Assembly (NCBI GenBank): GCA_965198105.1
Contig: OZ240240.1
Span: forward strand, 2,656,650-2,720,649
DNA from: Dehalococcoidia bacterium
GTDB lineage: Bacteria > Chloroflexota > Dehalococcoidia > Lucifugimonadales > CBDBON01
DNA length: 64,000 bases
Direction: 5' to 3'
Both the position numbers and the translations under genes were made by a program. This document shows positions 1 through 64,000 of this stretch, one piece after another; positions within the stretch are counted from its first letter, which is position 1; each line of letters opens with the position of its first letter. The notes under the pieces were generated by a model. It saw nothing but the letters and a program-made list of their open reading frames with translations. It was not told the DNA's origin and did not search any database.

Positions 1-548
1 ACGCCGTCGGAGCCGAGGTCCGACGCGAGCTGCCTCACCACGTTCTCCAGGGCGGCCTTGGCTGTGCCCATCACGTTGTATCCTGGGAAGACGCGCTCCG
101 ACGCCTGGAAGGTGAGGGTCAGGATGCTCCCGCCTTCGGTCATGAGCGGCGAGCCGTGGCGCGCGATCGACACCAGCGAGTATGCGCTGATGTCCAGCGC
201 CATACGGAAGCCGTCGCGCCCGGTGTCGACGAAGCGGCCGCCGAGGTCGTCACGGTTGGCGAAGGCGATGCTGTGGACGATGAAGTCCAGCCTGCCGAGC
301 TCGGCGCCGGCGCGGTCGAACGCGGCTGCGACGTTATCCTCCGAGGAGACGTCACACTCGACGAGCGGGGAGTCCTCCCAGTCCGAGACGAGCCTGGCGA
401 CGTTGCCCTTCACGCGCTCGTTCTGGTAGGCCATCGCCAGCCGGGCGCCGGCCTGGTGGAGCGTCCGGGCTATCGCCCAGGCGATGCTGCGGCTGTTCGC
501 GACTCCGAAGACTATTCCGGTCTTTCCACTCAGATCGATCGGGTACAT
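1..548 (-). CDS. fabI: enoyl-ACP reductase (5' part; runs off the window edge)
   Basis: Manual translation from ATG at 548: MYPIDLSGKTGIVFGVANSRSIAWAIA..., the FabI N-terminal signature; GGAG SD upstream. Not in the ORF track because it is truncated. Confidence 0.9.
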   Translation of the reverse strand, partial: MYPIDLSGKTGIVFGVANSRSIAWAIARTLHQAGARLAMAYQNERVKGNVARLVSDWEDSPLVECDVSSEDNVAAAFDRAGAELGRLDFIVHSIAFANRDDLGGRFVDTGRDGFRMALDISAYSLVSIARHGSPLMTEGGSILTLTFQASERVFPGYNVMGTAKAALENVVRQLASDLGSDG

Positions 549-635
549 CTTTTCTCTCCAGTTAGCGGCGGTGTCGTCAGCGGCGTCTGTCGGGCTCCGC
601 CCCGAGTCCTGTCATATCGCAGCCGCAGCCTGTCA

Positions 636-1472
636 TCACAGCGCCCGCCAGTAACGGCGGCCCTTGACGCGGACGAGGCGACCGAAGCCGGGCGCCGGGA
701 AGTGGCCCGAGACGGCGACGGCGCCGTCCCGCTCGATCCGGTCCATGAGCCTCCGCCGACTCGCCTCCGACTCCTTCCGGTCGGCGTCCGCCCGCGGACT
801 CCAGCCGGTCTCCTGGGCCTGCGCCGGATGGTGCGCGGCGTCTCCCAGGATGGCGGCGCGCTCGCCGAGCGAGGAGAGCAGGAGGCTGGTGTGGCCGGGC
901 GTGTGGCCCGGAGTGGGCAGCGTCGTGACCTCTCCGGTGACCTCGTGCTCGCCCTCGATCAGGTCGAGGACGCCCAGGCTTTCCAGAGGCGTTACCTGCT
1001 CGCGTATGTAGGCGAAGGCGCTCAGGCCGTCCCGGCGGGTGTAGACCTCCCAGTCGGCCCGAGGCAGCAGGTAGCGCGCGTTCGGGAAGGTCGGACGGAC
1101 GCGGCCGGCGTCCCGGGTCAGGTTCCACCCGACGTGGTCGCGGTGGAGGTGGGTTATGAATACAAGGTCGACATCCTCCACGTCGACGGCCTTGGCCCGC
1201 AGGTCGTCGAGCAGCCTCCCGAACACCGCGCCGCCGAAGCCCCGGTCGCTCCGGCCCAGTCCCGTATCGACCAGTATCGTCTTCGCCTGAGACCTTACAA
1301 GGAACGAGCCGACGTTGAGCGCTATGTTGCCCTCGACGGTCAGCTCGTCGCGGTAGGGCTCCCAGTCGGCCCGGGGCACCGACGGGAAAAAGTCGGTGAC
1401 GGGCATCTCCAGGCGGCCGTCCGACAGCGACGTGATGGTGACGTTCCCGACGGCGATCGTATGGCGTGGCAT
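636..1472 (-). CDS. MBL-fold metallo-hydrolase (AHL-lactonase/methyl-parathion-hydrolase-like)
   Basis: HLHRDHVG, TPGHTPGH, GDAAH and C-terminal GHF motifs; GGAG SD. Confidence 0.85.
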   Translation of the reverse strand: MPRHTIAVGNVTITSLSDGRLEMPVTDFFPSVPRADWEPYRDELTVEGNIALNVGSFLVRSQAKTILVDTGLGRSDRGFGGAVFGRLLDDLRAKAVDVEDVDLVFITHLHRDHVGWNLTRDAGRVRPTFPNARYLLPRADWEVYTRRDGLSAFAYIREQVTPLESLGVLDLIEGEHEVTGEVTTLPTPGHTPGHTSLLLSSLGERAAILGDAAHHPAQAQETGWSPRADADRKESEASRRRLMDRIERDGAVAVSGHFPAPGFGRLVRVKGRRYWRAL

Positions 1473-1483
1473 GGGAGGTCGCG

Positions 1484-2458
1484 CTACTTGGGCGTGGTAA
1501 GGGCGGAGAGCCTTCCGGTCTCAGCGAGGTCCAGCCTGGGCTGCGATCCGGATACCCGGTCCAGGAGCGCATTCAGCCGCGCAACGAGGTCGGTACGCCT
1601 GTCGTCGTCCCACCAGGCGAGGAACTGGTCGTGCGCGTAGCTGCCGCTCCACCTCTCGAAGGAGGCGAGCTGGCCGAACACCTCGCGCAACTCCGCATCC
1701 TTCGACCTGTCGCGCCATCGCAGCATCAGGCCGCAGGCCGCATCATGATCGTTGATCTCTCCGAGCCTGTCCTGGAGCTCCCCGAGCAGAGGCGCGGCAC
1801 GCCTGAACGAGGCGCCGGAGACCTCTCCGACCACCTCCAGGGAGTACCTTACGCGCTTCTCCGCGATTCTCATTGCGTGGAGGGCCGCCGTATCGGTCAG
1901 GTCGGCCGACGACCTGGCGAAGAACCGGTCGAGCACTGGCCTGAGGGCGTCGTCGACCCAGACCCTGATCTCGGGCTCCGCTCCCTCTCCGTACCATCCG
2001 ACCCGCTTGGAGGTGCGACGGAAGAGACTCCTGAGGCCCTGCCTGCGGGCTCTCCCGTGGGCCTTTACGAGTGGCTTCTGGGCCCGGCGTCTCTCCTTCC
2101 CGATGCGGTCGAGAGCGGCCGAGAGCTGGGGAGTCGTTCCCCACGCCTCGGCGAGCCGTGACAGCCTCTGCCCTATGACATCCAGGTCGCGCGCCGGTCC
2201 AGCGGCGCGTCGGATGCGTCCGAGCCTGCGATCCAGCTCGTTGCGGAGAGAGGGAGGCAGACACGGGGCGAAGATACGCAGCGCGGCGGCGGCCTTGCGA
2301 ACGCCGACGCGAAGGTCGTGGACGTACTCCACGTCCCTCTCCGCCTCCTTCGCGGCGAGCGGCAGCAGCCGCGCCACCCGTCTCAACCGGCGGTCGATCG
2401 TCCGCCGGGCAAGCCGGCTTACCGGCTGGGCGGCGTCCATCGACGCTCCATCCTTCAT
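1484..2458 (-). CDS. CHAD domain protein (polyphosphate-binding)
   Basis: HDLRVGVRK, HAMRIAEKRVRY and LQDRLGEINDHD motifs; ATG at 2458 overlaps the sixA stop (ATGA). Confidence 0.85.
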   Translation of the reverse strand: MKDGASMDAAQPVSRLARRTIDRRLRRVARLLPLAAKEAERDVEYVHDLRVGVRKAAAALRIFAPCLPPSLRNELDRRLGRIRRAAGPARDLDVIGQRLSRLAEAWGTTPQLSAALDRIGKERRRAQKPLVKAHGRARRQGLRSLFRRTSKRVGWYGEGAEPEIRVWVDDALRPVLDRFFARSSADLTDTAALHAMRIAEKRVRYSLEVVGEVSGASFRRAAPLLGELQDRLGEINDHDAACGLMLRWRDRSKDAELREVFGQLASFERWSGSYAHDQFLAWWDDDRRTDLVARLNALLDRVSGSQPRLDLAETGRLSALTTPK

Positions 2459-2958
2459 CCGAGCCTGACCATCTGCTTTGGCGTCATGGACCATTCGATC
2501 CATCCGCAGCGTCCATACCGGGGAGAGGGCACGCGCAGCTTGCAGAGAGCCCCCTTTCTGAGCCGGATGAGGGGGCCCGGCTCTTCGGCAACCAGCACTG
2601 AGACCAGACTGCTGAGGTACGGTTCGTGTCCCACGACCATCACGCTGCCGTCGCGCGGATACTCGGAGGAGATCTCTCCTATCAGGTCGGAGGGAGACCC
2701 TCCCGGCGCAAGGGCATCCGACCTTACCAGTCTACCGGAGCCGCGCAACCCGGCGTGGACGATCTCCGCCGTCTCCGCCGCGCGGACGAGAGGACTGGTG
2801 ACTATCGTATCCAGCGCGATGCCCAACGCATTCAGCCCCTTCACCTGCCGGGTCATACGGCGAATCCCGTCGGGAGTCAGCGGCCGGTCGTAGTCGGAGG
2901 GGTAGTCCGGACTGCCTCTGTCCACCGCGACCCCATGTCTCAGTACGTACAGGTCCAT
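2455..2958 (-). CDS. sixA: phosphohistidine phosphatase SixA
   Basis: LYVLRHG, RPLTPDG, TSPLVRAAETA and VGHEP motifs. Confidence 0.9.
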   Translation of the reverse strand: MDLYVLRHGVAVDRGSPDYPSDYDRPLTPDGIRRMTRQVKGLNALGIALDTIVTSPLVRAAETAEIVHAGLRGSGRLVRSDALAPGGSPSDLIGEISSEYPRDGSVMVVGHEPYLSSLVSVLVAEEPGPLIRLRKGALCKLRVPSPRYGRCGWIEWSMTPKQMVRLG

Positions 2959-2964
2959 ATGCGG

Positions 2965-3918
2965 CTAACCCGATCTCAGAGCGGCGGCGGGCCGGCGCTC
3001 CGGGATGCGGCGCATCGCCATGTCGGCCAGAAGGCCCTCTCTGAGGCCGACCCTCGGAATCGTCAGCGTCGTCGCCCACACCACGTTCATGAGCGCCTGA
3101 AGGACCACCGTCGCCGGGTAGATCACGTCCGCCCTGTCCGGCCTCAGCCTCAGCTCCACGCGCCGGCTCTCGAAATCGAGAACCTCCAGCGCGGCCCTCG
3201 TCCTGTCGATGTCGTCTATGTAGGCGAAGGAGGTGGCCCGCTTGCCGACCCTCCTTCCGTTCAGGTCGCCTATCGCCTCCACGTTGCCCCCCGTCCCGAC
3301 GAAGAGGCCCAAGAGGTTGTGCCCGAAGAGGCTTACGATCCAGGCGCGCGTCTCGGACGCCAGCTCTTCGACCATCCCTGCGAACCGCTCCTGTCCGTTC
3401 CGCTCGTCGGAGAGGACCTGGAGCATCCGGACCGTGCCCAGCCGGTAGCTGCGGCTGTCGATAAGCAGGCCGTCCGACATGAGGGCGACCTCGACACTTC
3501 CTCCTCCGATATCGACCAGCACTCCCTGCCCGGTCTGGACGTTCAGCTTCCGCGATACGGCCAAGTGTACCAGCCTGGCCTCTTCGGCGCCGTTTATGAC
3601 GGCTACCTCTATGCCGGTCTCCTCCCGTATCCTGTCGATCAGCTCCCGGCCGTTCGCGGCCTCCCTCACCGCGCTCGTCGCGACCCCGGCCGCATGCTCC
3701 ACATTCCGGCTCCCGATCGAATCGCAGAATCGGCGGAAGGCCTGAACGCTCCTGTCGATGATCCCGGAGGAGAGACGGCCAGAAGAAAAGACGTCCTGGC
3801 CGAGCCGTACCGGCTCCCGCTCAGTATCGATGACGTTGATCTTGCCGTTTGCCAGGACATCGCCGATGGCTAGTCGCATCGCGTTGGAGCCAACGTCGAT
3901 GGCGGCAAGAGTTGTCAA
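2965..3918 (-). CDS. ppx: Ppx/GppA family exopolyphosphatase (short form, no C-terminal HD domain)
   Basis: AIDVGSNAMRL, ATSAVREA, EEARL, DIGGGSVE, RADVI and GLREG motifs; TTG start. Confidence 0.9.
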   Translation of the reverse strand: MTTLAAIDVGSNAMRLAIGDVLANGKINVIDTEREPVRLGQDVFSSGRLSSGIIDRSVQAFRRFCDSIGSRNVEHAAGVATSAVREAANGRELIDRIREETGIEVAVINGAEEARLVHLAVSRKLNVQTGQGVLVDIGGGSVEVALMSDGLLIDSRSYRLGTVRMLQVLSDERNGQERFAGMVEELASETRAWIVSLFGHNLLGLFVGTGGNVEAIGDLNGRRVGKRATSFAYIDDIDRTRAALEVLDFESRRVELRLRPDRADVIYPATVVLQALMNVVWATTLTIPRVGLREGLLADMAMRRIPERRPAAALRSG

Positions 3919-4103
3919 CGGCTACCCTGCATCAGAGGCTGGGGCGTCCGGTCGAGCGCCCGTTTCAGGGACGCGCCGGCGAGGCCCGAACCAGTCTATC
4001 AGCAGCCGATGAGCCCGTTCAACCGGACGCCAATTTGCAATCCCGGCAGACCCGTCATATGATACTGTCTCGCACATCGACCTTGAAGCAGCAGGCGGCG
4101 AGC

Positions 4104-5063
4104 ATGGCGAATTCGCAACGCGTCCGGGGCTACTACACCTACTTCTACGGGGACAACCACGAGTCCCCGGGCAAGCGGTCGAAGATCCTCGACGCCGAGC
4201 CGCTGGACGACCCCCTGAACATCGACACCATCAAGCGCGTCAGGTACTTCAGGGACAACATCTATCCGTACGCCAGGAGGATGGGCTTCCAGGAGTACTA
4301 CGATCACAAGTTCCCCCTCCAGGTCGAGCTGGTGAAGCTTCAGAACTGGATCAGGGAGACGGGCGAGCGGGTGATAATCCTGTTCGAGGGCCGTGACGCC
4401 GCCGGGAAGGGCGGTACGATCCGGCGGTTCATGGAGCACTGGAACCCCCGGAGCGCGCGGGTCGTCGCTCTCGACAAGCCTTCGGACGTCGAACGGAAGC
4501 AGTGGTACTTCCAGAGATACGTACGCCACTTCCCAACGGCGGGCGAGATCGTTCTCTTCGACCGGTCGTGGTACAACCGCGCCGGCGTGGAGCGGGTGAT
4601 GGGCTTCTCGGAAGAGAAGGACTACAGGCTGTTCATGCACCAGGCGCCGCGGTTGGAGGAGATGATCGTCGACAGCGGCATTCGCCTGATCAAGCTCTAC
4701 TTCTCGGTCAGCCGGAGGGAGCAGCTCCGGCGCTTCAAGAAGCGGTCCAAGGACCCCCTGAAGCAGTGGAAGGTGAGTCCGGTCGACCTGCTCTCCAGGG
4801 ACAAGTGGAAGGAGTACACGGAGGCGAAGGTGGCCATGTTCCTCCTGACCCACACGCCGACCGCTCCGTGGACGATCGTCAAGTCGGACGACAAGATGCG
4901 GGCCAGGATCAACGCGATGCGCCACGTGCTGCACGTGATCGACTACGAAGGCAAGGACCCGACGGTCGCCTGTGAGCCGGACCCCTCCATCGTCGCCTCC
5001 GCCAGCCATATCTACGCGGCCGGCGCGCCACTGGCCGCCGCCGTCGAACGGGCCCTCATCTGA
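4104..5063 (+). CDS. ppk2: polyphosphate kinase 2
   Basis: FEGRDAAGKGG Walker A, DRSWYNRAGVERVMG and WKVSPVD motifs; start codon approximate. Confidence 0.93.
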   Translation: MANSQRVRGYYTYFYGDNHESPGKRSKILDAEPLDDPLNIDTIKRVRYFRDNIYPYARRMGFQEYYDHKFPLQVELVKLQNWIRETGERVIILFEGRDAAGKGGTIRRFMEHWNPRSARVVALDKPSDVERKQWYFQRYVRHFPTAGEIVLFDRSWYNRAGVERVMGFSEEKDYRLFMHQAPRLEEMIVDSGIRLIKLYFSVSRREQLRRFKKRSKDPLKQWKVSPVDLLSRDKWKEYTEAKVAMFLLTHTPTAPWTIVKSDDKMRARINAMRHVLHVIDYEGKDPTVACEPDPSIVASASHIYAAGAPLAAAVERALI

Positions 5064-5080
5064 GCCGCCGCCACGGCATC

Positions 5081-5785
5081 CTGGGACCGCTCGACATCGT
5101 CCCGGGGGTCTTTCAGCTCAGGGCGGTTGGCGCCCGGGTCACCCTGCTGGAGGACGAGGACGGGCTGGTCCTCGTGGACGCCGGCAGCGCGGGAAGCCAT
5201 GCGCTCATTTCGGCAGGTCTTCGCAACGCCGGCTACACGATGGGGGATGTGCGCCTCGCGGTCGCGACTCACTGCCATCCCGACCACTCGGGCGGGCTGG
5301 CCCAGCTTACGAAGATGTCGATTCCCGTCGCCGCCCACGAGGAGGACGCTCCGATCATCAGCAGGGAGGAGGCGTACCCGAACCCTCTCAGGAACCCGGC
5401 CCTGGCCACCATGGTGTCGCCGCTGATCCGGACCCTCGCGGGAGAGGGCGCTCCGGTGGCCCACAGACTCCGCGACGGGGACACCCTTCCCACCATGGAC
5501 GGCGTCAGGGTGGTACACACGCCGGGCCACACCGCCGGAAGCATCTGTCTCTACGTGGAGTCCAAGCGGCTCCTGATCGTCGGCGACGCGCTCGAGCACC
5601 GCAGGGGCGCTCTCGGCCCGCCCGCCCGTCACGTCACCAGCGACTTCGGGATGGCGGTCAGATCGCTCGGCAAGCTGGCTGCGCTGGACGTGGCGACCAT
5701 CTGCTTCGGCCACTTCCGGCCGCTGCGCGAGCGGGCTCGAGAGTCTCTCAGACAACTGATATCGGAGTACAATAGGCCCGGCTAG
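5081..5785 (+). CDS. MBL-fold metallo-hydrolase (start codon uncertain)
   Basis: THCHPDHSGG, TPGHTAGS, GDAL and GHF motifs; the family-like N-terminus (DIVPGVFQL..VTLL..LVLVDAG) extends upstream of the GTG at 5174. Confidence 0.75.
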   Translation: MGPLDIVPGVFQLRAVGARVTLLEDEDGLVLVDAGSAGSHALISAGLRNAGYTMGDVRLAVATHCHPDHSGGLAQLTKMSIPVAAHEEDAPIISREEAYPNPLRNPALATMVSPLIRTLAGEGAPVAHRLRDGDTLPTMDGVRVVHTPGHTAGSICLYVESKRLLIVGDALEHRRGALGPPARHVTSDFGMAVRSLGKLAALDVATICFGHFRPLRERARESLRQLISEYNRPG

Positions 5786-5895
5786 CGGTCAAAGACCCTC
5801 GCCGGGGGTGTGGGGGCATCCCACACACCTTCTTCGAGGTGCGTGATGGGGAAAGTCGGCAGTATTAGGACGTTGGTCCACTAGAGAGGTTGGAG

Positions 5896-8394
5896 ATGGA
5901 TACGGTTGACAGGCAGTGGCGGGACGAAGGCGAGACACTGGCCGATTTCCTGAAGACGAAGGCCGACCTGTTCGGCGACCGCCCCGCCCTCTACTTCAAG
6001 CCCGGCTTCAGGTATCTGTCCTGGTCTTACCGGGAGCTCTGGGAGGGGGCCGGACGAGTCGCCAGCCTCCTTCAGTCCAGGGGGATCGAGAAGGGCGACC
6101 GAGTGCTGCTCTGGGGGCCCAACTGTCCGCAGTGGGTGCTCGTCTACTTCGGATGCGTGCGGGCGGGCGTGGTGCTGGTCCCGCTCGACCTGAGGAGCGC
6201 CCCGGAGTTCGTCGCCAGAGTGGCTTCGAAGACACGGCCCAAGCTGGCCTTCGTCTCCAGCGTGACGCCCCGGCGGCCGGAGGGTTTCGACGCGCCCGAG
6301 CTGCTTCTCGACCGGATCGAGCAGGAGTCGAGCGCGATGCCGGAGCCCGGCCCGGTCGATCTCGGCTGGGACGACCTCGTTGAGGTGATGTTCACGTCGG
6401 GGACCACCGGCGATCCCAAGGGCGTCATGCTGACGCACGGCAACCTCCTGTCCAACATGGTGGGAGTCACCCGGTACGTCTCCGGCAAGCCGACGGACCG
6501 GCTGCTGTCGATACTCCCCCTCAGCCATATGTTCGAGCAGATGGGCGGCCTGCTCGTCCCGCTCAAGGCCGGAGCCAACGTAACCTATCTCGCCAGCCTC
6601 AAACCGTCCGTGCTGGTGCGGACGGCCTCGGAGCGCCGCCCGACGCTCATGCTGCTGGTGCCTCAGGCCCTCGATCTGCTGATGAAATCGATAGAGCGCG
6701 AGGTGGCGCGACAGGGCAAGCAGAGACTCTGGGAGCGCTCCCACGCGGTCGCCGGACGGATGCCTAACGCGGTTCGGCGCGTCATCTTCAGGCGGGTGCT
6801 GAAGCGGCTCGGGGGAGCGCTCCAGTTCGTCTTCAGCGGCGGCGCCGCCCTGGACCCGGAGCTGGGCGCCAAGTGGGAGCGGCTGGGGATCAGGGTCATC
6901 CAGGGCTACGGCGCCACCGAGGCCAGCCCCGTCATCAGCTGTCATACGATGGAGCGTCCCGACTTCCGGTCCTCGGGGCCGCCCGTGCCCGGCGTGGAGG
7001 TGCGCGTCGCCGCGGACGGCGAGCTGCTGGTGCGCGGTCCCAACGTCGCCCAGGGCTACTGGGAGGCGCCGGAGCCTACCGCCGCCGCCTTCGACGACGG
7101 ATGGTACAAGACCGGCGACCTCGGACTCATCGACGCGCAGGGAGCCGTCCACGTCAGAGGGAGAAAAAAAGACATGATCGTCCTGCCCAACGGGCAGAAC
7201 GTCTATCCGGAGGACGTCGAGGCCGTCCTGGCCAGGCACTCCGACGTCACGGACGCGACCGTCGTCGGCCTCCCGAAGGACGGAGCGGTCCAGGTCCACG
7301 CCGTCCTGCTGATGGAGCAGCCCGGCAGGGCGGCTGACGCCGTTGCCTGGGCGAACGGACAGCTCGGCGACCACCAGCGGGTCCGGGGGCATACCGTCTG
7401 GCCCGACGACGACCTCCCGCGCACCCACACCCTGAAGGTGAAGAAGCCGGTCGTTCTGGATCGGCTGACGAGTTCGGCCGGCGTGCCGTCTGCCGGAGAG
7501 GCCCCGAAGGAGGACCCCTCGAAGGGGCGGAGCAGAGTGCAGCTTCTGATCGCCGAGGTGGCCGGCGTCTCTCCCGCCCTGATACGCCCTGACGCGTCGC
7601 TGGGGGAGACGCTGGAGATGGACTCCCTGAAGCGTGTCGAGCTGCTCTCCGCGATAGAGGAGGAGTTGGGCGTCTACGTGGACGAGACGCAGGTGGGAGC
7701 CGGGACGACCGTGCGGCAGCTCGAAGCGCTCGTAAGGGCCGACTCCCGCACGTCGCAGATCGCCTTTCCCCGCTGGGGTATGTCTCCCTGGTGCAGGCTC
7801 CTCAGGGGGCTCATACAGAGGCTGATCATCTTCCCCGCGATGGCGATGGCGTACAAGACGACCGTCACCGGCGCCGACAACGTCCAGGTGAACGGCCCGG
7901 TCATCGTAGCCGCCAACCACACCATCCACCTGGACAACGGGATCATCCTGCGCTCGATGCCGGCGTCGCTGCGCCGGAGGCTGGCCATCGCCGCCTCCGA
8001 CCACATGTGGAGCAACCCGGTGCGAAGTCTGACCATCCCGCTCCTGGGCAACGGCTTCCCCTTCTCCAGGGAGGGGAACGTCCGCAGGAGCCTGGAGAAC
8101 ATCGGACGCATCGTCGACGGCGGATGGTCGGTGCTGATCTATCCCGAGGGAGAGCTGACCGGCACAGGGCCGCTGAGGCCCTTCCTCGGAGGGACGGGGC
8201 TGATCTGCGTGGGCGGGCGCATCCCGGTCGTCCCCCTGCGGGTGAAGGTCCGCCGCACCGGCTTTCCTGCCTACTTCCCCCTGCTTCGCCGGGGGGACGT
8301 CGAGGTCTGCTTTGGCAGGCCGCTCCGCTTCGGACCGGATGTGTCGTACAGGGAGGCGACGGCCGCGATCGAAGGGGCGGTCCGAGCGCTGTAG
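5896..8394 (+). CDS. fatty acyl-AMP ligase + acyl carrier (PP-binding) + PlsC-type acyltransferase fusion
   Basis: FTSGTTGDPKG, GYGATE and TGDLG (adenylation); MDSLKRVEL (phosphopantetheine Ser); ANHTIHLD and IYPEG (acyltransferase). Confidence 0.88.
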   Translation: MDTVDRQWRDEGETLADFLKTKADLFGDRPALYFKPGFRYLSWSYRELWEGAGRVASLLQSRGIEKGDRVLLWGPNCPQWVLVYFGCVRAGVVLVPLDLRSAPEFVARVASKTRPKLAFVSSVTPRRPEGFDAPELLLDRIEQESSAMPEPGPVDLGWDDLVEVMFTSGTTGDPKGVMLTHGNLLSNMVGVTRYVSGKPTDRLLSILPLSHMFEQMGGLLVPLKAGANVTYLASLKPSVLVRTASERRPTLMLLVPQALDLLMKSIEREVARQGKQRLWERSHAVAGRMPNAVRRVIFRRVLKRLGGALQFVFSGGAALDPELGAKWERLGIRVIQGYGATEASPVISCHTMERPDFRSSGPPVPGVEVRVAADGELLVRGPNVAQGYWEAPEPTAAAFDDGWYKTGDLGLIDAQGAVHVRGRKKDMIVLPNGQNVYPEDVEAVLARHSDVTDATVVGLPKDGAVQVHAVLLMEQPGRAADAVAWANGQLGDHQRVRGHTVWPDDDLPRTHTLKVKKPVVLDRLTSSAGVPSAGEAPKEDPSKGRSRVQLLIAEVAGVSPALIRPDASLGETLEMDSLKRVELLSAIEEELGVYVDETQVGAGTTVRQLEALVRADSRTSQIAFPRWGMSPWCRLLRGLIQRLIIFPAMAMAYKTTVTGADNVQVNGPVIVAANHTIHLDNGIILRSMPASLRRRLAIAASDHMWSNPVRSLTIPLLGNGFPFSREGNVRRSLENIGRIVDGGWSVLIYPEGELTGTGPLRPFLGGTGLICVGGRIPVVPLRVKVRRTGFPAYFPLLRRGDVEVCFGRPLRFGPDVSYREATAAIEGAVRAL

Positions 8395-8518
8395 GGGCCG
8401 GGCTCGAAACCTAACCGAACAGACGCCGGAGCGTCCCGCTCGGTTAGGCTCTCCTCTCCCGGCGGCCTACCTGTGACACAGCCTCCGCGTATCGCGCGGA
8501 AGCTGTGCGTCGTTCGCT

Positions 8519-9580
8519 CTACTCGGTGGGCCAGCCGTCGGGAATCTCGTTGGCTTCCAGAGCAGACTCTATGGCTTCGGCGGCCTCTGTGGTAACCCAG
8601 CCCTTCCACAGGTCCGCGTTGCCGTTCAGCCACCAGAGCGCGGCATCGTTAGCGGTGGCGTCCGGGTTCTCGCTCTGCCACGCGGCGACCTCTTTGTAGA
8701 TGCCGATGTTGAAGTCCCACTTCCGCAGCATCGCGACGACGTCGGGGGCGTTGACCGTCAGGTCAGGGTGGACCGCGATCAGGATCGTCGCGTCCTCGTA
8801 TGCGCAGGCTTTGGTGGTGAACCAGCACTCGTCGCTGTACGCGGGCTCTTCGAGTCTGACGATGTCCAGGACCAGCGCCGGGTCGTTCGTGCCCCACTGG
8901 TAGCCGAGCCAGGGCTCGCCCTTCTCGTAAGCGCCGTAGAGATCGGCGTTGGCCGCCGCGCCGTCACCGGGATTGATGACGTGCACGTGGTCAGCCAGTC
9001 CGTAGCCCTCGATCTGCTTCGCGTTGACCTCCTCGCAGGCCCAGCCGATTACGCAGGACACCAGCCGCGCCTTGCCCCCGGTCTCGGCGGTCGCGAACAG
9101 CTCCTTGAACTTGTCGTCTTTCAGATCGTCGACGCTGTCCAGGTCGGGATACTGCTCCTGGAGGTAGGCCGGAATGACGAAAGCGGACTGCCAGTCCTTG
9201 CCCAGGCTTTCGCCCACGGGGACGACTTCCCCGGCGGCCTGCGCCTCCATCCAGGCCTCATCCTGGTTGGGCAGCCAGATCTCCATCGTCACGTGGCTGT
9301 CGCCGCGGCGCAGTCCCTGGAACAGGGGCAGAGTCGAGCCGAATACCACGTCCGTGGGATAGCCGTAGCCCTTCTCGACGATGTACTGGGCGATGCGGTC
9401 CTGGACCTGGGCGCTCGTCCAGTTCAGGTCGCTGAAGACGATTTTCTCTTTGGGTCCGGGCGTCGGGGTCACCTCGACTATCCTATCGACAACTTCTGGC
9501 TCCGAAGAGCATCCAACGAGCGCGACCGCGATGGCCGCGAGCAACATTCCAACTACAGCCAGCATCTTGACTTCCTTCAA
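8519..9580 (-). CDS. glycine betaine/proline-type ABC transporter substrate-binding lipoprotein (ProX/OpuAC family)
   Basis: Lipobox LVGC; DLNWTS, MEIWLPN and GCVIGWACE-like motifs; third gene of the proV-proW cluster. Confidence 0.85.
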   Translation of the reverse strand: MKEVKMLAVVGMLLAAIAVALVGCSSEPEVVDRIVEVTPTPGPKEKIVFSDLNWTSAQVQDRIAQYIVEKGYGYPTDVVFGSTLPLFQGLRRGDSHVTMEIWLPNQDEAWMEAQAAGEVVPVGESLGKDWQSAFVIPAYLQEQYPDLDSVDDLKDDKFKELFATAETGGKARLVSCVIGWACEEVNAKQIEGYGLADHVHVINPGDGAAANADLYGAYEKGEPWLGYQWGTNDPALVLDIVRLEEPAYSDECWFTTKACAYEDATILIAVHPDLTVNAPDVVAMLRKWDFNIGIYKEVAAWQSENPDATANDAALWWLNGNADLWKGWVTTEAAEAIESALEANEIPDGWPTE

Positions 9581-9653
9581 TTCCTTGCTCCTTTCGCTAA
9601 CCGGTTCTGGTCATGATAACACTATCTGAGCGGCAATTCAGGATCGACCGGAG

Positions 9654-10709
9654 CTATCCGGCGCTGCGGGCAACATCTTGCGTACGCGCCACCGACTGCG
9701 TCAAGCGGTCGATTATGATGGCGAGGAATACGATGGCGAGGCCGGCGAGCAGGCCGTTGCCCGGGTCGTTCTTCTGGAGCGCGCGGTTCACGTTGTCGCC
9801 CAGGCCGCCGGCGGCCACGAGGCTGGCGATGGTCACCATTGCCAGGGCCATCATGGTGGTCTGGTTGATGCCGGCCATGATCGTGGGCAGGGCCATGGGA
9901 ATCTGGACCTTGGTGAGTATCTGCCAGGGCGATGATCCGAAGGACCGCGCGGCTTCGACCGTCTCGAAGGACACCTGGCGGATTCCCAGGTTGGTCAGCC
10001 GGATTACCGGGGGGAGCGCGTATATGATGGTGGCGAAGATGCCGGCCGGCTTCCCCAGACCGAAGAAGAGGATGCCGGGCAGCAGGTAGACGAAGCTGGG
10101 CATCGTCTGCATCCCGTCCAGGATGGGGCGCATCAGGTTGTCCACCACCTGGCTGCGGGCGCCCAGCACGCCCAGTGGAAGACCGATCGACACCGCGACC
10201 GCCACGGCCACCACCATCAGCGCGATGGTATCCAGCGTGTTCGACCAGAGGCCCATGAAGCCGATCGACAGCAGGGCGAGAGAGGTGAAGACCAGGAGAC
10301 TCAGACGTCCGACCGCGAAGGACAGGAGGGCAAGGCCGACCACGACGGCCGGCCAGGGCAGCCAATTCAAGACCCGCTCGATGTTGACCAGCGCGTGGGT
10401 GACCGCCGTGCTCAGCCCGTCGAACAGCCAGGCGCCCTCCACCGTCATCCAGGAGACCACATCGTCGATGGCGCCGCCGGTGACGTCCCGCAGCGATCTC
10501 TCCAGGGTCATGGAGCCGTCGCTGGAAAGCTCGCGGGACACCGTGGTGGGGAATTCCATCTCCGGACCCCAGATCAGCAGGCTTGCCAGCAGCACCACGA
10601 CGACCGCCGCCGCCCCAATGGACCAGAGGTATATGGGCGGGAGGTCCGGCAGAGCGCTGAGAGGCTGCGAGGTTTCGGCGTCTGATTGAAGGTCCTGCGT
10701 CCGGGCCAT
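9654..10709 (-). CDS. proW: glycine betaine/proline-type ABC transporter permease
   Basis: RPILDGMQTMPSFVYL, EAARSFGSS (EAA loop) and AGINQTTMMALAM; GGAGG SD before ATG 10709. Confidence 0.9.
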   Translation of the reverse strand: MARTQDLQSDAETSQPLSALPDLPPIYLWSIGAAAVVVVLLASLLIWGPEMEFPTTVSRELSSDGSMTLERSLRDVTGGAIDDVVSWMTVEGAWLFDGLSTAVTHALVNIERVLNWLPWPAVVVGLALLSFAVGRLSLLVFTSLALLSIGFMGLWSNTLDTIALMVVAVAVAVSIGLPLGVLGARSQVVDNLMRPILDGMQTMPSFVYLLPGILFFGLGKPAGIFATIIYALPPVIRLTNLGIRQVSFETVEAARSFGSSPWQILTKVQIPMALPTIMAGINQTTMMALAMVTIASLVAAGGLGDNVNRALQKNDPGNGLLAGLAIVFLAIIIDRLTQSVARTQDVARSAG

Positions 10710-10719
10710 GCGAAGCCTC

Positions 10720-11913
10720 CTAACTGCTGTCTGACATGCCCGTGAGCAGGGCGCCCCTGCGAATCTCGCCCAGCAGGCTCCCTTTGTCGCCAACCACTGC
10801 GATCGGATATTCGGACTGGGCCGCTATCGGGATCACCTCTTCGATGTAGGCCTCGGGGCTTGTGGTGAGTGCCGAGGCGACCTGCGCTCCCTCCAGTGAC
10901 CCTGTGCGCCGGGACGCGAGAGCCTTCGCCCGCTCCTCGGTCAGAACTCCTCGCAGCGTGAAGTCGCGCGCTATGAGGAACACCGCGTCAAGGCCATGGT
11001 TGTCCATGGTGAGCAGGGCCGCGCGAGGCCCCTGCCATTCGTACACCACGGCTTCGGGCTCCTGCATGATCGCCTTCGCCTGGATGACCTTCGCCCTGGA
11101 GACGTCCCGTACGAACTCGGTCACGTACTCGTCGGTCGGCAGCGTGACGATCTCCTCGGGCGAACCCTCCTGGATGATCTCCCCGTCCCGCATGATGGCG
11201 ATGCGGTCGCCTATCTTGAGAGCCTCGTTCAAGTCGTGGGTGATGAAGACGATGGTCTTGTGAAGCTCCGACTGCAAGGCGACCAGCTCGTCCTGCATCT
11301 CCCGCCGTATGAGGGGGTCCAGGCCGCTGAAAGGCTCGTCCATGAGCAGCACCTCGGAGTTCACAGCCAACGCCCTGGCGAGGCCGACGCGTTGCTGCAT
11401 CCCGCCGCTCATCTCGCGCGGGTAGTAGTCCTCCCAGCCCTTGAGTCCCACGGTCTCGATGGCCTCCGCCGCGGCGCTGTACCTCGCTTCCTTGTCCATC
11501 CCCCTTATCTCCAGGCCGTACGCCACGTTGTCCATCACGCGGCGGTGCGGGAGTAGAGCGTAGTGCTGGAAGACCATCGCAACCTTGTCGCGCCGGAACT
11601 GGATCAGCTGCTCCGAGGAGTAGGTGAGGACGTCCTCGCCATCGAAGCGTATCCGCCCCAACGTAGGCTCTATGAGCCTGATGAGGCAGCGCACCAGGGT
11701 CGACTTGCCGCTGCCGGAGAGCCCCATGACGACGAATATCTCTCCACGCTTCACCTGAAAAGAGACGTCCCGGAGCCCGACCACCAGGCCGAGCTCCTCC
11801 TGGATATCGGCCCGGCTCCTCGAAGCCTGTTCCGATTCCAGGGCGCGTTCGGGCCTGTCGCCGAACACCTTCCAGAGGTTGGCGACCTCTATCTGATAGC
11901 CATCTTCATCCAT
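10720..11913 (-). CDS. proV: glycine betaine/proline-type ABC transporter ATP-binding protein
   Basis: MGLSGSGKST, MSGGMQQRVGLARAL, LLMDEPFSGLDP and ITHDLNEA motifs; CBS-like C-terminus. Confidence 0.92.
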   Translation of the reverse strand: MDEDGYQIEVANLWKVFGDRPERALESEQASRSRADIQEELGLVVGLRDVSFQVKRGEIFVVMGLSGSGKSTLVRCLIRLIEPTLGRIRFDGEDVLTYSSEQLIQFRRDKVAMVFQHYALLPHRRVMDNVAYGLEIRGMDKEARYSAAAEAIETVGLKGWEDYYPREMSGGMQQRVGLARALAVNSEVLLMDEPFSGLDPLIRREMQDELVALQSELHKTIVFITHDLNEALKIGDRIAIMRDGEIIQEGSPEEIVTLPTDEYVTEFVRDVSRAKVIQAKAIMQEPEAVVYEWQGPRAALLTMDNHGLDAVFLIARDFTLRGVLTEERAKALASRRTGSLEGAQVASALTTSPEAYIEEVIPIAAQSEYPIAVVGDKGSLLGEIRRGALLTGMSDSS

Positions 11914-12026
11914 ATCGAGACATGGCTCCCTCCGGCCGGCGCGGCTCGCACTTCCGGCGAGCGGCGGGCGGGATGCCTCGTCTACCATACCACAGCCTTC
12001 TGTGAGGGCGACGATGGAGGTGTAGT

Positions 12027-12056
12027 TTGACAGATGGAGGATTGAGTGTATAGGAT
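12027..12056 (+). promoter_or_regulatory. sigma70-like promoter of the thi operon
   Basis: TTGACA (12027-12032), 18-bp spacer, TAGGAT (12051-12056), about 20 nt before the riboswitch. Confidence 0.55.
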
Positions 12057-12075
12057 TAGCATCGGAACAAAAAAA

Positions 12076-12166
12076 GCCAGGGGGAGCTCGGAATGCCGGG
12101 CTGAGAGGGCAGCCGTGACGCTGTCGACCCCTTGAACCTGATCTGGGTAATGCCAGCGAAGGGAAG
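12076..12166 (+). ncRNA. TPP (thi-box) riboswitch
   Basis: GGGGAGC...GCTGAGAG...GACCC-TTGAACCTGATCTGGGTAATGCCAGCGAAGGGA matches the TPP aptamer consensus; lies upstream of thiamine genes. Confidence 0.97.
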
Positions 12167-12186
12167 AGGCATCTTCTCGAATCCTA

Positions 12187-12218
12187 AAGGCCGCCCAGAA
12201 GACCGGGCGGCCTTTTTT
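12187..12218 (+). terminator. intrinsic terminator (riboswitch expression platform)
   Basis: GGCCGCCC-loop-GGGCGGCC followed by TTTTTT, between the aptamer and thiB. Confidence 0.85.
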
Positions 12219-12326
12219 GTTGGCCCGGCAGGGCCGGGCTTATCGACGCGCCTATGCCGAATCGGAACAGTCACGATCGACGAAAAGCAAGCTCCTTCAC
12301 GAACCGAAAAAGAGGAGACGGGAAGA

Positions 12327-13454
12327 GTGACTAGACATCTGTTGCTGATCCTTGGAGCAGCGGCCGCGCTGCTGGCCGCCGCGGCGTGCGGCGACGACCC
12401 TGGTGAGACGACCGCGCCCGCCGCGTCGTCTCCTTCGCCGACAACCGCGCCGTCCCCTGCGCCGACGACCGCTCCCGCCGCGCCGCAGGAGCTGGTGGTG
12501 ATGGTGCATAGCGCCTTCGACATCGGCGAGGAGATCATCGCCGAGTTCGAGGAGGCCAACAACGCCAAGATCGTCATCCTCGAGGCCGGGAGCTCGGGCG
12601 AGGTGCTCAACCGGGCGGTGCTGGAGAAGGGCAACCCGTCCGCGGACCTCCTGTACGGCATCGACAACACCTTCTTGGGACGCGCTTTGAAGGAGGGCAT
12701 ATTCGTCCCCTACGAGTCGCCCATGCTGTCGAACGTCCCCGATCACCTGGTGCTGGACGAGAGCTTCCACGTCACCCCGGTCGACTACGGGTACGTCAAC
12801 ATCAACTACGACAAGGCGGCGCTGGCGGAGGCCGGAATGCAGCCTCCGGCTACTCTGGAGGAGCTCACGCAGCCGGAGTGGGAGGGCAGGCTCGTCGTCC
12901 AGAACCCGTCCACCTCATCGCCCGGCCTCGCCTTCCTGATAGCGACCGTCTCCTACTTCGGCGAGGACGACGACTACGACTATCTGGACTTCTGGGCCGA
13001 CCTGAAGGCGAACGGTCTGCTGGTCAAGGACAGCTGGAGCGACGCCTACTACACCGACTTCAGCAAGTACGGCGGCGACCGTCCGCTGGTAGTCTCCTAT
13101 GCCACCAGCCCCGCGGCCGAGGTCTTCTTCTCCGAGGTGGAGCTGAGCGAGCCTCCCACCGGCAACGTCCTGGTCGACAAGGCCACCTTCCTCCAGATCG
13201 AGGGCATCGGAATCCTGAAGGGAAGCGACCGCGTCGAGTTGGCCCGGAAGTTCATAGACTACGTGCTGGGCACGAGGTTCCAGGAGAACTTCCCGGACAA
13301 GATGTTCGTCTACCCCGTCAACAGCCAGGCCGTGACGCCTGACTTCTTCAGATTCGCAGAGGTGCCGACCCTGCCGTCGGACATCGGTCCGGCGGAGATC
13401 GGCGAGAAGCGCGAGGAGTGGATCGACGCCTGGACACGGGTCGTCCTGAGGTAG
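12327..13454 (+). CDS. thiB: thiamine ABC transporter substrate-binding lipoprotein
   Basis: Lipobox AAAC, P/T/A-rich linker, ADLLYGIDNT, PVDYGYVNINYD, NPSTSSPGLAF, SWSDAY and VSYATSPAAE motifs; GTG start with GAGGAG SD. Confidence 0.93.
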   Translation: MTRHLLLILGAAAALLAAAACGDDPGETTAPAASSPSPTTAPSPAPTTAPAAPQELVVMVHSAFDIGEEIIAEFEEANNAKIVILEAGSSGEVLNRAVLEKGNPSADLLYGIDNTFLGRALKEGIFVPYESPMLSNVPDHLVLDESFHVTPVDYGYVNINYDKAALAEAGMQPPATLEELTQPEWEGRLVVQNPSTSSPGLAFLIATVSYFGEDDDYDYLDFWADLKANGLLVKDSWSDAYYTDFSKYGGDRPLVVSYATSPAAEVFFSEVELSEPPTGNVLVDKATFLQIEGIGILKGSDRVELARKFIDYVLGTRFQENFPDKMFVYPVNSQAVTPDFFRFAEVPTLPSDIGPAEIGEKREEWIDAWTRVVLR

Positions 13455-13460
13455 CGCCAA

Positions 13461-13543
13461 TCCCTCCCCCTCCCCTGCGGGAGAGGGTGGCGTAAATCCC
13501 TTCCCCCGGCTCCGCGGGGGAAGGCTAGGATGGGGGTTCCCCA
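13461..13543. repeat. two REP-like palindromes (families B and A) at the thiB-thiD junction
   Basis: CCCTCCCC-tgc-GGGAGAGGG, then CCCTTCCCCC-ggctccgc-GGGGGAAGG-CTAGGATGGGGG. Confidence 0.85.
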
Positions 13544-14387
13544 CGTGAAGGTCGTCGCGACCATAGCCGGCTCCGACTCCGGCGGAGGCGCGGGCATCCA
13601 AGCCGACCTGCGCGCGATCACCGCCAACGGCGGCTTCGGAGCGTCGATAGTCACCGCCATAACCGCGCAGAACACGGTGGCCGTCACGATGTCGCAGGAG
13701 ATGGCTCCCGCGATGATCGACGCCCAGTTCGACGCCGTCTTCGGCGACATGCGCGTCGCGGCCGTCAAGACGGGGATGCTCGCCAGCGGGCGGGTGATCG
13801 AGACTGTCGCCGCCGCGCTCCGGCGGCACAGGCCCCCTTTCTTCGTCCTCGACCCCGTAATGGTGTCCAAGTCGGGCTACCGCCTGCTCGAAGAGCAGGC
13901 GGTAGCGGCGCTCCGCGAGACGCTCTTCCCGCTGGCGACGGTGATCACGCCAAACGTCCACGAGGCCGAGACCCTGACCGGACGAACGGTCCGGTCGGTC
14001 GCCGACGCCGAGAATATCGGACGAGAAATACTGAGCTATGGCCCCGGGGCGGTTCTGGTCAAGGGAGGCCACCTGATCTCCGAGCCGGCGACAGACGTGC
14101 TCGTCACCGAGGAGGGATCGACCACCCTTCCCGGCGAGTGGATCGACACGAAGCACACGCACGGAACAGGCTGCACCTACTCGGCGGCCATAGCCACTCA
14201 CCTCGCCCGCGGCCGCTCGCTCGCCCATGCGGCGCGCCTGTCCAAGGCCTACGTGACCGAGGCGATACGCGGCGGTCTTGCGATCGGAGAGGGGAGCGGC
14301 CCCACCGACCACCTATTCTACGCCCGGAGGCCGGAGCTCCACGAGTGGGCCGAGCGGCTCGGCCTCGCCCGGTCCTGGGCCGAGTAG
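13530..14387 (+). CDS. thiD: hydroxymethylpyrimidine/phosphomethylpyrimidine kinase
   Basis: IAGSDSGGGAGIQAD, VKTGML, DPVMVSKSG, VKGGH and HTHGTGCTYSAA motifs; GTG at 13545 is an alternative start. Confidence 0.95.
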   Translation: MGVPHVKVVATIAGSDSGGGAGIQADLRAITANGGFGASIVTAITAQNTVAVTMSQEMAPAMIDAQFDAVFGDMRVAAVKTGMLASGRVIETVAAALRRHRPPFFVLDPVMVSKSGYRLLEEQAVAALRETLFPLATVITPNVHEAETLTGRTVRSVADAENIGREILSYGPGAVLVKGGHLISEPATDVLVTEEGSTTLPGEWIDTKHTHGTGCTYSAAIATHLARGRSLAHAARLSKAYVTEAIRGGLAIGEGSGPTDHLFYARRPELHEWAERLGLARSWAE

Positions 14388-14489
14388 CACAGGAGGCCTC
14401 AGCCCTGAACAGCCCAGCCTCAAAGGTCCCCTCTCCCCTTTGCGGGAGAGGGTTAGGGTGAGGGGGGACAGCGTGAATCGCAAAAACTT

Positions 14490-15755
14490 ATGAACAGCCC
14501 AAGTACACCCCATCCGTCATTCCCGCGAAAGCGGGAATCCATCCCCCCGATTCCGAAGAGCGCAGAGATCGTCGTCATCGGCGCGGGCGTCATCGGCCTG
14601 TCCATCGCCTTCGAGCTGGCGCGGCGCGGCAGAGCCCCGGTCGTCCTGGAGAGGGACCGGGTAGGCGCCGGCGCCGCCTCGGCGGCGGCGGGAATGCTGG
14701 CGCCCGTCTCGGAGGCCGAGGCCGAGGAGCCGGCGCTGGTCGACCTCGCCGTCGACAGCCATCGGCGATACCCCGAGTTCGTCGCAGCCGTCGAGGAGGC
14801 GTCGGGCATCTCGTGCGGGTTCCGGAGAGAGGGCACGCTGATCGTCGCCCTGGGACGGGACCATGAGGCCGACCTCCACCACCTGCGCGAGGCCCAGCGG
14901 TCGCGCGGACTCACGGCCGTGTCGCTGACCGCGGACGAGGTGTTCGCGCTCGAGCCGCATCTGAGCGGATGGGTGACGGCCGGCCTCCTGGCCGCCGAGG
15001 ACTATCAGGTGGACCCCAGGCTGCTGCTGGCCGCGCTGAACGCCGCCGCCGGAGCGATGGGAGTCCGGGTGATCGAAGGGGTGAGGGCGACGGCCGTCGC
15101 CCCCTCGTCGAGCGGTACGAGGGTGCTGGCCGATGCCGGCGGCGTGGAGGTGGAGATCGAGTGCGACGCCGCGGTCGTCGCGGCGGGAGCCTGGATCGAC
15201 GGGCTTCTAACGCCCGCGGGAGCGTTCGGCGTCCGGCCGGTCAAGGGCCAGGTCGTGCGCCTGAGGGCGCCCCATCTCATCGATCACGTGCTCCGGACGC
15301 CCGACGTCTACGTGCTGCAGCGGGAGAGCGGCGAGCTGGTCATAGGAGCGACAGTGGAGGAGCAGGGCTTCGACGCCGCGCCGACGGCGGGAGCGGTGAT
15401 GGACCTCCTCCGCAGCGCCTGGCATCTACTGCCGGCGGTCTACGACTGCGAGCTCGCGGAGGTGAGCGTCGGCTTTCGCCCCGCCTCCCGCGACCACGCC
15501 CCCATCATCGGAGAGACGGAGACCGGGGGAGTCTTCGTCGCTACAGGGCACTACCGGCACGGCGTGCTCCTCGCGCCCGCCACCGCGCACCTCCTCTCCG
15601 ACATGATCACCGGAGGAGTCCGCTCCGATCTGCTGGCGCGGTTCGATCCCTCCCTCCGGTCCTCCTCCCTTCCCCCGGCTCCGCGGGGGAAGGCTCCCGC
15701 CTCTATCCCTTCCCCCGGCTCCGAGGGGGAAGGTCAGGATGGGGGTCCCCCATGA
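14490..15755 (+). CDS. thiO: glycine oxidase
   Basis: IGAGVIG, ASAAAAGMLAP, VKGQ, GFRP and GHYRHGVLLAP motifs; thi operon context. Confidence 0.92.
   Translation: MNSPSTPHPSFPRKRESIPPIPKSAEIVVIGAGVIGLSIAFELARRGRAPVVLERDRVGAGAASAAAGMLAPVSEAEAEEPALVDLAVDSHRRYPEFVAAVEEASGISCGFRREGTLIVALGRDHEADLHHLREAQRSRGLTAVSLTADEVFALEPHLSGWVTAGLLAAEDYQVDPRLLLAALNAAAGAMGVRVIEGVRATAVAPSSSGTRVLADAGGVEVEIECDAAVVAAGAWIDGLLTPAGAFGVRPVKGQVVRLRAPHLIDHVLRTPDVYVLQRESGELVIGATVEEQGFDAAPTAGAVMDLLRSAWHLLPAVYDCELAEVSVGFRPASRDHAPIIGETETGGVFVATGHYRHGVLLAPATAHLLSDMITGGVRSDLLARFDPSLRSSSLPPAPRGKAPASIPSPGSEGEGQDGGPP
14515..14541 (+). repeat. CGTC-tagged palindrome (ATTCCC-N8-GGGAAT) inside the thiO 5' coding region
   Basis: CGTCATTCCCGCGAAAGCGGGAATCCA; second copy at 15985-16011, reversed variant at 42771-42798. 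Confidence 0.88.
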
Positions 15756-15961
15756 GGACGATCACGGTCAACGGAGAGGCGCGCGCCGCTCCCGGCGGGG
15801 GCACCGTCGCCGCCCTTCTCACGGAGATGGGAGTGCCTCTAGACAGACGGGGGGTCGCCGTCGCCGTCAACGGGGAGATCGTCTCCAGGGAGCGGTGGGG
15901 CTCCGCGCCCCTGGACGAGGGCGACCACGTGGACCTGGTGAGGCCCGTGCAAGGAGGCTGA
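15752..15961 (+). CDS. thiS: sulfur carrier protein
   Basis: MRTITVNGE...[10 protein letters not shown]...C-terminal VQGG; ATGA overlap with the thiO stop. Confidence 0.95.
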
Positions 15962-15962
15962 G

Positions 15963-16841
15963 ATGAGCCGGAATCCTACACCTCCGTCATTCCCGCGAAG
16001 ACGGGAATCCATCCCTGCCAACCACGATGACCGGTGGGATCTGGCCGGACTGCCCCTGAGCTCCAGGCTCATCATGGGCACGGCCAGGTATCCGAGCCGT
16101 CAGGTGCTCCTCGACTCCCTGGCGGTGTCCGGCGCCGAGATGGTGACGGTGGCCCTGCGCCGCGTCGGAGTCGGCGCAGGCGATGAGAACCTGTACGAGG
16201 TGCTGTCGGGTGCGGGCTACGCGCTGCTGCCCAACACTGCCGGATGCTTCACGGCGAGGGACGCCGTGCTCACCGCGGAGCTTGCGCGGGAGGCGCTCGG
16301 CACCGATCTGATCAAGCTGGAGGTGATCGCCGACGACGCGACCCTGCTCCCGGACGGCGAGAAGCTGCTGGCCGCGGCCCGCACTCTGGTGGACAAGGGC
16401 TTCAAGGTGCTCCCCTACACCAACGACGATCCGATACTGGCGCTGAAGCTGGAGGACATCGGCTGCGCGGCCGTCATGCCCCTGGGGGCTCCCATCGGAT
16501 CGGGGCTGGGAATCCGCAACCCCCACAACATCCAGCTCATCAAGTCGCGCGCGGCCGTCCCGGTGATAGTGGACGCGGGCGTCGGCACCGCCTCCGACGT
16601 CGCGGTGGCCTTCGAGCTGGGATGCGACGCCGTGCTGCTCAACAGCGCCGTCGCCCGCGCCCAGGACCCGGTCCGCATGGCGAGGGCGGTCGGACACGCG
16701 GCGGTCTCCGGCCGGGAGGCGTTCCTGGCGGGAAGGATGCCCCGGAAGTTCTACGCGGAGCCGACCAGCCCGATGGCGGGGCGCGTCGAGGCCGCGCCCA
16801 CACGAAGAATCCCTTCCCCCGCAGAGCCGGGGGAAGGTTAG
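15963..16841 (+). CDS. thiG: thiazole synthase
   Basis: [37 protein letters not shown] and LLNSAVA motifs. Confidence 0.97.
15985..16011 (+). repeat. CGTC-tagged palindrome inside the thiG 5' coding region
   Basis: CGTCATTCCCGCGAAGACGGGAATCCA. Confidence 0.88.
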
Positions 16842-16854
16842 GATGGGGGTTCTC

Positions 16855-17475
16855 ATGAGACTGTCCGAGGATCTCTGGAGGGAGTCGTCCGATCTCGCGG
16901 ACGCCTGTCTGAACCATCCCTTCGTCAGAGGGCTGGCGGACGGGTCGCTGCCGCCGGAGCGCTACGCCCTGTTCATCGCGCAGGACGCATTCTTCCTGGA
17001 GGTGGACGCCCGCGCCTACGCGGCCGGGGTCTACCGCTCGCCGGACGCGGAGAGCCGTCGCGACTGGCACGAGCTCCAGTGCGGAGTGTTCGAGGAGCTG
17101 AAGCTGCACGGGGGCGCGGCGAAGAGGCTCGGCATCGATCTCGACCGTGTGACGCCCCTCGGGGCGACGAGGGCGTACACCGACTTCCTGCTCGCCAACA
17201 CCTTCGGCGGCACCCTGGCCGAGCTGGCCGCCTCCGTCGCCCCGTGCGTCCGCCTCTACTGTCACCTCGGCACACGCATCGTCGCGGAGGGCCACCCGCC
17301 CCACGACTACACGCAGTGGGCCGAGACCTACGCGGACCTGTCGTTCAGCGGGCTGGTCGAGCGGATCGAGAGACTGCTGGACCGCCACGCCGGCCGCACG
17401 CAGGGAGAGCGCGACAGATACCGGCAGGCGATGAGGCTGGAGCTGGAGTTCTTCGAGCAGGCCTGGACCGGCTGA
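16855..17475 (+). CDS. tenA: thiaminase II / TenA family protein
   Basis: HPFVRGL, FIAQDAFFL, YTDFL, APCVRLY, WAETY and ELEFFEQAW motifs; an upstream ATG at 16843 lies inside a repeat. Confidence 0.9.
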   Translation: MRLSEDLWRESSDLADACLNHPFVRGLADGSLPPERYALFIAQDAFFLEVDARAYAAGVYRSPDAESRRDWHELQCGVFEELKLHGGAAKRLGIDLDRVTPLGATRAYTDFLLANTFGGTLAELAASVAPCVRLYCHLGTRIVAEGHPPHDYTQWAETYADLSFSGLVERIERLLDRHAGRTQGERDRYRQAMRLELEFFEQAWTG

Positions 17476-17485
17476 GACTCTCCCC

Positions 17486-18115
17486 TTGTCCGCTACGATT
17501 CCCCGCCTGATGCTCGTAACGGACCGTGGCGCAACCGGAGGGCGCGGTCTCGTCGAGGTTGTCTCGGCCGCGGTGGAGGGGGGCGCGGACGCCGTTCAGG
17601 TGCGGGAGAAGGACCTCGCCGACGGGGAGCTCCGGGAGCTGGTGATGCGGGTCCAGCAAGCGGTGGCGGGACGGGCCCTCGTGCTGGTGAACGGCCGCCC
17701 CTCCGTCGCCGCGGAGACCGGCGCCGGTCTCCACCTCCCCGCGGACGCGCCGGCTCCCCGCCAACGGTTCCCGGTGTGGGGACGGTCGGTCCACTCCCCG
17801 GGGGAGGCGGGCCGCCGGATGGAAGAGGGGCCCGGCTACCTGCTGGTGGGCCACGTCTTCGAGACGGATTCGAAGCCCGGCCGGCCGGGGGGAGGTCTGG
17901 GACTGGTCAGGGAGACGGTGGAGGCTGCCGACAGCCTGTCCGTGCTGGCCATCGGGGGAATAGACGAGCGCAACGCGGGCGCCGTGATCGGCGCGGGCGC
18001 GGCGGGTGTCGCGGTCCGCGGAGCCGTTCTCCATGCGCGGGAGCCGGGGAAGGCGGCGAGGAGCATCCGGGAGGCCGTCGACCGCGCGCTAGGCAGGACC
18101 GAGGGTGTCCGTTGA
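17486..18115 (+). CDS. tenI: ThiE/TenI-family protein, motifs closer to thiazole tautomerase TenI
   Basis: VNGR, GRSVHS, GHVFETDSK and AIGG motifs; lacks the ThiE ND[D/R] and GP-x-F-x-T-x-TK signatures. Confidence 0.65.
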   Translation: MSATIPRLMLVTDRGATGGRGLVEVVSAAVEGGADAVQVREKDLADGELRELVMRVQQAVAGRALVLVNGRPSVAAETGAGLHLPADAPAPRQRFPVWGRSVHSPGEAGRRMEEGPGYLLVGHVFETDSKPGRPGGGLGLVRETVEAADSLSVLAIGGIDERNAGAVIGAGAAGVAVRGAVLHAREPGKAARSIREAVDRALGRTEGVR

Positions 18116-18144
18116 CGCATGACATTTCTGGACAACCCTTGCAA

Positions 18145-18448
18145 ACGCGGGAATCCCTGACCCCCATCCCCGTATCAAGTACGGGGCAGGCTCTAACCTT
18201 CCCCCGGCTCGCCGGGGGAAGGGATAAGAGGCTGTTTTTCCTCTTCCCCCGTCTACGGGGGAAGACTGAGATGGGGGACTCTTTCTCCTTCGGCGCCATA
18301 GAGGGGAGCGCCCCCTCTCCCTCAACGGGAGAGGGCTGGGATGAGAGTGCTCTCCCCTCCTCCCCCATCCGCAGAAGAAGATTTCATCCTGTCCATCCTG
18401 TCTATCCATGTCCTTTCCCCTCCCCCAGCGGGAGAGGGCCGGGATGAG
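18145..18448. repeat. mosaic cluster of several palindromic repeat families
   Basis: Partial GCGGGAATCC; CCCCGTATCAAGTACGGGG; two CTTCCCCC..GGGGGAAG units; two CCCTCTCCC..GGGAGAGGG units; ATCCTGTCCATCCTGTCTATCC. Confidence 0.85.
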
Positions 18449-20108
18449 AGAGCGCCTGACCGCCGGCCGGCTGCTGCCCCTCCTCCCCCTGGTCTACATC
18501 GGAGTCTTCCTCCTCTATCCTCTGCTGGCGATCCTGGGCCGGAGCCTCGGCGGCGACGGCCTGTTCGACCTCGCGCCGCTGCGCGCTCTGCTGAGCGACC
18601 CCTACTACCTGGGCCGGATCTGGTTCACCGTGTGGCAGGCGCTGGCCTCCACCGCTCTGACGCTCCTGGTGGGACTCCCGGCGGCCTACCTCTTCGCACG
18701 GTACGATTTCCCTGGCAAGACCCTCCTCAGGGCGCTCTCGACCGTGCCGTTCGTCATGCCGACCATCGTCGTGGCAATGGGCTTCATCGCGCTCTTCGGC
18801 CCCAGAGGGCTGGTCAATGAGCTGCTCATGGGCCTCTTCGGGCTCGACGCCCCTCCTCTGAGCATAGTCAACTCGCTGACGGCCATACTGCTGGCGCACG
18901 CCTTCTACAACTACTCGATCGTGGTGCGAGTCGTCTCCGCCTTCTGGGCGAACCTCGACCCGGCGCTGGAGGAGAGCGCGAAGGTGCTGGGAGCGGGCAG
19001 GCTGCGCACGCTCCGTCACGTCACCCTGCCGCTGCTCCTCCCCGCCATCGCCTCCTCCGCGCTGCTCGCCTTCACCTTCTCCTTCACCAGCTTCGGAGTG
19101 GTGCTGGTGCTCGGCGGATCCCAGTTCGCCACGCTGGAGGTTGCGATCTACGAGCTTACGGCGAAGCTGTTCCGGCTTCCGCTGGCCGGGGCGCTGTCGG
19201 TGGTGCAGCTGGTATTCACCTACCTGTTCCTGCTGCTCTACACGAGGCTGCAGGCGCGGAGCGTATCGAGGCTCGACCTCAAGCCTGAGAGGGCGGGTCT
19301 CTCCCGTGGCGGAAGCGGGGGGGAGCGGATCTTCATGTGGGGGATGGTCGCGGCGCTTCTGCTCATCCTGTCGCCGCTGGGGGCGCTGGCAGAGCGCGCG
19401 CTCTCCACGGGGGACGGATACTCCCTCGCGCACTTCACGGGTCTCTTCTCCAACGAGCGGGCATCCTACTTCTTCCTCTCGCCGGTGACGATCGTGTGGA
19501 ACTCGCTGCGCTTCGCGCTGGCGACGGTGGCCGTATCACTGGTCATCGGCGGCGCGGCCTCATACTTTCTGGCCGGCGCGGGGAGGCGTACGGGCGTCCT
19601 GGACGCGCTCTTCATGCTGCCGCTCGGCGTCTCGGCCGTAATCCTCGGCTACGGCTTCCTGGTCGCCTTCAACCGTCCCCCGGTGGACCTACGCGCTTCG
19701 TGGGTGCTTCTCGTCGTCGCCCACTCGCTCGTCGCCTATCCGTTCGTCATAAGGAGCATCCTGCCCGTGGTGCGCGGGATGAACCCCAACCTCAGGGAGG
19801 CGGCCGCGATGCTGGGAGCGTCGCCGGTGCGCGCCTTCGTGCACGTCGACCTGCCGATAGTGTCGCGCGCGCTGCTCGTCGGCGCGACCTTCGCCTTCGC
19901 CATCTCGATGGGAGAGTTCGGCGCCTCCCTGCTGCTCGTCAGGCCGGAGCACACGACGATGCCGGTCGCCATCTTCCGCTTCCTCTCGCAGCCGGGAGGT
20001 GAGAAACTGGGCGAGGCGCTGGCGATGAGCAGCCTGCTGATGGCGGTCGTCGCGGTGGGGTTCGTCCTGATCGAAAGGGTGCGCTACAGGGAGGTGGGCT
20101 CCTTCTGA
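18444..20108 (+). CDS. thiP: thiamine ABC transporter permease (two-domain)
   Basis: TVWQALAST, PFVMPTIVV, LAHAFYN, EESAKVLGA and REAAAMLGAS (two EAA loops); ATG 18444 preferred. Confidence 0.9.
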   Translation: MRERLTAGRLLPLLPLVYIGVFLLYPLLAILGRSLGGDGLFDLAPLRALLSDPYYLGRIWFTVWQALASTALTLLVGLPAAYLFARYDFPGKTLLRALSTVPFVMPTIVVAMGFIALFGPRGLVNELLMGLFGLDAPPLSIVNSLTAILLAHAFYNYSIVVRVVSAFWANLDPALEESAKVLGAGRLRTLRHVTLPLLLPAIASSALLAFTFSFTSFGVVLVLGGSQFATLEVAIYELTAKLFRLPLAGALSVVQLVFTYLFLLLYTRLQARSVSRLDLKPERAGLSRGGSGGERIFMWGMVAALLLILSPLGALAERALSTGDGYSLAHFTGLFSNERASYFFLSPVTIVWNSLRFALATVAVSLVIGGAASYFLAGAGRRTGVLDALFMLPLGVSAVILGYGFLVAFNRPPVDLRASWVLLVVAHSLVAYPFVIRSILPVVRGMNPNLREAAAMLGASPVRAFVHVDLPIVSRALLVGATFAFAISMGEFGASLLLVRPEHTTMPVAIFRFLSQPGGEKLGEALAMSSLLMAVVAVGFVLIERVRYREVGSF

Positions 20109-21172
20109 TGGCGATACTCCAGGTTGACGGGCTGTCCAAGTCGTTCGGCAGTGTCGCCGCCGTGCGGAGGGCGACGCTGTCGGCGGAGCGCGGGGAGCTG
20201 GTCTGCCTGCTGGGGCCGAGCGGGTGCGGCAAGTCGACCCTCCTCCGCCTGATCGCCGGGCTGGAGCGGCCGGACGAGGGGAGCGTCGTCTTCGACGGCG
20301 AGCCGATGGACGGCGTGCCTCCTCAGCGGCGCGGATTCGGGCTGATGTTCCAGGAGCTTGCGCTCTTCCCGCACATGGACGTGTTCGGCAACGTCGCCTT
20401 TGGGCTGCGGATGCGGGGAGAGCCGGGCGGCGCGGTGGAGCGGCGGGTCGCCGGGCTGTTGGAGCTGGTCGGACTGGAAGAGTACGGGAGGCGCAGGGTC
20501 CACGAGCTTTCGGGCGGCGAGCGTCAGCGGGTCGCCCTGGCCCGCGCCCTGGCGCCCGCTCCGCGGCTGCTGATGCTCGACGAGCCGCTGGGATCGCTGG
20601 ACAGGGCGCTCAGGGAGGCGCTGCAGACGCAGGTGCGCGCGGTCCTCAAAGAGGTGGGCGTCACGTCGGTCTACGTCACGCACGACCGGGACGAGGCGTT
20701 CGCGATGGGCGACCGCCTCGCCTTCATGAACGGGGGCGCGATCGTCCGCAGCGGGACGCCACAGGAGGTGTTCGACGATCCCGGGGACGAGTTCGTCGCG
20801 CGGAGCCTCGGGTTCAAGAACATCCTGACTGGGACGGTACGGCGGACGGGCGAGGTGGTGGAGGTGGAATGCGCCATCGGTCTGGTAAGGGTGCGCGGGA
20901 GCGGCGGGTCGCTGAAGGTCGGAGACGCGGTGTCACTGGTGGTGGACGAGCGGGCTGTGGAGGTCAGCGCCGGCGCGACGGCGGGACGGGGCGGCCTGCG
21001 GGGGCGGTGCGTCGAGCGCGTGTTCAGGGGCGGAGAGTACGAGCTGAGGCTGGAGGTGGGCGGCGGCGAGCTGTTCAGCCGGAGGGCGGCGGGGACGGCC
21101 CCCGCTCCGCCGGAGGAGGGGGACGAGGTGTCGGTGGTGATTCCAGAGGGCGCGGCGAAGCTGCTGCGCTAG
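20108..21172 (+). CDS. thiQ: thiamine ABC transporter ATP-binding protein
   Basis: GPSGCGKST, LSGGERQRVALARAL, LDEPLGSLD and VTHD motifs; TGATG coupling to thiP. Confidence 0.88.
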   Translation: MAILQVDGLSKSFGSVAAVRRATLSAERGELVCLLGPSGCGKSTLLRLIAGLERPDEGSVVFDGEPMDGVPPQRRGFGLMFQELALFPHMDVFGNVAFGLRMRGEPGGAVERRVAGLLELVGLEEYGRRRVHELSGGERQRVALARALAPAPRLLMLDEPLGSLDRALREALQTQVRAVLKEVGVTSVYVTHDRDEAFAMGDRLAFMNGGAIVRSGTPQEVFDDPGDEFVARSLGFKNILTGTVRRTGEVVEVECAIGLVRVRGSGGSLKVGDAVSLVVDERAVEVSAGATAGRGGLRGRCVERVFRGGEYELRLEVGGGELFSRRAAGTAPAPPEEGDEVSVVIPEGAAKLLR

Positions 21173-21720
21173 AGGGAGCCCCCATCTCAATCTTCCCCCG
21201 CGGACGGGGGAAGAGGAAGGACGCGGAAAGAGGAAGAGCGGAAGATGACGGAAGAGCGGACGAGGGGCGAGCGGCGGGAGGAGAGACGCAGGAAGCGTCG
21301 CAAGATGCGGGTCATCGGCCGGAGCGTCCGGACTCTCCAGCGAATCATCATGCGCCGCGCGGAGAAGGGGAAGGAGGACAAGGGCCGCTGAGCAGCCCCC
21401 GTCATCCTAGCTAACGGCTGACCCGGCGCTAGCCTCATCCTGTGAGCGGAGCGACGGGGCAGCTAGATCATATTACTCTTGCCCTCGGATGTACATGGCG
21501 ACAGTCAAACCGAATAGCCACGCCGATGGCGACGGATAAAGTTGGCGGGGCACCCTGTCCTGAGGATGGTTAAGGTTCAAGAATCTCAAGTCAAGATGAG
21601 CAATTCGTGAGACTCGAAGGGGATTGACGCCCCCAATTCCCCTGGTCTATGGTGAGCATACGTCTACAGGAGGTGCCACTGTATCGTTGTCAATCAAAGA
21701 GAACCATCGGAGGTGCCCAA

Positions 21721-21858
21721 ATGAAGCGTATGCTGCTGGTCGCACTCATCACCACGGCATCCGTTGCAGTGTTGGCCTCTCGGCCCAACATCAGGTCAGC
21801 GGTGTCTACGTGGAAGGGAACGCTAGGATCGCTTAGGCCGGAAGCGCCATCCGTCTAG
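21721..21858 (+). CDS. putative 45-aa peptide with hydrophobic N-terminus
   Basis: GGAGGTG SD; MKRMLLVALITTASVAVLASRPN...; own promoter-like and terminator-like signals. Confidence 0.45.
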   Translation: MKRMLLVALITTASVAVLASRPNIRSAVSTWKGTLGSLRPEAPSV

Positions 21859-21877
21859 AACCTAGCGTCCTAACAAC

Positions 21878-21906
21878 GGGCGGGTCGACATGGCCCGCCT
21901 TTTCAT
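21878..21906 (+). terminator. intrinsic terminator
   Basis: GGCGGGTC-gacat-GGCCCGCC followed by TTTTCATTT. Confidence 0.7.
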
Positions 21907-22089
21907 TTGTGGTATTGATGGGGGACACTTGAAATTCTCTCGAGGGACCGAAAGTCGGCTGATAGTGGTCGTTTTGTTACTGTAGATTGAATGCATAGCA
22001 TACTCGTACAGAAGCAATCGCGGAGACAGATAAGGGAGTATGAATTGGGCACATTTGGTGCGGAATGTCAGTCCTGGAGAAGCAGTGAC

Positions 22090-22332
22090 ATGGCCGCCTA
22101 CCTGAACGTCGCCCTGGAAGAGGGCGACGTGAGCCTTATCATGGCGACGCTGGGAGACATCGCCCGCGCCAGGAGAATGGCGGTGGTGGCGCAGGAGACG
22201 GGGCTGGCGAGGGAGAGCCTCTACAAGTCGCTGTCCGCCGACGGCAACCCGGAGTTCGCCACCATGCTCAAGGTGGTGCGCGCCCTGGGACTCCGGCTTC
22301 GGGCCGCCACTGCGGAAGCGACCGGCGAATGA
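22090..22332 (+). CDS. addiction-module antidote protein (HI1420-like HTH), N-terminally short, no toxin partner
   Basis: AAYLNVALEEGD..LGDIARARRM..VA.ETGL.RESLYKSLS..GNPEFAT.LKV..ALGL.L. Confidence 0.8.
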   Translation: MAAYLNVALEEGDVSLIMATLGDIARARRMAVVAQETGLARESLYKSLSADGNPEFATMLKVVRALGLRLRAATAEATGE

Positions 22333-22460
22333 TGAGGGCGGTGCGTGGAGCGTGTGTTCAGAGGCGGGGATCAAGGAGTGGAATCGGGCGTGGAAACTCG
22401 CGTTGATTGAGAGGGGCAATCCAGGATGGCTGGACCGTCTCTGTGAATGTACAGAGGGGT

Positions 22461-24308
22461 TCAACTAGGCGTGTCGATCGGTATGCCGTCGTACTTGAGT
22501 GCAATCCGGGTCAATTCCGGCAGGATACCAATACGACCGAGTCCCAGAAATAGTCTATAAGCCGAATCAGCCGAGGCCTTCGATTCGGACATCGACTGGC
22601 CGGCCCCGTGTTCAGCAGGGTTTCTGGAGTCGGCAAGCTGCCTCATACTCGCGGGCAGGTTCTCAGTCAAGAACTGCTTTTCGCACTCATCGAAACCGTC
22701 CCGGAAACTGTTACGTTCGCAAATTTCAATGTATTTACGAATGTCGAGTGCATCGAGGACATCGAGGTAGTTAGGTTCCGTCTTCTCAAAAAACTTCGGC
22801 AGATACCAATAGCACATCTCCTCGGTTGCCCGCTGTAGATCGTTAAGAATCGTCTCCCTGCTCACTCGTTGCGTGGAGTTCCAGATTATGTCCGCGTCGA
22901 CGAGTCTCTCCTGTGTACGTTCAGGCAACCTCGACCAACTGCTGCCGAAGAAATATCGCTGCAGCCTACGCTCGGCTGCCTGCTTTTCGTCTTCATCACG
23001 CATCTTCCTGTACTCGCTGGGGCTGAGTTGGGCAGTCGCCCACGCCGCAGCGCTGTGCCAGAACTCACCCCAATTGACTGTATTCCCTTTGCCATCGTGG
23101 ATACGCACACGATCGATATTTGCTGCGAGCACCTCGTGGATGTCCTCTGACTGTTCAAACTCTTCAAGATCGTAAAGCTCTATGTAGTATTTTTCGAAGT
23201 ATTCATCCGGGTCGGCTTCTTCGATTTCGTCGAACCTCCAACACATCCCCTGATTGGCTAGGATTAAGCAGTCGGCGGCAACCGACCTCCAATCATTGAT
23301 AGATCGCCTATCTGTCCGGAGCTCTTCAATCAACTCGGTGAATTGTGTAACGGATATCCGCAGGCCTGTCAGGAAATACTCGAGGTCACCGCCCCAGGGC
23401 GGTACCGCGTTGGGCGCGAACCGGTCTCGACCCAGCGGCCAAGCATCCCATAAGCCCATAGGGGTAGGCAGTGCGTATTCGTAGAGCTCGCCCGCTCGTG
23501 CGAGGTAGTGAAGGGCGTCCGCGTAGCATCCGTCGATCCGGCTGATACGGCTCAGGAACACGAAAGAGATAGCTGAGACTGCGAGGGTAGAGTGATAGAT
23601 CGCGACGCCTTCCAGTCTTAGCTCACCTCCCTGCCAACGCTCGACCTTGTGGTCGAAGCCGGCTCGGTCGAGGAGATCGAGAGTCCTCTTCACATCAGCT
23701 AGACAGGCTCTCACTTCTTCAGAGAAGCCGTCGGTCTGACGGAGCTTGAACGCGCGTGCGGCGGCGACATGGATGAACACCAAGGCGTTCTTGAAGGCTA
23801 CGGGGAACGCCATGCTGTCCGGGGGACCTTCATCGTGGGCTTCCAGGAATGCCCTTATCTCGGAGTCGTCACCGTCCGGTTCATACGACACACGGTGGCG
23901 GTGGTACAGCAGCTCGAGGACTTCCAGCACTGCCCTCTTGTCTGGATTCGCTTCCCTCTGGGCCCAGTCCAACTGTCGTTCGACTTCTCGATACGTCGAT
24001 GACAGTTCCATCACCCGGGACATGTCCCGTTCTCGTCCGGCCTCCAACATCGCCTCTTCGATGGAGGCAAGCCTAGCCTTGGAATTCTCATCCTGGTCAA
24101 CTAGTCTCGGGGCCGGTGATCTTGCTCCCTCGTTGTCCTTCAACGTTGGCTGGTACAGATCCCAGAACAGGTACATGGGATGGAAGGAGTCGGCATGGTC
24201 TCGGAATCTCAGCAGAGTGTCTATATCGGCCCAAACGAACTCACTCGACGCAGCGAGCGACTTCAGGCCGTCCCACGGTTCATCTAGGTGTGAATCCGAA
24301 TCACTCAT
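22461..24308 (-). CDS. large hypothetical protein with a putative C-terminal HEPN domain
   Basis: Long open frame with atypical, lower-GC composition; AAGGA SD and TGcTATAAT promoter; RNPAEH (R-x4-H) motif near the C-terminus. Confidence 0.7.
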   Translation of the reverse strand: MSDSDSHLDEPWDGLKSLAASSEFVWADIDTLLRFRDHADSFHPMYLFWDLYQPTLKDNEGARSPAPRLVDQDENSKARLASIEEAMLEAGRERDMSRVMELSSTYREVERQLDWAQREANPDKRAVLEVLELLYHRHRVSYEPDGDDSEIRAFLEAHDEGPPDSMAFPVAFKNALVFIHVAAARAFKLRQTDGFSEEVRACLADVKRTLDLLDRAGFDHKVERWQGGELRLEGVAIYHSTLAVSAISFVFLSRISRIDGCYADALHYLARAGELYEYALPTPMGLWDAWPLGRDRFAPNAVPPWGGDLEYFLTGLRISVTQFTELIEELRTDRRSINDWRSVAADCLILANQGMCWRFDEIEEADPDEYFEKYYIELYDLEEFEQSEDIHEVLAANIDRVRIHDGKGNTVNWGEFWHSAAAWATAQLSPSEYRKMRDEDEKQAAERRLQRYFFGSSWSRLPERTQERLVDADIIWNSTQRVSRETILNDLQRATEEMCYWYLPKFFEKTEPNYLDVLDALDIRKYIEICERNSFRDGFDECEKQFLTENLPASMRQLADSRNPAEHGAGQSMSESKASADSAYRLFLGLGRIGILPELTRIALKYDGIPIDTPS

Positions 24309-24544
24309 GTTCCTTCGTCCTACGACAACGACTCTTGCTACGGCTGCACGGCCCACCAGCGGTGGATTATAGCAACGTCGAAGCTCCCACCCCAGGTCCC
24401 TCGCTGCGCTCGGGACGACAGGGAGGCCCCCTCATCCTAAACCTTCTCCCGCGAGGGGAGAAGGGACCAGCTCCGCCCCCATAAGCTCCCACGCCCCCTA
24501 AACATTCCCCCGTGAGAGGAGAGCGGGACCACTCTCCCGTCATC

Positions 24545-25162
24545 TCAGTCCCAGGTGGGGCGCGGCATGGAGAAGCGGCTGTCGACCTCGACGAAATCGC
24601 GGTATCCGAGTCTGCCGACGGGCCTCAGCTTGAGGAAGTCTATGCGTCCGTCCGTCAGGACACGCTCGTCGATGTGGACCCCGATCACTTCCCCGAACAC
24701 GACCGTGTTGGGATCGTCCGGGTCGTTCGTCAGCATCTCCACCGACCGGGTATACCTGCACTCCAGATGAACCGGGCTCTCCGCCACGCGCGGGCATCTC
24801 ACCAGCCTGCTCTCGGCCTTGGTCAGCCCAGCGTACTCGAACTCGTCTACCTCTCGCGGGGCGGGGACCGAAGAGGCGTTCATCTGCTCCCTCAGCTCCC
24901 ACGTGGCGACGTTCACGACGAACTCTCCCGTCGTCTGCGAGTCGAGCACGGCGTCCTTGAGCCCGCCGAAGCTGTGGCCGCTGGTCGCCGCGAACATCAC
25001 CTGCGGAGGGCTGTATGCGACGGCGTTGAAGAAGGAGTAGGGCGCGAGGTTGGGGACGCCCTGCTCGCTGAGGGTGGATATCCAGCCGATCGGCCTCGGG
25101 ACCACGATGGCGTTCAGCGTGCTGTAGGACTCGGCGGACCCCTTCTCGATCTCATAGAACAT
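24545..25162 (-). CDS. flavin reductase family protein (DIM6/NTAB)
   Basis: VPRPIGWIST, NLAPYSFFN, GEFVVN, VAESPVHLEC and RPVGRLG motifs. Confidence 0.9.
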   Translation of the reverse strand: MFYEIEKGSAESYSTLNAIVVPRPIGWISTLSEQGVPNLAPYSFFNAVAYSPPQVMFAATSGHSFGGLKDAVLDSQTTGEFVVNVATWELREQMNASSVPAPREVDEFEYAGLTKAESRLVRCPRVAESPVHLECRYTRSVEMLTNDPDDPNTVVFGEVIGVHIDERVLTDGRIDFLKLRPVGRLGYRDFVEVDSRFSMPRPTWD

Positions 25163-25440
25163 CGGCGTCTCCTGTCAGAGCTGAGGATCGAACGGTGGCG
25201 GCTAATAACAATAGCATGAGGCTTCCCGGCCACGCCCTAGGGACCCCCATCTCAATCTTCCCCCGCGGAGCCGGGGGAAGAGGTAAGAGCCTCCTCTCCA
25301 TCCGCCAAATTGCCCACATTACTCATGGAGTCCGAACAGTTATCGCTTTAGGTCTTCCGGTTGATGGGCGGGCGGCGGCGTGCGAGAATACCGGCCACAG
25401 TCTTACGGTCCGGCGGATCAGCCGAAAGAGGGGGTCTACG

Positions 25441-28400
25441 ATGACGAGCGCGGCGAGCAGCCTGAGCCTTATGGAGAGCGGAGTGCGGTGGCGGTCGATA
25501 GGCCCTTTCAGAGGAGGGCGTGTCGTCGCCGTCGCCGGGGACCCGGTGGACGCGATGACCTTCTACTTCGGCGCCTGCGGGGGCGGCGTGTGGAAGACGA
25601 CGGACGGCGGGACCTACTGGGAGAATATCTCCGACGGTTTTTTCAGTACCGCCGCGGTGGGGGCCATCGCAGTCGCGGATAGCGACCGGAACGTGATCTA
25701 CGCGGGGATGGGCGAGGCGTGCATCCGGGGGAACGTCACCCACGGGGACGGCGTATACCGGTCTACCGACGCGGGCAGAAGCTGGACGCACCTCGGCCTC
25801 TCCGACACGCGACACATCGCGCGGGTGCGCGTCCATCCGCGGGACCCGGACACGGTATACGTCGCGGCGCTGGGCCACGCCTTCGGCCCGAACGAGGAGC
25901 GCGGCGTCTTCCGCTCAAGGGACGGAGGGAAGAGTTGGGAGCGGGTCCTCTACGTCAGCGAGGACACGGGGGCGGCGGACCTGTCGATAGACCCGAACAA
26001 CCCGCGCATCATCTACGCGACGATGTGGCAGGTGCGGCGGACGCCCTGGAGCCTCAGCAGCGGGGGGGCGGAGTGCGGCATCTACAAGAGCTCCGACGGC
26101 GGAGACACCTGGACCGACCTGACCGGCAACCCCGGCCTTCCCGAGGGGCTGAAGGGCCGGATGGGAGTCTCGGCCTCGCCGGCGCGCTCGGACAGGGTGT
26201 GGGCGGTGATAGAGGCCAACAGGGAGGAGCGGGGCCTGTACCGCTCGGACGACGGGGGGGCGACCTGGGCCCAGGTGAGCGACGACGCCAACCTCGTGCA
26301 GCGGCCCTGGTACTACAGCCACGTCTTCGCAGACCCCGGGGACCCGGAGACGGTCTACGTGATGAACATGAAGGCGTGGAAGTCGACGGACGGCGGCAAG
26401 AGCTTCGACCAGCTCTCGACGCCACACGGCGACAACCACGACATCTGGATCGACCCGAACGACACGAAGCGGATGATCCAGGGGAACGACGGCGGAGCGT
26501 GCGTCTCCTTCAACGGGGGAGCGACCTGGTCTACGATCTTCAACCAGCCGACCACCCAGTTCTACCATCTCGCGACGAGCACAGACTTCCCGTACCGGGT
26601 GTACGGCACGCAGCAGGACAACAGCGCGGTCAGCGTGCCGAGCCGGTCGAGCTACGGGGCGATACTGTGGGGCGAGTGCTATCCGTGCGGGAGCTCGGAG
26701 AGCGGCCACATCGCCGTGCGCCCGGACAACCCGGACATCGTCTACTCCGGCGCCATCGGGAGCTCCAACGGCGGGGGAGACTCGCTGATGCGCTACGACC
26801 ACTCTACCCGTCAGGCGAGGATCGTCTCGGTGTGGCCGGAGTTCTACTGGGGCTGGGGCGCGAAGGACCACAAGTACCGGTTCCAGTGGACATACCCGAT
26901 CGTCATCTCTCCCCATGACCATGACGTCGTCTTCGTCACGGCGAACGTGGTGTTCAGGTCGGACGACGAGGGGGCGAGCTGGACGGCGATCAGCCCGGAT
27001 CTGACGCGAAACGACCCCACGAAGATGGAGGCCTCCGGCGGCCCGGTCACCCTGGATACGACCTACGTCGAGAACTACGGGACGATCTTCGCCTTCACCG
27101 AGTCTCCGCACGAGGCGGGGGTCTTCTGGGCCGGCTCGGACGACGGCCTCATCCACCTCTCCCGCGACGACGGCGGCACCTGGGCCGACGTGACCCCTAA
27201 GGACCTCCCGGAGTGGACGCGCATCGACGTCATCGAGGTGTCGCCCCACGACCCGTCGACCGCCTACGTCTCGGCGACGAGATACAAGCACGACGACACA
27301 CGCCCCTTCCTCTATAAGACGAACGACTTCGGCTCCACCTGGCGCAGGATCTCCGACGGCCTGCCACAGGACGACTTCACGCGCATGATCAGAGAGGACA
27401 CGGAGCGCCCCGGCCTCCTCTACGCCGGCACCGAGACGAGGATGTACGTCTCGTTCGACGGCGGCGGCTCCTGGGAGTCTCTACAGGGCAACATGCCGGC
27501 TGTGCCGATTACCGATCTGGCCGTCAAGGGCAACGAGCTGGTCGCCTCCACGAACGGACGCGGCTTCTGGATACTGGACGACCTCGCACTGGTGCGCCAG
27601 CTTCCCGACCGGGACGCCGGCGCGGCGATGGAGCTCTTCAAGCCCGCCGACACCTACCGGACGAGCGGGGGCCTGGAGCGGTGGCCCGCGCCCGGCAAGA
27701 ACTACAGCCTGGGACTCGGACTCGGAGGCGCCTACTACGAGAAGAAGACGCCGGAAGGAGAGAAGGAACGGGTGCTGCTGGACGCCGGCGAGAACCCGCC
27801 GGAAGGCGTCGTCGTCTGCTACCACCTGCACGAGGCGCAGGAGGAGGCGACGCTCGCATTCCTGGATGCGCAGGGACGGCTGGTGAAGTCGTTCGGGCCC
27901 AAGAGCGAGGACGACGATGATGAGCCCTTCATCGGGCTCGACGCCGGGATGAACCGCTTCGTGTGGGACATGCGCTACCCGGACGCGACGAAGCTCGATA
28001 TAGAGGGGGCGAGGAAAAAAGGGCTCGCCGGCCCCGTCGCCTCGCCCGGCGTCTACGAGGCGCGGCTGACCGTCGGGGAGGAGACGCAGTCCCAGCGGTT
28101 CGAGATCGTGAAGGACCCCAGGATATCGGCGACGCAGGCCGACCTGGACGAGCAGCAGGCGGCGCTGATCCGGTCCAGGGAGAAGCTCACCGAGTGCCAC
28201 GAGGCGATCAACCGGCTGATGAGGGTGCGTGACCAGGTCAACGAGTGGGCGCGGCGCGCGGAGGAGCACGGAGGCGCGGAGCCGCTCGCGGAGGCGGCGG
28301 AGGCTCTGAACGGCAAGCTGGGCGAGATCGAGGCGGAGCTCATCCAGCTCAACTCGGTCGGAGAGACGGACATGATAAGCCAGCCCGCGGGTCTCAGCGC

Positions 28401-28590
28401 CAAGCTGGCGGAGATCACGTTCGTCCCGTCGCATGCCGACTTCGCGCCGACCAGCCAGTCATACGAGGTCTTCGCCGACCTGTCGGAGCGGGCCGACGTC
28501 CAGATCGGCCGGCTGCAGCAGGTGATCGACGAGGACCTGCCGGTCTTCGTCAACCTGCTGCACGAGCTGGAGATACCGGCGGTCGCGTAG
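25441..28590 (+). CDS. BNR/Asp-box (VPS10/sortilin-like) beta-propeller glycosyl-hydrolase-like protein
   Basis: WRSIGPFRGGR start, many S/T-x-D-G-G-x-T/S-W Asp-boxes, GTQQDN and TNGRGFWILDD; C-terminal coiled coil; no signal peptide seen. Confidence 0.88.
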   Translation: MTSAASSLSLMESGVRWRSIGPFRGGRVVAVAGDPVDAMTFYFGACGGGVWKTTDGGTYWENISDGFFSTAAVGAIAVADSDRNVIYAGMGEACIRGNVTHGDGVYRSTDAGRSWTHLGLSDTRHIARVRVHPRDPDTVYVAALGHAFGPNEERGVFRSRDGGKSWERVLYVSEDTGAADLSIDPNNPRIIYATMWQVRRTPWSLSSGGAECGIYKSSDGGDTWTDLTGNPGLPEGLKGRMGVSASPARSDRVWAVIEANREERGLYRSDDGGATWAQVSDDANLVQRPWYYSHVFADPGDPETVYVMNMKAWKSTDGGKSFDQLSTPHGDNHDIWIDPNDTKRMIQGNDGGACVSFNGGATWSTIFNQPTTQFYHLATSTDFPYRVYGTQQDNSAVSVPSRSSYGAILWGECYPCGSSESGHIAVRPDNPDIVYSGAIGSSNGGGDSLMRYDHSTRQARIVSVWPEFYWGWGAKDHKYRFQWTYPIVISPHDHDVVFVTANVVFRSDDEGASWTAISPDLTRNDPTKMEASGGPVTLDTTYVENYGTIFAFTESPHEAGVFWAGSDDGLIHLSRDDGGTWADVTPKDLPEWTRIDVIEVSPHDPSTAYVSATRYKHDDTRPFLYKTNDFGSTWRRISDGLPQDDFTRMIREDTERPGLLYAGTETRMYVSFDGGGSWESLQGNMPAVPITDLAVKGNELVASTNGRGFWILDDLALVRQLPDRDAGAAMELFKPADTYRTSGGLERWPAPGKNYSLGLGLGGAYYEKKTPEGEKERVLLDAGENPPEGVVVCYHLHEAQEEATLAFLDAQGRLVKSFGPKSEDDDDEPFIGLDAGMNRFVWDMRYPDATKLDIEGARKKGLAGPVASPGVYEARLTVGEETQSQRFEIVKDPRISATQADLDEQQAALIRSREKLTECHEAINRLMRVRDQVNEWARRAEEHGGAEPLAEAAEALNGKLGEIEAELIQLNSVGETDMISQPAGLSAKLAEITFVPSHADFAPTSQSYEVFADLSERADVQIGRLQQVIDEDLPVFVNLLHELEIPAVA

Positions 28591-28656
28591 GATGGGGGAC
28601 CCCCATCTCGATCTCCCCCGTCTGCGGGGGAAGAGGCAGGAAGGGAAAAAACCGGG

Positions 28657-29859
28657 TTGATCCGCTCCAGGGGGTTCGTCTGCATCACGTCGGCCGACTT
28701 CGTCGTCAGATCGGCCTACCAGATGGGCAAGAACCCGCTGCTGCCCTTCTTCGCAGCCGCACTGGGCGCGGGCGACGCCTTCCTCGGCTTCATCGTGTCG
28801 GTCTCGACTCTCACCGGTATGGTGCTCAAACCCTTCGTAGGAGTGCTGTCGGACAGGTGGGGGCGTAGGATATGGCTGATAGCGGGAACGGTTTTTTTCA
28901 CTCTAATGCCCTTCGTCTACCGCTTCGTGACGACGCCGGAACAGCTCTTCATGGTGCGGATGGTCCACGGCATGGCGACAGCCATATACGGTCCGGTTAC
29001 TCTGGCCTACGTAGCGGAGCAGTCCAGGTCCAGGCGCGCCGAGAGGCTGGCATGGTTCGGCTCGGCCAGGAACGCCGGGTACATCGTCGGACCGGCGGCG
29101 GGAGGCTGGATGCTGCTGACGATGGAGCCGGTCGCGGTGTTCACGGTGATAGGCGTCGTGAGCTGCTTTGCCTTCGCGCCGATCGCGATGTTGCCCGAGA
29201 CAGCGCCCCGCCGTCGGGACTCCCGTCCTCCGCTGTGGGAGCATGCGGTGCGGGCGCTCGTCTCCGGGGGGCGGACGCCGGCGGTGTGGCTTGCGGGCGG
29301 CATGGAGGCGGCCACCTACGTCGCGCTCTATGCGACCAAGACCTTCCTGCCGCTGTACGCGCTGTCGGTGGGGTTCAACATCGGGATCGCAGGTACTTTC
29401 CTGGCGGTGCAGGAGTCGGCCCATCTGCTCCTCAACCCGATCGGGGGCCGCATAGGAGACCGCGCCGGGTTCCTGGTCGCCGTGCCCGTCGGCATGATGC
29501 TGCTCGCGCTGTCGCTGACGCTGGTGCCGGTTGCGGGCAACCTCGTCCTCCTGATGGGGCTGGCGGTGCTCATCGGGTCTTCACAGGCGCTAGTGTTCCC
29601 GTCTACGGTGGCGCTGCTGTCGACGCGGGTCGACGAGGAGAGGCTGGCGACGGGGATGGGGCTGATGGGCACGCTGCGAAACGCTGGAAAGGTGGCGGGG
29701 CCTGCGCTGGCCGGCCTACTGATCTCCTGGCTGGACTACGATCTGACCTTCCGGCTGATGGGGCTGACGCTGGCGGCCGCCTCGGCGGCGATATGGTACC
29801 GCGGGCGGCTGACGGAGGGCTTCAGACGCCGCCGGGAGACGACGCCCGCGTCCTTCTGA
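28657..29859 (+). CDS. MFS transporter
   Basis: About 12 hydrophobic segments; GVLSDRWGRR and GRIGDRAG motif-A loops. Confidence 0.88.
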   Translation: MIRSRGFVCITSADFVVRSAYQMGKNPLLPFFAAALGAGDAFLGFIVSVSTLTGMVLKPFVGVLSDRWGRRIWLIAGTVFFTLMPFVYRFVTTPEQLFMVRMVHGMATAIYGPVTLAYVAEQSRSRRAERLAWFGSARNAGYIVGPAAGGWMLLTMEPVAVFTVIGVVSCFAFAPIAMLPETAPRRRDSRPPLWEHAVRALVSGGRTPAVWLAGGMEAATYVALYATKTFLPLYALSVGFNIGIAGTFLAVQESAHLLLNPIGGRIGDRAGFLVAVPVGMMLLALSLTLVPVAGNLVLLMGLAVLIGSSQALVFPSTVALLSTRVDEERLATGMGLMGTLRNAGKVAGPALAGLLISWLDYDLTFRLMGLTLAAASAAIWYRGRLTEGFRRRRETTPASF

Positions 29860-29876
29860 AGGAGGAGGAACATCCC

Positions 29877-31212
29877 TTGGATAGGAAGCGAGTCGTTATA
29901 GTCGGTGGAGGAGCCGCCGGTTTGAGCGCCGCCTACGCGCTCAAGAAGCGTGGCTTCGCTCTGGTGCTGCTCGAGGCCGATGACCGTGTGGGCGGACGCC
30001 TCCGCGGTGACAACGTGGACGGTTTTTCCGTGGATTCGGGCGCGGACTTCTTCTGCTCCTCCTACGATACTGCTTTCCGCATCTGCGAGGAGCTGGGACT
30101 GTCGTTGGTCCGCTCGAAGATGAAGCTCGGCTGGTACAGGAGCGGCCGATGGGTTACAACGACGCCGGGCCTTTCCGTTCCCAACCTTATCCGGAATCTC
30201 CCGGCGGCCCGGGCCTTGGGGTTCCTGTCGCCCCGGGTGATGCGGCCCGCCAGTCGGAATACTTGAATTTCGCCAGCGACAGCCGGATCGCCGAGCTCGA
30301 CGGGGAGGAGAATTTCGGCGACTACCTTCGGAGAGTTGGCGTATCCGAGTCTCTACAGGTGACGTTCAAGGGATTTCTCGAGATGACGATGGGCCACGTC
30401 GAATTCTCCGGACAGGCGTACATGCGTACATACATAAGGGAAATGCTGCTCAACGGTCACAAGCTATACGTGCCGGAGAAGGGCGCCGGGGCCCTGTCGG
30501 ATGCTCTAGCCGATGCGTGCTCGGACGCCATTCGCGTATCGACGCCCGTCAGGCGCGTGGTCATCCGGGACGGGGGTGTGACCGGCGTGGTCGTTGACGG
30601 AGGCACTATCGAAGCGGACGCGGTCATCTGCGCTGTCCCACCTACGAAGGTGCCGGAGATCATTCCCGGCCTTCCGGACGATGTTCAACAGACGCTAAGC
30701 AACATCACCTACTCGTCCGGGTGCCGAGTGGTGATCGGCCTCGATCACCCGCCGCTCCCCTCGGGCTGGCATGGCGCGTTGTACCCCGAGGACGACACCC
30801 CTCTCCTGCTGGACCGGTCCATCAACCTGCCTTCCTGCGCGCCTCCTGGTATGAGCACTCTCGACATGCTCGTCGGCCGCGACCGCGCGAAAGAGCTGAT
30901 CCCTATGGACGATGAGGAGATCAGGCGCCGGATGCTTCACGACGCGCGTCAGAACCCTCCTCCCGGCTCTACCCTCCCCGGCGACGACGAGGGGCTGTTC
31001 AGTCGCGTGTACCGCTGGGAGGAGGCTGTGTGCATGGGGCCGCCCGGGATGTTCACCGCGATAGCGGACATCCGCCGTCAGCTCGACCGGGACATGTCCA
31101 ATCTCTTCCTGCGGGCGACTATATGCGAGTGCCCTCGGTCAACGGCGCCCTCGCCAGCGGCGTCGATGCCGCCGACGAAGTCGCGGTCCTCCTCGCGTCC
31201 CACCCCCCATAG
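29877..31212 (+). pseudogene. FAD-dependent oxidoreductase (HemY/amine-oxidase-like) with two frameshifts
   Basis: VVIVGGGAAGLSAA, LLEADDRVGGR and DSGADF in frame 1 (ends 30266); middle in another frame (EKGAGAL, ADAVI); C-terminal AGDY..PSVNGALASG in a third frame (ends 31212). Confidence 0.75.
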
Positions 31213-31371
31213 GCGAAAGTTACGGTCGATGCCCCTCGTCGTATGCTCCAGGCGCTTACAGCGGGACGGCGTCAGGTCCCCGCCACAGATCAGGGTGAGG
31301 TCACTGCGCAGCTACCACCGCGATGACGCTTGGCTCCCCTCCACCCGCATCCGTTGCCCGGCTGCCTGCGG

Positions 31372-32046
31372 CTACGACCCCTCTTCGATGGCGATGGTCG
31401 CGATGGCGTCGCCCGGAGTCGCCGCGGTGCCGGGGTCGCGGAGCGAGATGCCGTTGACGACGTCCATCCCCTCGATCACCTTGCCGAACACCGTGTGCTT
31501 ATCGTCGAGGAATGGCGTCGCCACGAAGGTTATGAAGAACTGGCTGCCGTTCGTGCCCGGTCCGGCGTTGGCCATCGAGAGCACCCCCGCCGAGTCGTGC
31601 CTGCGGTCGGGATGGAACTCGTCCTCGAAGCTGTAGCCGGGGCCGCCGGAGCCGGTCCCGGTCGGGTCGCCTCCCTGCGCCATGAACTCCGGCAGGACCC
31701 GGTGAAAAGTCACACCGTCGTAGTAGCCCTCCCTAGACAGGAAGACGAAGTTATTGACCGTCTTGGGAGCCTCCTTCGCGTACAGCTCGACGACGAACTC
31801 GCCGCCCTTCTCCAGTTTGAAGGTCGCCGTGTATCCCTTGTTCGGGTCTATCGTCATGGGCGGGGGCGCGGTGTAGGACTTGGGTTTCTGCACAGGCTGA
31901 GACTCCGTGGATTCTTGTGCCGCTGCGGGCTTGGGTGTGTCGGCCGCCGGGGGCTCGGTCTGCGATTCGTCTCCGCCGCAGGCAGCGAGGGTTACGGCGG
32001 CGGAGATGAGGGTCGACAGCAGATAGAGGAGCGTCCGGTCTTTCAT
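31372..32046 (-). CDS. cyclophilin-type peptidyl-prolyl isomerase lipoprotein
   Basis: Lipobox LAAC; [33 protein letters not shown] and HTVFG motifs. Confidence 0.93.
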
Positions 32047-32183
32047 GGCGCGGATGATAACATGACGGCCCGCCCCGCGAGAAGAGGGCGGCGCGGAGTG
32101 CGTCACCGGCATTGAATTGCGGGCTGCTATCGAGTCTCCACTACGAGCCGCATGTCCCCCCATAGCCCTTCACATTCAATCGG

Positions 32184-32197
32184 ATTGTCTATACAAT
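32184..32197. promoter_or_regulatory. palindromic putative brnTA operator
   Basis: ATTGTCTATACAAT (ATTGT-N4-ACAAT) abuts the brnT ATG. Confidence 0.55.
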
Positions 32198-32464
32198 ATG
32201 TCTATCGAGTACGAATGGGACGAGGCAAAGAGCGAGGCCAACATCGCGGCGGGTCGCCCCGGCTTCGAGGCGGTCGAGGGCTTCGAGTGGGAGACAGCCG
32301 TGGTCGAATCGAGCGACCGGCACGGTGAACCGCGCTGGGCAGCGACCGGATACATCGGAAACCGTCTGTGCCGGGTCGTGTACACCAGGCGCGGCGATAG
32401 GAGACGCATCATCAGCCTCCGCAAGGCCAGCTCGAGGGAGATAAGAGACTATGCCCAAGCTTAA
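32198..32464 (+). CDS. brnT: BrnT family toxin (ribonuclease)
   Basis: EWDEAK..N, GEPRW..TG, VVYTRRG..RIISLRKA. Confidence 0.92.
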   Translation: MSIEYEWDEAKSEANIAAGRPGFEAVEGFEWETAVVESSDRHGEPRWAATGYIGNRLCRVVYTRRGDRRRIISLRKASSREIRDYAQA

Positions 32465-32756
32465 GCCAGGAACGATCTGGCCTACTGAAGATGAGGAGGC
32501 CGAGATACAGCGACAGATTGCCGATGACCCGGATGACTCTGCGCACTGGGAGAACCGTACCTCTTCCCGCCCAGCCGCAGAGGTGGAGCCCGGGCTGGTC
32601 GAGTGGTCCCGTCGCACGCGCGGTAGACAGAAGGCCCCGACGAAGGTCTTCGTCGGTATACGGCTCGACTCGGACATCGTGGCCCATTTCCGTAACGGCG
32701 GTAAGGGTTGGCAGACGAGGCTGAACGAGGCGTTGCGTCAGGTCATCGATTCGTGA
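32451..32756 (+). CDS. brnA: BrnA family antitoxin
   Basis: RG.QKAPTK..V.IRLD.DIV..FR..GKGWQTR.NEALR; overlaps brnT. Confidence 0.92.
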   Translation: MPKLKPGTIWPTEDEEAEIQRQIADDPDDSAHWENRTSSRPAAEVEPGLVEWSRRTRGRQKAPTKVFVGIRLDSDIVAHFRNGGKGWQTRLNEALRQVIDS

Positions 32757-32820
32757 AAGTTGTTCCCCAAGTCCCTTCTCCCCCTGTGGGAGAAGATCAG
32801 GATGAGGGGGTTGAAAGAGA

Positions 32821-34416
32821 TCACTCGCCTCGTCTGAGGACGCGGCCGGGACGGGCCCCGGTGTGCAGCCCGTCCGAGATGACGGGTGTCCCGTTGACCA
32901 GGACGTGGGGGATGCCGGCCGGGTACTGGTGCGGATCGTCGAAGGTGGCGCGGTCGATGACGGTGTCCGGGTCGAAGACGACGATGTCCGCCACGCGCCC
33001 CTCGGCCACCGTGCCGCGGTCGCGCAGGCTCAGCCGGGACGCGGGAAACCCTGTCATCTTGTAGACGGCCTCTTCGAGGCTCAGCAGGGCGGGCTGCTCC
33101 CGGACGTAGCGGCCCAGCACCCGTGGATATGTCCCGTAGAAGCGTGGATGCGGCCGGTCGGAGGCGTAGACTCCGGTCGGCGAGACGGAGCTGCCGTCGG
33201 AGCCGATCATCGCCAGCGGATGTCCCAGGAAGAAGCGGACGTCGCCCTCCACGCGGTTGTGCGCGACGACGCCGACCCTGTTGTCCTCCTCGTCGATCAG
33301 GTCGAACATCGTCTCGACGCCGCTCCTGTTCCGCTCCGAGGCGACCTCCGCCATCGTCATTCCGACGAGGCGCTTGTTGGCGTCGGTGGCGATGTAGTCG
33401 AGCACCAGCCTGTCCCACTCCCAGGGGAGCCCGCGAAAGTATCCCCCGGCGGCGTCCTCGACGGCTCTTCTGCGGGTATCGGGGTCCCGGAGTCTGGCCA
33501 GCATCGCCGCGACGCCTCCCTCCTGCACCCACTCGGGCACGAGCTGCTGGAGGTGAGTGCCGGCGGCGGCGTACGGGTACATGTCGTACGCCGCGTCGAC
33601 TCCCTCTGTCCGGGCCTTCTCGATGGGAGCGACGAGCAGCTCGCCGTCGCCATAGGCGCGCGGGTCGATGATGGCCATGTGGGAGTATTGCGCCGCCACC
33701 CCGGCGCGTCTCGCCACCTCGACGCACTCCTCGACGGCTCCGACGTGGTTGCCGGCCCAGACCCGGGCGTGCGAGGCGTAGAAGGCGCCCTCGTACGGCG
33801 CTATCGCCTCGACGAGCGCCGCTATCTCATCGGTATCGGCGTAGGAGGAGGGCGGCAGGGTGAGGCCGGTTGTGAGGCTGAATGCGCCCTGCTCGACCGA
33901 CTCGGCGGCCAGTCTGCGCATCTCCCGCAGCTGGTCCGGGGTGGGAGGCCGGTCGTCGACGGCGCCCGCGGCGATGCGGATGGCGGCGTGCCCGACCTGG
34001 GGCGCGACGTTGAGACTGACTCCCCCGCGCTCCAGGTGGTCGGCCCAGCCGTCGAGGTCGGTCCAGTCCCATTCGACGTCGGACACGTGCGACCTGTCCA
34101 GCGACGCCTGACCTCCGGGCCCGACGGGGAACGGAGTCGAGGCGCAGTTGCCGACGACCTCGGTGGTGATGCCCTGGTGGACCCTGCTCTCCGCGCCAGG
34201 CTCGTGCAGCAGCGTCCGGTCGGAGTGGGAGTGCATGTCGATGAAGCCGGGAGCGACGACGTGGCCGGAGGCGTCGATGCGCCGCGCGCTTTCCGCCCGG
34301 TCGAGGGCGCCGATGGCGACGATCCGTCCGTCCGAGACGCCCACGTCAGCGGCGTAGCCGGGCCTGCCGGAGCCGTCCACCACGGTGCCGTTCAGGATCG
34401 AAACGTCGAAGGCCAT
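32821..34416 (-). CDS. N-acyl-D-amino-acid deacylase (D-aminoacylase) family
   Basis: VAPGFIDMHSHSD, QGITTEVVGNC, SHAR, IGSDG, HPRFYGTYPRVLG and ADIVVFDP motifs. Confidence 0.92.
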   Translation of the reverse strand: MAFDVSILNGTVVDGSGRPGYAADVGVSDGRIVAIGALDRAESARRIDASGHVVAPGFIDMHSHSDRTLLHEPGAESRVHQGITTEVVGNCASTPFPVGPGGQASLDRSHVSDVEWDWTDLDGWADHLERGGVSLNVAPQVGHAAIRIAAGAVDDRPPTPDQLREMRRLAAESVEQGAFSLTTGLTLPPSSYADTDEIAALVEAIAPYEGAFYASHARVWAGNHVGAVEECVEVARRAGVAAQYSHMAIIDPRAYGDGELLVAPIEKARTEGVDAAYDMYPYAAAGTHLQQLVPEWVQEGGVAAMLARLRDPDTRRRAVEDAAGGYFRGLPWEWDRLVLDYIATDANKRLVGMTMAEVASERNRSGVETMFDLIDEEDNRVGVVAHNRVEGDVRFFLGHPLAMIGSDGSSVSPTGVYASDRPHPRFYGTYPRVLGRYVREQPALLSLEEAVYKMTGFPASRLSLRDRGTVAEGRVADIVVFDPDTVIDRATFDDPHQYPAGIPHVLVNGTPVISDGLHTGARPGRVLRRGE

Positions 34417-34762
34417 TGGACTCCTCCCGATGAGCTGTGCGACCTGCCGGGCAAGCCTACCCTGTCACAGAACCTAACATCAAGAAGGGAGATGCAAAAC
34501 TCCCCGGCCTTCGGGCTGAGCTGGGAGGTCCGGCACAGGGCTGAGCGGCGGCAGCTCGACGACCCGCTGCCGCGAGCTAGGCGTACCATTAACGGCATGG
34601 TGCTGGGCTGCCAGAATCCCGACGGCTCCTGGGGAATCCGGGGCTGAGCCTGATGCTTGACAAGGTTGGCGCAGCCCACAAGAATACCCTCACGCTCAGT
34701 CTCGGTCTCCCGACGAGCAATCTGATTGTGGGTGTAAGACAGGCAACAAGAGGTATCGTTAA

Positions 34763-35986
34763 ATGATCGATTCGGCGCACACCGCCTGGGTGCTCGTCAG
34801 CGCGGCGCTTGTCCTGCTGATGATTCCCGGTCTGGCCTTCTTCTACGGCGGACTCGTCCGGAAGAAAAACGTCGCGGGGACGGTCATGCAGGTCATCGTG
34901 ACGATGGGAATCGTCGGCGTGGCGTGGGTGCTGTGGGGATACAGTCTCGCGTTTGGCCCGTCCCTCGGAGGCTTCATCGGCAACCTGGAGTGGTTTGCCT
35001 TGTCGGGCGTCAGCGCAACTGAGCCAGGGCCGTACTCGGACACGATCCCGCACCAGGCGTTCATGATATTCCAGGGCATGTTCGCGATGATCACCCCTGC
35101 CGTGGTCATCGGCGGATTCGCCGAGCGCATGAAGTTCTCCTCCTTTCTCGTATTCGTCGTCATATGGGTCACCGTGGTCTATGCCCCCCTGGCTCACTGG
35201 GTGTGGGCCAATGACGGCTGGATTCGCTCAATGGGGGCTCTCGATTTTGCAGGAGGCACGGTGGTCCATATCAAGTCCGGCGTTGCGGCGCTGGTCGCGG
35301 CGGTGGTGATAGGCAGGCGGCTCGGCTACGGAGAAGAGCCGATGATCCCGCACCACGTGCCGATGGTCGTTCTGGGCGCGGGGCTGCTCTGGTTCGGCTG
35401 GTTCGGGTTCAACGCGGGGAGCGCGCTGGCGCCCAACGGGGACGCTGTGAACGCCTTCGTCGTGACGAACACGGCGGCTGCGGCCGGGGTCATCTCTTGG
35501 ACGGGAGCGTCGTGGCTGTTCAACAGGAGGCCGAGCGTTATCGGGGCAGCGTCAGGCGCTGTGGCAGGACTTGTTGCGATCACTCCGGCGGCGGGATTCG
35601 TCGGCGCGATGCCGGCGGTCGGCATCGGACTGGTTGCTGGGGTCATCTGCTATCTGGCGGTGGAGCTCCTCGGCAAGCTCCGGATCGACGACTCCCTGGC
35701 GGTGCTGGGAGTCCACGGGATCGGCGGTACGTGGGGAGCCATCGCCACAGGACTGTTCGTAGGCGTGGGATACGGGGCGTTGGCCGAAGGAGTGACCCGC
35801 AGTGAGCAGATTCTGGACCAGTTGGTCAGCATCGGCGCCTCGTGGGGATGGTCGCTCGTAGCCACGGCGGTGATCCTGCTGGCCATCAAGGCGCTGATGG
35901 GCCTCCGGGTGGACCACCGTGAAGAGGAAGCCGGGCTCGATGCATCTCAGCACGACGAGGTCGCCTACCTCTTCACGGACGACTAG
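34763..35986 (+). CDS. amtB: ammonium transporter (AmtB-like)
   Basis: FFYGGLVRKKN, FQGMFA, AERMKF, DFAGGTVVH, WFGWFGFNAGS and DDSL...VHG motifs. Confidence 0.95.
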   Translation: MIDSAHTAWVLVSAALVLLMIPGLAFFYGGLVRKKNVAGTVMQVIVTMGIVGVAWVLWGYSLAFGPSLGGFIGNLEWFALSGVSATEPGPYSDTIPHQAFMIFQGMFAMITPAVVIGGFAERMKFSSFLVFVVIWVTVVYAPLAHWVWANDGWIRSMGALDFAGGTVVHIKSGVAALVAAVVIGRRLGYGEEPMIPHHVPMVVLGAGLLWFGWFGFNAGSALAPNGDAVNAFVVTNTAAAAGVISWTGASWLFNRRPSVIGAASGAVAGLVAITPAAGFVGAMPAVGIGLVAGVICYLAVELLGKLRIDDSLAVLGVHGIGGTWGAIATGLFVGVGYGALAEGVTRSEQILDQLVSIGASWGWSLVATAVILLAIKALMGLRVDHREEEAGLDASQHDEVAYLFTDD

Positions 35987-36432
35987 AAGTGCGGACGCAG
36001 CCTCGCACGGTGGACCTCGCACCGAAATGACAGGTCTTAGATTCCTCACTCCATTGGCGCTGCGTTCGGAATGACAGTTGGGAGGCACCTTGAGATTCAA
36101 CTCATGAAGCCTGAACAGTTACACCTCGACGTCGACAACGCCGAACGCATGTGCTGCCATGAGATCATGCGTTCAGACCCGCCGCACCCGAACAGCAGTC
36201 TCATATCATGCCCGCTTCTCCGTCCTCCACCTGTCACTTTCCTGTCACTTCTCTGTCCCAACTCTGTTCAACACCTGTCCCATGGATGTACCGAACTGTC
36301 AACCCGTCTAGCTACGAAAGAAGACACAATGTTACAGAATGAGACAGATTTCGGGGAAAACTCTCCCCGGAGGCAGCTTCCGGTCCACGGCGGGCAGCCA
36401 CGTCTGAACAGGTGGGGAGAAGGAGCGGACTG

Positions 36433-38130
36433 ATGGCCGAGCTTGACGTAAGGGTCAGAGAAGACGTTCCGATGGAGGCGCGGGACGGAACGGTGCTCCG
36501 CGCGGACGTCTACAGCCCGGCCTCCGGCGGCGGCTGTCCGGTGCTGCTCCAGCGCACCCCGTACGATAAGGCGTCCGAATCGAATACGGCGACGGCGCGG
36601 GACCTCGCCGCCCGCGGGTACGTCGTCGCGGTCCAGGACATACGCGGACGATACGCCTCGGAGGGCGACTTCATATGGCAGTTCCAGGACGGCGCCGACA
36701 CCTTCGACGCGCAGGACGGCTACGACGCCGTCGAATGGGCGGCGAGCCTGCCGGGCTCCGACGGTCAGGTCGGCACGTGGGGGCACTCCTACCCGTCATG
36801 GTGCATATGGCAGCTCGCCGGGGCCGCGCCGCCCCATCTGGGCGCGCTCTTCGCCAGCGGGATGGCGTCGCGCATTCTCGACCTCACCTTCGGCGTGTTC
36901 GAGACGGGTCGGCGTCTCCAGTGGACGTACAACATGGCGGTAGACGCGAGGAGAAGAGCAGGCGACGGCCGCGGTCCGTCGACACGCGCCGAGGCGGACC
37001 TGCAGTGGCAAGAGGTGGAGCGCGGCAAGTGGATATGGCGGCTGCCGCTCGCCGACATCCCCGACCGCGTATTCTCGACGCTCGGCCCGCCGCTGAAGCG
37101 GTACATGAGAGAGCAGAACAGGGAGTTCTGGGCCTTCGACAGGATTCACAGCCGCGTCGCGGTTCCGACCTGCCAGGTGACAGGCTGGTACGACCGGCTG
37201 ATAGGCACCATCGACAACTTCACCGGCATGGTCGAGAAGGGGCCGGAGGCGCTCCGCGACCAGCATCGGATCACGATCGGTCCGTGGGGGCACGACAGCG
37301 GCGCCTTCGTGCGGCGCCAGGGCCCGCTCGACTTCGGCCCGGAGGCGGACACGACCTACGCCGACGAGGTCGCGCGCTGGTACGACTACCGTTTCAAGGG
37401 CATCGACACCGGAGTCGGCTCCGAGCCTCCGGTAAAGCTGTTCGTGATGAACGAGAACAGGTGGCGGTACGAGGAGCAGTGGCCGCCGGCCGGCGCCAGG
37501 CAGATCGAGCTCTTCCTGCGCAGCGGGGGCCGCGCCAGCTCGGTCGGCGGGGACGGCGTCCTGTCTGTGTCCGAGCCGTCGGAGGAGCGGCCGGACCGGT
37601 ACGACTACGATCCGGGCGACCCGGTGATGAGCCTGATGGACCTGAGCGCGCAGGCCGCGGTGCGGGACCAGTCGCCACTCGACGCCCGCGAAGACATCCT
37701 AGTCTATGCCACGCCTCCGCTCGAGCGGTCTGTGACCGTCATAGGCCCCGTCACCCTCAAGCTCTGGGCCGCCTCATCGGCTCCGGAGACAGACTTCACC
37801 GCGAAGCTGATCGACGTCCATCCGGACGGTCTGGCGGTGAACCTGAGCTACGGCATCATGCGCACAAGCTACAGGGAGGGATACGACGAGCCAACGCCGA
37901 TGGAGCCGGGGACTCCGTACGAGCTGACGATCAGGCTGAGCCCGACCGGCATACGATTCGGCGAGGGACACCGCATCAGGCTGGACGTGGCGAACTCGGA
38001 CTTCCCGAACTTCGACCGGAACCATAACACGGGGGCCGACTTCTGGTCCGATTCTGAGCTGCGCGTGGCCCATCAGACCGTATTCCACGACCGGGAGCGT
38101 CCTTCGCGGCTGCTGCTCTCGGTGGTGTAG
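36433..38130 (+). CDS. CocE/NonD family hydrolase
   Basis: MEARDGTVLRAD, RTPYDK, QDIRGRYASEG, GHSY nucleophile, GWYD, IGPWGH and SDFPNFDRN motifs. Confidence 0.93.
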   Translation: MAELDVRVREDVPMEARDGTVLRADVYSPASGGGCPVLLQRTPYDKASESNTATARDLAARGYVVAVQDIRGRYASEGDFIWQFQDGADTFDAQDGYDAVEWAASLPGSDGQVGTWGHSYPSWCIWQLAGAAPPHLGALFASGMASRILDLTFGVFETGRRLQWTYNMAVDARRRAGDGRGPSTRAEADLQWQEVERGKWIWRLPLADIPDRVFSTLGPPLKRYMREQNREFWAFDRIHSRVAVPTCQVTGWYDRLIGTIDNFTGMVEKGPEALRDQHRITIGPWGHDSGAFVRRQGPLDFGPEADTTYADEVARWYDYRFKGIDTGVGSEPPVKLFVMNENRWRYEEQWPPAGARQIELFLRSGGRASSVGGDGVLSVSEPSEERPDRYDYDPGDPVMSLMDLSAQAAVRDQSPLDAREDILVYATPPLERSVTVIGPVTLKLWAASSAPETDFTAKLIDVHPDGLAVNLSYGIMRTSYREGYDEPTPMEPGTPYELTIRLSPTGIRFGEGHRIRLDVANSDFPNFDRNHNTGADFWSDSELRVAHQTVFHDRERPSRLLLSVV

Positions 38131-38136
38131 AGACGC

Positions 38137-38433
38137 CTACTCGACCTCTTCGTAGACCTCGGTCACGTGGGTCGACGCGAGGACGGGGTATATCCGCCCG
38201 AATATCCCGGTTATCGCCGGCGTTTGCCTGACGCGCTCTCTCGACTCGTCGTACTCTGCGATGGACGGCCACCTCTGTACCGTCGCCATCGCGCCGTGCG
38301 GCCCGAAGACCCGCCGGTAGACCGCCAGCGGCGGGAAATCCGCTTCCGCGGTCGCTTCCTGCAGCTCTTTCAGCAGGCGTGCGAGACCTCCGCCGCCGGG
38401 CCTGGGCTCGTAGGTGCGCCGGACTACGATCAT
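38137..38433 (-). CDS. small hypothetical protein (NIPSNAP/dimeric alpha-beta barrel-like)
   Basis: 98 aa, GGAGG-like SD, amphipathic beta-alpha-beta pattern ending TEVYEEVE. Confidence 0.6.
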   Translation of the reverse strand: MIVVRRTYEPRPGGGGLARLLKELQEATAEADFPPLAVYRRVFGPHGAMATVQRWPSIAEYDESRERVRQTPAITGIFGRIYPVLASTHVTEVYEEVE

Positions 38434-38499
38434 GCGTCTGTCCTCCTGACGATTCGGCCACAGCCTAGCACAGTCGGCCCGCGCCTTGCGTGCTCCGTC

Positions 38500-38623
38500 G
38501 TAACTGTTCAGACTTGCGGCGGGACCCCCATCTCAATCTTCCCCCGCAGAGCCGGGGAAGAGGTAAGAACCTCCTCTCCACCCCGCCAATTGCCCGCATT
38601 ACACATGGAGTCTGGGCAGTTAC
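38500..38623. mobile_element. MITE copy 1 (124 bp)
   Basis: Ends GTAACTGTTCAGA / TCTGGGCAGTTAC; flanks GCTCCGTC / GTTCCGTC (7/8 TSD match). Confidence 0.85.
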
Positions 38624-38716
38624 GTTCCGTCAACCGGAAGGTTGGAGAAGGCGGCATCGTGATAGAATCCTCAGTCTCGCGAGGGTCGAAGGGCCGTACG
38701 GGGACCAGGAGAAGGA

Positions 38717-38841
38717 GTAGATGTTCAGACTTGAGGGGAGCCCCCATCTCAATCTTCCCCCGCGGAGCCGGGGGAAGAGGTAAGAGGCTTCTCTCCGTCC
38801 ACCAGATTCGTCAGAGTGTCTCACGGAGTCTGAACAGTTAC
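38717..38841. mobile_element. MITE copy 2 (125 bp)
   Basis: Ends GTAGATGTTCAGA / TCTGAACAGTTAC; perfect 8-bp TSD GAGAAGGA (38709-38716, 38842-38849). Confidence 0.88.
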
Positions 38842-38857
38842 GAGAAGGAGGAGAGGC

Positions 38858-39604
38858 ATGCGTCTGGAAGGAAAGGTCGCGATAATCAGCGGGGCCGCGA
38901 GTGGAATGGGCGCCGAGGAGGCGCGTCTGTTCGCCAGGGAGGGCGCGCGCGTCGTCGTCGCGGATATCACTGACGACGACGGCGAGGCGGTAGCCCGCGA
39001 GATCGAGGACAGCGGAGGGGAGGCGGTCTTCGTCCACACCGACGTGACGAGCGAGGGGTCGTGGAGGCACGCGGTCGAGACTACACTCGAGCGGTACGGG
39101 AAGGTCGACATCCTCGTCAATAACGCCGGCATCAGCAGCGGCATCTTCTCGGACCCGCTGGACGTCGGCGGCTGGTCCCGGATCATGGACGTCAACGCAA
39201 CCGGCGTCTACCTCGGTACGCGAGCGGTAATCCCCTCGATGCAGAAGGCTCGAGCCGGGTCGATCGTCAACATCTCGTCTATCATGGGATTCGTCGCCGG
39301 CGACTACGGCCACCCCGCGTACCACGCCTCCAAGGGAGCCGTGCGCATCTTCACCAAGGCGACCGCGGTCAGGTACGGCCCCGACGGGATCCGGGCCAAC
39401 TCCGTCCACCCCGGATATATGCCGCCGATGAAGACCTCGGTCCGCGATCCGGCCGACCGGGAGGAGCACGTCAGGCTGACGCCCCTGCGCCGGATCGGGG
39501 AGACGATAGAGGTTGCGAACGGGGTGCTGTTCCTGGCCTCCGACGAGGCGTCGTTCATCACCGGCACCGAGCTGGTCATCGACGGGGGCTTCATCGCACG
39601 CTAG
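38858..39604 (+). CDS. short-chain dehydrogenase/reductase
   Basis: ISGAASGMG, NNAG, NISS, YHASK and NSVHPG motifs. Confidence 0.93.
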   Translation: MRLEGKVAIISGAASGMGAEEARLFAREGARVVVADITDDDGEAVAREIEDSGGEAVFVHTDVTSEGSWRHAVETTLERYGKVDILVNNAGISSGIFSDPLDVGGWSRIMDVNATGVYLGTRAVIPSMQKARAGSIVNISSIMGFVAGDYGHPAYHASKGAVRIFTKATAVRYGPDGIRANSVHPGYMPPMKTSVRDPADREEHVRLTPLRRIGETIEVANGVLFLASDEASFITGTELVIDGGFIAR

Positions 39605-39605
39605 A

Positions 39606-41285
39606 ATGGGGCATCCTGCGACGCCGCTCGGGCAGAGAGCCGTGCTCCAACGAGGCGACAGCTACGAAGAGGTAGTGGAGAGGTTCCGGTGGCAGATCCC
39701 GGAACGGTTCAACATTGGAGTCGACATCTGCGACCGGCACGCGGCCGACCGGTCGAGGGTGGCGCTCATCCACGACAACGATGAGACGGGGACGGTCGCC
39801 GAGTACACCTTCCATCAGCTCAGCCGGCTGAGCAACCGGCTGGCAAACGCGCTGAGAGGGCTCGGCGTCGAGAGAGGCGACCGTATCGGGATCGTTCTTC
39901 CCCAACGGCCGGAGACTGCGCTCTCCCACCTGGCGGCGTACAAGCTCGGCGCCGTCGCCGTGCCGCTGGCCGTGCTCTTCGGCACCGACGCGCTGGAGTA
40001 TCGGCTGCGCGACAGCGGCACGAAGGCGGTTGTGGTCGACGACTCCGGTCTTGAGAAGGTACTGTCGATCCGCGGGTCGCTGCCGGAGCTGCAGAAGATC
40101 ATCCTGGTCGGAGGCAGCTCTCCGCCCGGCGTCCAGAGCTTTGACGAGCTGACCGATCAGGGCGACGACAGTCTGTCACCGGTCCCGACCCGATCCGAGG
40201 AGCCGGCGCTCCTCATCTATACCTCCGGTACTACCGGCGCGCCAAAGGGCGCACTGCACGCCCACCGCGTGGTTCTGGGCCATCTTCCCGGCGTGGAGTT
40301 CCCTCACAACTTCGCTCCGCAGCCGGGAGACCGGTTCTGGACCCCGGCCGACTGGGCGTGGGCTGGCGGGCTGCTCGACGTCCTGCTTCCCGCCTGGCAC
40401 CACGGACTCCCCGTGGTGGCCCACCACTCAAGACGGTTCGACCCTGACAGGGCCTTCTCCATCCTGGCGCGACATGGCGTACGCAACGCCTTCATGCCTC
40501 CGACGGCGTTGAAGATGATGCGCGAGGTCCCTAAGCCCGCGGGGCGGCACGACTTCGCGCTGCGCTCACTGGCATGCGGCGGCGAGGCGCTCGGCGAGGA
40601 GATACTCGAATGGGGCGAGTCGACGATGGGAGCGGTCATCAACGAGTTCTACGGGCAGACGGAGGCCAACCTCGTCGTCGGCAACTGCCACGAGGTGATG
40701 GAGATCAGGCCGGGGTCGATGGGCAGGCCGATGCCCGGACACGAGGTCGCCGTTCTTCGGGAGGACGGAAGCGCGGCCCCGGCGGGAGAGATCGGGGAGA
40801 TCGCCGTCAGACGGCCCGACCCGGTCATGTTCTTGGAGTACTGGAACGACCCGGAGGCGACGGCCGAGAAGTTCACCGGCGACTGGGCGCTGACGGGCGA
40901 CCTGGCGCGCCGGGACGAGGACGGCTACCTGTGGTTCACGGGACGCAAGGACGACCTGATCGTCAGCAGCGCCTATCGTATGGGCCCGGTCGAGATCGAG
41001 GATTCGATCTTGAAGCATCCCGCCGTGTCGATCGCGGCCGTCATAGGCGTGCCCCACAGCGTCCGCGGCTCTGTGGTCAAGGCCTTCATCAGGCTGAAGC
41101 CCGGACACCGGCCTTCCGACGCGCTCGCCGGGTCGATACGGGAGCTGGTGAAGTCCAGAGTGGCTGCGCACGAGTATCCCAGGGAAGTCGAATTCGTAGA
41201 CTCGCTGCCCTTGACGACCACTGGTAAGGTGATGCGTGGGGAGCTTCGGGCACTCGAAGAGGAGAGACGGCAGAGGAACCGATAG
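39606..41285 (+). CDS. acyl-CoA synthetase (AMP-binding)
   Basis: YTSGTTGAPKG, NEFYGQTE, TGD, GRKDDLI and TTTGK motifs. Confidence 0.92.
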   Translation: MGHPATPLGQRAVLQRGDSYEEVVERFRWQIPERFNIGVDICDRHAADRSRVALIHDNDETGTVAEYTFHQLSRLSNRLANALRGLGVERGDRIGIVLPQRPETALSHLAAYKLGAVAVPLAVLFGTDALEYRLRDSGTKAVVVDDSGLEKVLSIRGSLPELQKIILVGGSSPPGVQSFDELTDQGDDSLSPVPTRSEEPALLIYTSGTTGAPKGALHAHRVVLGHLPGVEFPHNFAPQPGDRFWTPADWAWAGGLLDVLLPAWHHGLPVVAHHSRRFDPDRAFSILARHGVRNAFMPPTALKMMREVPKPAGRHDFALRSLACGGEALGEEILEWGESTMGAVINEFYGQTEANLVVGNCHEVMEIRPGSMGRPMPGHEVAVLREDGSAAPAGEIGEIAVRRPDPVMFLEYWNDPEATAEKFTGDWALTGDLARRDEDGYLWFTGRKDDLIVSSAYRMGPVEIEDSILKHPAVSIAAVIGVPHSVRGSVVKAFIRLKPGHRPSDALAGSIRELVKSRVAAHEYPREVEFVDSLPLTTTGKVMRGELRALEEERRQRNR

Positions 41286-41302
41286 TCAGAGAGAGGAGAG
41301 CC

Positions 41303-42730
41303 ATGGCAGACGAAGAGTTGGCATTCAGATCCGCGACCGAGCTGGTGGAGATGATAGCGTCGAAGCAGGTGTCGCCGGTGGAGTTGACCGAGCTCTATTA
41401 CCGCCGCATCGATCGTCTCGACTCCAAGCTGAACTCATACCTGCTGCTCACCCACGACCACGCGATGGAGAAGGCGAGGGCGGCGGAGGCGGCGGTAGTC
41501 CGGGGCGACGAGCTGGGTCCGATGCACGGCCTGCCCGTGTCGATCAAGGACACGCAGGCGGTGAAGGGCTTTCCGTGGACGATGGGATCGATCGTCTTCA
41601 AGGACAGGGTCCCGGAGCGGGACTCGACCGTCGTGGAGAGGATGTTCGGCGCGGGAGCGATCATGCTGGGGAAGACGAACGCGCCCGAGTTCGGGCTGGT
41701 CGGGACGTGCGAGAACTCTCTGGGCGAGCCCGGCCGCAACCCGTGGAACACCGACCGCGTTCCGGGCGGGTCCAGCGGAGGGGCGGCTGCGGCCATGGCC
41801 GCGTCGCTCTGCGCCATCGCGACGGGCGGCGACGGCGGAGGCTCGATACGCATACCCGCCAGCTTCTGCGGAGTCTACGGCATCAAGCCCAGCCAGGGCA
41901 GGGTGTCTGTGTACTCCGGTCTGGAGGGTCCGCCGTCGGCCAACACCTTCAGCCAGCAGGGGCCGTTGAGCCGTACGGTCCGCGACAGTGCACTGATGCT
42001 GAAGGTGCTCGCCGGTCACGACCGGAGGGACCCTCTCTCGCTACGTGAGGAGCCGCCGGACTTCATGGCGGCCGTGGATAGGGATATATCCGGGCTGCGC
42101 ATCGCGTGGAGTCCGGACTACGGCTTCGCGGCAGTGGACGCCGAGGTGCTCGAGGCGACGACGAGCGCGGCGCGCGAGTTCGAGCAGATGGGATGCAGCG
42201 TGGAGGAGTCGGACCTAGTCATCGACTCTCCGTATACGGCCTACGGGCCGATATACGAGTCGAACGCCTACAATTCGTACAGCGGCTACCTGGATGAGTA
42301 CGGCGACCGAATGACCGGCTTCACCAGGCAGTTCATCGAGTGGGGATCGAAGGTGACCGTCGCCGACTACGCCAAGGCGCAGGGGCTGATCGAGGAGCTG
42401 AAGGCGCAGATGACCGACCTGTTCGAGGAGTACGACCTGCTGCTGTCCCCGACCACTTCGGTGACGGCGATACCGGTCGACGAGTTTCCCGAGGAGTACG
42501 CGGGCAGGCCGGCCTATCCCCACAAGTACTTCGGCTTCCATCCGTTCACCTATCCGATCAACGCCGTCGGTCATCCGGCGGCCAGCATCCCGGCCGGATT
42601 CTCGTCCGAGGGGATGCCGATCGGTCTCCACATCGTCGGAAGGAGAGGGGACGAGGAGACGGTGCTGGCGGCGTCGGCCGCCTTCGAGCGGGCCAGGCCG
42701 TGGACGGACCGGAGGCCCCCGGTCTCCTGA
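41303..42730 (+). CDS. amidase-signature family amidase
   Basis: HGLPVSIKD, GKTNAPEFG, GGSSGG and DGGGSIRIPAS motifs. Confidence 0.95.
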   Translation: MADEELAFRSATELVEMIASKQVSPVELTELYYRRIDRLDSKLNSYLLLTHDHAMEKARAAEAAVVRGDELGPMHGLPVSIKDTQAVKGFPWTMGSIVFKDRVPERDSTVVERMFGAGAIMLGKTNAPEFGLVGTCENSLGEPGRNPWNTDRVPGGSSGGAAAAMAASLCAIATGGDGGGSIRIPASFCGVYGIKPSQGRVSVYSGLEGPPSANTFSQQGPLSRTVRDSALMLKVLAGHDRRDPLSLREEPPDFMAAVDRDISGLRIAWSPDYGFAAVDAEVLEATTSAAREFEQMGCSVEESDLVIDSPYTAYGPIYESNAYNSYSGYLDEYGDRMTGFTRQFIEWGSKVTVADYAKAQGLIEELKAQMTDLFEEYDLLLSPTTSVTAIPVDEFPEEYAGRPAYPHKYFGFHPFTYPINAVGHPAASIPAGFSSEGMPIGLHIVGRRGDEETVLAASAAFERARPWTDRRPPVS

Positions 42731-42807
42731 TTAGACGGCGGACGGGAGGTCCCCTCCTCTGAGATCCCGCTGGATACCGGCCTCCGCCGGTATGACGGAG
42801 GGTCAGG

Positions 42808-43932
42808 ATGATATACGACGGACACGCCTACTGCTTCCCGGACCTCCGCGGCAACGGAGGGTTCGCCGATCCGGAGCAGTTTCGCAGGCACCTTCAGCTT
42901 GGGATGGCTCGGCACTTCCAGCCCGTCTGGCGCAAGCGCGACCGCGCGCCGGCCGACGAGAGCGGAATAGCCGACCCGGACGGAGGCTGGGACTTCGGGT
43001 CGCTCAGAGAGGCCCGGTTCCGTCCCACGTCATACGGCCGCTTCGAGTGGGCTGCGGACGGCGAGGAGTACGTCAAACAGTACCTGCCCCCTTCGGTGGC
43101 GGAGATGGCCTATCACGCCGAGGCGCTGGTCGCCGAGATGGACTACGCCGGAGTGGACATGGCGTTGCTACACAGGACGCCCTACCTCGGCATCGGAAAC
43201 GAGTTCGTCGCCGACTGCTGCAGGAGGCTTCCGGACCGGCTCCAGGGCCTGGCGCACATCGAGGAGTGGACCATCCGGTCCGACCCCGACGGAGCGGTCG
43301 CCAAGCTCGAGGAGGCGATCAATGGGATGGGGCTGCACGGCTTACAGCTGCTGCCCGACCATCTGCCGTTGTACGGTCAGAAGGAGGACTGGGAGGGGCC
43401 GGACTTCAAGCCGTTCTGGGATGCGGCGGCGACGCTGGACATCCCGGTCTTCATCACACCGGGATACTCGTCGCTGGCGACGCGGGGCTGGGCCCAGACG
43501 GACGCCGTCGTCGCGCGGCTGCTACAGCTGCGCAGCTTCGTCGAGCGGTATCCGGACATGAGGGTCGTGCTTACGCACGGGCTGAGCTGGAGGGTCTTCC
43601 TGGAAGATGACGGCCTGTCGGTCCCGGACGAGGTCTTCGACGCGCTCCCGTTGGACAGCCCGAATTTCTACCTACAGCTGATGTTCGCCATCTACCTCGG
43701 CGGGATGTGGGACTATCCGATGTTGGAGGTGCGGCCGACGATCGAGCAGCTCGTGGAGCGCCTGGGCGTCGACAGGCTGGTCTGGGGAACGGACATGCCG
43801 ATGGTGATGCGCTTCTACACCTACCGGCAGAACCTGGAGCACATCAGGGTGTGCGCGGACTTCCTGGGCAAGCGCGAGATGGGGATGATCCTGGGCGGCA
43901 ACATGGCCCGACTCATGGGCTTCGCGGAGTAG
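42808..43932 (+). CDS. amidohydrolase family protein (Amidohydro_2-like)
   Basis: DGHAYC, LTHG, WGTDMP and ILGGNMARL motifs. Confidence 0.8.
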   Translation: MIYDGHAYCFPDLRGNGGFADPEQFRRHLQLGMARHFQPVWRKRDRAPADESGIADPDGGWDFGSLREARFRPTSYGRFEWAADGEEYVKQYLPPSVAEMAYHAEALVAEMDYAGVDMALLHRTPYLGIGNEFVADCCRRLPDRLQGLAHIEEWTIRSDPDGAVAKLEEAINGMGLHGLQLLPDHLPLYGQKEDWEGPDFKPFWDAAATLDIPVFITPGYSSLATRGWAQTDAVVARLLQLRSFVERYPDMRVVLTHGLSWRVFLEDDGLSVPDEVFDALPLDSPNFYLQLMFAIYLGGMWDYPMLEVRPTIEQLVERLGVDRLVWGTDMPMVMRFYTYRQNLEHIRVCADFLGKREMGMILGGNMARLMGFAE

Positions 43933-44060
43933 TAGCGGCCTGCCCGGATGCCTCTGATCGATCGCGGCGACGGTGGGAGCCCCCATCCTGACCTTCCCCC
44001 GGCTCTGCGGGGGAAGGGAGGAGAGAGCCGTCCCGCAGGCAGCGGGCCCCGCGGAACCGG

Positions 44061-44711
44061 TCAATACATGTGCGGCTGTACCGAGGCGGCGATGGTCAGC
44101 TCGATGTCCTGGATCGCTTGGGACATGGCCTGGCCGATCAGGTCGAGCTTGCGCACCTGCTCGATACGTTGTGAAGCCCTGTTCGCCTCCTGCCTGGACA
44201 GCAGTCCATTGAATATCCCGCAGGCGTCGGCCAGGGAGATTATCACCACGTCGCGCGGGTGCGGGATATCGTCGCTGAACAGCACTCCCATGATGCGCAG
44301 CTTCACCTCGCGCTCCACCTTGCCGTCGATCACCGGATAGCGTCTGGCCCTGAACACCCACAGGAATCGGTCGTCTCTGGACTCGAGGATACCGGCGGAG
44401 ACCAGCCGGGCGAGCGCCTCCTCGTGGATCTCCTGGGCGCGGTCGGCTGTGCGCTCCACCCAGAAACGGGCGTCGCGCTCCGAACCCGCCGCGATGTCAG
44501 CCAGCGTCGGGTCGAGCAGGCTGTCGCCGACGGGCGTGTCGTCGACCAGGACCAGCCTCTTCAGATCGGTGTCGATGCGATTTTCCAGCGCCAGGTCCAT
44601 CAACACGCCGCCCGCGAGGGCATAGTTCATAGACCACCTGGGCACGTGCGCGAACTTGCCATCGTCGTCGTTGAGCAGGAGTAGAGTGATCTCCTCGGCA
44701 AATCTCAACAT
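44061..44711 (-). CDS. GPP34/GOLPH3-Vps74 family phosphoprotein
   Basis: LRFAEEITLLLL, LAGGVLMDLAL..RI, L..LV..GIL, FLWVF..RRYP motifs. Confidence 0.85.
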   Translation of the reverse strand: MLRFAEEITLLLLNDDDGKFAHVPRWSMNYALAGGVLMDLALENRIDTDLKRLVLVDDTPVGDSLLDPTLADIAAGSERDARFWVERTADRAQEIHEEALARLVSAGILESRDDRFLWVFRARRYPVIDGKVEREVKLRIMGVLFSDDIPHPRDVVIISLADACGIFNGLLSRQEANRASQRIEQVRKLDLIGQAMSQAIQDIELTIAASVQPHMY

Positions 44712-44792
44712 GGCGCTTGCCCTCTCTCCGTTGGCCTTCTCACGCGTGCGTCGCGGCAGCCCTGATGTGGCCGTCCTTGCGATCGCGTGAGG

Positions 44793-46184
44793 CTAGTCCT
44801 CTGCATCGAACTGCTCCGGCATGAGTACGAATTCGGGATAGGCTTCGATTCCCAGCTCTCCGCTGTCCTGACCCAGCTCTTCCACCTGGCGGGTCACCCG
44901 GGCGCCCAGAGTCATGTCCACCAGGCGCCAGATGAGCCAGCTGGTCGCGAATACGAACGCACCGATCGCTACTATGCCGATCAACTGGACGTGGAAGGTT
45001 CCGCCGGCGGCGATGCAGACGGCGAGGGTGCCCCAGATGCCTGCGAACAGGTGGGCGGGAACCGCGCCGACGACGTCGTCGATTCTCAGTTTCTCCAGGA
45101 GCTTCAGGCCGGCGGTGCACACGATGCCACCGATGAGGCCGATGATAACGGCCCAGTAGTGTTCTGTGATGTCCGGTCCGGCCGTTATGGAGACGAGGCC
45201 GGCGATCGCGCCGTTCAGGCCAGCGAAGAGGTCCATGCGTCCCAGCAAAGGCCGGGAGACGACGAGGGCTGCCACGACGCCGCCGGCGGCGGCCAGAGTG
45301 GTGTTGGCCAGCACGTTGCTCATCGCCACGGCATCGGCGGCGCTTCCCAGGGCCAGCTGCGACCCACCGTTGAAGCCGAACCAGCCGAACCAGAGGATGA
45401 AGACACCGAGCGTCACCACCAGGATGTTGGAAGGCGGCGTGGGCTTGACGCTCCCGTCGCTCCGGTACTTGCCCAGCCTGGGCCCGACGACCAGCACTCC
45501 CGCGAGCGCGGCCCATCCGCCAGTGCTGTGCACGATGGTCGAACCGGCAAAGTCGCTGAATCCCAACTCATCCAGCCATCCTCCACCCCACGTCCAGGCG
45601 CCGACTATCGGGTAGATGAGCGCGGTGAGCACCAGCGTGAAGAGAAAGAAGGACCACAACTTCACCCGCTCTGCCATGGCGCCGGACACGATGGAGGCCG
45701 CAGTCGCGACGAAGACCATCTGGAAGAACCAGTTGGACATGGTGGAGTAGCCGTTGCCGATAACGCTCGCCGCATCCCCTTCCCCTTCCAAGAGGGAGAC
45801 CTCGGCGGATGACGGTCCATATAGGAAGTCGGGGGTGCCGATGAAGCCGCCGATGATATCGCCGTACATGAGGTTGTAGCCGACGACGAAGTAGGCGAGG
45901 CATGCGATCGAGTAGATGCCGATATTCTTCAGGCAGATCATGGAGGCGTTCTTGGTGCGGACGGAGCCGGACTCGAGCATGGTGAAGCCGGCGCACATCC
46001 ACATGACCAGCGCTCCCCAAATGAGGAACGAGAAGGTGTTGAATATGAACTGCGTCTCCTCGTCTATTCCCGCCGCGTGCGCTACGGCCGGGCGCGCGAG
46101 GAAGAGTCCCAGCGTCAGAAGCGCCGCCCCCGCGATTACGGATGCGCGGCTTCGACGCGTGAATATATTGGTCAGTGTCCTCAT
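44793..46184 (-). CDS. amt: ammonium transporter (second, divergent Amt)
   Basis: GFTMLESGSVR.KN, FQMVF, AERVK, DFAGSTIVHSTGG, WFGFNGGS and DDVVGAVPAH; GGAG SD before ATG 46184. Confidence 0.93.
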   Translation of the reverse strand: MRTLTNIFTRRSRASVIAGAALLTLGLFLARPAVAHAAGIDEETQFIFNTFSFLIWGALVMWMCAGFTMLESGSVRTKNASMICLKNIGIYSIACLAYFVVGYNLMYGDIIGGFIGTPDFLYGPSSAEVSLLEGEGDAASVIGNGYSTMSNWFFQMVFVATAASIVSGAMAERVKLWSFFLFTLVLTALIYPIVGAWTWGGGWLDELGFSDFAGSTIVHSTGGWAALAGVLVVGPRLGKYRSDGSVKPTPPSNILVVTLGVFILWFGWFGFNGGSQLALGSAADAVAMSNVLANTTLAAAGGVVAALVVSRPLLGRMDLFAGLNGAIAGLVSITAGPDITEHYWAVIIGLIGGIVCTAGLKLLEKLRIDDVVGAVPAHLFAGIWGTLAVCIAAGGTFHVQLIGIVAIGAFVFATSWLIWRLVDMTLGARVTRQVEELGQDSGELGIEAYPEFVLMPEQFDAED

Positions 46185-46396
46185 GGCTCCTGTCCTGCTG
46201 TGTCCCATCCGGTATTCAGTCCTCCCGGTACCGGGAAGCTCTCTTCTCCGACGTGACCTGGAGCCTCTGACGAGGTCGCGCAGACGAGATGCCGCCCCAT
46301 TCTGTCACATCGCCCCTGCGAATATCTATCCTGCGACACTGTATCACAGCAGCATCATAAGGGGCGGCGAGAAGGAGAAGGAGACGTAGACTCCCA

Positions 46397-47260
46397 CTAC
46401 GCACGCCGGACCCGCACCTCCACGTCGAGTCTGGACTCCCCTCCCCCCACGAAGACGCCGCGGGTGGGGGCAACGTCCTGATAGTCGCGGCCAACCGCAA
46501 CCCGCACGTGCCGCTCGGCGGCCAGGCAGCTGTTGGTAGGATCGATCCCGATCCAGCCAAGCTCCGGCAGGCGGCACTCCACCCACGCGTGGGTGGCGGT
46601 CTGCGGCGGACCATCGCCGTCACAACTGTCCGTGTACAGGTAGCCTGAGACGTAACGGGCCGGGACGCCCCACGAGCGGGCGATGGCGATCATGACATGG
46701 ACGTAGTCCTGGCATACTCCCTGTCCGGACTCCAGGATGTGCTCGATGGGAGAGACCGCCGAGGTGCTGCCCGGGACGTATTCGAAGCTGCGGTTGAGGG
46801 TGTCCGAGAGCAACAGCAGCGTCTCCAGTGGATCGTCTTCCACCTCAATGCCCGACTCGTCTACGAAGGCTGTGAGGGCGGGCGATGGGCGGGCGAAGAG
46901 GCTGGGATGGGTGAATTCCCAGTAGGTGAAGGCGTCGCTCCACGACCGGATCCTCTCCCACGCATCTGCGCCCATAGGGCCGGGCGGCGAGCCGGGCGGC
47001 GTCCGTTCCACCACGGAGCGTGCGACGATCTCCAAGGCTCGGTGCTCCCGGTGGATGTTCATAATCTGCTTGGTGTTGCCAAAGATATCGGTCTCGCTGT
47101 TCAGAGGCGCCGGAGGGGAGGTCGCGATCCCGAAGCTCAGCAGCCGTTGCCCGGCGTCGTCGCGGGGCTTCAGACAGAGGGACAGCACACCGTGCCGGAC
47201 CGGGGTTGTGTACAGATACCTAGAGATATGCTCGATCTCGTAGAGCGCCGGCGCGCCCAT
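46397..47260 (-). CDS. transglutaminase family protein
   Basis: Y.IEH...Y.Y, GVCQDYVH, ARYVSGY, HAWVE and GRDYQDV motifs. Confidence 0.93.
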   Translation of the reverse strand: MGAPALYEIEHISRYLYTTPVRHGVLSLCLKPRDDAGQRLLSFGIATSPPAPLNSETDIFGNTKQIMNIHREHRALEIVARSVVERTPPGSPPGPMGADAWERIRSWSDAFTYWEFTHPSLFARPSPALTAFVDESGIEVEDDPLETLLLLSDTLNRSFEYVPGSTSAVSPIEHILESGQGVCQDYVHVMIAIARSWGVPARYVSGYLYTDSCDGDGPPQTATHAWVECRLPELGWIGIDPTNSCLAAERHVRVAVGRDYQDVAPTRGVFVGGGESRLDVEVRVRRA

Positions 47261-47264
47261 CGGA

Positions 47265-48233
47265 CTAGCGCCCAGGGAAGTCTTCTACGGGATAGTCGAA
47301 GTAGGCTGCCGCTATCAGGTGGTCCAACTCCCGGCTGTACTCCCTCACCTGGCGTAGCAGCTCCCGGCGGTCTTCGCTGTCGGGCCAGTCGTAGTGAATC
47401 AGTGCCGCCATACGGCCGGCCAGTCGCTTGGCCGCTCCGCTGGACCTGGCATCCGGACCGGGGCCTATGGAGTCGAGATCCGATACGGTCCTGTCCAGAG
47501 ACCTGCACAGGGAATCCGGCAGCAGGGGGTCGGTGGCGAGCAGACTAAGGACCTGGGTTGGCTGCACCTCGACACTGTAGGTGCGGTTATATACCTCGAC
47601 CGCGTGGTAGACACGGAGCAGGCTCGTCCAGTCCGCCTCGGAGTACTCCTCCGTCTGCTCGTCGGCGTCGAGGTGAGACAGGAACAGCGAGGCGGCAAGC
47701 TGGGCGCGCTCGATGACGCGGCCAAGCTGCATGAAACGCCATCCCTCGTCGCGGTACATGGTGGCTCCGGCCACGCCGGCAAAGGCGTTCATCTCCGCAG
47801 CCATCTCGGCGTAGAAGTCCTCCGGCGAGGCCAGCCAGATGTTCTGGATGCTCAGCTTCTGGAATCTGAGGTAGGCCAGATTGAGGCTGATCCACAGCTC
47901 GCCGCTGATGCAGTGGCGCATCTGGCGTCCGTTCTCCCGCCCCATCGCGAAGCAGCTGGATATCGAGTCGGGGTTGTTCCTCTCGAAGGTCATATCATCG
48001 GCGAGCGTATAGGAGTCGGCGAGCGTGTACTCGTCGCTGCCCATCGGTTCGAGACTGCCTCCGGGGGGCTCCCGGTTCATGCCGTTGTAGATCCGCGTCC
48101 ATCCGAAGTGGATCTCCCGGATCGGGCGGTCGACCAGCGCCTCCGTCTGCAACCTCAGGAGCCGGCAGAGGAACTCCGTCCGCTCCAGGTAACGGCCCAT
48201 CCAGTAGAGGCCCTGCGCACTTCGAGACAGCAT
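47265..48233 (-). CDS. alpha-E domain protein (DUF403)
   Basis: MLSRSAQGLYWMGRYLER, RENGR and LGRVIERA (ER repeats). Confidence 0.92.
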   Translation of the reverse strand: MLSRSAQGLYWMGRYLERTEFLCRLLRLQTEALVDRPIREIHFGWTRIYNGMNREPPGGSLEPMGSDEYTLADSYTLADDMTFERNNPDSISSCFAMGRENGRQMRHCISGELWISLNLAYLRFQKLSIQNIWLASPEDFYAEMAAEMNAFAGVAGATMYRDEGWRFMQLGRVIERAQLAASLFLSHLDADEQTEEYSEADWTSLLRVYHAVEVYNRTYSVEVQPTQVLSLLATDPLLPDSLCRSLDRTVSDLDSIGPGPDARSSGAAKRLAGRMAALIHYDWPDSEDRRELLRQVREYSRELDHLIAAAYFDYPVEDFPGR

Positions 48234-48237
48234 CAGA

Positions 48238-49671
48238 TCAGTCTTCCAGCACCCAGATGTCCTTACCCCCGCCGCCCTGACTGGAGTTTACGACGAGGCT
48301 CCCTCGACGCAAGGCGACGCGACAAAACGCACCTGGCACCATGCGAGTCTCACGACCGTGTAGTACGAAGGGCCGCAGGTCGACGTGCCGCGGCTCGAAG
48401 CTGCCCTCGATGAGGCAAGGCGACCTGGACAGCGCAAGGACCGGCTGTGAGATGAAGTCGGCTGGATCGGCGCGCAGCTCTACGGCATACTCCGCCCGCT
48501 CTTGCGGCGTCGCGTGGGGACCTATCAGCATCCCGTAGCCTCCCGATTCGCCGACCCGCTTCACCACCAGGTTCTCCAGATTGTCCAGCGTGTACTCGAG
48601 GTCTTCGGGGCGGCGGCAGAGATAGGTCTCCACGTTGGCGAGGACCGGCTCTTCGGACAGGTAGTAACGGATCATGTCGGGTACGTAGGCGTATACGCTC
48701 TTGTCGTCGGCGACCCCCGTGCCCGGCGCGTTCACCAGGGCCACGTTGCCCAGCTTGTAGGCGTGCATAAGTCCCGGCACTCCGAGGAGGGAGTCCGGGC
48801 GGAAGACGAGCGGATCGAGGAAGTCGTCATCCACGCGGCGGTAGATCACGTCCACGCGGCGCAGTCCGGTGGTGGTGCGCATGTAGACGAAACCGTCGTT
48901 CACCAGCAGGTCCCGGCCCTCCACCAGCTCCGCGCCAAGCTCGCGGGCCAGGAACATATGCTCGTAGAACGCAGAGTTGTAGACGCCGGGCGTCAGCAGT
49001 GCGATGCAGGGCTCGGACCTCCCCCTGGGCGCAAGCTCGAGAAGCGTGTCCAGCAGCAGGCGGCCGTAGTGCTCCACCTCCTGGACACGGGAGCTTCTGT
49101 AGAGGCGCCGCATGCTGGCCTTGACGGCCTTCCTGTTCGCGATCATGTAGGAGACGCCGGACGGAACGCGCAGGTTGTCTTCCAGCACCCTAAAGCCGTC
49201 GTTGGTTCGCACCAGATCGGTGCCGCAGATACCAACCCAAGTCCCTAGCGGGGGAGAGAAGCCCCGCATCTCGATCCGGTACTGTGGGCACTCGCGGACC
49301 ACGTCTACGGGGATTACCCCGTCTTCGATGATGCGGGCGTCGCCGTAGACGTCTTCCAAGAAGAGGTTCAGAGCCTTGATACGCTGGGCCAGACCCGTCT
49401 CCAGGTGTCTCCAATCGGCTGCCGACAGCACACGCGGCAGGCAGTCTATGGGGATGATCCGCTCCTCACCCTCCTCGTCTCCATAGACGGTGAATGAGAT
49501 ACCTTCGGTCGAGAAGGACCGGCTGACACGCTCCTGTATGCTGGCCAGCTCCTCGGCCGAGAGCTGGCACAGGGTCTCATGAAGCTGACGACACTGCTCC
49601 CTAGGCGTTCCATCCGCCAAGAACATCTCGTCATAGATGGACGGGTCAAGATTGTAGATATCGAATTCCAC
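48238..49671 (-). CDS. circularly permuted type 2 ATP-grasp protein
   Basis: EDNLRVPSGVSY, YRRVDDDFLDP, NAPGTGVADDK, GGYGM and VVNSSQGGG.KD motifs. Confidence 0.95.
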   Translation of the reverse strand: MEFDIYNLDPSIYDEMFLADGTPREQCRQLHETLCQLSAEELASIQERVSRSFSTEGISFTVYGDEEGEERIIPIDCLPRVLSAADWRHLETGLAQRIKALNLFLEDVYGDARIIEDGVIPVDVVRECPQYRIEMRGFSPPLGTWVGICGTDLVRTNDGFRVLEDNLRVPSGVSYMIANRKAVKASMRRLYRSSRVQEVEHYGRLLLDTLLELAPRGRSEPCIALLTPGVYNSAFYEHMFLARELGAELVEGRDLLVNDGFVYMRTTTGLRRVDVIYRRVDDDFLDPLVFRPDSLLGVPGLMHAYKLGNVALVNAPGTGVADDKSVYAYVPDMIRYYLSEEPVLANVETYLCRRPEDLEYTLDNLENLVVKRVGESGGYGMLIGPHATPQERAEYAVELRADPADFISQPVLALSRSPCLIEGSFEPRHVDLRPFVLHGRETRMVPGAFCRVALRRGSLVVNSSQGGGGKDIWVLED

Positions 49672-49910
49672 GGCAATGACCGTATCATAAGATGGCGCAT
49701 CCTATCCACACCGCACCGCCAGTGTCGAAACCCCGTATCGGCTGCGGCGTCGGGCTGCCATATCATTCCATTGCTGATAGACTGTCGGCAAAACGACCTC
49801 ATGCTGGTAGACTGCGCGCACAGAACAGCCACGCGAGGCCGACCGGCGAAACGACCGTCAGCTCGGCCCGCAACGTGATTGCTCGTAACATCACTAAGGG
49901 GACAGACGAG

Positions 49911-50249
49911 ATGGAAATCAGCACCGAGAGGAAAGGGAGTGTACTGGTCGCGACGACCGAGGAGCGCATCGACGGCGTCAACGCCCGCGCGTTCCAGGAC
50001 GCTCTACAGGCGGCGATCGAAGATACGGATCGCGCCGTGATCATCGATCTGAGTCAGCTCACGTACATCAGCAGCGCCGGTCTTCGAGTGATTCTGCTGA
50101 TTGCCAGGACGCTGCAGAGACAGGACGGCAACCTGGCGGTCTGCTCCCTCTCCGACCCGGTCCTGGAGGTCTTTCAGATTAGCGGCTTCGATCAGATCAT
50201 TAAGACCTACGGTACTCAAGAAGAGGCGGTCTCCGCGCTTACAAGCTGA
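49911..50249 (+). CDS. STAS domain anti-sigma-factor antagonist
   Basis: IDLSQLTYISSAGLRVIL and VFQISGF motifs. Confidence 0.92.
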   Translation: MEISTERKGSVLVATTEERIDGVNARAFQDALQAAIEDTDRAVIIDLSQLTYISSAGLRVILLIARTLQRQDGNLAVCSLSDPVLEVFQISGFDQIIKTYGTQEEAVSALTS

Positions 50250-50251
50250 TC

Positions 50252-51625
50252 ATGCAGAGTGTTGGCCGAGCTGGCCGCTCTGAAGGCGGTCGTGACACGC
50301 TTCAGGAAGTGATGCTATCAACAGACGAGAGCCTGGCGGCAGATGGGGTGGGCCTCTCCCTGCGTTGGGTCCCGTCGGTCGTGTCTGGGGGCCTCCGTGG
50401 AGTCGCTGCCATCGCCATAGCCGTCGTACTGGCTGCGGCGGGCGCCTGCGCAAACGGCGATGACGGGGACGGTCCCGTCATCGCCCCAACGCCGACATCG
50501 ACCCCCGGTGACTCGTCAGGGACGCCAGGCGTCTCCGACGATCGCGTCCTATTCGGCCAGTCGGCCGCCTTCAGCGGCCCCGCCCAGGAGCTGGGGAGGA
50601 ACATGCGTCTCGGCATCGAGACGGCCTTCCACGAAGCGAACCAGCGCGGAGGCGTCCACGGCCGACTGCTGGAGCTGACGTCCCGGGATGACGCCTACGA
50701 GCCGGAGGCCGCCGTCTCCAACACCCTCGAACTGATCGGACGGGATGTATTTGCGTTGATCGGCGCGGTGGGCACGCCGACATCGCGGTCCGCCACGCCC
50801 GTGGCAAAGGAGGCGGACGTTCCCTACATCGCCCCGTTCACCGGCGCAGAGTTTCTGAGAGGGCAGGATCTGCACGATGTCGTGCTCAACATGCGTGCCT
50901 CCTACTATCAGGAGACGGAGGAGATGGTCGACCGCCTCACCGAGGACCTTGGCATCGAGCGCATCGCCGTCATGTACCAGGACGATTCCTACGGCCGGGC
51001 CGGTTACAACGGGGCGCTTCTAGCCCTCGGCCGGCGCGGCATGGAGCCGGTTGCGGTCGGGATCTATCCGCGCAACACGACCTCAGTGAAGACGGCGCTA
51101 CTCGATCTGCGCCAGGGGAGTCCCGAGGCCGTGATCATGATCGGCGCCTACCAGCCGGTGGCGGCTCTCGTCTCGTGGGCGCGGCACACGGGTTTGGACC
51201 CGATCTTCATGACCGTCTCCTTCGTGGGCAGCAACGCGTTGGCGGAGGAGCTGGGGCCGGCGGGCGCCGGAGTATACGTCACCCAGGTGGTGCCGTTTCC
51301 GACCGACGACACGCTCCCGGTCGTCGCCTCCTATCTGAGCGCCCTGTCGGCCTATGCGCCGGACGCCGTTCCCGGCTTCGTCTCCTTCGAAGGCTACCTG
51401 GCCGGTCGGCTCACCATAGCGGCCCTCGATGGCTGCGGCCGCGAGCTCGACCGGGCCTGCTTCTTCGAGAGCCTGCGCCGCGCCGACGTCATCGACATCG
51501 ACGGCTTCCAGCTTCGTTACGACGGTAACGCCGACAACCAGGGCTCTGACGAGGTCTTCCTGACCGTCATCGGAAAGGACGGCCTCTACCATCCCGTCGA
51601 TACTCTGCGGAGCGAGGAGCAGTGA
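50252..51625 (+). CDS. periplasmic binding protein (LivJ/Peripla_BP_6-like) lipoprotein; start uncertain
   Basis: Lipobox AGAC; FGQSAAFSGPA, GGVHGR, DDAYEP, GAVGTPT, NMRASY and SFEGY motifs. Confidence 0.85.
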   Translation: MQSVGRAGRSEGGRDTLQEVMLSTDESLAADGVGLSLRWVPSVVSGGLRGVAAIAIAVVLAAAGACANGDDGDGPVIAPTPTSTPGDSSGTPGVSDDRVLFGQSAAFSGPAQELGRNMRLGIETAFHEANQRGGVHGRLLELTSRDDAYEPEAAVSNTLELIGRDVFALIGAVGTPTSRSATPVAKEADVPYIAPFTGAEFLRGQDLHDVVLNMRASYYQETEEMVDRLTEDLGIERIAVMYQDDSYGRAGYNGALLALGRRGMEPVAVGIYPRNTTSVKTALLDLRQGSPEAVIMIGAYQPVAALVSWARHTGLDPIFMTVSFVGSNALAEELGPAGAGVYVTQVVPFPTDDTLPVVASYLSALSAYAPDAVPGFVSFEGYLAGRLTIAALDGCGRELDRACFFESLRRADVIDIDGFQLRYDGNADNQGSDEVFLTVIGKDGLYHPVDTLRSEEQ

Positions 51626-53754
51626 GAGACAGGCTCAAGCGTCTGCTTGAGAGCCGGTTCCGTATCTCCACCCAGCTCTATCTGGGGATCGGAGGCGCGG
51701 TGGCTCTGACTGCGGCCGCCAGCCTGGTCGGGTGGTTCTCGTTCACCCAGGTGGGCGACGCCCAGAACCGCGTGAACGAGGGCAGCGTTCCCGAACTGGA
51801 GGCCGCCTTCGGGATCGCCGAGTATAGCAGCACGCTGGTGGCCGCCGCGCCGAGCCTTACGGCCGCCACGACTATCCCTGAGTTCGACAGTGTCTCAGAC
51901 GAGATCGCAGCCGGCCAGTCAGCCTTCGAAGAGCAGATGGCTCTGCTGGAGGGCAGGGGCGCAGACGATGAACGCTTCAAGCGCATCCGCGGACACGCGG
52001 ACATGCTGGTCTCGAACATCGACGCCATCAAGAGCGACAGGTCAGAGCTCTTCAGACTCAACTCGCGCAGCCAGACGCTGCGGACGGAGCTCGAGGAGCT
52101 GCGGAATCGTCTGGACAGGGCCGTGATCCTGGCGATCGACGACCAGCTCTTCTATACGATGACGGGCTATCGCGACATCGGAGAGTCTCCCAAACCCAGG
52201 TCGGAGCATCTCTCAGAGGTGGAGGTGAGCCGCTACCGGCGACTGGCTGAGCTGCAGACGGACGCCAACATCGCGACGCAGCTGATGGCGAGCGCCTTCA
52301 TAGTTCCCAACGCCTCTCTGGTGGAGCCGCTTCAAGAGCGTTTCGAGGCGGCCTTCGGTCGCATCGACCGGAATCTGACGGCTCTCGAAGGCACTCCGAT
52401 CCACACCGCCCTCGCACCGGTCTTCGCACAGCTGTCCGAGCTGGGACTCGCCGAGGGCAGCGGCTTCGACCTGGTGGAACGGGAGCTCATGCTAACCGAG
52501 CGTCAGCAGGACCTGCTGACGTTCAATCGCGATATCGCCATCGACCTCGTGGGAGAGGTGGACGGCCTGGTCAGCGCGGCCAACGCGAGCGTTAGTGAAG
52601 CGACGCAGGCGTCCGCACAGGCGATCCTGCTGGGACGTATCCTGCTAGCGGTCATCGGCTCGCTCAGCGTCGGCGGCGGCCTACTCATCGCCTGGATCTA
52701 CGTCGGGCGGGTGCTGCTCAATCGCCTTCAGCGTCTGTCGGACAGGATGCGCCAGATGGCTGGGGGCGACCTGGAGGCTCAGATCGAGATCGCCGGCCGG
52801 GATGAGGTCGCCGATATGGCGGCGGCCCTCGAGGTGTTCCGGCGCCACGCCCTGGAGGTCCAGCGCCTCAACCTCGTGGAGAAGCTGGCGGAAGAGCTCC
52901 AAGATAAGAACGAGCAGCTCGAGAGCGTCCTGGCGGACCTGCAGAAGGCACAGGATCAGATCGTAATGCGGGAGAAGCTTGCGGCGCTTGGCGAGCTTAC
53001 CGCCGGCGTCGCCCACGAGATAAGGAACCCGTTGAATTTCGTCAAGAACTTCTCCGAGGGATCGGTGGACCTGCTCGACGAGCTCAAGGAGATCATGGAG
53101 GAGACGAAGGAGAAGCCGGGTGAGGACCAGGACGGGCTCATCGAAGAGATATTGACGGACATATCGGATAATCTGACTCGTATCCGGTCGCACGGCGACC
53201 GCGCCGACCGGATCGTTCACGACATGCTGATGATGGGCCGCGACTCGGGAGATATCCAAGTCACCGACATCAACAGGCTAGTCGACGAGCATGCCCGTCT
53301 GGCCTACCACAGCGCCCGGGCGACCGATCCGAACTTCCAACTTGATCTCAAGCAGGACTTCGATCCGGCCGTGGGCGAGATGGAGGTCGTTCCGCAAGAT
53401 CTGGGCCGCGTGTTCCTGAATATGGTCGGCAACGCCTGCGACGCAACGGACGAGAAGCGCCGCGCCGACAGCGACGCGTCCTATATGCCCACCCTGTGGC
53501 TTATCACGCGGCGAGTGGACGACCACGTCGAGGTCCGCATCAGAGACAACGGGAACGGCATCCCTCCCGAAATCGCCGACAGGATATTCAACCCCTTCTT
53601 TACCACGAAGCCGACGGACAAGGGCACGGGGCTGGGACTCGCGATATCGAGCGACATCGTGCGCCAGCACGGCGGCACCATCAAGGTGGAGTCGGATCCC
53701 GGCGAGTTCACCGAGATGATCGTCCAGATTCCCTCGGCAGGCCGCCCGGCCTAG
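51622..53754 (+). CDS. membrane sensor histidine kinase (helical extracytoplasmic domain, HAMP, HisKA, HATPase)
   Basis: Two TM segments, GRDEVADMA (HAMP), AGVAHEIRNPLNF (H-box), NACDA, DNGNG, FFTTK and GTGLGL. Confidence 0.93.
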   Translation: MRDRLKRLLESRFRISTQLYLGIGGAVALTAAASLVGWFSFTQVGDAQNRVNEGSVPELEAAFGIAEYSSTLVAAAPSLTAATTIPEFDSVSDEIAAGQSAFEEQMALLEGRGADDERFKRIRGHADMLVSNIDAIKSDRSELFRLNSRSQTLRTELEELRNRLDRAVILAIDDQLFYTMTGYRDIGESPKPRSEHLSEVEVSRYRRLAELQTDANIATQLMASAFIVPNASLVEPLQERFEAAFGRIDRNLTALEGTPIHTALAPVFAQLSELGLAEGSGFDLVERELMLTERQQDLLTFNRDIAIDLVGEVDGLVSAANASVSEATQASAQAILLGRILLAVIGSLSVGGGLLIAWIYVGRVLLNRLQRLSDRMRQMAGGDLEAQIEIAGRDEVADMAAALEVFRRHALEVQRLNLVEKLAEELQDKNEQLESVLADLQKAQDQIVMREKLAALGELTAGVAHEIRNPLNFVKNFSEGSVDLLDELKEIMEETKEKPGEDQDGLIEEILTDISDNLTRIRSHGDRADRIVHDMLMMGRDSGDIQVTDINRLVDEHARLAYHSARATDPNFQLDLKQDFDPAVGEMEVVPQDLGRVFLNMVGNACDATDEKRRADSDASYMPTLWLITRRVDDHVEVRIRDNGNGIPPEIADRIFNPFFTTKPTDKGTGLGLAISSDIVRQHGGTIKVESDPGEFTEMIVQIPSAGRPA

Positions 53755-54479
53755 TCGGAATCTGACGCCGTCTCGTACCGGCCGATAAGCTCCTGCTGGT
53801 CTCCTCCCTCCTCTCGCGGCACCCTGGCAAGGGCTACGGTCTTGGGAAGCACGATGCCGCCCGAGAAGACCAGCTTCATCGCGTCCTGTACGGTGAGGTC
53901 GGTCTCCATCACCTCGTCCTCTACCACGAGGGCCATGTTCCCGGACGTCGGGTTGGGGACCGTCGGAATATATACGAGCACCAGCGACTGGGCGTGATCG
54001 GCGGAGAATACGCGTCCGGTCACGAAGCCCATCGCCGCCATCCCCTCGCGGGGCCACTCCAGGAAGACGACTCTGCTGAACTTGTACTCCGAAGTGAGCA
54101 CAGTCGTGGCCTGCTGCGTGACACCGAAGATCGTTCTGACGATAGGGACTACACCCAGAGCCGCGTCCTTGAACTCCATGACCCTCCGGCCGAATCCGGT
54201 GGCTAACACCAGTCCGGCAAGATAGAACACGACGACCAGGACGATCAGTCCGATCCCCGGAAAGTCCCAGGGTCTATCCTCGACGAACCCAAGCGATTTG
54301 ATGAAGCTGTCGGCGCGGTCGATGATGAACACGAGGACGATCATCGTTACGAGCAACGGCACCAGATCGATGAGCCCGGCCAGCGTCCTGCTCTGGATGT
54401 GCCGCTCAATCCTCCGCAGCAGGTTAGGCTGCGCACTCTCTTCCGTTCCGGGTTGAGGGGTACTCCCGTCGTTCGCCAA
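53751..54479 (-). CDS. DUF502 domain membrane protein
   Basis: PGIGL, PIVRTIF..TQQ, EWPREG and YIPTVPNPTSG motifs. Confidence 0.88.
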   Translation of the reverse strand: MANDGSTPQPGTEESAQPNLLRRIERHIQSRTLAGLIDLVPLLVTMIVLVFIIDRADSFIKSLGFVEDRPWDFPGIGLIVLVVVFYLAGLVLATGFGRRVMEFKDAALGVVPIVRTIFGVTQQATTVLTSEYKFSRVVFLEWPREGMAAMGFVTGRVFSADHAQSLVLVYIPTVPNPTSGNMALVVEDEVMETDLTVQDAMKLVFSGGIVLPKTVALARVPREEGGDQQELIGRYETASDSD

Positions 54480-54695
54480 TGGTCTACCTCGCCTTCCTTT
54501 CTGAACTGCCTCCGATCACTTGAGCGGTTTATGAACTCGGCATTAACCCCCAAAGGATAGTTCGCGCGGGATGGTGGGCGGAATTTGGATCAGTTGTCCG
54601 GCACCGGGATCGCATTCATGCGCTGCACCCCGAGCCTCTTCACCCACTAGTCGTCGTCATCTTCCCACTGGGTCTGCTCCACGACCCGCGACGGC

Positions 54696-55167
54696 CTATG
54701 CGTTGTCGTATCCGGTCCAGTCATGGTACTCGGAGTAGTCCTGACCATCCAGCCTGATGTAGTCACCTAGCTCTTCGAAATCGGGGCGCGAGATGCCGTT
54801 GACGTCCCACAGGATCTCTCCATTCCGGATCGTCATCTGGCAGTTAAGGCGCCGGTCGCCGCGCATTCTGGCTAACCCCGAATCTATGAAACCGAATTCA
54901 CCCTCCTCCAACTCCAGCACCGCGATGTCCGCCTGGGCACCGACGGAGAGATTGCCAAGCTCAGGACGTTTCATCCAGACCTGGAGTGACGTAGAGGCCC
55001 GCCACGTTCACACTCTGTGATGCCACGGTGGAGGGAATTTTACCCCCTATCTCGGCAATCATGCTGTTCCTGACTGCCACATCGGCGCGACCATCCAGAC
55101 GATTGGCAGGGTCGATCACGTGACCACCCTTGAGAAGTAGGTCATACCTATCGTTGGACGCGGTCAT
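54696..55167 (-). pseudogene. amidohydrolase/deacetylase (dihydroorotase-like) with the central catalytic region deleted
   Basis: N-terminal LLLKGGHVIDPAN..VTPGL joined out of frame to C-terminal ELGNLSVGAQADIAVL...GEILWD. Confidence 0.8.
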
Positions 55168-55360
55168 CTGATCTCCCCTCCTTATCTCTCAAGCTTAGGG
55201 CGTCCCTCGGCTATCCGATTAATGATCGTATGGTCGCTGTAGATGAGCCAACAGATTGAGGACAGCACAAGGACGTAAAGCTGTCGAATGGTCCTGACGA
55301 CTAGCACCAGATGGGAAGCAGACAACAGAACTCTACTGGATTGTGGGCAAAAACTATAGC

Positions 55361-57351
55361 TGATTCCCTCGTAACAAGGGCCTTTCGGGTTGGTTCTGCG
55401 GCGTGAGGGCGGTTAGGCGAGGGATTTGGTTTTGTTCCGGTCGGGGCTTGTGTTGCGGCCGATGAGGTAGTTGTGGTGCGCCATACCCCGTCCTGGTAGG
55501 CATCAGCGGGCTCGCAACGGCTCCTGTAGCCTCATGCAGCGGTGGGATCGGGCGCCAAGGCAGCCGGTGGGACCAACATCTCGTCCATCTCGGTCAGCCG
55601 TGCCCGGACCATTCGCTTGATGTTACACGCCAGGGCCTTGAGGTAGACGGCGAGCCGGACCCTCTCTCCTCCACGTACTCGTAGGCGGCCAAGACCATGG
55701 CGCCGTTTCAACTCTGAGTTCGTACCCTCTATCCCCGCACGCAACCCGTACCGTTTACGCCATTGTCCATCCGACTCGGCCCGCCGCCTACGTCCGATGT
55801 TCACCCTGGCGAGGTCCGCACTCAGCACGTAGGCTCCACTCGGCGACCACTCTCCCCCGAGCTCAGGGCGACGACGCCACCTCACAGGACACCGGGAACG
55901 CAGCGAACAGGGCTCACACACCTCCCGGGCGAAGTGCATCTCCACTCGCTCGGGAGCCTCTTCATCCTCGTACTCGGACACGGCCTCATGTCCCGCAGGA
56001 CACACCGCAGCCCTCCTTGCCGTAACGTCGATGTCAAAGTCAGCAGCCGTCAGCCTGACCAGCCCATCATTCTCATCGGCCTCCGCTGGCGCCCGGCCCC
56101 CGACAGGGCTCACCAACTCCGTCCCCCTGCGCTCCGCCTCCCATCCGTTCCGGCCAGAACCATACGACGTGTCGCACCACAGCTCCGAAGGGCCTATCCC
56201 TCGCTCTCTCAACTCATCGATCACCCCCACCGTCACACCGGCGTCGCCATCGCTCGATGGCGTGACCTCCACGTGGGTGATCATCTGCACGGCGTTCCCC
56301 TCTTCGCACGTCTCAGACACCTGCACCTCGTACCCCTTCCCCTTGTGTCCGCTGTAGGTCACCGCCGGGTCGTGCGGCGTCTGCATAGAGCTCGACCGCA
56401 CCTCCTTCGCCTCCTTCAGCGCGATCGGCACCTTCCCCTCTGCCGCATCGTCGTCATCGGCGCTGGGACGACCGTCCCTGTGACGGCCCACGCGGCACTG
56501 CTCATGCAAAAGCCTCTCCAACAGACCGTACTCCTCCATATCCGCCACCGCCGTCCCGCGGAACCTATCCACCAGCCGGTACACGTCTCGCGCACACACC
56601 GACAGCCGGCGACGCCCCTCACCTGAACGTGCGTCCTCGTACCTCGATGCTTCTCCGGTCTCCTTCAGGTACCGCTGTGCCAGACCATCCCCAATCCCTT
56701 CTCCCAGACCGGGGTGCTCACGGCTCACCGCCAGCAGGAACACCCGGACCGTCTCGCAGAACAGACCCAACCGCGTCAACACCGCGATATTGCTCATGAC
56801 ATGCGTCGAGTCCAGGCGCTGCTTGCCTGTCCGCAGTCCCAGGGCCTCTATCATCCGGTCCGTCGTCTCACAGAAGGCCAATCGCCCGCCGTCGTGCTCC
56901 ATCAACCGCACACGAAAGTTGTGCAGCGTCTTCTGGGCAAGGTGCGCCTCCTCCATCTCCAGCCGCAGCGCGTGGTGCCACAGCAGATTGAACTCCAACT
57001 CTTCCAACGCCTCCATGTCCGTCAGATCGAACATCTCCTTGAGCACCAGCACTCCCAGCACCGTCTGCACGGCGCGATTGGGCCTGCCCATGTCCGGGCT
57101 GTACAGCGGAGCGAACCGCTCCTCCTCTATCAGAACCAGAGCCTCGTTCCGGAATACCTCCGCCCAGCTCCTACGCATCAGCTTCGCCTTCCTCGGTGTG
57201 ATCAGAAACTCCGACTGCCACAGGCTCTCCTGCGGTTCCCGGGCTTGAAACATCGTCCACCTACTCCTCAGCGTTCACTCCTCCACTCTCTCCGATCCTA
57301 TTATCCCTCACTTCCCAATACCCTCGCCCATGACTTTTTACGAGTGAATCA
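55361..57351 (-). mobile_element. IS element (IS1182/IS5-like DDE), 1991 bp
   Basis: TIRs TGATTCCCTCGTAACAAG (55361-55378) and CTTTTTACGAGTGAATCA (57334-57351), 16/18 match; no TSD seen. Confidence 0.82.
55532..57253 (-). CDS. DDE transposase (IS1182-like)
   Basis: GRP N-terminal domain, RLDSTH, KGYEVQV, CDTSYG, CPAGH..C..C and RAGIEGTNSELKRRHG motifs. Confidence 0.9.
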   Translation of the reverse strand: MFQAREPQESLWQSEFLITPRKAKLMRRSWAEVFRNEALVLIEEERFAPLYSPDMGRPNRAVQTVLGVLVLKEMFDLTDMEALEELEFNLLWHHALRLEMEEAHLAQKTLHNFRVRLMEHDGGRLAFCETTDRMIEALGLRTGKQRLDSTHVMSNIAVLTRLGLFCETVRVFLLAVSREHPGLGEGIGDGLAQRYLKETGEASRYEDARSGEGRRRLSVCARDVYRLVDRFRGTAVADMEEYGLLERLLHEQCRVGRHRDGRPSADDDDAAEGKVPIALKEAKEVRSSSMQTPHDPAVTYSGHKGKGYEVQVSETCEEGNAVQMITHVEVTPSSDGDAGVTVGVIDELRERGIGPSELWCDTSYGSGRNGWEAERRGTELVSPVGGRAPAEADENDGLVRLTAADFDIDVTARRAAVCPAGHEAVSEYEDEEAPERVEMHFAREVCEPCSLRSRCPVRWRRRPELGGEWSPSGAYVLSADLARVNIGRRRRAESDGQWRKRYGLRAGIEGTNSELKRRHGLGRLRVRGGERVRLAVYLKALACNIKRMVRARLTEMDEMLVPPAALAPDPTAA

Positions 57352-58369
57352 TTTCCTGTATTCGCTGAGTTGCAGATCCAGGATGCTCGCTCTCCTGCAG
57401 TCGATGCCAGGTAACAGATTCGACGGCCTCCCGTCTGATTCGGCCTTCCTACGCCGCGCCTGCGTTGCCAGTAGCGTAACCGCCTGAAGGAACTGGTCTC
57501 CGGTGATTCCCTGAAGGACTCCGAAAGCGGAATGCATCCGACCTTCGCGCTTTGACCAGTCGTCACGCAGCCGGAAGTCACCGGCGGCGAAAGATGCGGT
57601 CACCAATTCGAACACGCTCAGGGTCACGCCACCCGTGTTGACCTTCTCGAATACCGTGCAGACGGCCTCCTTGCGAGTTTCCTTTCCCAGACTGATCACA
57701 GGCACCTGGTACTGGCTGAAGTTGTCCAGCACGGCACTATTGAACTTATTGAAGAAGTCGAACGCGTTGCCGTGGGGATGATCACTGCGCCCCTGCCAGT
57801 ATTGAGCATACCTGAACCCCACGCCATACCGTTCATTACATTCTCGGTGGGTATCATGTGATGCTCAAACTCGAGCTCCGGCGCGGACAGATCCAGAACC
57901 ACATCCCGCCCGAAATTGGCCCTCACGACCTTGTCTGCTGGAACACTAAAGATCGTGTCATCGCGGTCGGCCAATGGATCCAGCGCCTTCTGCATGTCGA
58001 TGTAGTACCACAACTTGATGATTTTCGGCTGCCGGGCCGGTTCCGTGTCGCCACGGCGTCCTTATGCCGCAACGCCTGATACAGAGAGGTGAGCCGCTGC
58101 TGACCGTCCAGAAGATATTCCGCCGGGCCGGCCTTGCCGTCCTCAGCCACCCCCTCGATCAGTTTGCTCACGAACTGGATACCTCCGCTCGCATCGAGAG
58201 TCATTACGGCGCCTATGGGAAAGCCGCGTGAGATACTGACCAACAGATCTTTGATCCGAGCGTCGTCCCATACCCATCCCCGCTGAAAGTCCGGTAGCTG
58301 AATGTCGCCTTTCTCAATATCGCTCAGAAGATTTTCCAGCAAGAAGGCGTTGGCCTTGAACGTTGACAT
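57352..58369 (-). pseudogene. DUF262 (GmrS/ParB-like) protein, two frameshifts and 3'-truncated by the IS
   Basis: LPDFQRGWVWD, FPIG, LLDGQQRLTSL, then VFEKVNTGGVTLS in later frames; reading ends at the IS TIR. Confidence 0.85.
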
Positions 58370-58414
58370 CACTCTCCTCCCGTAGCTGTTACTATACCAC
58401 TGAGGAGGAAGCCT

Positions 58415-58705
58415 ATGACCGCCGCCGAACCGATCCACCCAGGAGAGCATCTGGCTGAGATCATGGCGGAGCTGGGCATCACCCAGTACCGCCTGGCTAA
58501 GACGATAGGAGTGCCCCCCATACGCATCAACGATATCGTCCACCGCCGCAGGTCCATCACCGCGGACACTGCGCTGCGAATCGGACAGGCCTTGGGGATG
58601 ACTCCCGACTTCTGGCTGAACCTTCAGCGGATGTACGACCTGGACGTGACCCGCGCAAAGACCGACGTCAGCGCCATCGAACCGCTTGTCGAGGCACCTG
58701 CTTGA
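58415..58705 (+). CDS. higA: HigA family antitoxin (orphan)
   Basis: PIHPGEHL, ITQYRLAK.IGVP..RINDIV..RRSITADTALR and FWLNLQ..YDL; GGAGG SD. Confidence 0.92.
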   Translation: MTAAEPIHPGEHLAEIMAELGITQYRLAKTIGVPPIRINDIVHRRRSITADTALRIGQALGMTPDFWLNLQRMYDLDVTRAKTDVSAIEPLVEAPA

Positions 58706-58751
58706 ACCAAAATTCCCCACCTAAATGACGGTGACGCTCTGAGGCAAGGGG

Positions 58752-58777
58752 AGGGCTGGTTTGAAACCAGCCCCTAC
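58752..58777 (-). repeat. GTAG-tagged REP
   Basis: Minus strand GTAGGGGCTGGTTTCAAACCAGCCCT. Confidence 0.75.
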
Positions 58778-58916
58778 GGGGTGATGGCTGATAGATATGG
58801 CGCTGAACGCGGAGGTGGGGGATCTGGGCTGAAACCACCGGCGCTTCTCTTTGAAGGAGATGTCCGAGGGCTCCCTACTCACCCGGTAGCAACTGGAGGC
58901 ATACCGCACTGGCGCG

Positions 58917-60608
58917 CTACGTCGTCACAGCGCCCACCGACGCCGACGAGACGAGCTTGGCGTACTTTGCCATGACGCCCGTCGTGTAGTTCGGAACGGG
59001 GGGTATCCACTCGCGCCCGCGGCGGTCGATCTCCTCTTTGGACAGCCTGACGCTCAGGTCTCGACGCTCTATGTCCAACGAGATGATGTCGCCGTCGCGT
59101 ATCAGCCCGATCGGTCCGCCCACCGCCGCCTCCGGCGCCACGTGCCCGATCATCGGCCCGTGAGTCGCCCCCGAGAAGCGTCCGTCGGTCATCAGCAGCA
59201 CGCTGTTCCCAAGCCCCTCCTGTCCCATGATCGCGCCGGTTACGGCGAGCATCTCCTGCATGCCGGGTCCGCCCTTCGGCCCCTCGTACCGGATGACCAC
59301 GACGTCACCCGGCTCTATCCGGCCGCCGGTAACGGCCTCGAAGGCGGCCCGCTCTCCGTCGAACACGCGGGCCGGCCCCTCGTGGCCGGCGCTCTTGCCG
59401 GGGGAGACCTTGAGGACGGCGCCCTCCGGCGCCAGGTTCCCCTTCAGTATCACGAGCCCGCCCGTCGGGCTGCGCGGGGATGAAGCCGAGTGGACGACCC
59501 GGCCGTCCGGGGCGGGCGGCCCAATCTCCGCCAGGTTCTCGGCAACCGTCCTGCCGGTGACGGTCATCGCGCCGCCGTGCAGCAGCCCCGCGTCGAGCAG
59601 CTCCTTCATGACGACCGGGACGCCGCCGACCTTGTCGAGGTCGGCCATGACGTACCGGCCCGCCGGGCGCAGGTCGGTCAGGTACGGGGTGCGACGGCTC
59701 AGCCGGTCGAACAGGTCGAGCTCCAGAGGGACGCCAGCCTCGTGCGCGATCGCCGGCAGGTGCAGCGCCGCGTTGGTCGAGCCGCCCATCGCGAGCACGA
59801 CGGTGATCGCGTTCTCCAGAGACTCTCTCGTGATGATGTCGCGCGGCTTGATGTCCCGTTCGAGCAGGTTGTACAGCACCGCGCCCGCCCCCGCGGCGAT
59901 AGCCTCGTTCCTCGGGTCGACCGCGGGGACGGAGGCCGCTCCGGGGACCGACATCCCCATCGCCTCTATCGCGGACGCCATCGTGTTCGCCGTGAACATC
60001 CCGGCGCAGGCGCCCTCTCCCGGACAGGCGACGCGCTCCATGGCGAGGAGCTCGTCGAGGGTGATCTTGCCCTGCGCGTGAGCGCCGACCGCCTCGAACA
60101 TGTCCTGGACGTTGATATCCTCGCCCCTGTGATTTCCCGGGAGGATAGCGCCGCCGTATACGAAGAGAGAGGGGATGTTCAGGCGGGCCATCGCCATGAT
60201 CGCGCCGGGCATGTTCTTGTCGCACGCGGCGACGACGATGGTGCCGTCCATACTCTCGGCGAAGTTGACCGTCTCGATCGAGTCGGCGATCACCTCGCGG
60301 CTGACGAGCGACGCCTTCATCCCCTCGGTGCCCATCGATATGCCGTCGCTGACGGTGATGGTCCCGAACATGAAGGGCACGCCCCCGGCGCCCCTGACCC
60401 CCTCGTGGACCTTGCGCGCCAGTCTGGTCAGATGGACGTTGCAGGGGGTGACGTCGCTGGCGAGGTTGCCGACGCTGACGAAGGGCTTGTCCATGTCCTC
60501 GTCGGTGAGCCCGACGGCCCTGAGCATCGCCCTCGCGGCGGCCCGGTCGGGACCGTCGCTAACGACATGGCTCTTTCGCTTGAGCATGGACGCGGTCTGT
60601 ATCGCCAT
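58917..60608 (-). CDS. ilvD: dihydroxy-acid dehydratase
   Basis: PCNVHL, DGISMG.EGM..SL.SRE, CDKNMPG, GACAGMFTANTM, GGSTN, YEGPKGGPGM.EM and TDGRFSG motifs. Confidence 0.97.
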   Translation of the reverse strand: MAIQTASMLKRKSHVVSDGPDRAAARAMLRAVGLTDEDMDKPFVSVGNLASDVTPCNVHLTRLARKVHEGVRGAGGVPFMFGTITVSDGISMGTEGMKASLVSREVIADSIETVNFAESMDGTIVVAACDKNMPGAIMAMARLNIPSLFVYGGAILPGNHRGEDINVQDMFEAVGAHAQGKITLDELLAMERVACPGEGACAGMFTANTMASAIEAMGMSVPGAASVPAVDPRNEAIAAGAGAVLYNLLERDIKPRDIITRESLENAITVVLAMGGSTNAALHLPAIAHEAGVPLELDLFDRLSRRTPYLTDLRPAGRYVMADLDKVGGVPVVMKELLDAGLLHGGAMTVTGRTVAENLAEIGPPAPDGRVVHSASSPRSPTGGLVILKGNLAPEGAVLKVSPGKSAGHEGPARVFDGERAAFEAVTGGRIEPGDVVVIRYEGPKGGPGMQEMLAVTGAIMGQEGLGNSVLLMTDGRFSGATHGPMIGHVAPEAAVGGPIGLIRDGDIISLDIERRDLSVRLSKEEIDRRGREWIPPVPNYTTGVMAKYAKLVSSASVGAVTT

Positions 60609-60693
60609 ATCCAATTCCTCCGGTCTGGCGTCTTCGGTCGACGCGGAGCTTGACGAGACCAGATTATAGTACACGGCGCGCGTGGGTGCTGCC

Positions 60694-60817
60694 GTAACTG
60701 TTCAGAGTTGAGAGGGGCCCCCCCATCTCAATCTTCCCCCGCGGACGGGGGAAGAGGAAAGAACCTTCTCTCCGTCCCGCCAACTACCCGCATCTCTCAC
60801 GTAGTCTGAACAGTTAC
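60694..60817. mobile_element. MITE copy 3 (124 bp)
   Basis: Perfect 13-bp TIRs GTAACTGTTCAGA / TCTGAACAGTTAC; perfect 8-bp TSD GTGCTGCC (60686-60693, 60818-60825). Confidence 0.92.
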
Positions 60818-60890
60818 GTGCTGCCCGCTCCTCTTGCGCCTCTGTGCTCTGGTCGCTATGCTGCGGGCAGCTAAGCGGTTGTCCAATTCG

Positions 60891-61361
60891 GTGAGTTCTG
60901 ACGTCACCCATAGACGAATACTCGGCTGGCGGGAATGGGTATCCTTGCCATGCCTTGGCATTGCCGCAATCAAGGCTAAGCTTGATACGGGTGCGAAGAC
61001 CTCCGCATTGCATGCCTGGGACCTCAGCCTTAGCATGGTCGACGGTCGGCAGTGGATACGCTTTCACGTCCGTTCCATGCAGCGAGACAAGGTCGCGTCC
61101 GTGGTCTGCGAGGCGCCGCTCAGCGATCAGCGATGGGTGACGAACTCAAGCGGTACACGCGAGCGTCGGTACATAATATGTACGAGCCTTCAGATAGGTC
61201 CCAGCTGTTGGCCGATAGAGTTGAGTCTCACCAATCGTGACTCCATGGAGTTCCCCATGATCATCGGCCGAGAAGCGATGCGGGACCGACTGATAGTCGA
61301 TCCTACGGCCTCATTTCGCGCAGGCAGGAATCTAACGGGAGCTGTCGATGGTTCCTTCTAG
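60891..61361 (+). CDS. RimB-like putative ATP-dependent Zn protease (retropepsin-like DTGA); start uncertain
   Basis: [47 protein letters not shown]. Confidence 0.85.
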
Positions 61362-61396
61362 GATATAGACGGCCTCGAGGCTGGCGGGGTGGTCAA

Positions 61397-62296
61397 GTGA
61401 AAATCGCAATGCTGGCGCGCAATGCTAATCTCTATAGCCATAAGCGTCTCGTGGAGGCCGCAGAGACCAGGGGTCACCACATCGACGTAGTCAACACCAC
61501 TCAGTGCTACGTAAACATCACATCTCGCAGACCGCAGCTGCTCTACAGGGGCGCCGTCCTTGCCGGCTACGATGCGGTGATTCCGCGCATCGGTGCGTCG
61601 ATAACTTTCTACGGGCTGGCGGTGTTGCGCCAGTTCGAGATGATGGGAGTGTGGCCGCTGAATGAATCAGTCGCCATAGGCCGCGCCCGCGACAAACTCT
61701 GGGCGCTGCAGATCATGTCTCGCCTGGGGATTGGCTTGCCGGTTACCGGTTTCGCAAACTCTGCGCGCCGAGCGGAGGAGCTGATCCGCATGGTCGGTGG
61801 GCCACCCGTCGTCATCAAGCTGGTGGAAGGGACTCAGGGATTGGGAGTTGTGCTTGGCGAGACCATGCCCTCGGCAAAAAGCACATTCGAGGCTTTTCGA
61901 GGGGCCAAGATCAACATACTGGTTCAAGAATTCGTCAAGGAGGCGGACGGAGCAGACATTCGAGCTTTCGTCGTAGGCGACCGCGTGGTTGGTGCGATGA
62001 AGCGCCAGAGCGGACCGGGCGAGTTTCGCTCCAACCTTCATCGTGGAGGCACAGCCGAGAAGATCAGGATCACGCCGGAAGAGCGTTCGATCGCAGTGCG
62101 CGCCTGTAGAGCATTGGGACTAAACGTAGCCGGCGTAGACATGCTTCGATCCAGTCGCGGACCGGTGCTCATAGAGGTGAACTCGACCCCAGGCCTGAAG
62201 GGAATCGAACAGTCGACGGGGATCGACATCGCAGATCGTATAGTTGCGTTCCTGGAGACGCATGCCAAACCCATGCCTACTGGGACGCAGGGGTAG
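61397..62296 (+). CDS. rimK: RimK alpha-L-glutamate ligase
   Basis: [45 protein letters not shown] and EVNSTPGL motifs. Confidence 0.96.
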
Positions 62297-62306
62297 GGAC
62301 TGGTCG

Positions 62307-63335
62307 ATGAGCACCCCCGCCGATAGGTCATCCGAAGCCATCAGAGTAGGCGAGGTAGAAGTCACCCCCGGGTATCGGGCCCAAGTAGACCTGCCGATCG
62401 CAGATCTGTCGACCAGTGTCCCAATAACGATGCCTGTGCACATAATCAACGGCCCCCGGGATGGGCCGGTACTGTTCGTCTCGGCTGCCCTGCACGGCGA
62501 TGAGATCAATGGAGTCGAAATCATACGGCGGATCATGAAGCTGGGCGCCTTAAGGCGCGTCAAAGGAGCTCTGATCGCAGTTCCAATAGTGAATGTGCCC
62601 GGCTTTCTGAACCTCAGTCGGTATCTGCCGGACCGGCGAGACCTCAACCGCTCCTTCCCAGGGTCCGCCAGAGGCTCCCTGGCCGCCCGCCTCGCCAAGA
62701 TGTTCCTCGACCAGGTCCTCTCAAACTCTACTCACGGCATCGATCTTCACACCGGCGCCGTGCATAGGGAGAACTTTCCGCAAGTTCGCGTCGATCTGGA
62801 CAATCCCGCAGCTGAGCGCATGGCGCGCGCATTTGGCGCCCCTCTCGTGTTGAACGCCACATACAGGGAGGGAAGCCTGCGCGCCGCGGCCAACGAGCGA
62901 AACGTTCCCGTGATCGCCTACGAAGCCGGCGAAGCGCTCCGCTTCGACGAAACTGCTATCCGAGCCGGGGTAAGGGGCGTGGTCCGGGTCATGCAGGACC
63001 TCGGCATGCTGCCCGTCAGAAGACGCGATGGTGATCCGCGCGCTCCCCTGATTCTGCGCTCGAGTAGCTGGGTGAGGGCACCGTCCAGCGGCGTGGTCAG
63101 GGAAAAGCAGTCGATAGGCGCGCAGATAGAGGCCGGAGATATACTCGCTGTCGTTTCCGATCCCCTGGGCGAGGCGGATACCGATATCAGATCGCCTGTG
63201 GATGGCGTGATAGTGGGCCGAACCAACCTGCCCCTCGCGCACGAAGGCGACGCACTCTTCCATATCGGCTTGACCCGGGAGGTCGAGCAGGTGGCCTGCC
63301 TCCTGCCTCTGCACGAACCGTCTGTATGGAGTTGA
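62307..63335 (+). CDS. succinylglutamate desuccinylase/aspartoacylase family protein
   Basis: AALHGDEINGVE, RDLNRSFPG, IDLHTG and YEAGEALRFDE motifs. Confidence 0.92.
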   Translation: MSTPADRSSEAIRVGEVEVTPGYRAQVDLPIADLSTSVPITMPVHIINGPRDGPVLFVSAALHGDEINGVEIIRRIMKLGALRRVKGALIAVPIVNVPGFLNLSRYLPDRRDLNRSFPGSARGSLAARLAKMFLDQVLSNSTHGIDLHTGAVHRENFPQVRVDLDNPAAERMARAFGAPLVLNATYREGSLRAAANERNVPVIAYEAGEALRFDETAIRAGVRGVVRVMQDLGMLPVRRRDGDPRAPLILRSSSWVRAPSSGVVREKQSIGAQIEAGDILAVVSDPLGEADTDIRSPVDGVIVGRTNLPLAHEGDALFHIGLTREVEQVACLLPLHEPSVWS

Positions 63336-63437
63336 TAGCGGACCGGACTTACCCCCATCTTCGTACCAGCTGCAATGATGCTCCTAATGAGATGTGAGCA
63401 GACCCTAGGTCTTTGGAGGAGTCGCGGAGATTGAAAA

Positions 63438-63458
63438 TGGTGCCGAAGGCCGGAGTCG
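63438..63458 (-). other. tRNA-Leu 3'-end fragment, att-like site
   Basis: Minus strand CGACTCCGGCCTTCGGCACCA = part of T-loop, T-stem, acceptor 3' strand, discriminator A and CCA; no 5' tRNA half adjacent. Confidence 0.75.
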
Positions 63459-63482
63459 TACTACACTGTTTACACATATGTT

Positions 63483-63525
63483 TACGGAATAAGTAGTTAT
63501 TAAGCCCCTAACTACTTATTCCGTA
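63483..63525. repeat. 17-bp perfect inverted repeat
   Basis: TACGGAATAAGTAGTTA-ttaagcccc-TAACTACTTATTCCGTA. Confidence 0.85.
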
Positions 63526-63602
63526 TGTTTATTCATGGCTATCGCCACTTTTACCACTGTTTTTACCACATTACGGTTCTATACTGGGGCCGCGAGTTTT
63601 GT

Positions 63603-64000
63603 TGTAAACGGCGGAGTAATAATGGACCGTGCAGGCGGGGGCGAGCGTTGAGGAGTGGCGCTTGAAAACTGGACCACCCGTCGCTTTCCATCGTGTTAGC
63701 TGTAACACGATGGAGGGTGTAGAGGATGTACAGGGTGGAGTTGTACGCACGGGTGCGCCGGGCCTGCATGGTGGAGGGGATGAGCACGCGCGAGGCGGCG
63801 CGTGTGTTCGGACTGCACCGGGACACGGTGCGCAAGATGCTGAGGTACTCGGTGCCTCCCGGGTACCGCCGGCAGTCACCGGCACGCCGACCGAAGCTGG
63901 ACCCGTACCGGGGTGTGATCGACCGGATCCTCGAGGAGGACCGGAGCCTCCCGAAGAAGCAGCGTCACACGGCGAAGCGGATCTACGACCGGCTGAGAGC
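63603..64000 (+). mobile_element. IS21-family element (left end, partial)
   Basis: Begins TGTAAACGGCGGAGTAATAATGGACC, with an internal AAACTGGACC repeat, followed by istA. Confidence 0.85.
63726..64000 (+). CDS. istA: IS21 transposase IstA (5' part)
   Basis: MYRVELYARVRRACMVEGMSTREAARVFGLHRDTVRKML..PPGYRR..PKLDPY..IDRILEED..PKKQRHTAKRIYDRL. Confidence 0.92.
   Translation, partial: MYRVELYARVRRACMVEGMSTREAARVFGLHRDTVRKMLRYSVPPGYRRQSPARRPKLDPYRGVIDRILEEDRSLPKKQRHTAKRIYDRLR

Follow-up and report, generated by a model that had tools for sequence, protein, structure and literature searches.

The palindromic repeats at the junctions of the thi operon in this Dehalococcoidia genome are, judged by their sequence organisation, members of the intrastrand purine-motif triplex family PIT/TMECO, known in Escherichia coli as BoxC (Hoyne et al. 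2000; Holder et al. 2015, PMC4666352). We consider it probable that they are copies of a genome-wide triplex-type repeat that has recently accumulated at thi, that a triplex-capable fold of single-stranded DNA is the feature under selection and that the roles taken on at gene ends are incidental by-products. In the window, the whole 64,000-nt stretch of DNA analysed here, the operon carries 11 polypyrimidine/polypurine hairpins on six of its nine gene junctions (Table 1). The repeats of the original prediction all exist where it placed them, although the copies with hairpins at 18197 and 21191 proved to lie in reverse orientation, and the thi junctions are reproduced with 0 differences by independent short-read contigs of the source sample.

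Table 1 Genes and repeat elements of the thi operon, with the state of each repeat in the congener
Feature	Position	Strand	Details
TPP riboswitch aptamer	12070-12181	+	operon head; Rfam RF00059, 66.9 bits (gathering 54.3)
Terminator-like GC hairpin and T-run	~12187-12222		after riboswitch; read from the sequence
thiB-like thiamine ABC substrate-binding protein	12327-13454	+	TIGR01254, 275.8 bits
Degenerate tail-less hairpin (CCCCCTCCCC..GGGAGAGGG)	13466-13487	+	thiB/thiD spacer; not in this form in congener
Type B element	13499-13536	+	hairpin 13499-13524 (Y arm 13499-13507, R arm 13516-13524), linker CTA, mirror tail GGATGGGGG 13528-13536, 8 nt before thiD GTG; long-linker variant in congener
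thiD (HMP/HMP-P kinase)	13545-14387	+	TIGR00097, 318 bits
~71-nt insertion with type C element	14419-14489	+	hairpin 14429-14452, linker TTA, tail GGGTGAGGG 14456-14464; absent in congener
thiO (glycine oxidase)	14490-15755	+	TIGR02352 over residues 27-375 of 421
CGTC-type REP (CCGTCATTCCCGCGAAAGCGGGAATCCA)	14513-14541	+	separate repeat family; translated within ThiO N-terminus
Tail-less type B hairpin	15668-15693	+	within thiO 3' end; absent in congener
Type B element	15708-15745	+	within thiO 3' end; hairpin 15708-15733, linker TCA, tail GGATGGGGG 15737-15745, 6 nt before thiS ATG 15752; missing in congener (72-nt in-frame difference)
thiS	15752-15961	+	TIGR01683, 69 bits, profile 1-64 at residues 4-69
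thiG	15963-16841	+	relatives match about residues 22-276 of 292
CGTC-type REP	15983-16011	+	translated within ThiG N-terminus; 42-nt in-frame difference, absent in congener
Type B element	16812-16849	+	thiG/tenA; hairpin 16812-16837, linker TTA, tail GGATGGGGG 16841-16849, 5 nt before tenA ATG; degenerate copy in congener, AGGAGGTGGAG at tail position
tenA (thiaminase II)	16855-17475	+	TIGR04306 and PRK14713 matches
tenI/thiE-like gene	17486-18115	+	start uncertain: 17486 or 17510
Type B element	18160-18222	-	hairpin 18197-18222; linker enlarged by inner mini-hairpin (CCCCGTAC..GTACGGGG), 13 similar copies genome-wide; short form in congener
Type A element (TCTTCCCCC..GGGGGAAGA)	18242-18277	+	hairpin 18242-18265, linker CTG, tail AGATGGGGG; absent in congener
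Type C-like element	18313-18347	+	hairpin 18313-18335, imperfect tail GGATGAGAG (7/9); absent in congener
Degenerate element	18418-18450	+	hairpin 18418-18438, R arm GGGAGAGGG 18430-18438, linker CCG, tail GGATGAGAG 18442-18450; present in congener
thiP-like fused ABC permease	18444-20108	+	
thiQ-like ABC ATPase	20108-21172	+	
Type A element, after thiQ	21179-21214	-	hairpin 21191-21214; within ~57-nt insertion missing from congener

Read along one strand, the repeat unit comprises a 9-nt pyrimidine (Y) arm, a loop of 4-8 nt, the complementary 9-nt purine (R) arm, a 3-nt linker and a 9-nt purine-rich tail. What had been described as a conserved tail is the mirror image of the purine arm, except for a T facing one A, and in the source genome a perfect mirror (9/9, after a 3-nt linker) follows 282 of the 312 perfect 9-bp hairpins. 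A genome search with the pattern Y9-N3-8-R9-N3-R9 gave 288 matches, and the core pattern occurs 11 times in the window, where 100 shuffles gave an expectation of 0.00. This is the organisation of PIT/TMECO/BoxC, with its 9-nt C-rich stem, 3-6-nt loop, 9-nt G-rich stem, 3-nt second loop (often TTA) and 9-nt G-rich third strand, and the three blocks are present throughout, with some loops of 8 nt lying beyond the published range. The published consensus, CCCTCNCCC N3-6 GGGNGAGGG N3 GGGNGAGGG, is an exact fit for subfamily C, while types A, B, D, E and F have the same architecture without matching that consensus exactly; the exact TMECO pattern is found 14 times in the genome, including at 14429-14464 of the window. 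Of 5426 complete E. coli genomes, 5364 contain matches to a 48-nt type C copy, with identities of up to 91-95% and a median of 8 sites per genome. One example is the hrpB-mrcB spacer of E. coli, which reads CCCTCTCCC TTGA GGGAGAGGG TTA GGGTGAGGG, with an inverted partner adjoining. Like PIT/TMECO/BoxC, the family is multi-copy, mostly intergenic and without a linked, dedicated transposase, it has inverted partners of a second type, and its loci differ among close relatives.

The three strands also vary in concert. At least six stem types covary across all of them in the source genome; the arms of types A-F are distinguished by mirror positions 1, 3 and 6, and in every type the tail changes accordingly. 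The main type of a genome of the same genus (the congener) has one G.C pair more in the stem and one G more in the tail. A covariance model (R1) found the family in 39 of 61 genomes of the order, and among hairpins from 28 other genomes 41 of 43 have perfect mirror tails, 10- and 11-nt versions included, whereas none of 790 cross-type pairings of arm and tail would be perfect. By analogy with the E. coli motif, the single-stranded hairpin can, as far as its sequence tells, accept the tail as a third strand through G*G.C, A*A.T and T*A.T triplets. For that motif the evidence consists of the pattern together with in-vitro triplex formation by CD and NMR, obtained on the E. coli sequence only, while neither an in-vivo footprint nor a triplex within duplex DNA was found (PMC4666352); for the source-genome repeats, the three-strand covariation supports such folding indirectly. 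Several features set the present family apart from the published one. The host is a sponge-associated lineage of Chloroflexota rather than of Proteobacteria, the copies number ~335-400 per genome against a published maximum of 143, and there are at least six covarying stem types with loops of up to 8 nt. Here there is also a 2.5:1 sense bias between co-directional genes where E. coli has none, copies reach into coding ends and one type rides an IS66-type MITE.

The original prediction treated the arrangement as a feature of the thi operon, a view that the wider distribution does not bear out: the ~335-400 copies are spread over every junction type of the 3.6-Mb genome, and the congener's operon is without most of those at thi. 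There is nevertheless an excess at thi, with six of nine junctions occupied against 8.7% of 3020 genome-wide, and 10 confident copies per 7.8 kb against a genome mean of 0.86 per equal length. Nine-junction windows with at least six occupied junctions number 14 of 3012 and fall in three regions, the genome-wide junction statistics resting on gene calls by a simple in-house caller. The thi operon is one of these three repeat hot spots, and lies within a repeat-rich part of the chromosome.

The thi operon of the congener is collinear and aligns at ~92% nucleotide identity. It lacks the copy at thiD/thiO, both copies at the thiO 3' end, three of the five at tenI/thiP and the one after thiQ, and 14405-14550 is missing from a further relative. 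At other loci, clean presence/absence differences of 47-48 nt occur without clear target duplication. Because the congener's operon is without most of the thi copies, we infer that these are recent insertions and not conserved operon design. The thiD/thiO difference is read as an insertion because of its flanking 11-nt direct repeat (TGAACAGCCCA), which is of ambiguous origin, and the remaining differences because of parsimony. At the right edge of the thiD/thiO insertion, the thiO ATG (14490) stands where the congener has a CTG codon. At the thiO 3' end the congener retains a short remnant-like palindrome, CCCTTCC/GAAGGG, and here repeat loss in the congener could be the explanation. The family is unstable in evolution or mobile, and no dedicated transposase accompanies it.

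The same alignment allows gene ends to be assigned. The thiB-like gene, which encodes a lipoprotein-like N terminus, has a GTG start that is kept in the congener. Start codons within repeat tails had been proposed for thiD (13530), tenA (16843) and thiP (18444), and of these only the last stands: ATG 18444, which lies in the tail in both genomes, is the sole candidate common to them and is, on this comparison, the thiP start. For thiD the start is most likely GTG 13545, which is conserved in the congener, where the tail ATG falls out of frame. The alignment places the tenA start at ATG 16855, also conserved, and the congener has no ATG corresponding to 16843. Across the genome, 27 of 87 tail ATGs share a reading frame with the gene that follows, about the chance rate. 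The thiS ATG behind a tail was not among the starts listed earlier. Translation of the repeat at the ThiO C terminus, also proposed, was confirmed: the last 24 residues are encoded by two repeat elements and are extra relative to the congener protein, which terminates in ...FDPSVPPSEGTGS. Some 26 N-terminal and about 46 C-terminal residues of ThiO lie outside the family profile, and in ThiG the N-terminal 21 and final ~15 residues are not conserved. The ThiG stop does come from the repeat, as predicted, its TAG (16839-16841) being formed by the linker and the first tail base; the congener ThiG ends at a TGA that overlaps the tenA ATG.

The repeats might instead constitute an operon-specific regulatory design, in which the hairpins would block 3' exonucleases or serve as processing sites, giving thi mRNA segments different stabilities, and the tails would couple translation of successive cistrons. 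Classical REPs stabilise mRNA, seven of the nine tailed thi copies are in sense orientation, purine-rich tails precede the thiD, thiS and tenA starts by 5-8 nt, the thiP ATG is tail-borne in both congeners and a metatranscriptome contig covering 16790-16994 crosses the thiG/tenA element. A sense bias is also seen genome-wide, at 95:37 for co-directional junctions and 74:30 (p = 1.9e-5) where both flanking genes encode at least 200 aa. However, divergent (10.7%) and convergent (11.1%) junctions are no less often occupied than co-directional junctions (7.7%), tails show no peak at Shine-Dalgarno (SD) spacing genome-wide, and many genes downstream of repeats retain an AGGAGG of their own. In predicted RNA folds (ViennaRNA, for which triplexes are outside what the program models) the G-run of the tail is paired rather than exposed, and the E. 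coli motif has neither promoter nor terminator activity (PMC4666352). With the congener's collinear operon lacking most of the copies, we regard such a design as unlikely.

It is very improbable that the solo hairpins are decayed remnants of an IS66-type MITE. This element, of 124-150 bp with GTAACTGTTCAGACT inverted ends and an 8-bp duplication, does carry a type A unit, but both of its ends lie nearby in only 18 of 344 oriented copies, types C-E were not encountered inside it and type B only once in 58 copies, and the family is also found in E. coli and 38 other genomes of the order. Solo units have neither terminal inverted repeats nor clear target-site duplications, the 8-bp duplications being restricted to the IS66-type carrier. 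MITE-internal flanks are not retained on solo copies, where similarity stops 2-5 nt beyond the unit.

A classical REP/REPIN system moved by a RAYT (Y1) transposase is scarcely credible: the repeats are short, GC-rich and palindromic, number in the hundreds, partly form inverted pairs and BIME-like mosaic tandem arrays and insert without clear target duplication, but a search of the 97%-complete genome for PF01797 (E <= 0.01) returned no match while control genomes were detected, and no GTAG/CGTC tetranucleotide adjoins the stem, whose conserved flank is yTr followed by the 9-nt mirror of the purine arm. REP ends likewise donate TAG stops to neighbouring ORFs and occur inside ORF termini (PMC3733652). 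Two CGTC-type REPs in the operon form a separate family and read CCGTC ATTCCCGCG AAAG CGCGGGAAT CCA-like, in agreement with the definition of a CGTC tag, an 8-9-bp stem starting AT, a 4-5-nt loop and a CCA-like tail (PMC3733652); ~50 good copies are contained in 78 fuzzy matches. In-frame palindromes are tolerated in genes in the case of Rickettsia palindromic elements and intragenic CGTC REPs, as they are in ThiO, although the Rickettsia elements are longer and mostly intragenic, whereas the present family is mostly intergenic and its coding overlaps are limited to gene ends. Mycobacterial interspersed repetitive units (MIRU; Supply et al. 1997) are reportedly also intercistronic operon repeats in one orientation, with stop and start codons that overlap those of the flanking genes, but they consist of 40-100-bp direct tandem units and are not known to contain a palindrome or a triplex motif.

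We propose the following account of the recently accumulated triplex-type repeats at thi. Copies would land in very short intercistronic spaces or gene ends, and reading frames would then re-terminate or re-initiate inside them, as may have happened with the ThiG stop in the linker, the 24-aa ThiO extension and the thiP ATG in the tail. The likeness of purine arm and tail to an SD tract, and the frequent stop-N-RTG in linker and tail, may be why operons tolerate sense copies. Three tails at SD distance in one operon, together with the 2.5:1 sense bias, could also reflect real selection for an RNA-level function. In the proposed account, start, stop and SD roles would be by-products and not the element's reason for existing; the selected feature would be the triplex-capable fold of single-stranded DNA, and the orientation bias may represent selection against that strand as the template strand.

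At the junctions of the thi operon, every repeat that the original prediction had placed there was found, and the window has 11 matches to the core of these hairpins, CTTCCCCC-N4-8-GGGGGAAG, whereas shuffling gives an expectation of 0.00. The genome is a single contig of 3.645 Mb with 63.6% G+C, in which the window spans 2656650-2720649, and contains 372 perfect hairpins whose 5' arm is pyrimidine and measures at least 8 bp, a number that rises to 564 (406 of them confident) when one mismatch is allowed. Against this background the operon is dense in repeats, with 10 confident copies in the thi region compared with a mean of 0.86 per 7.8-kb window. Six of the nine junctions in the thi run bear an element, versus 8.7% of 3020 junctions genome-wide, where the junctions are those between the 3021 genes that we called ourselves. 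Six or more occupied junctions are reached in only 14 of 3012 nine-junction windows, which cluster in three places, near 2.616 Mb, at the thi operon and at 3.24-3.26 Mb. The enrichment is partly regional, since the 100-kb bin that holds the window is itself repeat-rich. The spots denser than the thi operon are single spacers packed with BIME-like tandem arrays, made up of two or three element types in alternation at a period of ~150-160 bp. Short-read contigs from the probable source sample showed no differences at the thi junctions, and the repeats are therefore not assembly artefacts.

Coordinates of the thi operon features (window positions) and of the BIME-like tandem arrays (genome positions)
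Feature	Position	Remark
TPP riboswitch	12070-12181	heads the co-directional thi gene run; RF00059, 66.9 bits
thiB-like	12327-13454	thi run
thiD	13545-14387	thi run
thiO	14490-15755	thi run
thiS	15752-15961	thi run
thiG	15963-16841	thi run
tenA	16855-17475	thi run
tenI/thiE	end 18115	thi run
thiP	18444-20108	thi run
thiQ	20108-21172	thi run
BIME-like tandem array	genome 2105930-2107120	outside the window
BIME-like tandem array	genome 2997978-2998911	outside the window
BIME-like tandem array	genome 3249998-3254694	outside the window

Sorted by stem, the copies in this genome fall into five types, and in every type the tail is the reversed purine arm with a T facing the A of position 4. Tails were scored by a mirror-score test in place of a regex test, which had left 151 hairpins unoriented, and 282 of 312 perfect 9-bp hairpins satisfied the mirror rule at all nine positions (9/9). 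A genome of the same genus, hereafter the congener (G001), has as its main type a 10-bp stem, GGGGGGAAGA, with a 10-nt tail, AGATGGGGGG, and another linker. Furthermore, a covariance model that served purely as a search tool, and was built from an alignment in which a few 5-nt loops were padded to 6 nt to keep the column register, detected the family in 39 of 61 genomes from the order, with one genome per family-level group. At the best-match loci of 28 of these element-bearing genomes, mirror tails were perfect in 41 of 43 hairpins, and the same genomes add the arm types GGGGGAGGA/AGGTGGGGG and GGGGGAGAG/GAGAGGGGG as well as 10-11-nt versions; cross-type pairings of arm and tail gave no perfect match in 790. 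From established triplex chemistry we infer that a 3-nt turn followed by an antiparallel, mirror-symmetric tail would be what an intramolecular purine-motif triplex (G*G.C, A*A.T, T*A.T) requires.

Stem types of the element in this genome
Type	Purine arm	Linker	Tail
A	GGGGGAAGA	TTG	AGATGGGGG
B	GGGGGAAGG	yTA	GGATGGGGG
C	GGGAGAGGG	CTA	GGGTGAGGG
D	GGGAGAGGA	yTG	AGGTGAGGG
E	GGGAGAAGG	TTr	GGATGAGGG

Variation within the unit takes two further forms. At 18160-18196, and in ~13 copies genome-wide as well as at a congener locus (L093, ~6916-6982), an inner mini-hairpin, CCCCGTAC-loop-GTACGGGG, lengthens the 3-nt linker to ~27 nt without loss of the mirror tail. The hairpin loop occurs both ways round relative to the tail (GGCTCCGC versus GCAGAGCC/GCGGAGCC, e.g., 13508-13515 versus 16821-16828), as expected if it flips via recombination between the perfect arms, which makes a directional reading of the loop sequence unlikely.

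The same motif has been described as TMECO, formerly PIT, which overlaps the E. coli BoxC and is laid out as CCCTCNCCC N3-6 GGGNGAGGG N3 GGGNGAGGG with TTA or CCG as the second loop (Holder et al., PMC4666352). The motif has 3610 occurrences across 262 proteobacterial genomes, its two types are frequently paired in inverted arrangement, and it is associated with local genomic variability; as single-stranded DNA it forms a stable triplex in vitro, the triplex was undetected in duplex DNA and by in-vivo DMS footprinting, and the motif has neither promoter nor terminator activity (PMC4666352). Type C is the exact TMECO pattern, with 14 matches in this genome including 14429-14464. A 48-nt type C copy has matches, at up to 91-95% identity, in 5364 of 5426 complete E. 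coli genomes, and the E. coli hrpB-mrcB spacer carries a type C-like unit beside an inverted partner. The elements are a very large and diverse new member of the intrastrand-triplex (PIT/TMECO/BoxC) kind of repeat. A classical REP/REPIN system is rejected, because the genome has no match to a RAYT/Y1 transposase (PF01797) and the element lacks the GTAG tag. The type A unit is also carried inside an IS66-type MITE, although solo units far outnumber the MITE-borne ones; those at 25244-25281, 38537-38778 and 60720-60755 sit within such a MITE, with inverted ends GTAACTGTTCAGACT, and at several of these loci the congener has empty sites with 8-bp target duplications.

A second repeat family, a CGTC-type REP (CCGTCATTCCCGCGAARRCGGGAATCCA) with ~50 good, mostly intergenic copies genome-wide, lies at 14513-14541 and 15983-16011, with a half copy near 18141-18160. 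Both ThiO (PSFPRKRESIP) and ThiG have it translated in frame within their N-termini; the copy in thiG accounts for a 42-nt in-frame difference from the congener, which lacks it, and that in thiO has diverged in the congener. The Vsr-like endonuclease DUF559 (PF04480) was considered as an element-associated gene. Its only two full genes, both outside the window in repeat-dense regions (genome 3012786-3013181 and 3250942-3251295), are paralogous (58% identity) and closely bracketed by inverted triplex-motif elements, and the start codon of one abuts or falls in a type E tail; a pair of genes is too small a basis for claiming a link.

The congener carries the same thi operon at ~92% nucleotide identity, and alignment of the junctions shows that the arrangement of repeats underlying the original prediction is not conserved between them. 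The ~71 nt at thiD/thiO (14419-14489), with a type C element and flanked by the direct repeat TGAACAGCCCA, are missing in the congener. At their right edge a congener CTG codon has become ATG 14490, the sole canonical in-frame thiO start, now distant from the old AAGGAGAGG. At the thiO 3' end, 72 in-frame nucleotides comprising two elements bear out the claim that the repeat is translated at the ThiO C-terminus; they are missing in the congener, whose ThiO ends ...FDPSVPPSEGTGS*, and because a short CCCTTCC/GAAGGG palindrome is kept there, loss in the congener is possible. The thiS start, ATG 15752, is common to both genomes, with the tail ending 6 nt upstream of it here. A copy lies between thiG and tenA in both genomes, that of the congener being degenerate with AGGAGGTGGAG, a canonical SD, at the tail position. 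ThiG indeed takes its TAG from the repeat, as had been claimed, the linker/tail codon at 16839-16841 terminating it 14 nt earlier than in the congener, where the stop is a TGA overlapping the tenA ATG. Five elements separate tenI and thiP as against two in the congener (one reverse, one forward), and a ~57-nt insertion with a reverse type A unit after thiQ is missing there.

Three tail ATGs had also been proposed as start codons, and that of thiP holds, as ATG 18444 in the tail of the forward copy is the only start candidate common to both genomes. The other two fail. At thiB/thiD, where both genomes have an element and the congener linker is enlarged by a mini-hairpin, the tail ATG (13530) is out of frame in the congener and GTG 13545, 8 nt behind the tail, is conserved, making the latter most likely the thiD start; similarly, 16843 is not the tenA start, since ATG 16855 is conserved.

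Beyond the operon, 400 kb of sequence syntenic with the congener includes several loci with clean 47-48-nt presence or absence of a solo unit. Unlike the MITE copies, with their 8-bp duplications, these clean empty sites show no target-site duplication, or at most 2-3 nt of microhomology. In a further relative from a sponge metagenome, 12 nt replace 14405-14550. Such differences between relatives indicate from sequence comparison that copies have been gained or lost since the lineages of this genome and the congener split; the elements have been recently active, and the thi operon is one hot spot.

Several observations concern the operon itself. Between the riboswitch terminator and the thiB start, the leader (12232-12313) exceeds that of the congener by ~66 nt, and the additional sequence belongs to neither repeat family. 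Directly 3' of thiQ, what looks like a real small gene (21246-21392, +) encodes 48 Arg/Lys-rich residues, MTEERTRGERREERRRKRRKMRVIG..., and its frame is kept in the congener at ~90% nucleotide identity. ThiG relatives and public runs lead to Chloroflexota of sponge, coral and marine metagenomes. The protein shares 70-80% identity with its counterparts in other Chloroflexota/Dehalococcoidia and in 'Rokubacteria'-labelled MAGs and just 45-51% with those from genomes assigned to its own order, which hints at horizontal transfer of the thi genes or at uneven taxonomy. In assembled sponge metatranscriptome contigs, where thi coverage is low and repeat positions gather reads from every copy, the operon is transcribed at a low level with the thiG/tenA element included.

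As a general start codon the tail ATG/GTG is rejected, since it shares the frame of the downstream gene in 27 of 87 near-upstream cases, approximately the third due to chance. The tail fares no better as a general SD: starts 4-10 nt behind it are not in excess genome-wide. Many genes downstream of elements retain their own AGGAGG, the 16S 3' end (anti-SD) is canonical, and in predicted RNA folds the tail G-run pairs with nearby C-runs. The linker stop in sense orientation ends eight predicted genes, and five more end in an element on the other strand, much as REPs have been reported to supply stop codons incidentally (PMC3733652). The most plausible reading is that elements inserted into tight junctions and came to provide starts, stops and SD-like sites as a side effect, and an RNA-level role is possible but unsupported.

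Where the flanking genes are co-directional, the coding strand carries the purine-rich side of the element at 95 versus 37 junctions (74 to 30 if both neighbours have at least 200 aa, p = 1.9e-5), type D favouring the opposite orientation. This bias, which the E. coli motif does not have (PMC4666352), suggests a link to transcription; GC-skew, sought for a replication-strand explanation, gave no usable pattern in this genome. Selection may act against template strands prone to triplex formation, or against transcripts rich in C; alternatively, sense copies may be tolerated for the stop, SD-like and RTG signals that the sense strand offers.

A wider reading, which we regard as rather unlikely, is that the element is DNA that propagates itself, its triple-helical fold in the single strand serving as substrate for a copying or insertion process independent of RAYT. 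Selection on the fold would then show in the joint variation of the three strands over many bacterial families, and sense copies would double as a portable intercistronic cassette, made up of the linker stop, the SD-like purine arm and the tail RTG, that could colonise operons such as thi and rewire downstream translation starts.

Intrastrand triplex repeats of the PIT/TMECO/BoxC kind have been known for 25 years, and we know of no in-vivo evidence that the triplex matters in them. This lineage provides a natural covariation data set, with at least six stem types in which the third strand co-varies with the pyrimidine and purine arms across dozens of genomes from different families, a pattern which argues that the three-stranded fold itself may be under selection. 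Additionally, within an operon for an essential cofactor, the repeats can reshape the ends of genes as well as their SD regions and start codons, and for annotation this means that several thi gene boundaries here are repeat-defined and easily miscalled.

Follow-up and report, generated by a model that had tools for sequence, protein, structure and literature searches.

In-frame insertion of probably translated NTS/SRM hairpin repeats at the N termini of ThiO and ThiG in an uncultured Chloroflexota-related bacterium

Two hairpin repeats of the NTS/SRM family have inserted in frame just behind the start codons of thiO and thiG, two genes of a thiamine operon, and very probably are now read as translated leaders of the two enzymes. 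The pair was located by a pattern scan of the window (the whole 64-kb stretch of DNA that was analyzed), which returned CGTCATTCCCGCGAAAGCGGGAATCCA at 14515-14541 and CGTCATTCCCGCGAAGACGGGAATCCA at 15985-16011, both on the + strand. These were the only matches, against 0.00 expected from 100 dinucleotide shuffles, and no third copy emerged from the 64 kb, either with up to three mismatches allowed or with the published degenerate SRM motif. A preliminary description of this DNA had placed one palindrome at these two sites, in one frame and within the N-terminal coding part of both genes; both sites were found exactly, and the longest open reading frames of thiO and thiG contain them (Table 1). 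The palindrome itself was described correctly for thiO, where copy 1 forms an 8-bp stem with a GAAA loop (RNA fold of -13.6 kcal/mol, z = -3.3), whereas copy 2 in thiG is an imperfect palindrome because of one stem mismatch, GCGGGAAT to ACGGGAAT, seen relative to the intact copy in the relatives L083-L085; a 7-bp stem remains, and the RNA fold is weaker (-9.4 kcal/mol, z = -1.5). Both copies are read in the TCA-TTC-CCG frame, the thiO copy yielding PSFPRKRESI and the thiG copy another 10-residue peptide. The two are singlets in direct orientation, 1.47 kb apart, bracketing thiO-thiS, and their likeness extends beyond the core, over 50 nt at 80% identity starting directly 3' of each ATG.

Table 1. 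Features of the thiamine operon region and its surroundings, in window coordinates
Feature	Position	Strand	Basis or remark
TPP riboswitch, head of thiamine operon	12070..12181	+	Rfam RF00059, 66.9 bits, E = 5.7e-11
Relic thiO initiation region: AGGAGG, 8-nt spacer, CTG (14405-14407)	14391..14407	+	
~72-nt insertion of a different palindrome (CCCCTCTCCCC..GGGAGAGGG-TTAGGGTGAGGGG)	14418..14489	+	
thiO (glycine oxidase, 421 aa)	14490..15755	+	ORF, Pfam, alignment
~48-nt (16-codon) in-frame thiO insertion SPSTPHPSFPRKRESI	14496..14543	+	Versus orthologs at 60-70% identity; exact ends ambiguous
NTS copy 1 (CGTCATTCCCGCGAAAGCGGGAATCCAT)	14515..14542	+	thiO codons 9-18; pattern and SRM match
Third palindrome family, two copies (CCCTTCCCCCG..CGGGGGAAGG)	15663..15752	+	Read through as ThiO C-terminal tail
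Shine-Dalgarno AAGGAGG of thiG	15951..15957	+	Within Gly-Gly codons ending thiS; ATG 5 nt downstream
thiG (thiazole synthase, 292 aa)	15963..16841	+	ORF, Pfam, ortholog alignment
42-nt (14-codon) in-frame thiG insertion	15978..16019	+	DNA and protein alignments
NTS copy 2 (CGTCATTCCCGCGAAGACGGGAATCCAT)	15985..16012	+	thiG codons 8-17; pattern and SRM match
Third palindrome family, further copy	16808..16852	+	Last ThiG residues; just upstream of tenA start
C-terminal remnant of GIY-YIG, Ssn-like nuclease gene (EAGIKEWNRAWKLALIERGNPGWLD)	22352..22440	+	tblastn

Judged by their sequence, both palindromes belong to the NTS/SRM family of hairpin repeats. The Neisseria Transformation Sequence (NTS), which encompasses dRS3, is the target of the GIY-YIG single-stranded DNA nuclease SsnA (Nat Commun 2025, PMC11893778). 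Copy 1 agrees with the published NTS, CGTCATTCCCGCGMAVGCGGGAATCYRG, at 27 of 28 positions, the final G being the sole mismatch (one mismatch is the tolerance of the source paper's own NTS search), and copy 2 agrees at 26 of 28, with two mismatches. Both copies satisfy the degenerate SRM motif, applied as a regular expression, and both are hairpin-forming semi-palindromes oriented by nonpalindromic flanks, retaining CGTC upstream and a C directly after the palindrome; in NTS, the three nucleotides upstream and the C immediately downstream are reported to be critical for cleavage and binding by SsnA (PMC11893778). The attribution to dRS3 in the preliminary description was right and can be sharpened to the 28-nt NTS. 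At least 120 stretches of DNA contain the exact NTS 25-mer, often as inverted pairs; their sources span more than 15 phyla and take in Dehalococcoidia along with other Chloroflexota. NTS belongs to a pan-bacterial set of small DNA hairpins tied to RAYT transposases, to Ssn GIY-YIG single-strand nucleases, or to both. In a comparison of 154 copies taken from other genomes, flank conservation ended at ~28 nt, which led us to reject a longer mobile unit with conserved extended flanks.

The thiG locus offers an unusually clean before-and-after pair, with one Shine-Dalgarno sequence (SD) and one start codon occurring with and without the 42 nt. In a DNA alignment of six sequences, the insertion stands out as a clean gap of 42 columns, with the window, L083, and L085 carrying the segment and L081, L206, and L207 lacking it; L082, like L081, is without the insertion. 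The thiG ATG follows directly behind the thiS stop (TGA 15959-15961), and AAGGAGG, TGA, and the thiG start codon align in all six sequences, AAGGAGG being invariant and the start position being kept in L081, L083, L085, L206, and L207. At the protein level, ThiG relatives of ~80% identity (the closest ThiG in the GTDB-representative collection is at 80%) read MTNN--SGTEDRW where the window has a stretch of 25 residues. The thiG copy is not an artefact, because it recurs in three assemblies built from different samples. Within this NTS copy, the window departs from L083 by synonymous substitutions (AGA/AGG, TCC/TCG), one of which disrupts the stem. A shortened, out-of-frame version in L084 was set aside as a test of frame conservation, given that this is a 4x-coverage assembly with several other frameshifts.

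In thiO, the ATG at 14490 is the sole canonical in-frame start. Relatives at 60-70% identity keep the initial MN and lack a block of ~16 aa, reading MNE-KLPDRAE where the window reads MN-SPSTPHPSFPRKRESI-PPIPKSAE; L206 thiO, for instance, begins ATG AAC GAG CAG ATG CCG CAC AGA GCC GAG. Between the repeat and the conserved core, the window has the codons ATC CCC CCG ATT CCG AAG AGC GCA GAG ATC GTC GTC ATC GGC. In relatives that carry thiO copies, the one or two repeats sit behind a conserved (A/C)TG AAC start, in frame and stop-free. Counted from the SD-proximal start, the GxGxxG codons lie 90 nt away in the window, 141 nt in L081, which has two copies, and 81 nt in L085; all three leader lengths are multiples of three and contain no stop. 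A stop-free frame by itself is weak evidence, since five of the six NTS reading frames are open. Judging from these comparisons, the thiO insertion is the older one and common to relatives whose ThiO is 86-92% identical, and the thiG insertion is younger, because the L081/L082 lineage lacks it and the stem in the window is already decaying.

The region ahead of thiO carries further changes. In relatives, an AGGAGG-CTG initiation region directly precedes the thiO leader, the SD-proximal codon, CTG, being a weak start. In the window, the ancestral SD now lies 85 nt upstream of the ATG, ahead of an upstream ORF of 18 codons, which is opened by the relic CTG and ends at TGA 14459-14461, and the ATG at 14490 has no SD within 20 nt. 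The intervening ~72-nt palindrome insertion is flanked by a 13-nt duplication (14405-14417, 14490-14503), the downstream duplicate of which holds the thiO ATG. For L081, the gene caller picked as the start an in-frame GTG (METVVIG) that lies downstream of both repeats, so that the thiO repeats of this relative could be 5'-UTR. The L081 leader contains a local tandem copy, and its second copy has a compensatory stem change; template switching can create such changes in palindromes without selection.

The repeats are probably translated as N-terminal tails of ThiO and ThiG. As claimed in the preliminary description, no in-frame ATG, GTG, or TTG lies between the repeat and the conserved core of either gene; past the thiG repeat, such a codon first appears as the ATG within the conserved SRLIMGT motif itself. 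The same description proposed ortholog alignment as the way to expose the repeat as an insertion, and the alignments do so in both ThiO and ThiG. The objection that the genes might be mis-started fails because repeat-free orthologs have short leaders, not long unrelated ones, with start codons at identical positions, and we accordingly rejected mis-called starts. According to Pfam, the DAO domain of ThiO and the ThiG domain both begin at ORF residue 27, at profile position 2. In AF2 models showing ThiG and ThiO (pLDDT 85 and 89), ThiG residues 1-24 and ThiO residues 1-23 are low-confidence coil ahead of the first strand, which spans residues 24-30 in ThiO; both leaders are thus predicted to lie outside the folds.

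Other palindromes contribute to the same operon. The two third-family copies near the end of thiO provide an extra C-terminal tail of ~26-30 aa, modeled by AF2 as coil with pLDDT 41-49 and ending at an ATGA overlap with thiS, and the further copy preceding tenA supplies the TAG stop of ThiG (16839-16841). We considered this family as a general cassette of stop, SD, and start, which fits thiD, thiS, and tenA and fails for most other copies in the window. A search against Rfam returned nothing at the repeats, its sole match being the TPP riboswitch, the recognized regulator of the thiamine operon; a riboswitch or known RNA at the repeat sites was rejected on this basis. A remnant of a GIY-YIG nuclease gene, 25-30 aa in extent, lacks the intact N-terminal catalytic part and has no flanking NTS copies (60% identity over 25 aa, E = 1e-6, in a tblastn search with the Pfam-assigned GIY-YIG protein of L167). 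Genes for Ssn, a single-domain GIY-YIG protein (cd10448), usually have the repeats on either side. A six-frame motif scan of the window, which is a weak test, gave no intact ssn or RAYT gene and no HUH/Y1 transposase motif.

It is possible, though we would not expect it, that the thiG copy was made locally from the thiO leader segment, with template switching or ectopic recombination bridging 1.5 kb, rather than by an independent transposition. Such an origin would explain the shared frame and flanks: the 50-nt likeness includes a common ACACC(C/T)C upstream and ATCCC downstream, in contrast to the 154 copies of other genomes, whose flanks are unconserved past ~28 nt, and local copying has a precedent in the tandem copy of the L081 thiO leader. 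The force of the shared flanks is lessened by the C-rich upstream flanks and the CCAT(C) 3' end that are common in Chloroflexota copies, and the loops differ, being GAAG in thiG versus GAAA or GAAC in thiO. This alternative concerns only the origin of the thiG copy and is compatible with in-frame insertion and translation.

We consider it improbable that the repeats are left untranslated as 5'-leader RNA hairpins, with ribosomes beginning downstream at a noncanonical ATC, ATT, or CTG codon. No SD-like sequence precedes any of these candidates, both window genes lack a canonical start past the repeat, and a start at the thiG CTG would lose the nearly invariant Trp25, whereas the thiG SD and start behind the thiS stop are kept in relatives with and without the insertion. 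For thiO, the absence of an SD at the ATG, the stable RNA hairpin of copy 1, and the downstream GTG called as start in L081 speak for such a leader, but the frame is preserved by three different leader lengths.

More improbable still is co-option of the hairpins for the thiamine genes, either for RNA-level control of thiO and thiG translation or as a DNA-level NTS-gene-NTS cassette limiting recombination or transformation via Ssn. The window has no copies but these two, and their placement in a single operon, equally oriented around thiO-thiS, recalls Neisseria, where NTS copies cluster near particular genes and an NTS-gene-NTS arrangement lowers transformation through SsnA (PMC11893778), but the window holds only the truncated GIY-YIG remnant. 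At the RNA level, sequestration of the thiG SD by CCUCC of the inserted leader is present in the minimum free energy fold and was rejected, this fold being no better than shuffled sequence (z = -0.5); the operon is already under the TPP riboswitch, the thiG copy is missing from L081/L082 and decaying in the window, the orthologous operons of more distant relatives have no such leaders, and the compensatory stem change in the second L081 copy has an explanation that does not need selection. The preliminary description had implied weight in the involvement of two enzymes of one pathway, which we found unsupported: the insertions differ in age, repeats of this family are known to cluster, and this analysis gave no sign of a thiamine-specific function for the repeats.

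Insertion of selfish DNA in frame, followed by translation, is the reading that we prefer. Each copy inserted a few codons 3' of an existing start, adding ~48 nt to thiO and 42 nt to thiG, and the inserted repeat would now be a hydrophilic, disordered N-terminal tail. Three circumstances would have kept the genes functional: insertions whose length is divisible by three, a stop-free SFPR[KR]RES frame, and N termini that lie outside the folds. The effect on the enzymes would most likely be neutral or nearly so, the selfish DNA having survived since its landing site was permissive; we infer the translation of the leaders, the means of arrival, and the neutrality.

Palindromic elements in frame were already familiar from the work on Rickettsia palindromic elements (RPEs), and the thiO/thiG case is clear, not unprecedented. 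It reveals no new mechanism and most likely represents selfish DNA surviving inside genes; its interest is that it extends translated in-frame palindromes from Rickettsia-type RPEs to the NTS/SRM family, characterized only recently, and to an uncultured Chloroflexota-related lineage. For annotation, the peptides SFPR[KR]RES, VIPAKAGI, HSRESGNP, DSR[FL]RGND, and WIPAFAGMT flag an NTS copy, and such a copy at a gene terminus can be genuine coding sequence, not a mis-called start. A bolder proposal, to which we give very little credence, is that the NTS leaders form a coordinated control point for the thiazole-branch enzymes, through tuning of translational coupling by the mRNA hairpins or by SD-leader pairing, or through an Ssn-type single-strand cleavage mark on NTS-thiO-thiS-NTS. 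If it held, Ssn-type cleavage would affect recombination or repair of the thiO-thiS segment, and NTS/SRM and Rickettsia RPEs would form one pan-bacterial class whose members have time and again given rise to new protein termini and even start codons, such as the thiO ATG, which lies in the target duplicated upon insertion of a second palindrome.

Among known systems, REP/REPIN-RAYT (Bertels and Rainey) shares the hairpin core, the NTS core being the Neisseria REP/REPIN sequence (ATTCCCGCGCAGGCGGGAATC) and identical to that of the window copies. As with REPINs, the element often forms inverted doublets 30-110 nt apart in other genomes, and the thiG insertion shows no target-site duplication, in line with IS200/IS605-type mobilization. 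However, the window copies are direct singlets, with no RAYT in the window by the weak test of a motif scan, and they are intragenic, whereas REPs are extragenic by definition.

With NTS/SRM, the window shares near-identical sequence, the ATTCCC-N8-GGGAAT hairpin, the CGTC 5' flank and 3' C, clustered copies, and the trace of a GIY-YIG Ssn-like gene nearby. The host, in contrast, is neither Neisseria nor a proteobacterium, its closest relatives being uncultured Chloroflexota/Dehalococcoidia-like MAGs, and the window has two copies only and no intact ssn gene. Both copies fall within coding sequence; in N. meningitidis 8013, by contrast, just 2% of the NTS copies are intragenic (PMC11893778).

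In-frame fusions of MITEs and RPEs are well documented (PMC10969869), and RPEs in particular are palindromic repeats found in frame in unrelated housekeeping genes, translated and compatible with the fold (Ogata et al. 2000, reviewed in PMC10969869). Like them, the window insertions are in frame and stop-free in conserved genes relative to orthologs, and the inserted segments lie outside the predicted folds, in low-pLDDT coil ahead of the Pfam domains. RPEs, however, measure ~100-150 bp and are usually internal, whereas the window insertions comprise 42 and ~48 nt, with one hairpin (~28 nt), at the extreme N terminus; because of this size difference, we do not file them as RPEs but regard them as working like one. 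The parallel with RPEs, already drawn in the preliminary description, is apt and maybe more than an analogy, because the exact NTS 25-mer lies in frame, as an inverted pair, in IleS of a Rickettsia endosymbiont (L205); among the loci examined, Massilia MurF and a Terriglobia membrane protein also contain NTS in frame. The resemblance may thus reflect real sequence kinship, and the hint that RPE-like insertions and NTS share a core would join two separate literatures.

The thiamine operon of the window, headed by a TPP riboswitch, includes, as identified by ORF and Pfam analysis, tenA and thiE together with thiD, thiO, thiS and thiG. A 27-nt palindrome, CGTCATTCCCGCGAA(AG/GA)CGGGAATCCA, is present once in thiO and once in thiG, with no further copies in the 64-kb window and a chance expectation of none. 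The two copies share one reading frame (yielding PSFPRKRESI in ThiO) and their similarity extends over ~50 nt at 80% identity; the thiG repeat contains a single stem mismatch. In both ORFs, the Pfam domain (DAO in ThiO and ThiG in ThiG) begins at residue 27, corresponding to profile position 2, so that a leader of ~26 residues precedes a complete domain. Neither gene contains an in-frame ATG, GTG or TTG between the repeat and the conserved core. Pattern searches, ORFs and Pfam matches thus bear out the preliminary description, which placed the same palindrome, in one frame and with no intervening start codon, at both N-termini.

Coordinates of repeats, genes and associated elements in the window
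Feature	Position	Strand	Remarks
TPP riboswitch	12070-12181		heads thiamine operon
thiD	13530-14387		ORF + Pfam
Ancestral thiO SD (Shine-Dalgarno)	14391-14396
Region of ancestral thiO SD, different palindrome and start-region duplication (13 nt)	14391-14503
Ancestral thiO CTG	14405
Different palindrome, ~72 nt	14418-14489
TGA of uORF	14459-14461
thiO	14490-15755		ORF + Pfam
NTS copy in thiO	14515-14541	+	27 nt
thiS	15752-15961		ORF + Pfam
thiG SD, GGAGG	15953-15957
thiG	15963-16841		ORF + Pfam
thiG insertion	15978-16019		42 nt, within reading frame; DNA alignment gap
CCUCC in thiG leader	15981-15985
NTS copy in thiG	15985-16011	+	27 nt
Third palindrome family	13495-13543, 15664-15752, 16808-16856, 43975-44032		~10 further sites
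GIY-YIG Ssn-like nuclease remnant	22352-22440	+	C-terminal; lower-GC patch ~21900-24400

The Neisseria Transformation Sequence (NTS), a 28-nt repeat (CGTCATTCCCGCGMAVGCGGGAATCYRG) defined in Nat Commun 2025 (PMC11893778), contains the classical dRS3 repeat (ATTCCC-N8-GGGAAT); in single-stranded form, it folds into a hairpin that the 94-aa GIY-YIG nuclease SsnA binds and cleaves. Its core, ATTCCCGCGCAGGCGGGAATC, is equated in that paper with the REP of the Neisseria REPIN population, which a Group 2 RAYT (REP-associated transposase) mobilises. The window copies match the NTS at 27/28 and 26/28 positions, fit the degenerate Ssn-related motif (SRM), and both retain the upstream CGTC and the C following the palindrome, which are critical for cleavage/binding (PMC11893778); the dRS3-type core reported earlier is therefore confirmed as part of the more inclusive NTS. 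When one genome was scanned for each species, the exact 25-mer GTCATTCCCGCGAANGCGGGAATCC was found in at least 120 stretches. Hosts among the matches listed include Bacteroidota, several proteobacterial classes, Planctomycetota, Nitrospirota, Acidobacteriota and CPR groups, as well as many Dehalococcoidia and other Chloroflexota, and the copies listed are frequently inverted pairs, 30-110 nt apart. Across 154 compared copies, conservation ends at ~28 nt.

Alignment with orthologs identified the repeat as an insertion in both genes. In the protein alignment, ThiG of the window begins with MSRN-[PS] and carries an extra block, as does that of two close relatives (93-96% identity); the block is lacking in ~10 relatives at 74-82% identity that begin with MTNN------SGTEDRW. 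The DNA alignment of the window with five syntenic operon loci of relatives displays a clean 42-column gap in L081, L206 and L207 versus the window, L083 and L085. The block AAGGAGG-C-TGA-(G/C)-(A/G)TG, in which the ThiS Gly-Gly codons double as the SD and are followed by the thiS stop and the thiG start, is lined up in all six sequences, so that the thiG start position predates the insertion. An assembly artefact is ruled out by the occurrence of the insertion in three assemblies of different samples. ThiO of relatives at 60-70% identity starts with MNE-KLPDRAE-VV.VGAG (ATG AAC GAG in the L206 gene); compared with these, the window protein, MN-SPSTPHPSFPRKRESI-PPIPKSAE-IVVIGAG, has acquired ~48 nt after the conserved MN start. 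The thiO leader of L085 contains a single, slightly degenerate copy of the element, and those of L081 and L082, another syntenic locus, contain two tandem copies each. Being common to lineages with ThiO 86-92% identical, the thiO insertion is the older one; the thiG insertion, absent in L081 and L082, is either younger or was lost once.

The second L081 copy (L081:4892-4990) carries the compensatory changes ATTCCC to ACTCCC and GGGAAT to GGGAGT, which keep the stem and are consistent with either hairpin selection or palindrome-templated correction. In L207 (~63% identity), the thiO-thiS spacer (L207:3710-3745) contains a distinct SRM-like variant, GTCATTCTGAGCCCGCGGGCGAAGAATC. Within this clade, hairpin repeats of the class thus turn up repeatedly near thi genes.

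From these comparisons, we infer that both leaders are translated. The case is strong for thiG, the start codon of which is canonical, positionally conserved and served by an SD, with the frame kept and no alternative start. Neither of the two nucleotide differences between the window and L083 within the thiG NTS (AGA/AGG and TCC/TCG) alters the peptide, and the former breaks the hairpin stem. The evidence for thiO, although good, is weaker: the sole canonical start in the ORF, ATG 14490, lacks an SD. The distance from the SD-proximal (A/C)TG AAC to the GxGxxG codons is 90 nt in the window, 81 nt in L085 and 141 nt in L081, in each case divisible by three and stop-free; in L081, initiation could occur at a GTG located in frame after the repeats, which might then belong to the 5'-UTR rather than to the coding sequence. 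In AlphaFold2 models (alignments of 79 and 80 sequences; mean pLDDT 85 and 89), ThiG residues 1-24 and ThiO residues 1-23 form low-confidence coil, with the first β-strands starting at residues 25 and 24, respectively, so that the extra residues are predicted to lie outside the TIM barrel of ThiG and the Rossmann fold of ThiO.

The best-supported explanation is that the repeats are passengers. A mobile or copy-prone DNA hairpin would have inserted a few codons into two genes with N-termini that tolerate extensions, selection keeping only the in-frame, stop-free, hydrophilic readings. Given that 5 of the 6 NTS reading frames are open, three of these being hydrophilic, the frame shared by the two copies is unremarkable. 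Their location in a single operon agrees with the clustering already described for NTS, and with local copying as well; derivation of the thiG copy from the thiO copy is compatible with the extended flank similarity between the two and with the tandem duplicate in the L081 thiO leader. A regulatory role in thiamine gene expression has little support: although CCUCC in the thiG leader is complementary to the thiG SD and the MFE fold (window 15951-15985) pairs both, this fold is no better than that of shuffled sequence (z = -0.5), the thiG copy is lineage-restricted and its stem is decaying, a TPP riboswitch is already present in the operon, and the Ssn-like GIY-YIG nuclease in the window is only a truncated remnant. 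Over 25 aa, this remnant (EAGIKEWNRAWKLALIERGNPGWLD) shares 60% identity with a GIY-YIG protein of 97 aa that is intact in L167, suggesting that the lineage formerly carried the NTS-associated nuclease.

Other palindromes also occur in the thi region. A different one (CCCCTCTCCCC-TTTGC-GGGAGAGGG plus TTAGGGTGAGGGG) has inserted so as to separate the ancestral thiO SD and CTG from the present ATG and is bordered by a 13-nt duplication of the start region (CTGAACAGCCCAG and ATGAACAGCCCAAG), the downstream duplicate of which holds the working ATG where all relatives have CTG. In relatives, the SD, 8 nt and CTG immediately precede the thiO leader; in the window, the ancestral SD and CTG now lie 85 nt upstream of the ATG, and the CTG opens an 18-codon uORF. 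A third, GC-rich family (CCCTTCCCCCG-N5-8-CGGGGGAAGG, in many cases with TAGGATGGGGG after it) is represented at least 14 times across the 64 kb. In the thi operon, the thiO frame runs through it, adding a C-terminal tail of ~26-30 aa; it also provides the last residues of ThiG together with the TAG stop, and is positioned 5-25 nt ahead of the starts of thiD, thiS and tenA. The remaining window copies show no systematic placement at gene starts.

NTS copies fetched from other genomes lie mostly at or near ORF ends, and several are in frame within bona fide proteins. In MurF of Massilia sp. LXY-6, the Mur ligase middle domain accommodates an in-frame inverted pair with DSRLRGND (L103:1562-1643), the ORF being otherwise intact. 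IleS of the Rickettsia endosymbiont of Polydrusus tereticollis contains an in-frame inverted pair of exact NTS 25-mers, ~103 nt apart (L205:1642-1769), which lies between its anticodon-binding domain and its C-terminal domain, and a Terriglobia PMT_2-type membrane protein has an NTS in a hydrophobic frame (VIPAKAGIL). Given these copies, the parallel drawn earlier with Rickettsia palindromic elements (RPEs; reviewed in PMC10969869) is apt, and the RPE-like IleS insertion, built of NTS hairpins, would link the RPE and NTS/SRM literatures. The likeness, as judged by comparison with the NTS, may extend to shared sequence ancestry.

The NTS/dRS3/REP element and palindromic repeats translated in frame were known already. 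What is new is the uncultured host lineage (the closest ThiG and ThiO relatives are Chloroflexota/Dehalococcoidia-like MAGs), the placement in N-terminal leaders of two adjacent pathway genes, a clean comparative series with insertions of different ages, and a sequence-level tie to an RPE-like insertion. The window repeats resemble the NTS in their near-identical sequence, CGTC flank, 3' C and SRM fit, and resemble RPEs in being palindromic and, most probably, translated in frame.

Follow-up and report, generated by a model that had tools for sequence, protein, structure and literature searches.

Bacterial MITEs such as Correia/NEMIS, RUP, ERIC, Nezha, MITEAba12 and MITEPsy are short, non-coding elements with terminal inverted repeats (TIRs) copied from an insertion sequence (IS) and a target site duplication (TSD) of fixed length. 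The elements analyzed here, located in a 64-kb stretch of Dehalococcoidia DNA (the window), resemble them in being multi-copy, intergenic and polymorphic between strains. They differ in their probable parent, an IS66-family element of the ISBst12 group, and in a core that belongs to a separately mobile REP-like family. No IS66-derived MITE was described in the literature that we searched. Termini beginning with GTAA are general in the IS66 family. The ISBst12-group element ISDge4 of Deinococcus geothermalis, whose transposition was observed experimentally, has the TIR GTAACTGCTCAGCA and an 8-bp repeat and encodes a transposase of 449 aa (PMC12898284). Both ISDge4 and the MITE (GTAACTGTTCAGA) start with GTAAC and duplicate 8 bp of target, whereas the window elements are 124-bp, gene-less sequences in which about 25 nt per end are IS-derived.

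Another close group comprises REP, BIME and REPIN sequences, for which a conserved GTAG or CGTC tetranucleotide at one end serves as criterion (Di Nocera et al. 2013, PMC3733652). The same study found REPs regularly within longer palindromes, namely A. variabilis GTAG-15, H. neapolitanus CGTC-1 and T. roseum GTAG-23. Like these, the palindrome studied here forms the middle of a longer shell of inverted repeats that recurs genome-wide. The published shells are not tied to an IS family, TSDs or empty sites, whereas ours carry IS66/ISBst12 ends and their transposition is documented. The window contains 13 CTTCCCCC..GGGGGAAG hairpin units, all outside the gene calls checked. They share with REPs the form of a GC-rich imperfect palindrome of about 45-50 bp, the high copy number, the extragenic location, often immediately downstream of a stop codon or between the genes of an operon, and the occurrence as single units or in mixed clusters (13.4-18.5 kb). 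In contrast to REPs, the unit carries no GTAG or CGTC tag at its end and has no RAYT gene nearby in the loci sampled. It starts with (G)GGGRNCCCCCATC, or with CA-CCCCCATC in metagenomes, and YTAGGATGGGGG is present in some copies only. Lacking the terminal tag, it is therefore called REP-like. True CGTC-type units also occur in the window, at 14519-14538 and 42774-42793.

Table 1. Positions of MITE copies, their target site duplications and REP-like units in the window.
Feature	Position	Strand	Description
MITE copy 1	38500-38623	+	124 bp; left terminus GTAACTGTTCAGA; right terminus TCTGGGCAGTTAC, 2 mismatches
TSD of copy 1	38492-38499 / 38624-38631		GCTCCGTC / GTTCCGTC; 7/8 match
MITE copy 2	38717-38841	+	125 bp; left terminus GTAGATGTTCAGA, 2 mismatches
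TSD of copy 2	38709-38716 and 38842-38849		GAGAAGGA on both sides; 8/8
MITE copy 3	60694-60817	+	124 bp; 13-bp termini perfect
TSD of copy 3	60686-60693 and 60818-60825		GTGCTGCC on both sides; 8/8
Left-truncated MITE copy	25239-25343	+	REP unit, right arm and right terminus TCCGAACAGTTAT
Relic right half, second MITE subfamily	36043-36122	+	about 80 bp; terminus CCTGAACAGTTAC, same as MITE
REP-like module inside copy 2	38736-38783	+	same module in other copies
Same module elsewhere	38520-38567, 60715-60762, 25239-25286		in copy 1, copy 3 and the truncated copy, respectively
Free REP-like unit	21174-21221	+	TCTTCCCCC type as in MITE, no TIRs; directly after stop codon
Free REP-like unit	28595-28642	+	directly after stop codon of BNR/sortilin-like gene; polymorphic site
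Free REP-like unit	18238-18280	-	TCTTCCCCC type; adjoins CCTTCCCCC-type hairpin at 18193-18237
Free REP-like unit	13495-13539	-	CCTTCCCCC variant
Other CCTTCCCCC-variant unit	15664-15708		hairpin only
Other CCTTCCCCC-variant unit	15704-15748	-	
Other CCTTCCCCC-variant unit	16808-16852	-	
Other CCTTCCCCC-variant unit	43975-44022	+	

A search of the window for the terminus GTAACTGTTCAGA gave nine matches at ≤2 mismatches, compared to 0.36 expected, among them the pairs 38500/38623, 38717/38841 and 60694/60817. The original prediction of three elements with these ends, each flanked by its own 8-bp duplication, was thereby confirmed, as the flanks could be read directly. The proposed 13-bp TIR holds strictly for copy 3 alone. 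In copies 1 and 2, one of the arms contains two mismatches, and the inverted repeat reaches about 23-25 bp in imperfect form, like that of the parent IS. Nor are the copies near-identical, as had been assumed: pairwise identity between window copies and those of a relative (locus L121) is about 80-93%, and mean column identity across seven family copies is 87%, with the REP core as the sole invariant part. Since the copies differ by 7-20%, none of them is a very recent insertion. Family copies measure 124-126 bp, which leaves no room for a transposase gene. The elements are thus short (below about 300 bp), non-coding, TIR-bounded and flanked by fixed-length TSDs, and they show presence/absence polymorphism, as MITEs do. 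The whole MITE can be folded into a long hairpin. Its region gave no match to Rfam even at E-values up to 1, and promoter and terminator scans revealed neither consensus sigma-70 promoters nor intrinsic terminators in or around the copies. A TPP riboswitch is the sole gathering-level Rfam match in the window. One further terminus match with two mismatches, at 12262-12274, was dropped, because it is not supported by homology and chance alone predicts one such match.

Comparison with related genomes directly demonstrated the mobility of the MITE by orthologous sites with and without the insertion. Four syntenic relatives (L214-L217) lack copies 1 and 2, and the window sequence minus each of these MITEs and one TSD aligns colinearly with all four. 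At the empty site of copy 1, L215-L217 retain a single GTTCCGTC, in agreement with the independent insertions that had been postulated. The insertion of copy 3 is common to L121 (97% nucleotide identity), where its TIR is decaying. This relative contains two further MITE copies, one flanked by CATGGGAC on both sides and the other by CGTGAACT/CGTGAGCT. Taken over the window and L121, 8-bp repeats were found at five independent sites, three matching at 8/8 and two at 7/8 positions. Relative loci were reached by homologue searches; exact look-ups of the ilvD and dehydrogenase ORFs of the window had given no match. Two other loci (L122 and L123) with an ilvD that is 87% identical were rejected as a source of an empty site for copy 3, because their upstream region is not syntenic. 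This exact MITE was absent from 120 genome loci, in which the termini alone match, and from the metagenome matches.

The insertions lie close to genes. On one side of copy 2 is a conserved upstream block, on the other the ribosome-binding site of a gene for a short-chain dehydrogenase. This site is overlapped by the TSD, and 16 bp separate the end of the MITE from the start codon. Copy 3 is located between ilvD, encoded on the minus strand, and a rimK-like gene, just upstream of ilvD. Effects on the dehydrogenase gene and on ilvD are possible. Furthermore, the 124-bp element and the REP units fall into spurious long ORFs, for example 38167-38973, which affects annotation.

The proposed search for an IS that shares the termini and the 8-bp TSDs was successful in related genomes. 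We found 11 elements of 1426-1463 bp with the termini of the MITE in Dehalococcoidia and other Chloroflexota genomes. All 11 begin with GTAA(C/G)TGTTCAGA, and the TSD matches at 8/8 positions in 10 of them. One long transposase ORF is present in each IS examined (L019, L052 and L067); in L052 and L067, a single ORF of 457-463 aa fills the element, and there is no tnpA/tnpB. The two intact proteins (457 and 463 aa) match PF03050 (DDE_Tnp_IS66) with E-values of 4e-38 and 6e-44, and one of the two also matches zf-IS66. With DDE_Tnp_IS66 as sole ORF, GTAA ends and an 8-bp repeat, the full-length elements belong to the ISBst12 group of the IS66 family. Their inverted repeat spans about 23-25 bp, and the left end of the MITE is identical to it at 23 of 25 positions. 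Homology between the MITE and the IS copies found is restricted to about 25 nt at each end, and the full-length elements contain no REP-like hairpin. These shared termini support the notion of a non-autonomous MITE family with 8-bp TSDs mobilized by a DDE transposase. As had been noted before, the ends of the MITE are not shared by any IS in the window: the only one identified, an IS1182-like element at about 55416-57328, ends in GGCGAGGGATTTGG, is unrelated to the MITE termini and was discarded as partner. Neither the window nor about 85 kb of DNA from close relatives yielded a full-length partner IS, so that current activity in this genome is no more than a possibility.

Taken together, it is highly probable that the 124-126 bp MITE consists of IS66/ISBst12-group ends around a captured REP-like hairpin and is moved in trans. 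The two ends of an ISBst12-group IS, represented by about 23 bp on the left and about 26 bp on the right, would enclose a non-coding core, the first 48 bp or so of which form the REP-like double hairpin. The gene-less element would be recognized at its GTAACTGTTCAGA termini by a single-ORF DDE transposase, which presumably joins them to a target cut with an 8-bp stagger; repair would then leave the 8-bp duplication. The REP-like unit was probably captured once in the ancestor of the family and has since hitch-hiked with each transposition. At the junction, the inner part of the IS terminus (GTTGAGGGGA) is similar to the left arm of the small REP hairpin. The model implies that a working partner IS would be present in this genome.

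The captured module comprises two hairpins, first a small one (GAGGGG..CCCCATCTC) and then a GC hairpin of 10 bp (TCTTCCCCCG-loop-CGGGGGAAGA). Its inner unit CCCCCATCTCAATCTTCCCCC has eight matches at ≤3 mismatches with none expected, four of them inside the elements, and the free copies were found at the places that the original prediction had named. As the module folds into REP-like hairpins and the whole element into a long one, it could also be regarded as a REPIN-like unit moved by a Y1/RAYT transposase, in which case the inverted termini would be incidental. Transposition by Y1 enzymes, as known from IS200/IS605 and RAYTs, generates no target duplication, whereas the copies described here have 8-bp TSDs. 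Moreover, their termini equal those of DDE elements of the IS66 family, the unit end carries neither GTAG nor CGTC, and no Y1, TnpB or RAYT gene adjoins the unit in the metagenomic loci sampled. Its neighbours in the five largest neighbour-gene clusters are ordinary metabolic and transport genes. We therefore consider this origin very improbable.

The truncated copy predicted from the sequence is real and extends from 25239 to 25343; it is cut off at the 5′ edge of the REP unit. The copy is absent in L214; at this site, a free REP of a different variant is present in L215 and L216. In contrast, the predicted solo right end at 36110-36122 is not solitary. The terminus is present as the tip of a relic of about 80 bp, which belongs to a different subfamily, holds a degenerate CGTC-type REP half (CGGAATGACAG) and aligns with MITEs in L074, L027 and L107. 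The ORF upstream of this relic (34763-35986) was ruled out as the missing transposase, since it encodes an ammonium transporter.

Three free window units (18257, 21179 and 28600) share the TCTTCCCCC variant of the MITE core, which would be expected if free units were decayed MITEs that had lost their TIRs and the MITE were the source of the palindrome family. Several observations make such a descent hardly credible. None of 93 exact metagenomic copies of a 22-mer of the unit, which come from contigs of 41-65% G+C, lies between such TIRs. Free units resemble the MITE within the 48 bp of the unit and not beyond, as is evident for the unit at 21174-21221. Compared with L218, where the site is empty, the unit at 28595 was inserted cleanly and without any trace of a TIR; at the same site, L214 and L215 have CGTC-type REPs. 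In addition, the commoner CCTTCCCCC variant was never found inside a MITE in the window. Free units are thus gained, lost or swapped for other REP families at orthologous sites in the absence of TIRs. The REP family does not depend on the MITE, which captured a REP and is one minor route of spread. The idea of the MITE as the vehicle of the palindrome holds insofar as each transposition copies the embedded REP, but the family spreads independently, and the MITE is not the link between the two repeat classes.

A single capture was weighed against the possibility that TIR-bounded shells are preferred landing sites, into which REPs insert or convert after each transposition. In other Chloroflexota, short elements bounded by these ends harbour different REP families, including CGTC-type and GGGAGAGGG-type REPs, some of them nested, and one orthologous intergenic site holds different REP families across strains. 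In copy 3, the REP has a loop shorter by 2 nt and resembles the free unit at 21174 more than the REPs of copies 1 and 2; this is more readily explained by REP exchange or conversion than by a single clean capture. The REPs that regularly occur inside longer palindromes (PMC3733652) provide a precedent. The density of GC-rich perfect hairpins within 29 such elements is about 20 times that in the remainder of the same loci (5.35 versus 0.25 per kb), but the comparison loci are mostly coding, and relative to true intergenic DNA the elements are much less enriched; related MITEs, moreover, are not independent observations. Within this family, the REP occupies the same position in the same orientation with the same junctions in all seven copies, and its core is invariant, as a single founder predicts. 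Repeated landing is therefore conceivable, yet on balance unlikely as the origin of this family, for which a single capture is preferred.

On a wider scale, we only tentatively suggest that ISBst12-type shells made of two ends of about 25 bp repeatedly receive and carry at least three unrelated REP families across Dehalococcoidia (CCCCCATC/CTTCCCCC, CGTC and GGGAGAGGG types), that such chimeras might be spread by two unrelated machineries, and that REP cores might recombine with resident REPs. Recombination of this kind, if true, would explain why the copy at 25239, located where relatives have a free REP, is cut exactly at the REP edge. The coupling of DDE-type and REP-type repeats would then be systematic and not the result of a one-off capture. 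Recurrent MITE-REP chimerism is the one point that we regard as mildly new.

The family belongs to an uncultured soil lineage of Chloroflexota and derives from a little-studied part of IS66, the single-ORF (ISBst12) branch. It is apparently described here for the first time, with clean before-and-after insertion sites available. REP hairpins in shells, together with REP turnover at intergenic hot-spots, provide a tractable system, which could show how REP-like elements move without an evident RAYT.

The terminus GTAACTGTTCAGA and its complement matched the window nine times with at most two mismatches (0.36 expected), and an inner 21-mer, CCCCCATCTCAATCTTCCCCC, gave eight matches with at most three mismatches (0 expected). 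The terminus matches paired as the three TIR-bounded elements of the original prediction (copies 1 to 3), and the separate 8-mer duplication claimed for each was read directly at all three. The proposed 13-bp TIRs form the perfect stretch within an inverted repeat that extends imperfectly over about 23-25 bp. The copies had been called near-identical, which did not hold: pairwise identity is only about 80-93% and the REP core alone is invariant. Mean column identity was 87% across seven MITE copies, those of the window and of L121, a relative sharing the ilvD region. The left-truncated copy exists, with its right end at 25343, and the supposed solo right end is indeed a terminus but forms the tip of an approx. 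80-bp relic. All MITE copies are intergenic, and no target consensus was apparent among the flanking 8-mers.

Positions of the repeat elements and neighboring features (window coordinates unless a locus is named)
Feature	Position	Flanks, sequence or content
MITE copy 1	38500-38623	GCTCCGTC / GTTCCGTC
MITE copy 2	38717-38841	GAGAAGGA, both sides
MITE copy 3	60694-60817	GTGCTGCC, both sides
Additional MITE copy	L121	CATGGGAC, both sides
Additional MITE copy	L121	CGTGAACT/CGTGAGCT
Left-truncated MITE copy	25239-25343	
Lone right terminus	36110-36122	
Spacer after BNR/sortilin-like gene	28590-28650	CCCCCATC-type unit
Same spacer	L218, ~1834-1848	empty, gcgTAGG|gaaaagaccgg
Same spacer	L214, 3800-3914	one CGTC-type REP
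Same spacer	L215, 3681-3901	two CGTC-type REPs
Other palindrome families	13460-13545, 14425-14545, 15660-16015, 18190-18455, 24442-24464, 32775-32795, 42774-42793	CCCTCTCCC..GGGAGAGGG; CCTTCTCCC..GGGAGAAGG; CGTC-tagged: ATTCCCGC..GCGGGAAT; ATACCGGC..GCCGGTAT
Larger nested MITEs	L025, 4625-4979; L026, 7279-7657; L048, 3939-4312; L075, 4763-5164	
Firmicutes elements	L002, 5152-5294; L069, 4158-4310; L109, 1544-1684	8-mer flanks match at 6-8 of 8 positions
IS1182/IS5-like element	55416-57328	573-aa transposase (DDE_Tnp_1_6 + DUF772); ends GGCGAGGGATTTGG
GmrSD-type restriction gene	57349-58720	broken into two ORFs; adjoins the IS1182/IS5-like element
TPP riboswitch (RF00059)	12070-12215	66.9 bits; upstream of a likely solute-binding protein gene
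11-bp GC hairpin and T-run	12186-12222	after the TPP riboswitch
Region of lower G+C (0.57)	21862-24356	two minus-strand ORFs (200 and 631 aa) with no Pfam match; may be foreign DNA
53-bp insert, L218 only	L218, ~9785-9850	tccggctgaacggccccttcgacaagctcagggtgaacggacgcacattcaac; just upstream of the empty site of copy 1

Homologues of the dehydrogenase adjoining copy 2 were found at 94-97% identity on long contigs, and five loci (L214-L218) are syntenic with the window around it (peptidase S15, a 98-aa gene, then the dehydrogenase). Copies 1 and 2 are both absent from L214-L217. Removal of each MITE together with one 8-mer from the window in silico resulted in a gapless alignment to L214-L217 at site 1 and left a 3-bp difference from L214 at site 2. 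In the empty-site check suggested by the original prediction, site 1 of L215-L217 read ttgcgtGTTCCGTCaacc, where the 8-mer duplicated in the window occurs only once. The truncated copy is missing from L214. L121, 97% identical in nucleotide sequence over 58883-63461, also has copy 3, inserted at the identical position between identical 8-mers and with one terminus altered by two substitutions; it contains two additional MITE copies besides. Copy 3 is older than copies 1 and 2.

The window has a G+C content of 60-70%, and its ilvD protein shares 78-81% identity with proteins of 'SAR202 cluster bacterium' and 'Chloroflexi bacterium' and at most 95% with ENA metagenome proteins. The genome is that of a member of the Chloroflexota, most likely one of the broadly defined Dehalococcoidia. 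In L121 a Mrr-type nuclease takes the place of the split GmrSD-type gene, indicating a variable defence islet beside ilvD.

Scanning one genome per species for GTAACTGTTCAGANT yielded at least 120 loci. Among the matches listed, about half came from Dehalococcoidia or Chloroflexota MAGs; the termini paired at 108-402 bp (many MITEs) and, in at least 11 elements, at 1426-1463 bp, 10 of these 11 having a perfect 8-bp duplication. An IS with these termini and 8-bp TSDs, sought as a further check, was thereby found in related genomes. A single ORF of 457-463 aa fills the long elements of L052 and L067, its stop codon falling within the right terminus (..QL*), and in L019 the transposase frame is broken into two ORFs. 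Two intact transposases matched PF03050 DDE_Tnp_IS66 (E 4e-38 and 6e-44), one of them also zf-IS66. An IS66 relative with one ORF, a length in this range, GTAA... ends and a repeat of 8 bp falls by definition into the ISBst12 group, and the long elements belong to this group of the IS66 family. Transposition of ISDge4 from Deinococcus geothermalis (TIR GTAACTGCTCAGCA, 449-aa transposase, 8-bp repeat CCTCGATG) was recently observed (PMC12898284). Environmental assemblies contain very many members of the transposase family (5822 proteins at E <= 1e-80). AT-rich, MITE-sized elements of 141-153 bp with GTAACTGTTCAGA termini also occur in Firmicutes (Lachnospiraceae, Blautia, Clostridiales), so the ISBst12-type terminus is conserved across phyla.

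The left end of the MITE matches that of the IS (L052) at 23 of 25 positions, and its right end shares with the IS right end (L067) the 13 terminal bases and part of the sub-terminal TCTCA block. The parent of the MITE is an IS66/ISBst12 element, and the IS-derived part is confined to the ends. No full-length IS with these ends was found in the window or in the loci of close relatives. Transposition is demonstrated by orthologous sites that are vacant in some loci and occupied in others; also established are the IS66-type termini, the 8-bp duplications and the existence of autonomous relatives whose ends and duplication length are identical. A DDE transposase of the ISBst12 type, supplied from another locus in the genome, would bind the MITE termini and insert the element through cuts staggered by 8 bp, and the REP-like core would be copied passively.

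Two hairpins form in this core unit as single-stranded DNA, one small (GAGGGG..CCCCATCTC) and the other a 10-bp GC hairpin (TCTTCCCCCG-loop-CGGGGGAAGA). Free copies of the unit had been noted in the original prediction, and related units were found at the positions given there. The window contains 13 units: six TCTTCCCCC-type units and, at 28600, an imperfect one (four in MITE copies; free at 18242, 21191 and 28600) and six CCTTCCCCC-type units, all free. Like REP/BIME elements, free units occupy short spacers, either immediately behind a stop codon or shortly ahead of a start codon, and sometimes cluster with other palindrome families, e.g. at 13.4-18.5 kb. At least four other palindromic families are present in the window, partly as BIME-like arrays between genes of an apparent transporter operon. 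Unlike REPs, the passenger unit lacks the GTAG or CGTC end tag used as a REP criterion (PMC3733652). Nor was an association with RAYT seen, with no Y1 or TnpB gene in the five largest clusters of its metagenome neighbors, which are ordinary genes (Amidohydro_2, solute-binding proteins, AFOR). Rfam gave no match to the unit or the MITE region either, and we use the label REP-like.

The exact 22-mer CCCCCATCTCAATCTTCCCCCG had 93 occurrences, spread over 90 metagenome contigs (L124-L213; 41-65% G+C), and not one occurrence was TIR-bounded. It is exactly conserved despite the very different contig compositions, is usually preceded by CA and leads into a short loop and then GGGGGAAGARG (window example 21174-21221); an inverted degenerate copy (GGAAGGACAAAGGAAGGGGTGA) often lies about 17 nt upstream. 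Similarity between free units and the MITE does not extend past the boundaries of the 48-bp unit. The unit at 28595-28642, after the BNR/sortilin-like gene, is cleanly inserted when compared with L218. This post-stop spacer is a REP hot-spot. The lack of TIR-bounded metagenome copies, the 48-bp limit of similarity and the turnover at orthologous sites show that the unit does not depend on the MITE. The proposal that the MITE is a vehicle linking two repeat classes is thus only partly borne out: the MITE carries the unit, but the REP-like family spreads alone, far beyond the lineage of the window.

In the seven MITE copies the unit has identical position, orientation and junctions, and one capture in a founder followed by hitch-hiking is the simplest reading. 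The left junction falls where the inner part of the IS end (GTTGAGGGGA) and the small hairpin's left arm (GGGGA|CCCCC) are alike, and in copy 3 TTGAGA of the terminus pairs with TCTCAA of the unit; both suggest that capture may have occurred through microhomology. The REP of copy 3 has a loop 2 nt shorter and, at 94% identity, is closer to the free unit at 21174 than to the REPs of copies 1 and 2, which hints at REP exchange. The truncated copy is cut exactly at the REP 5' edge, the same point at which L215 and L216 carry a free REP of a different variant. Recombination of a resident REP with a MITE-borne one may have produced it.

In other Chloroflexota genomes, different palindromes occupy the short elements that share these ends, and some are nested or expanded in tandem: CGTC-type REPs (e.g. 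CCGTCATTCCCGCGCAGGCGGGAATCCAG, frequently paired in inverted orientation), GGGAGAGGG-type units and CCCCCTTCTCC..GGAGAAGGGGG-type units. The window fits this pattern, as the relic with its tip at 36110 aligns with the CGTC-REP-bearing MITEs of L074, L027 and L107. Larger MITEs with this terminus show three nesting levels, an extra inverted-repeat element (GGAGACCTTTGAATAATCCCCTCTC...CAAAGGTCTCC) lying within the loop of a CGTC-type REP; in L075 the REP half-site CCGTCATTCCCGCGCAA is repeated four times in tandem. Perfect GC-rich hairpins reached 5.35 per kb inside 29 short elements (at least one in 18 of 29) compared with 0.25 per kb elsewhere in the loci and none in the 11 full-length IS, which is suggestive rather than proof of a REP-shell association beyond the MITE family of the window, because the background is mostly coding sequence and the elements are interrelated. 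Some REP families regularly lie inside longer palindromes, a precedent for the general picture in which no IS family was tied to them (Di Nocera et al., PMC3733652).

The dehydrogenase start codon lies 16 bp downstream of copy 2, which separates the ribosome-binding site from a block (GGCATCGTGATAGAATCCTCAGTCTCGCG) highly conserved in all relatives. If this block is the promoter, copy 2 would form part of the transcribed 5' leader. Scans in and around the MITE copies showed no consensus promoter or terminator. By every criterion tested the element is a MITE, and its autonomous relatives are known from other genomes; we found no description of an IS66-derived MITE in the literature. The recurrent chimerism of REPs with ISBst12-end shells in Dehalococcoidia is the part of most continuing interest.
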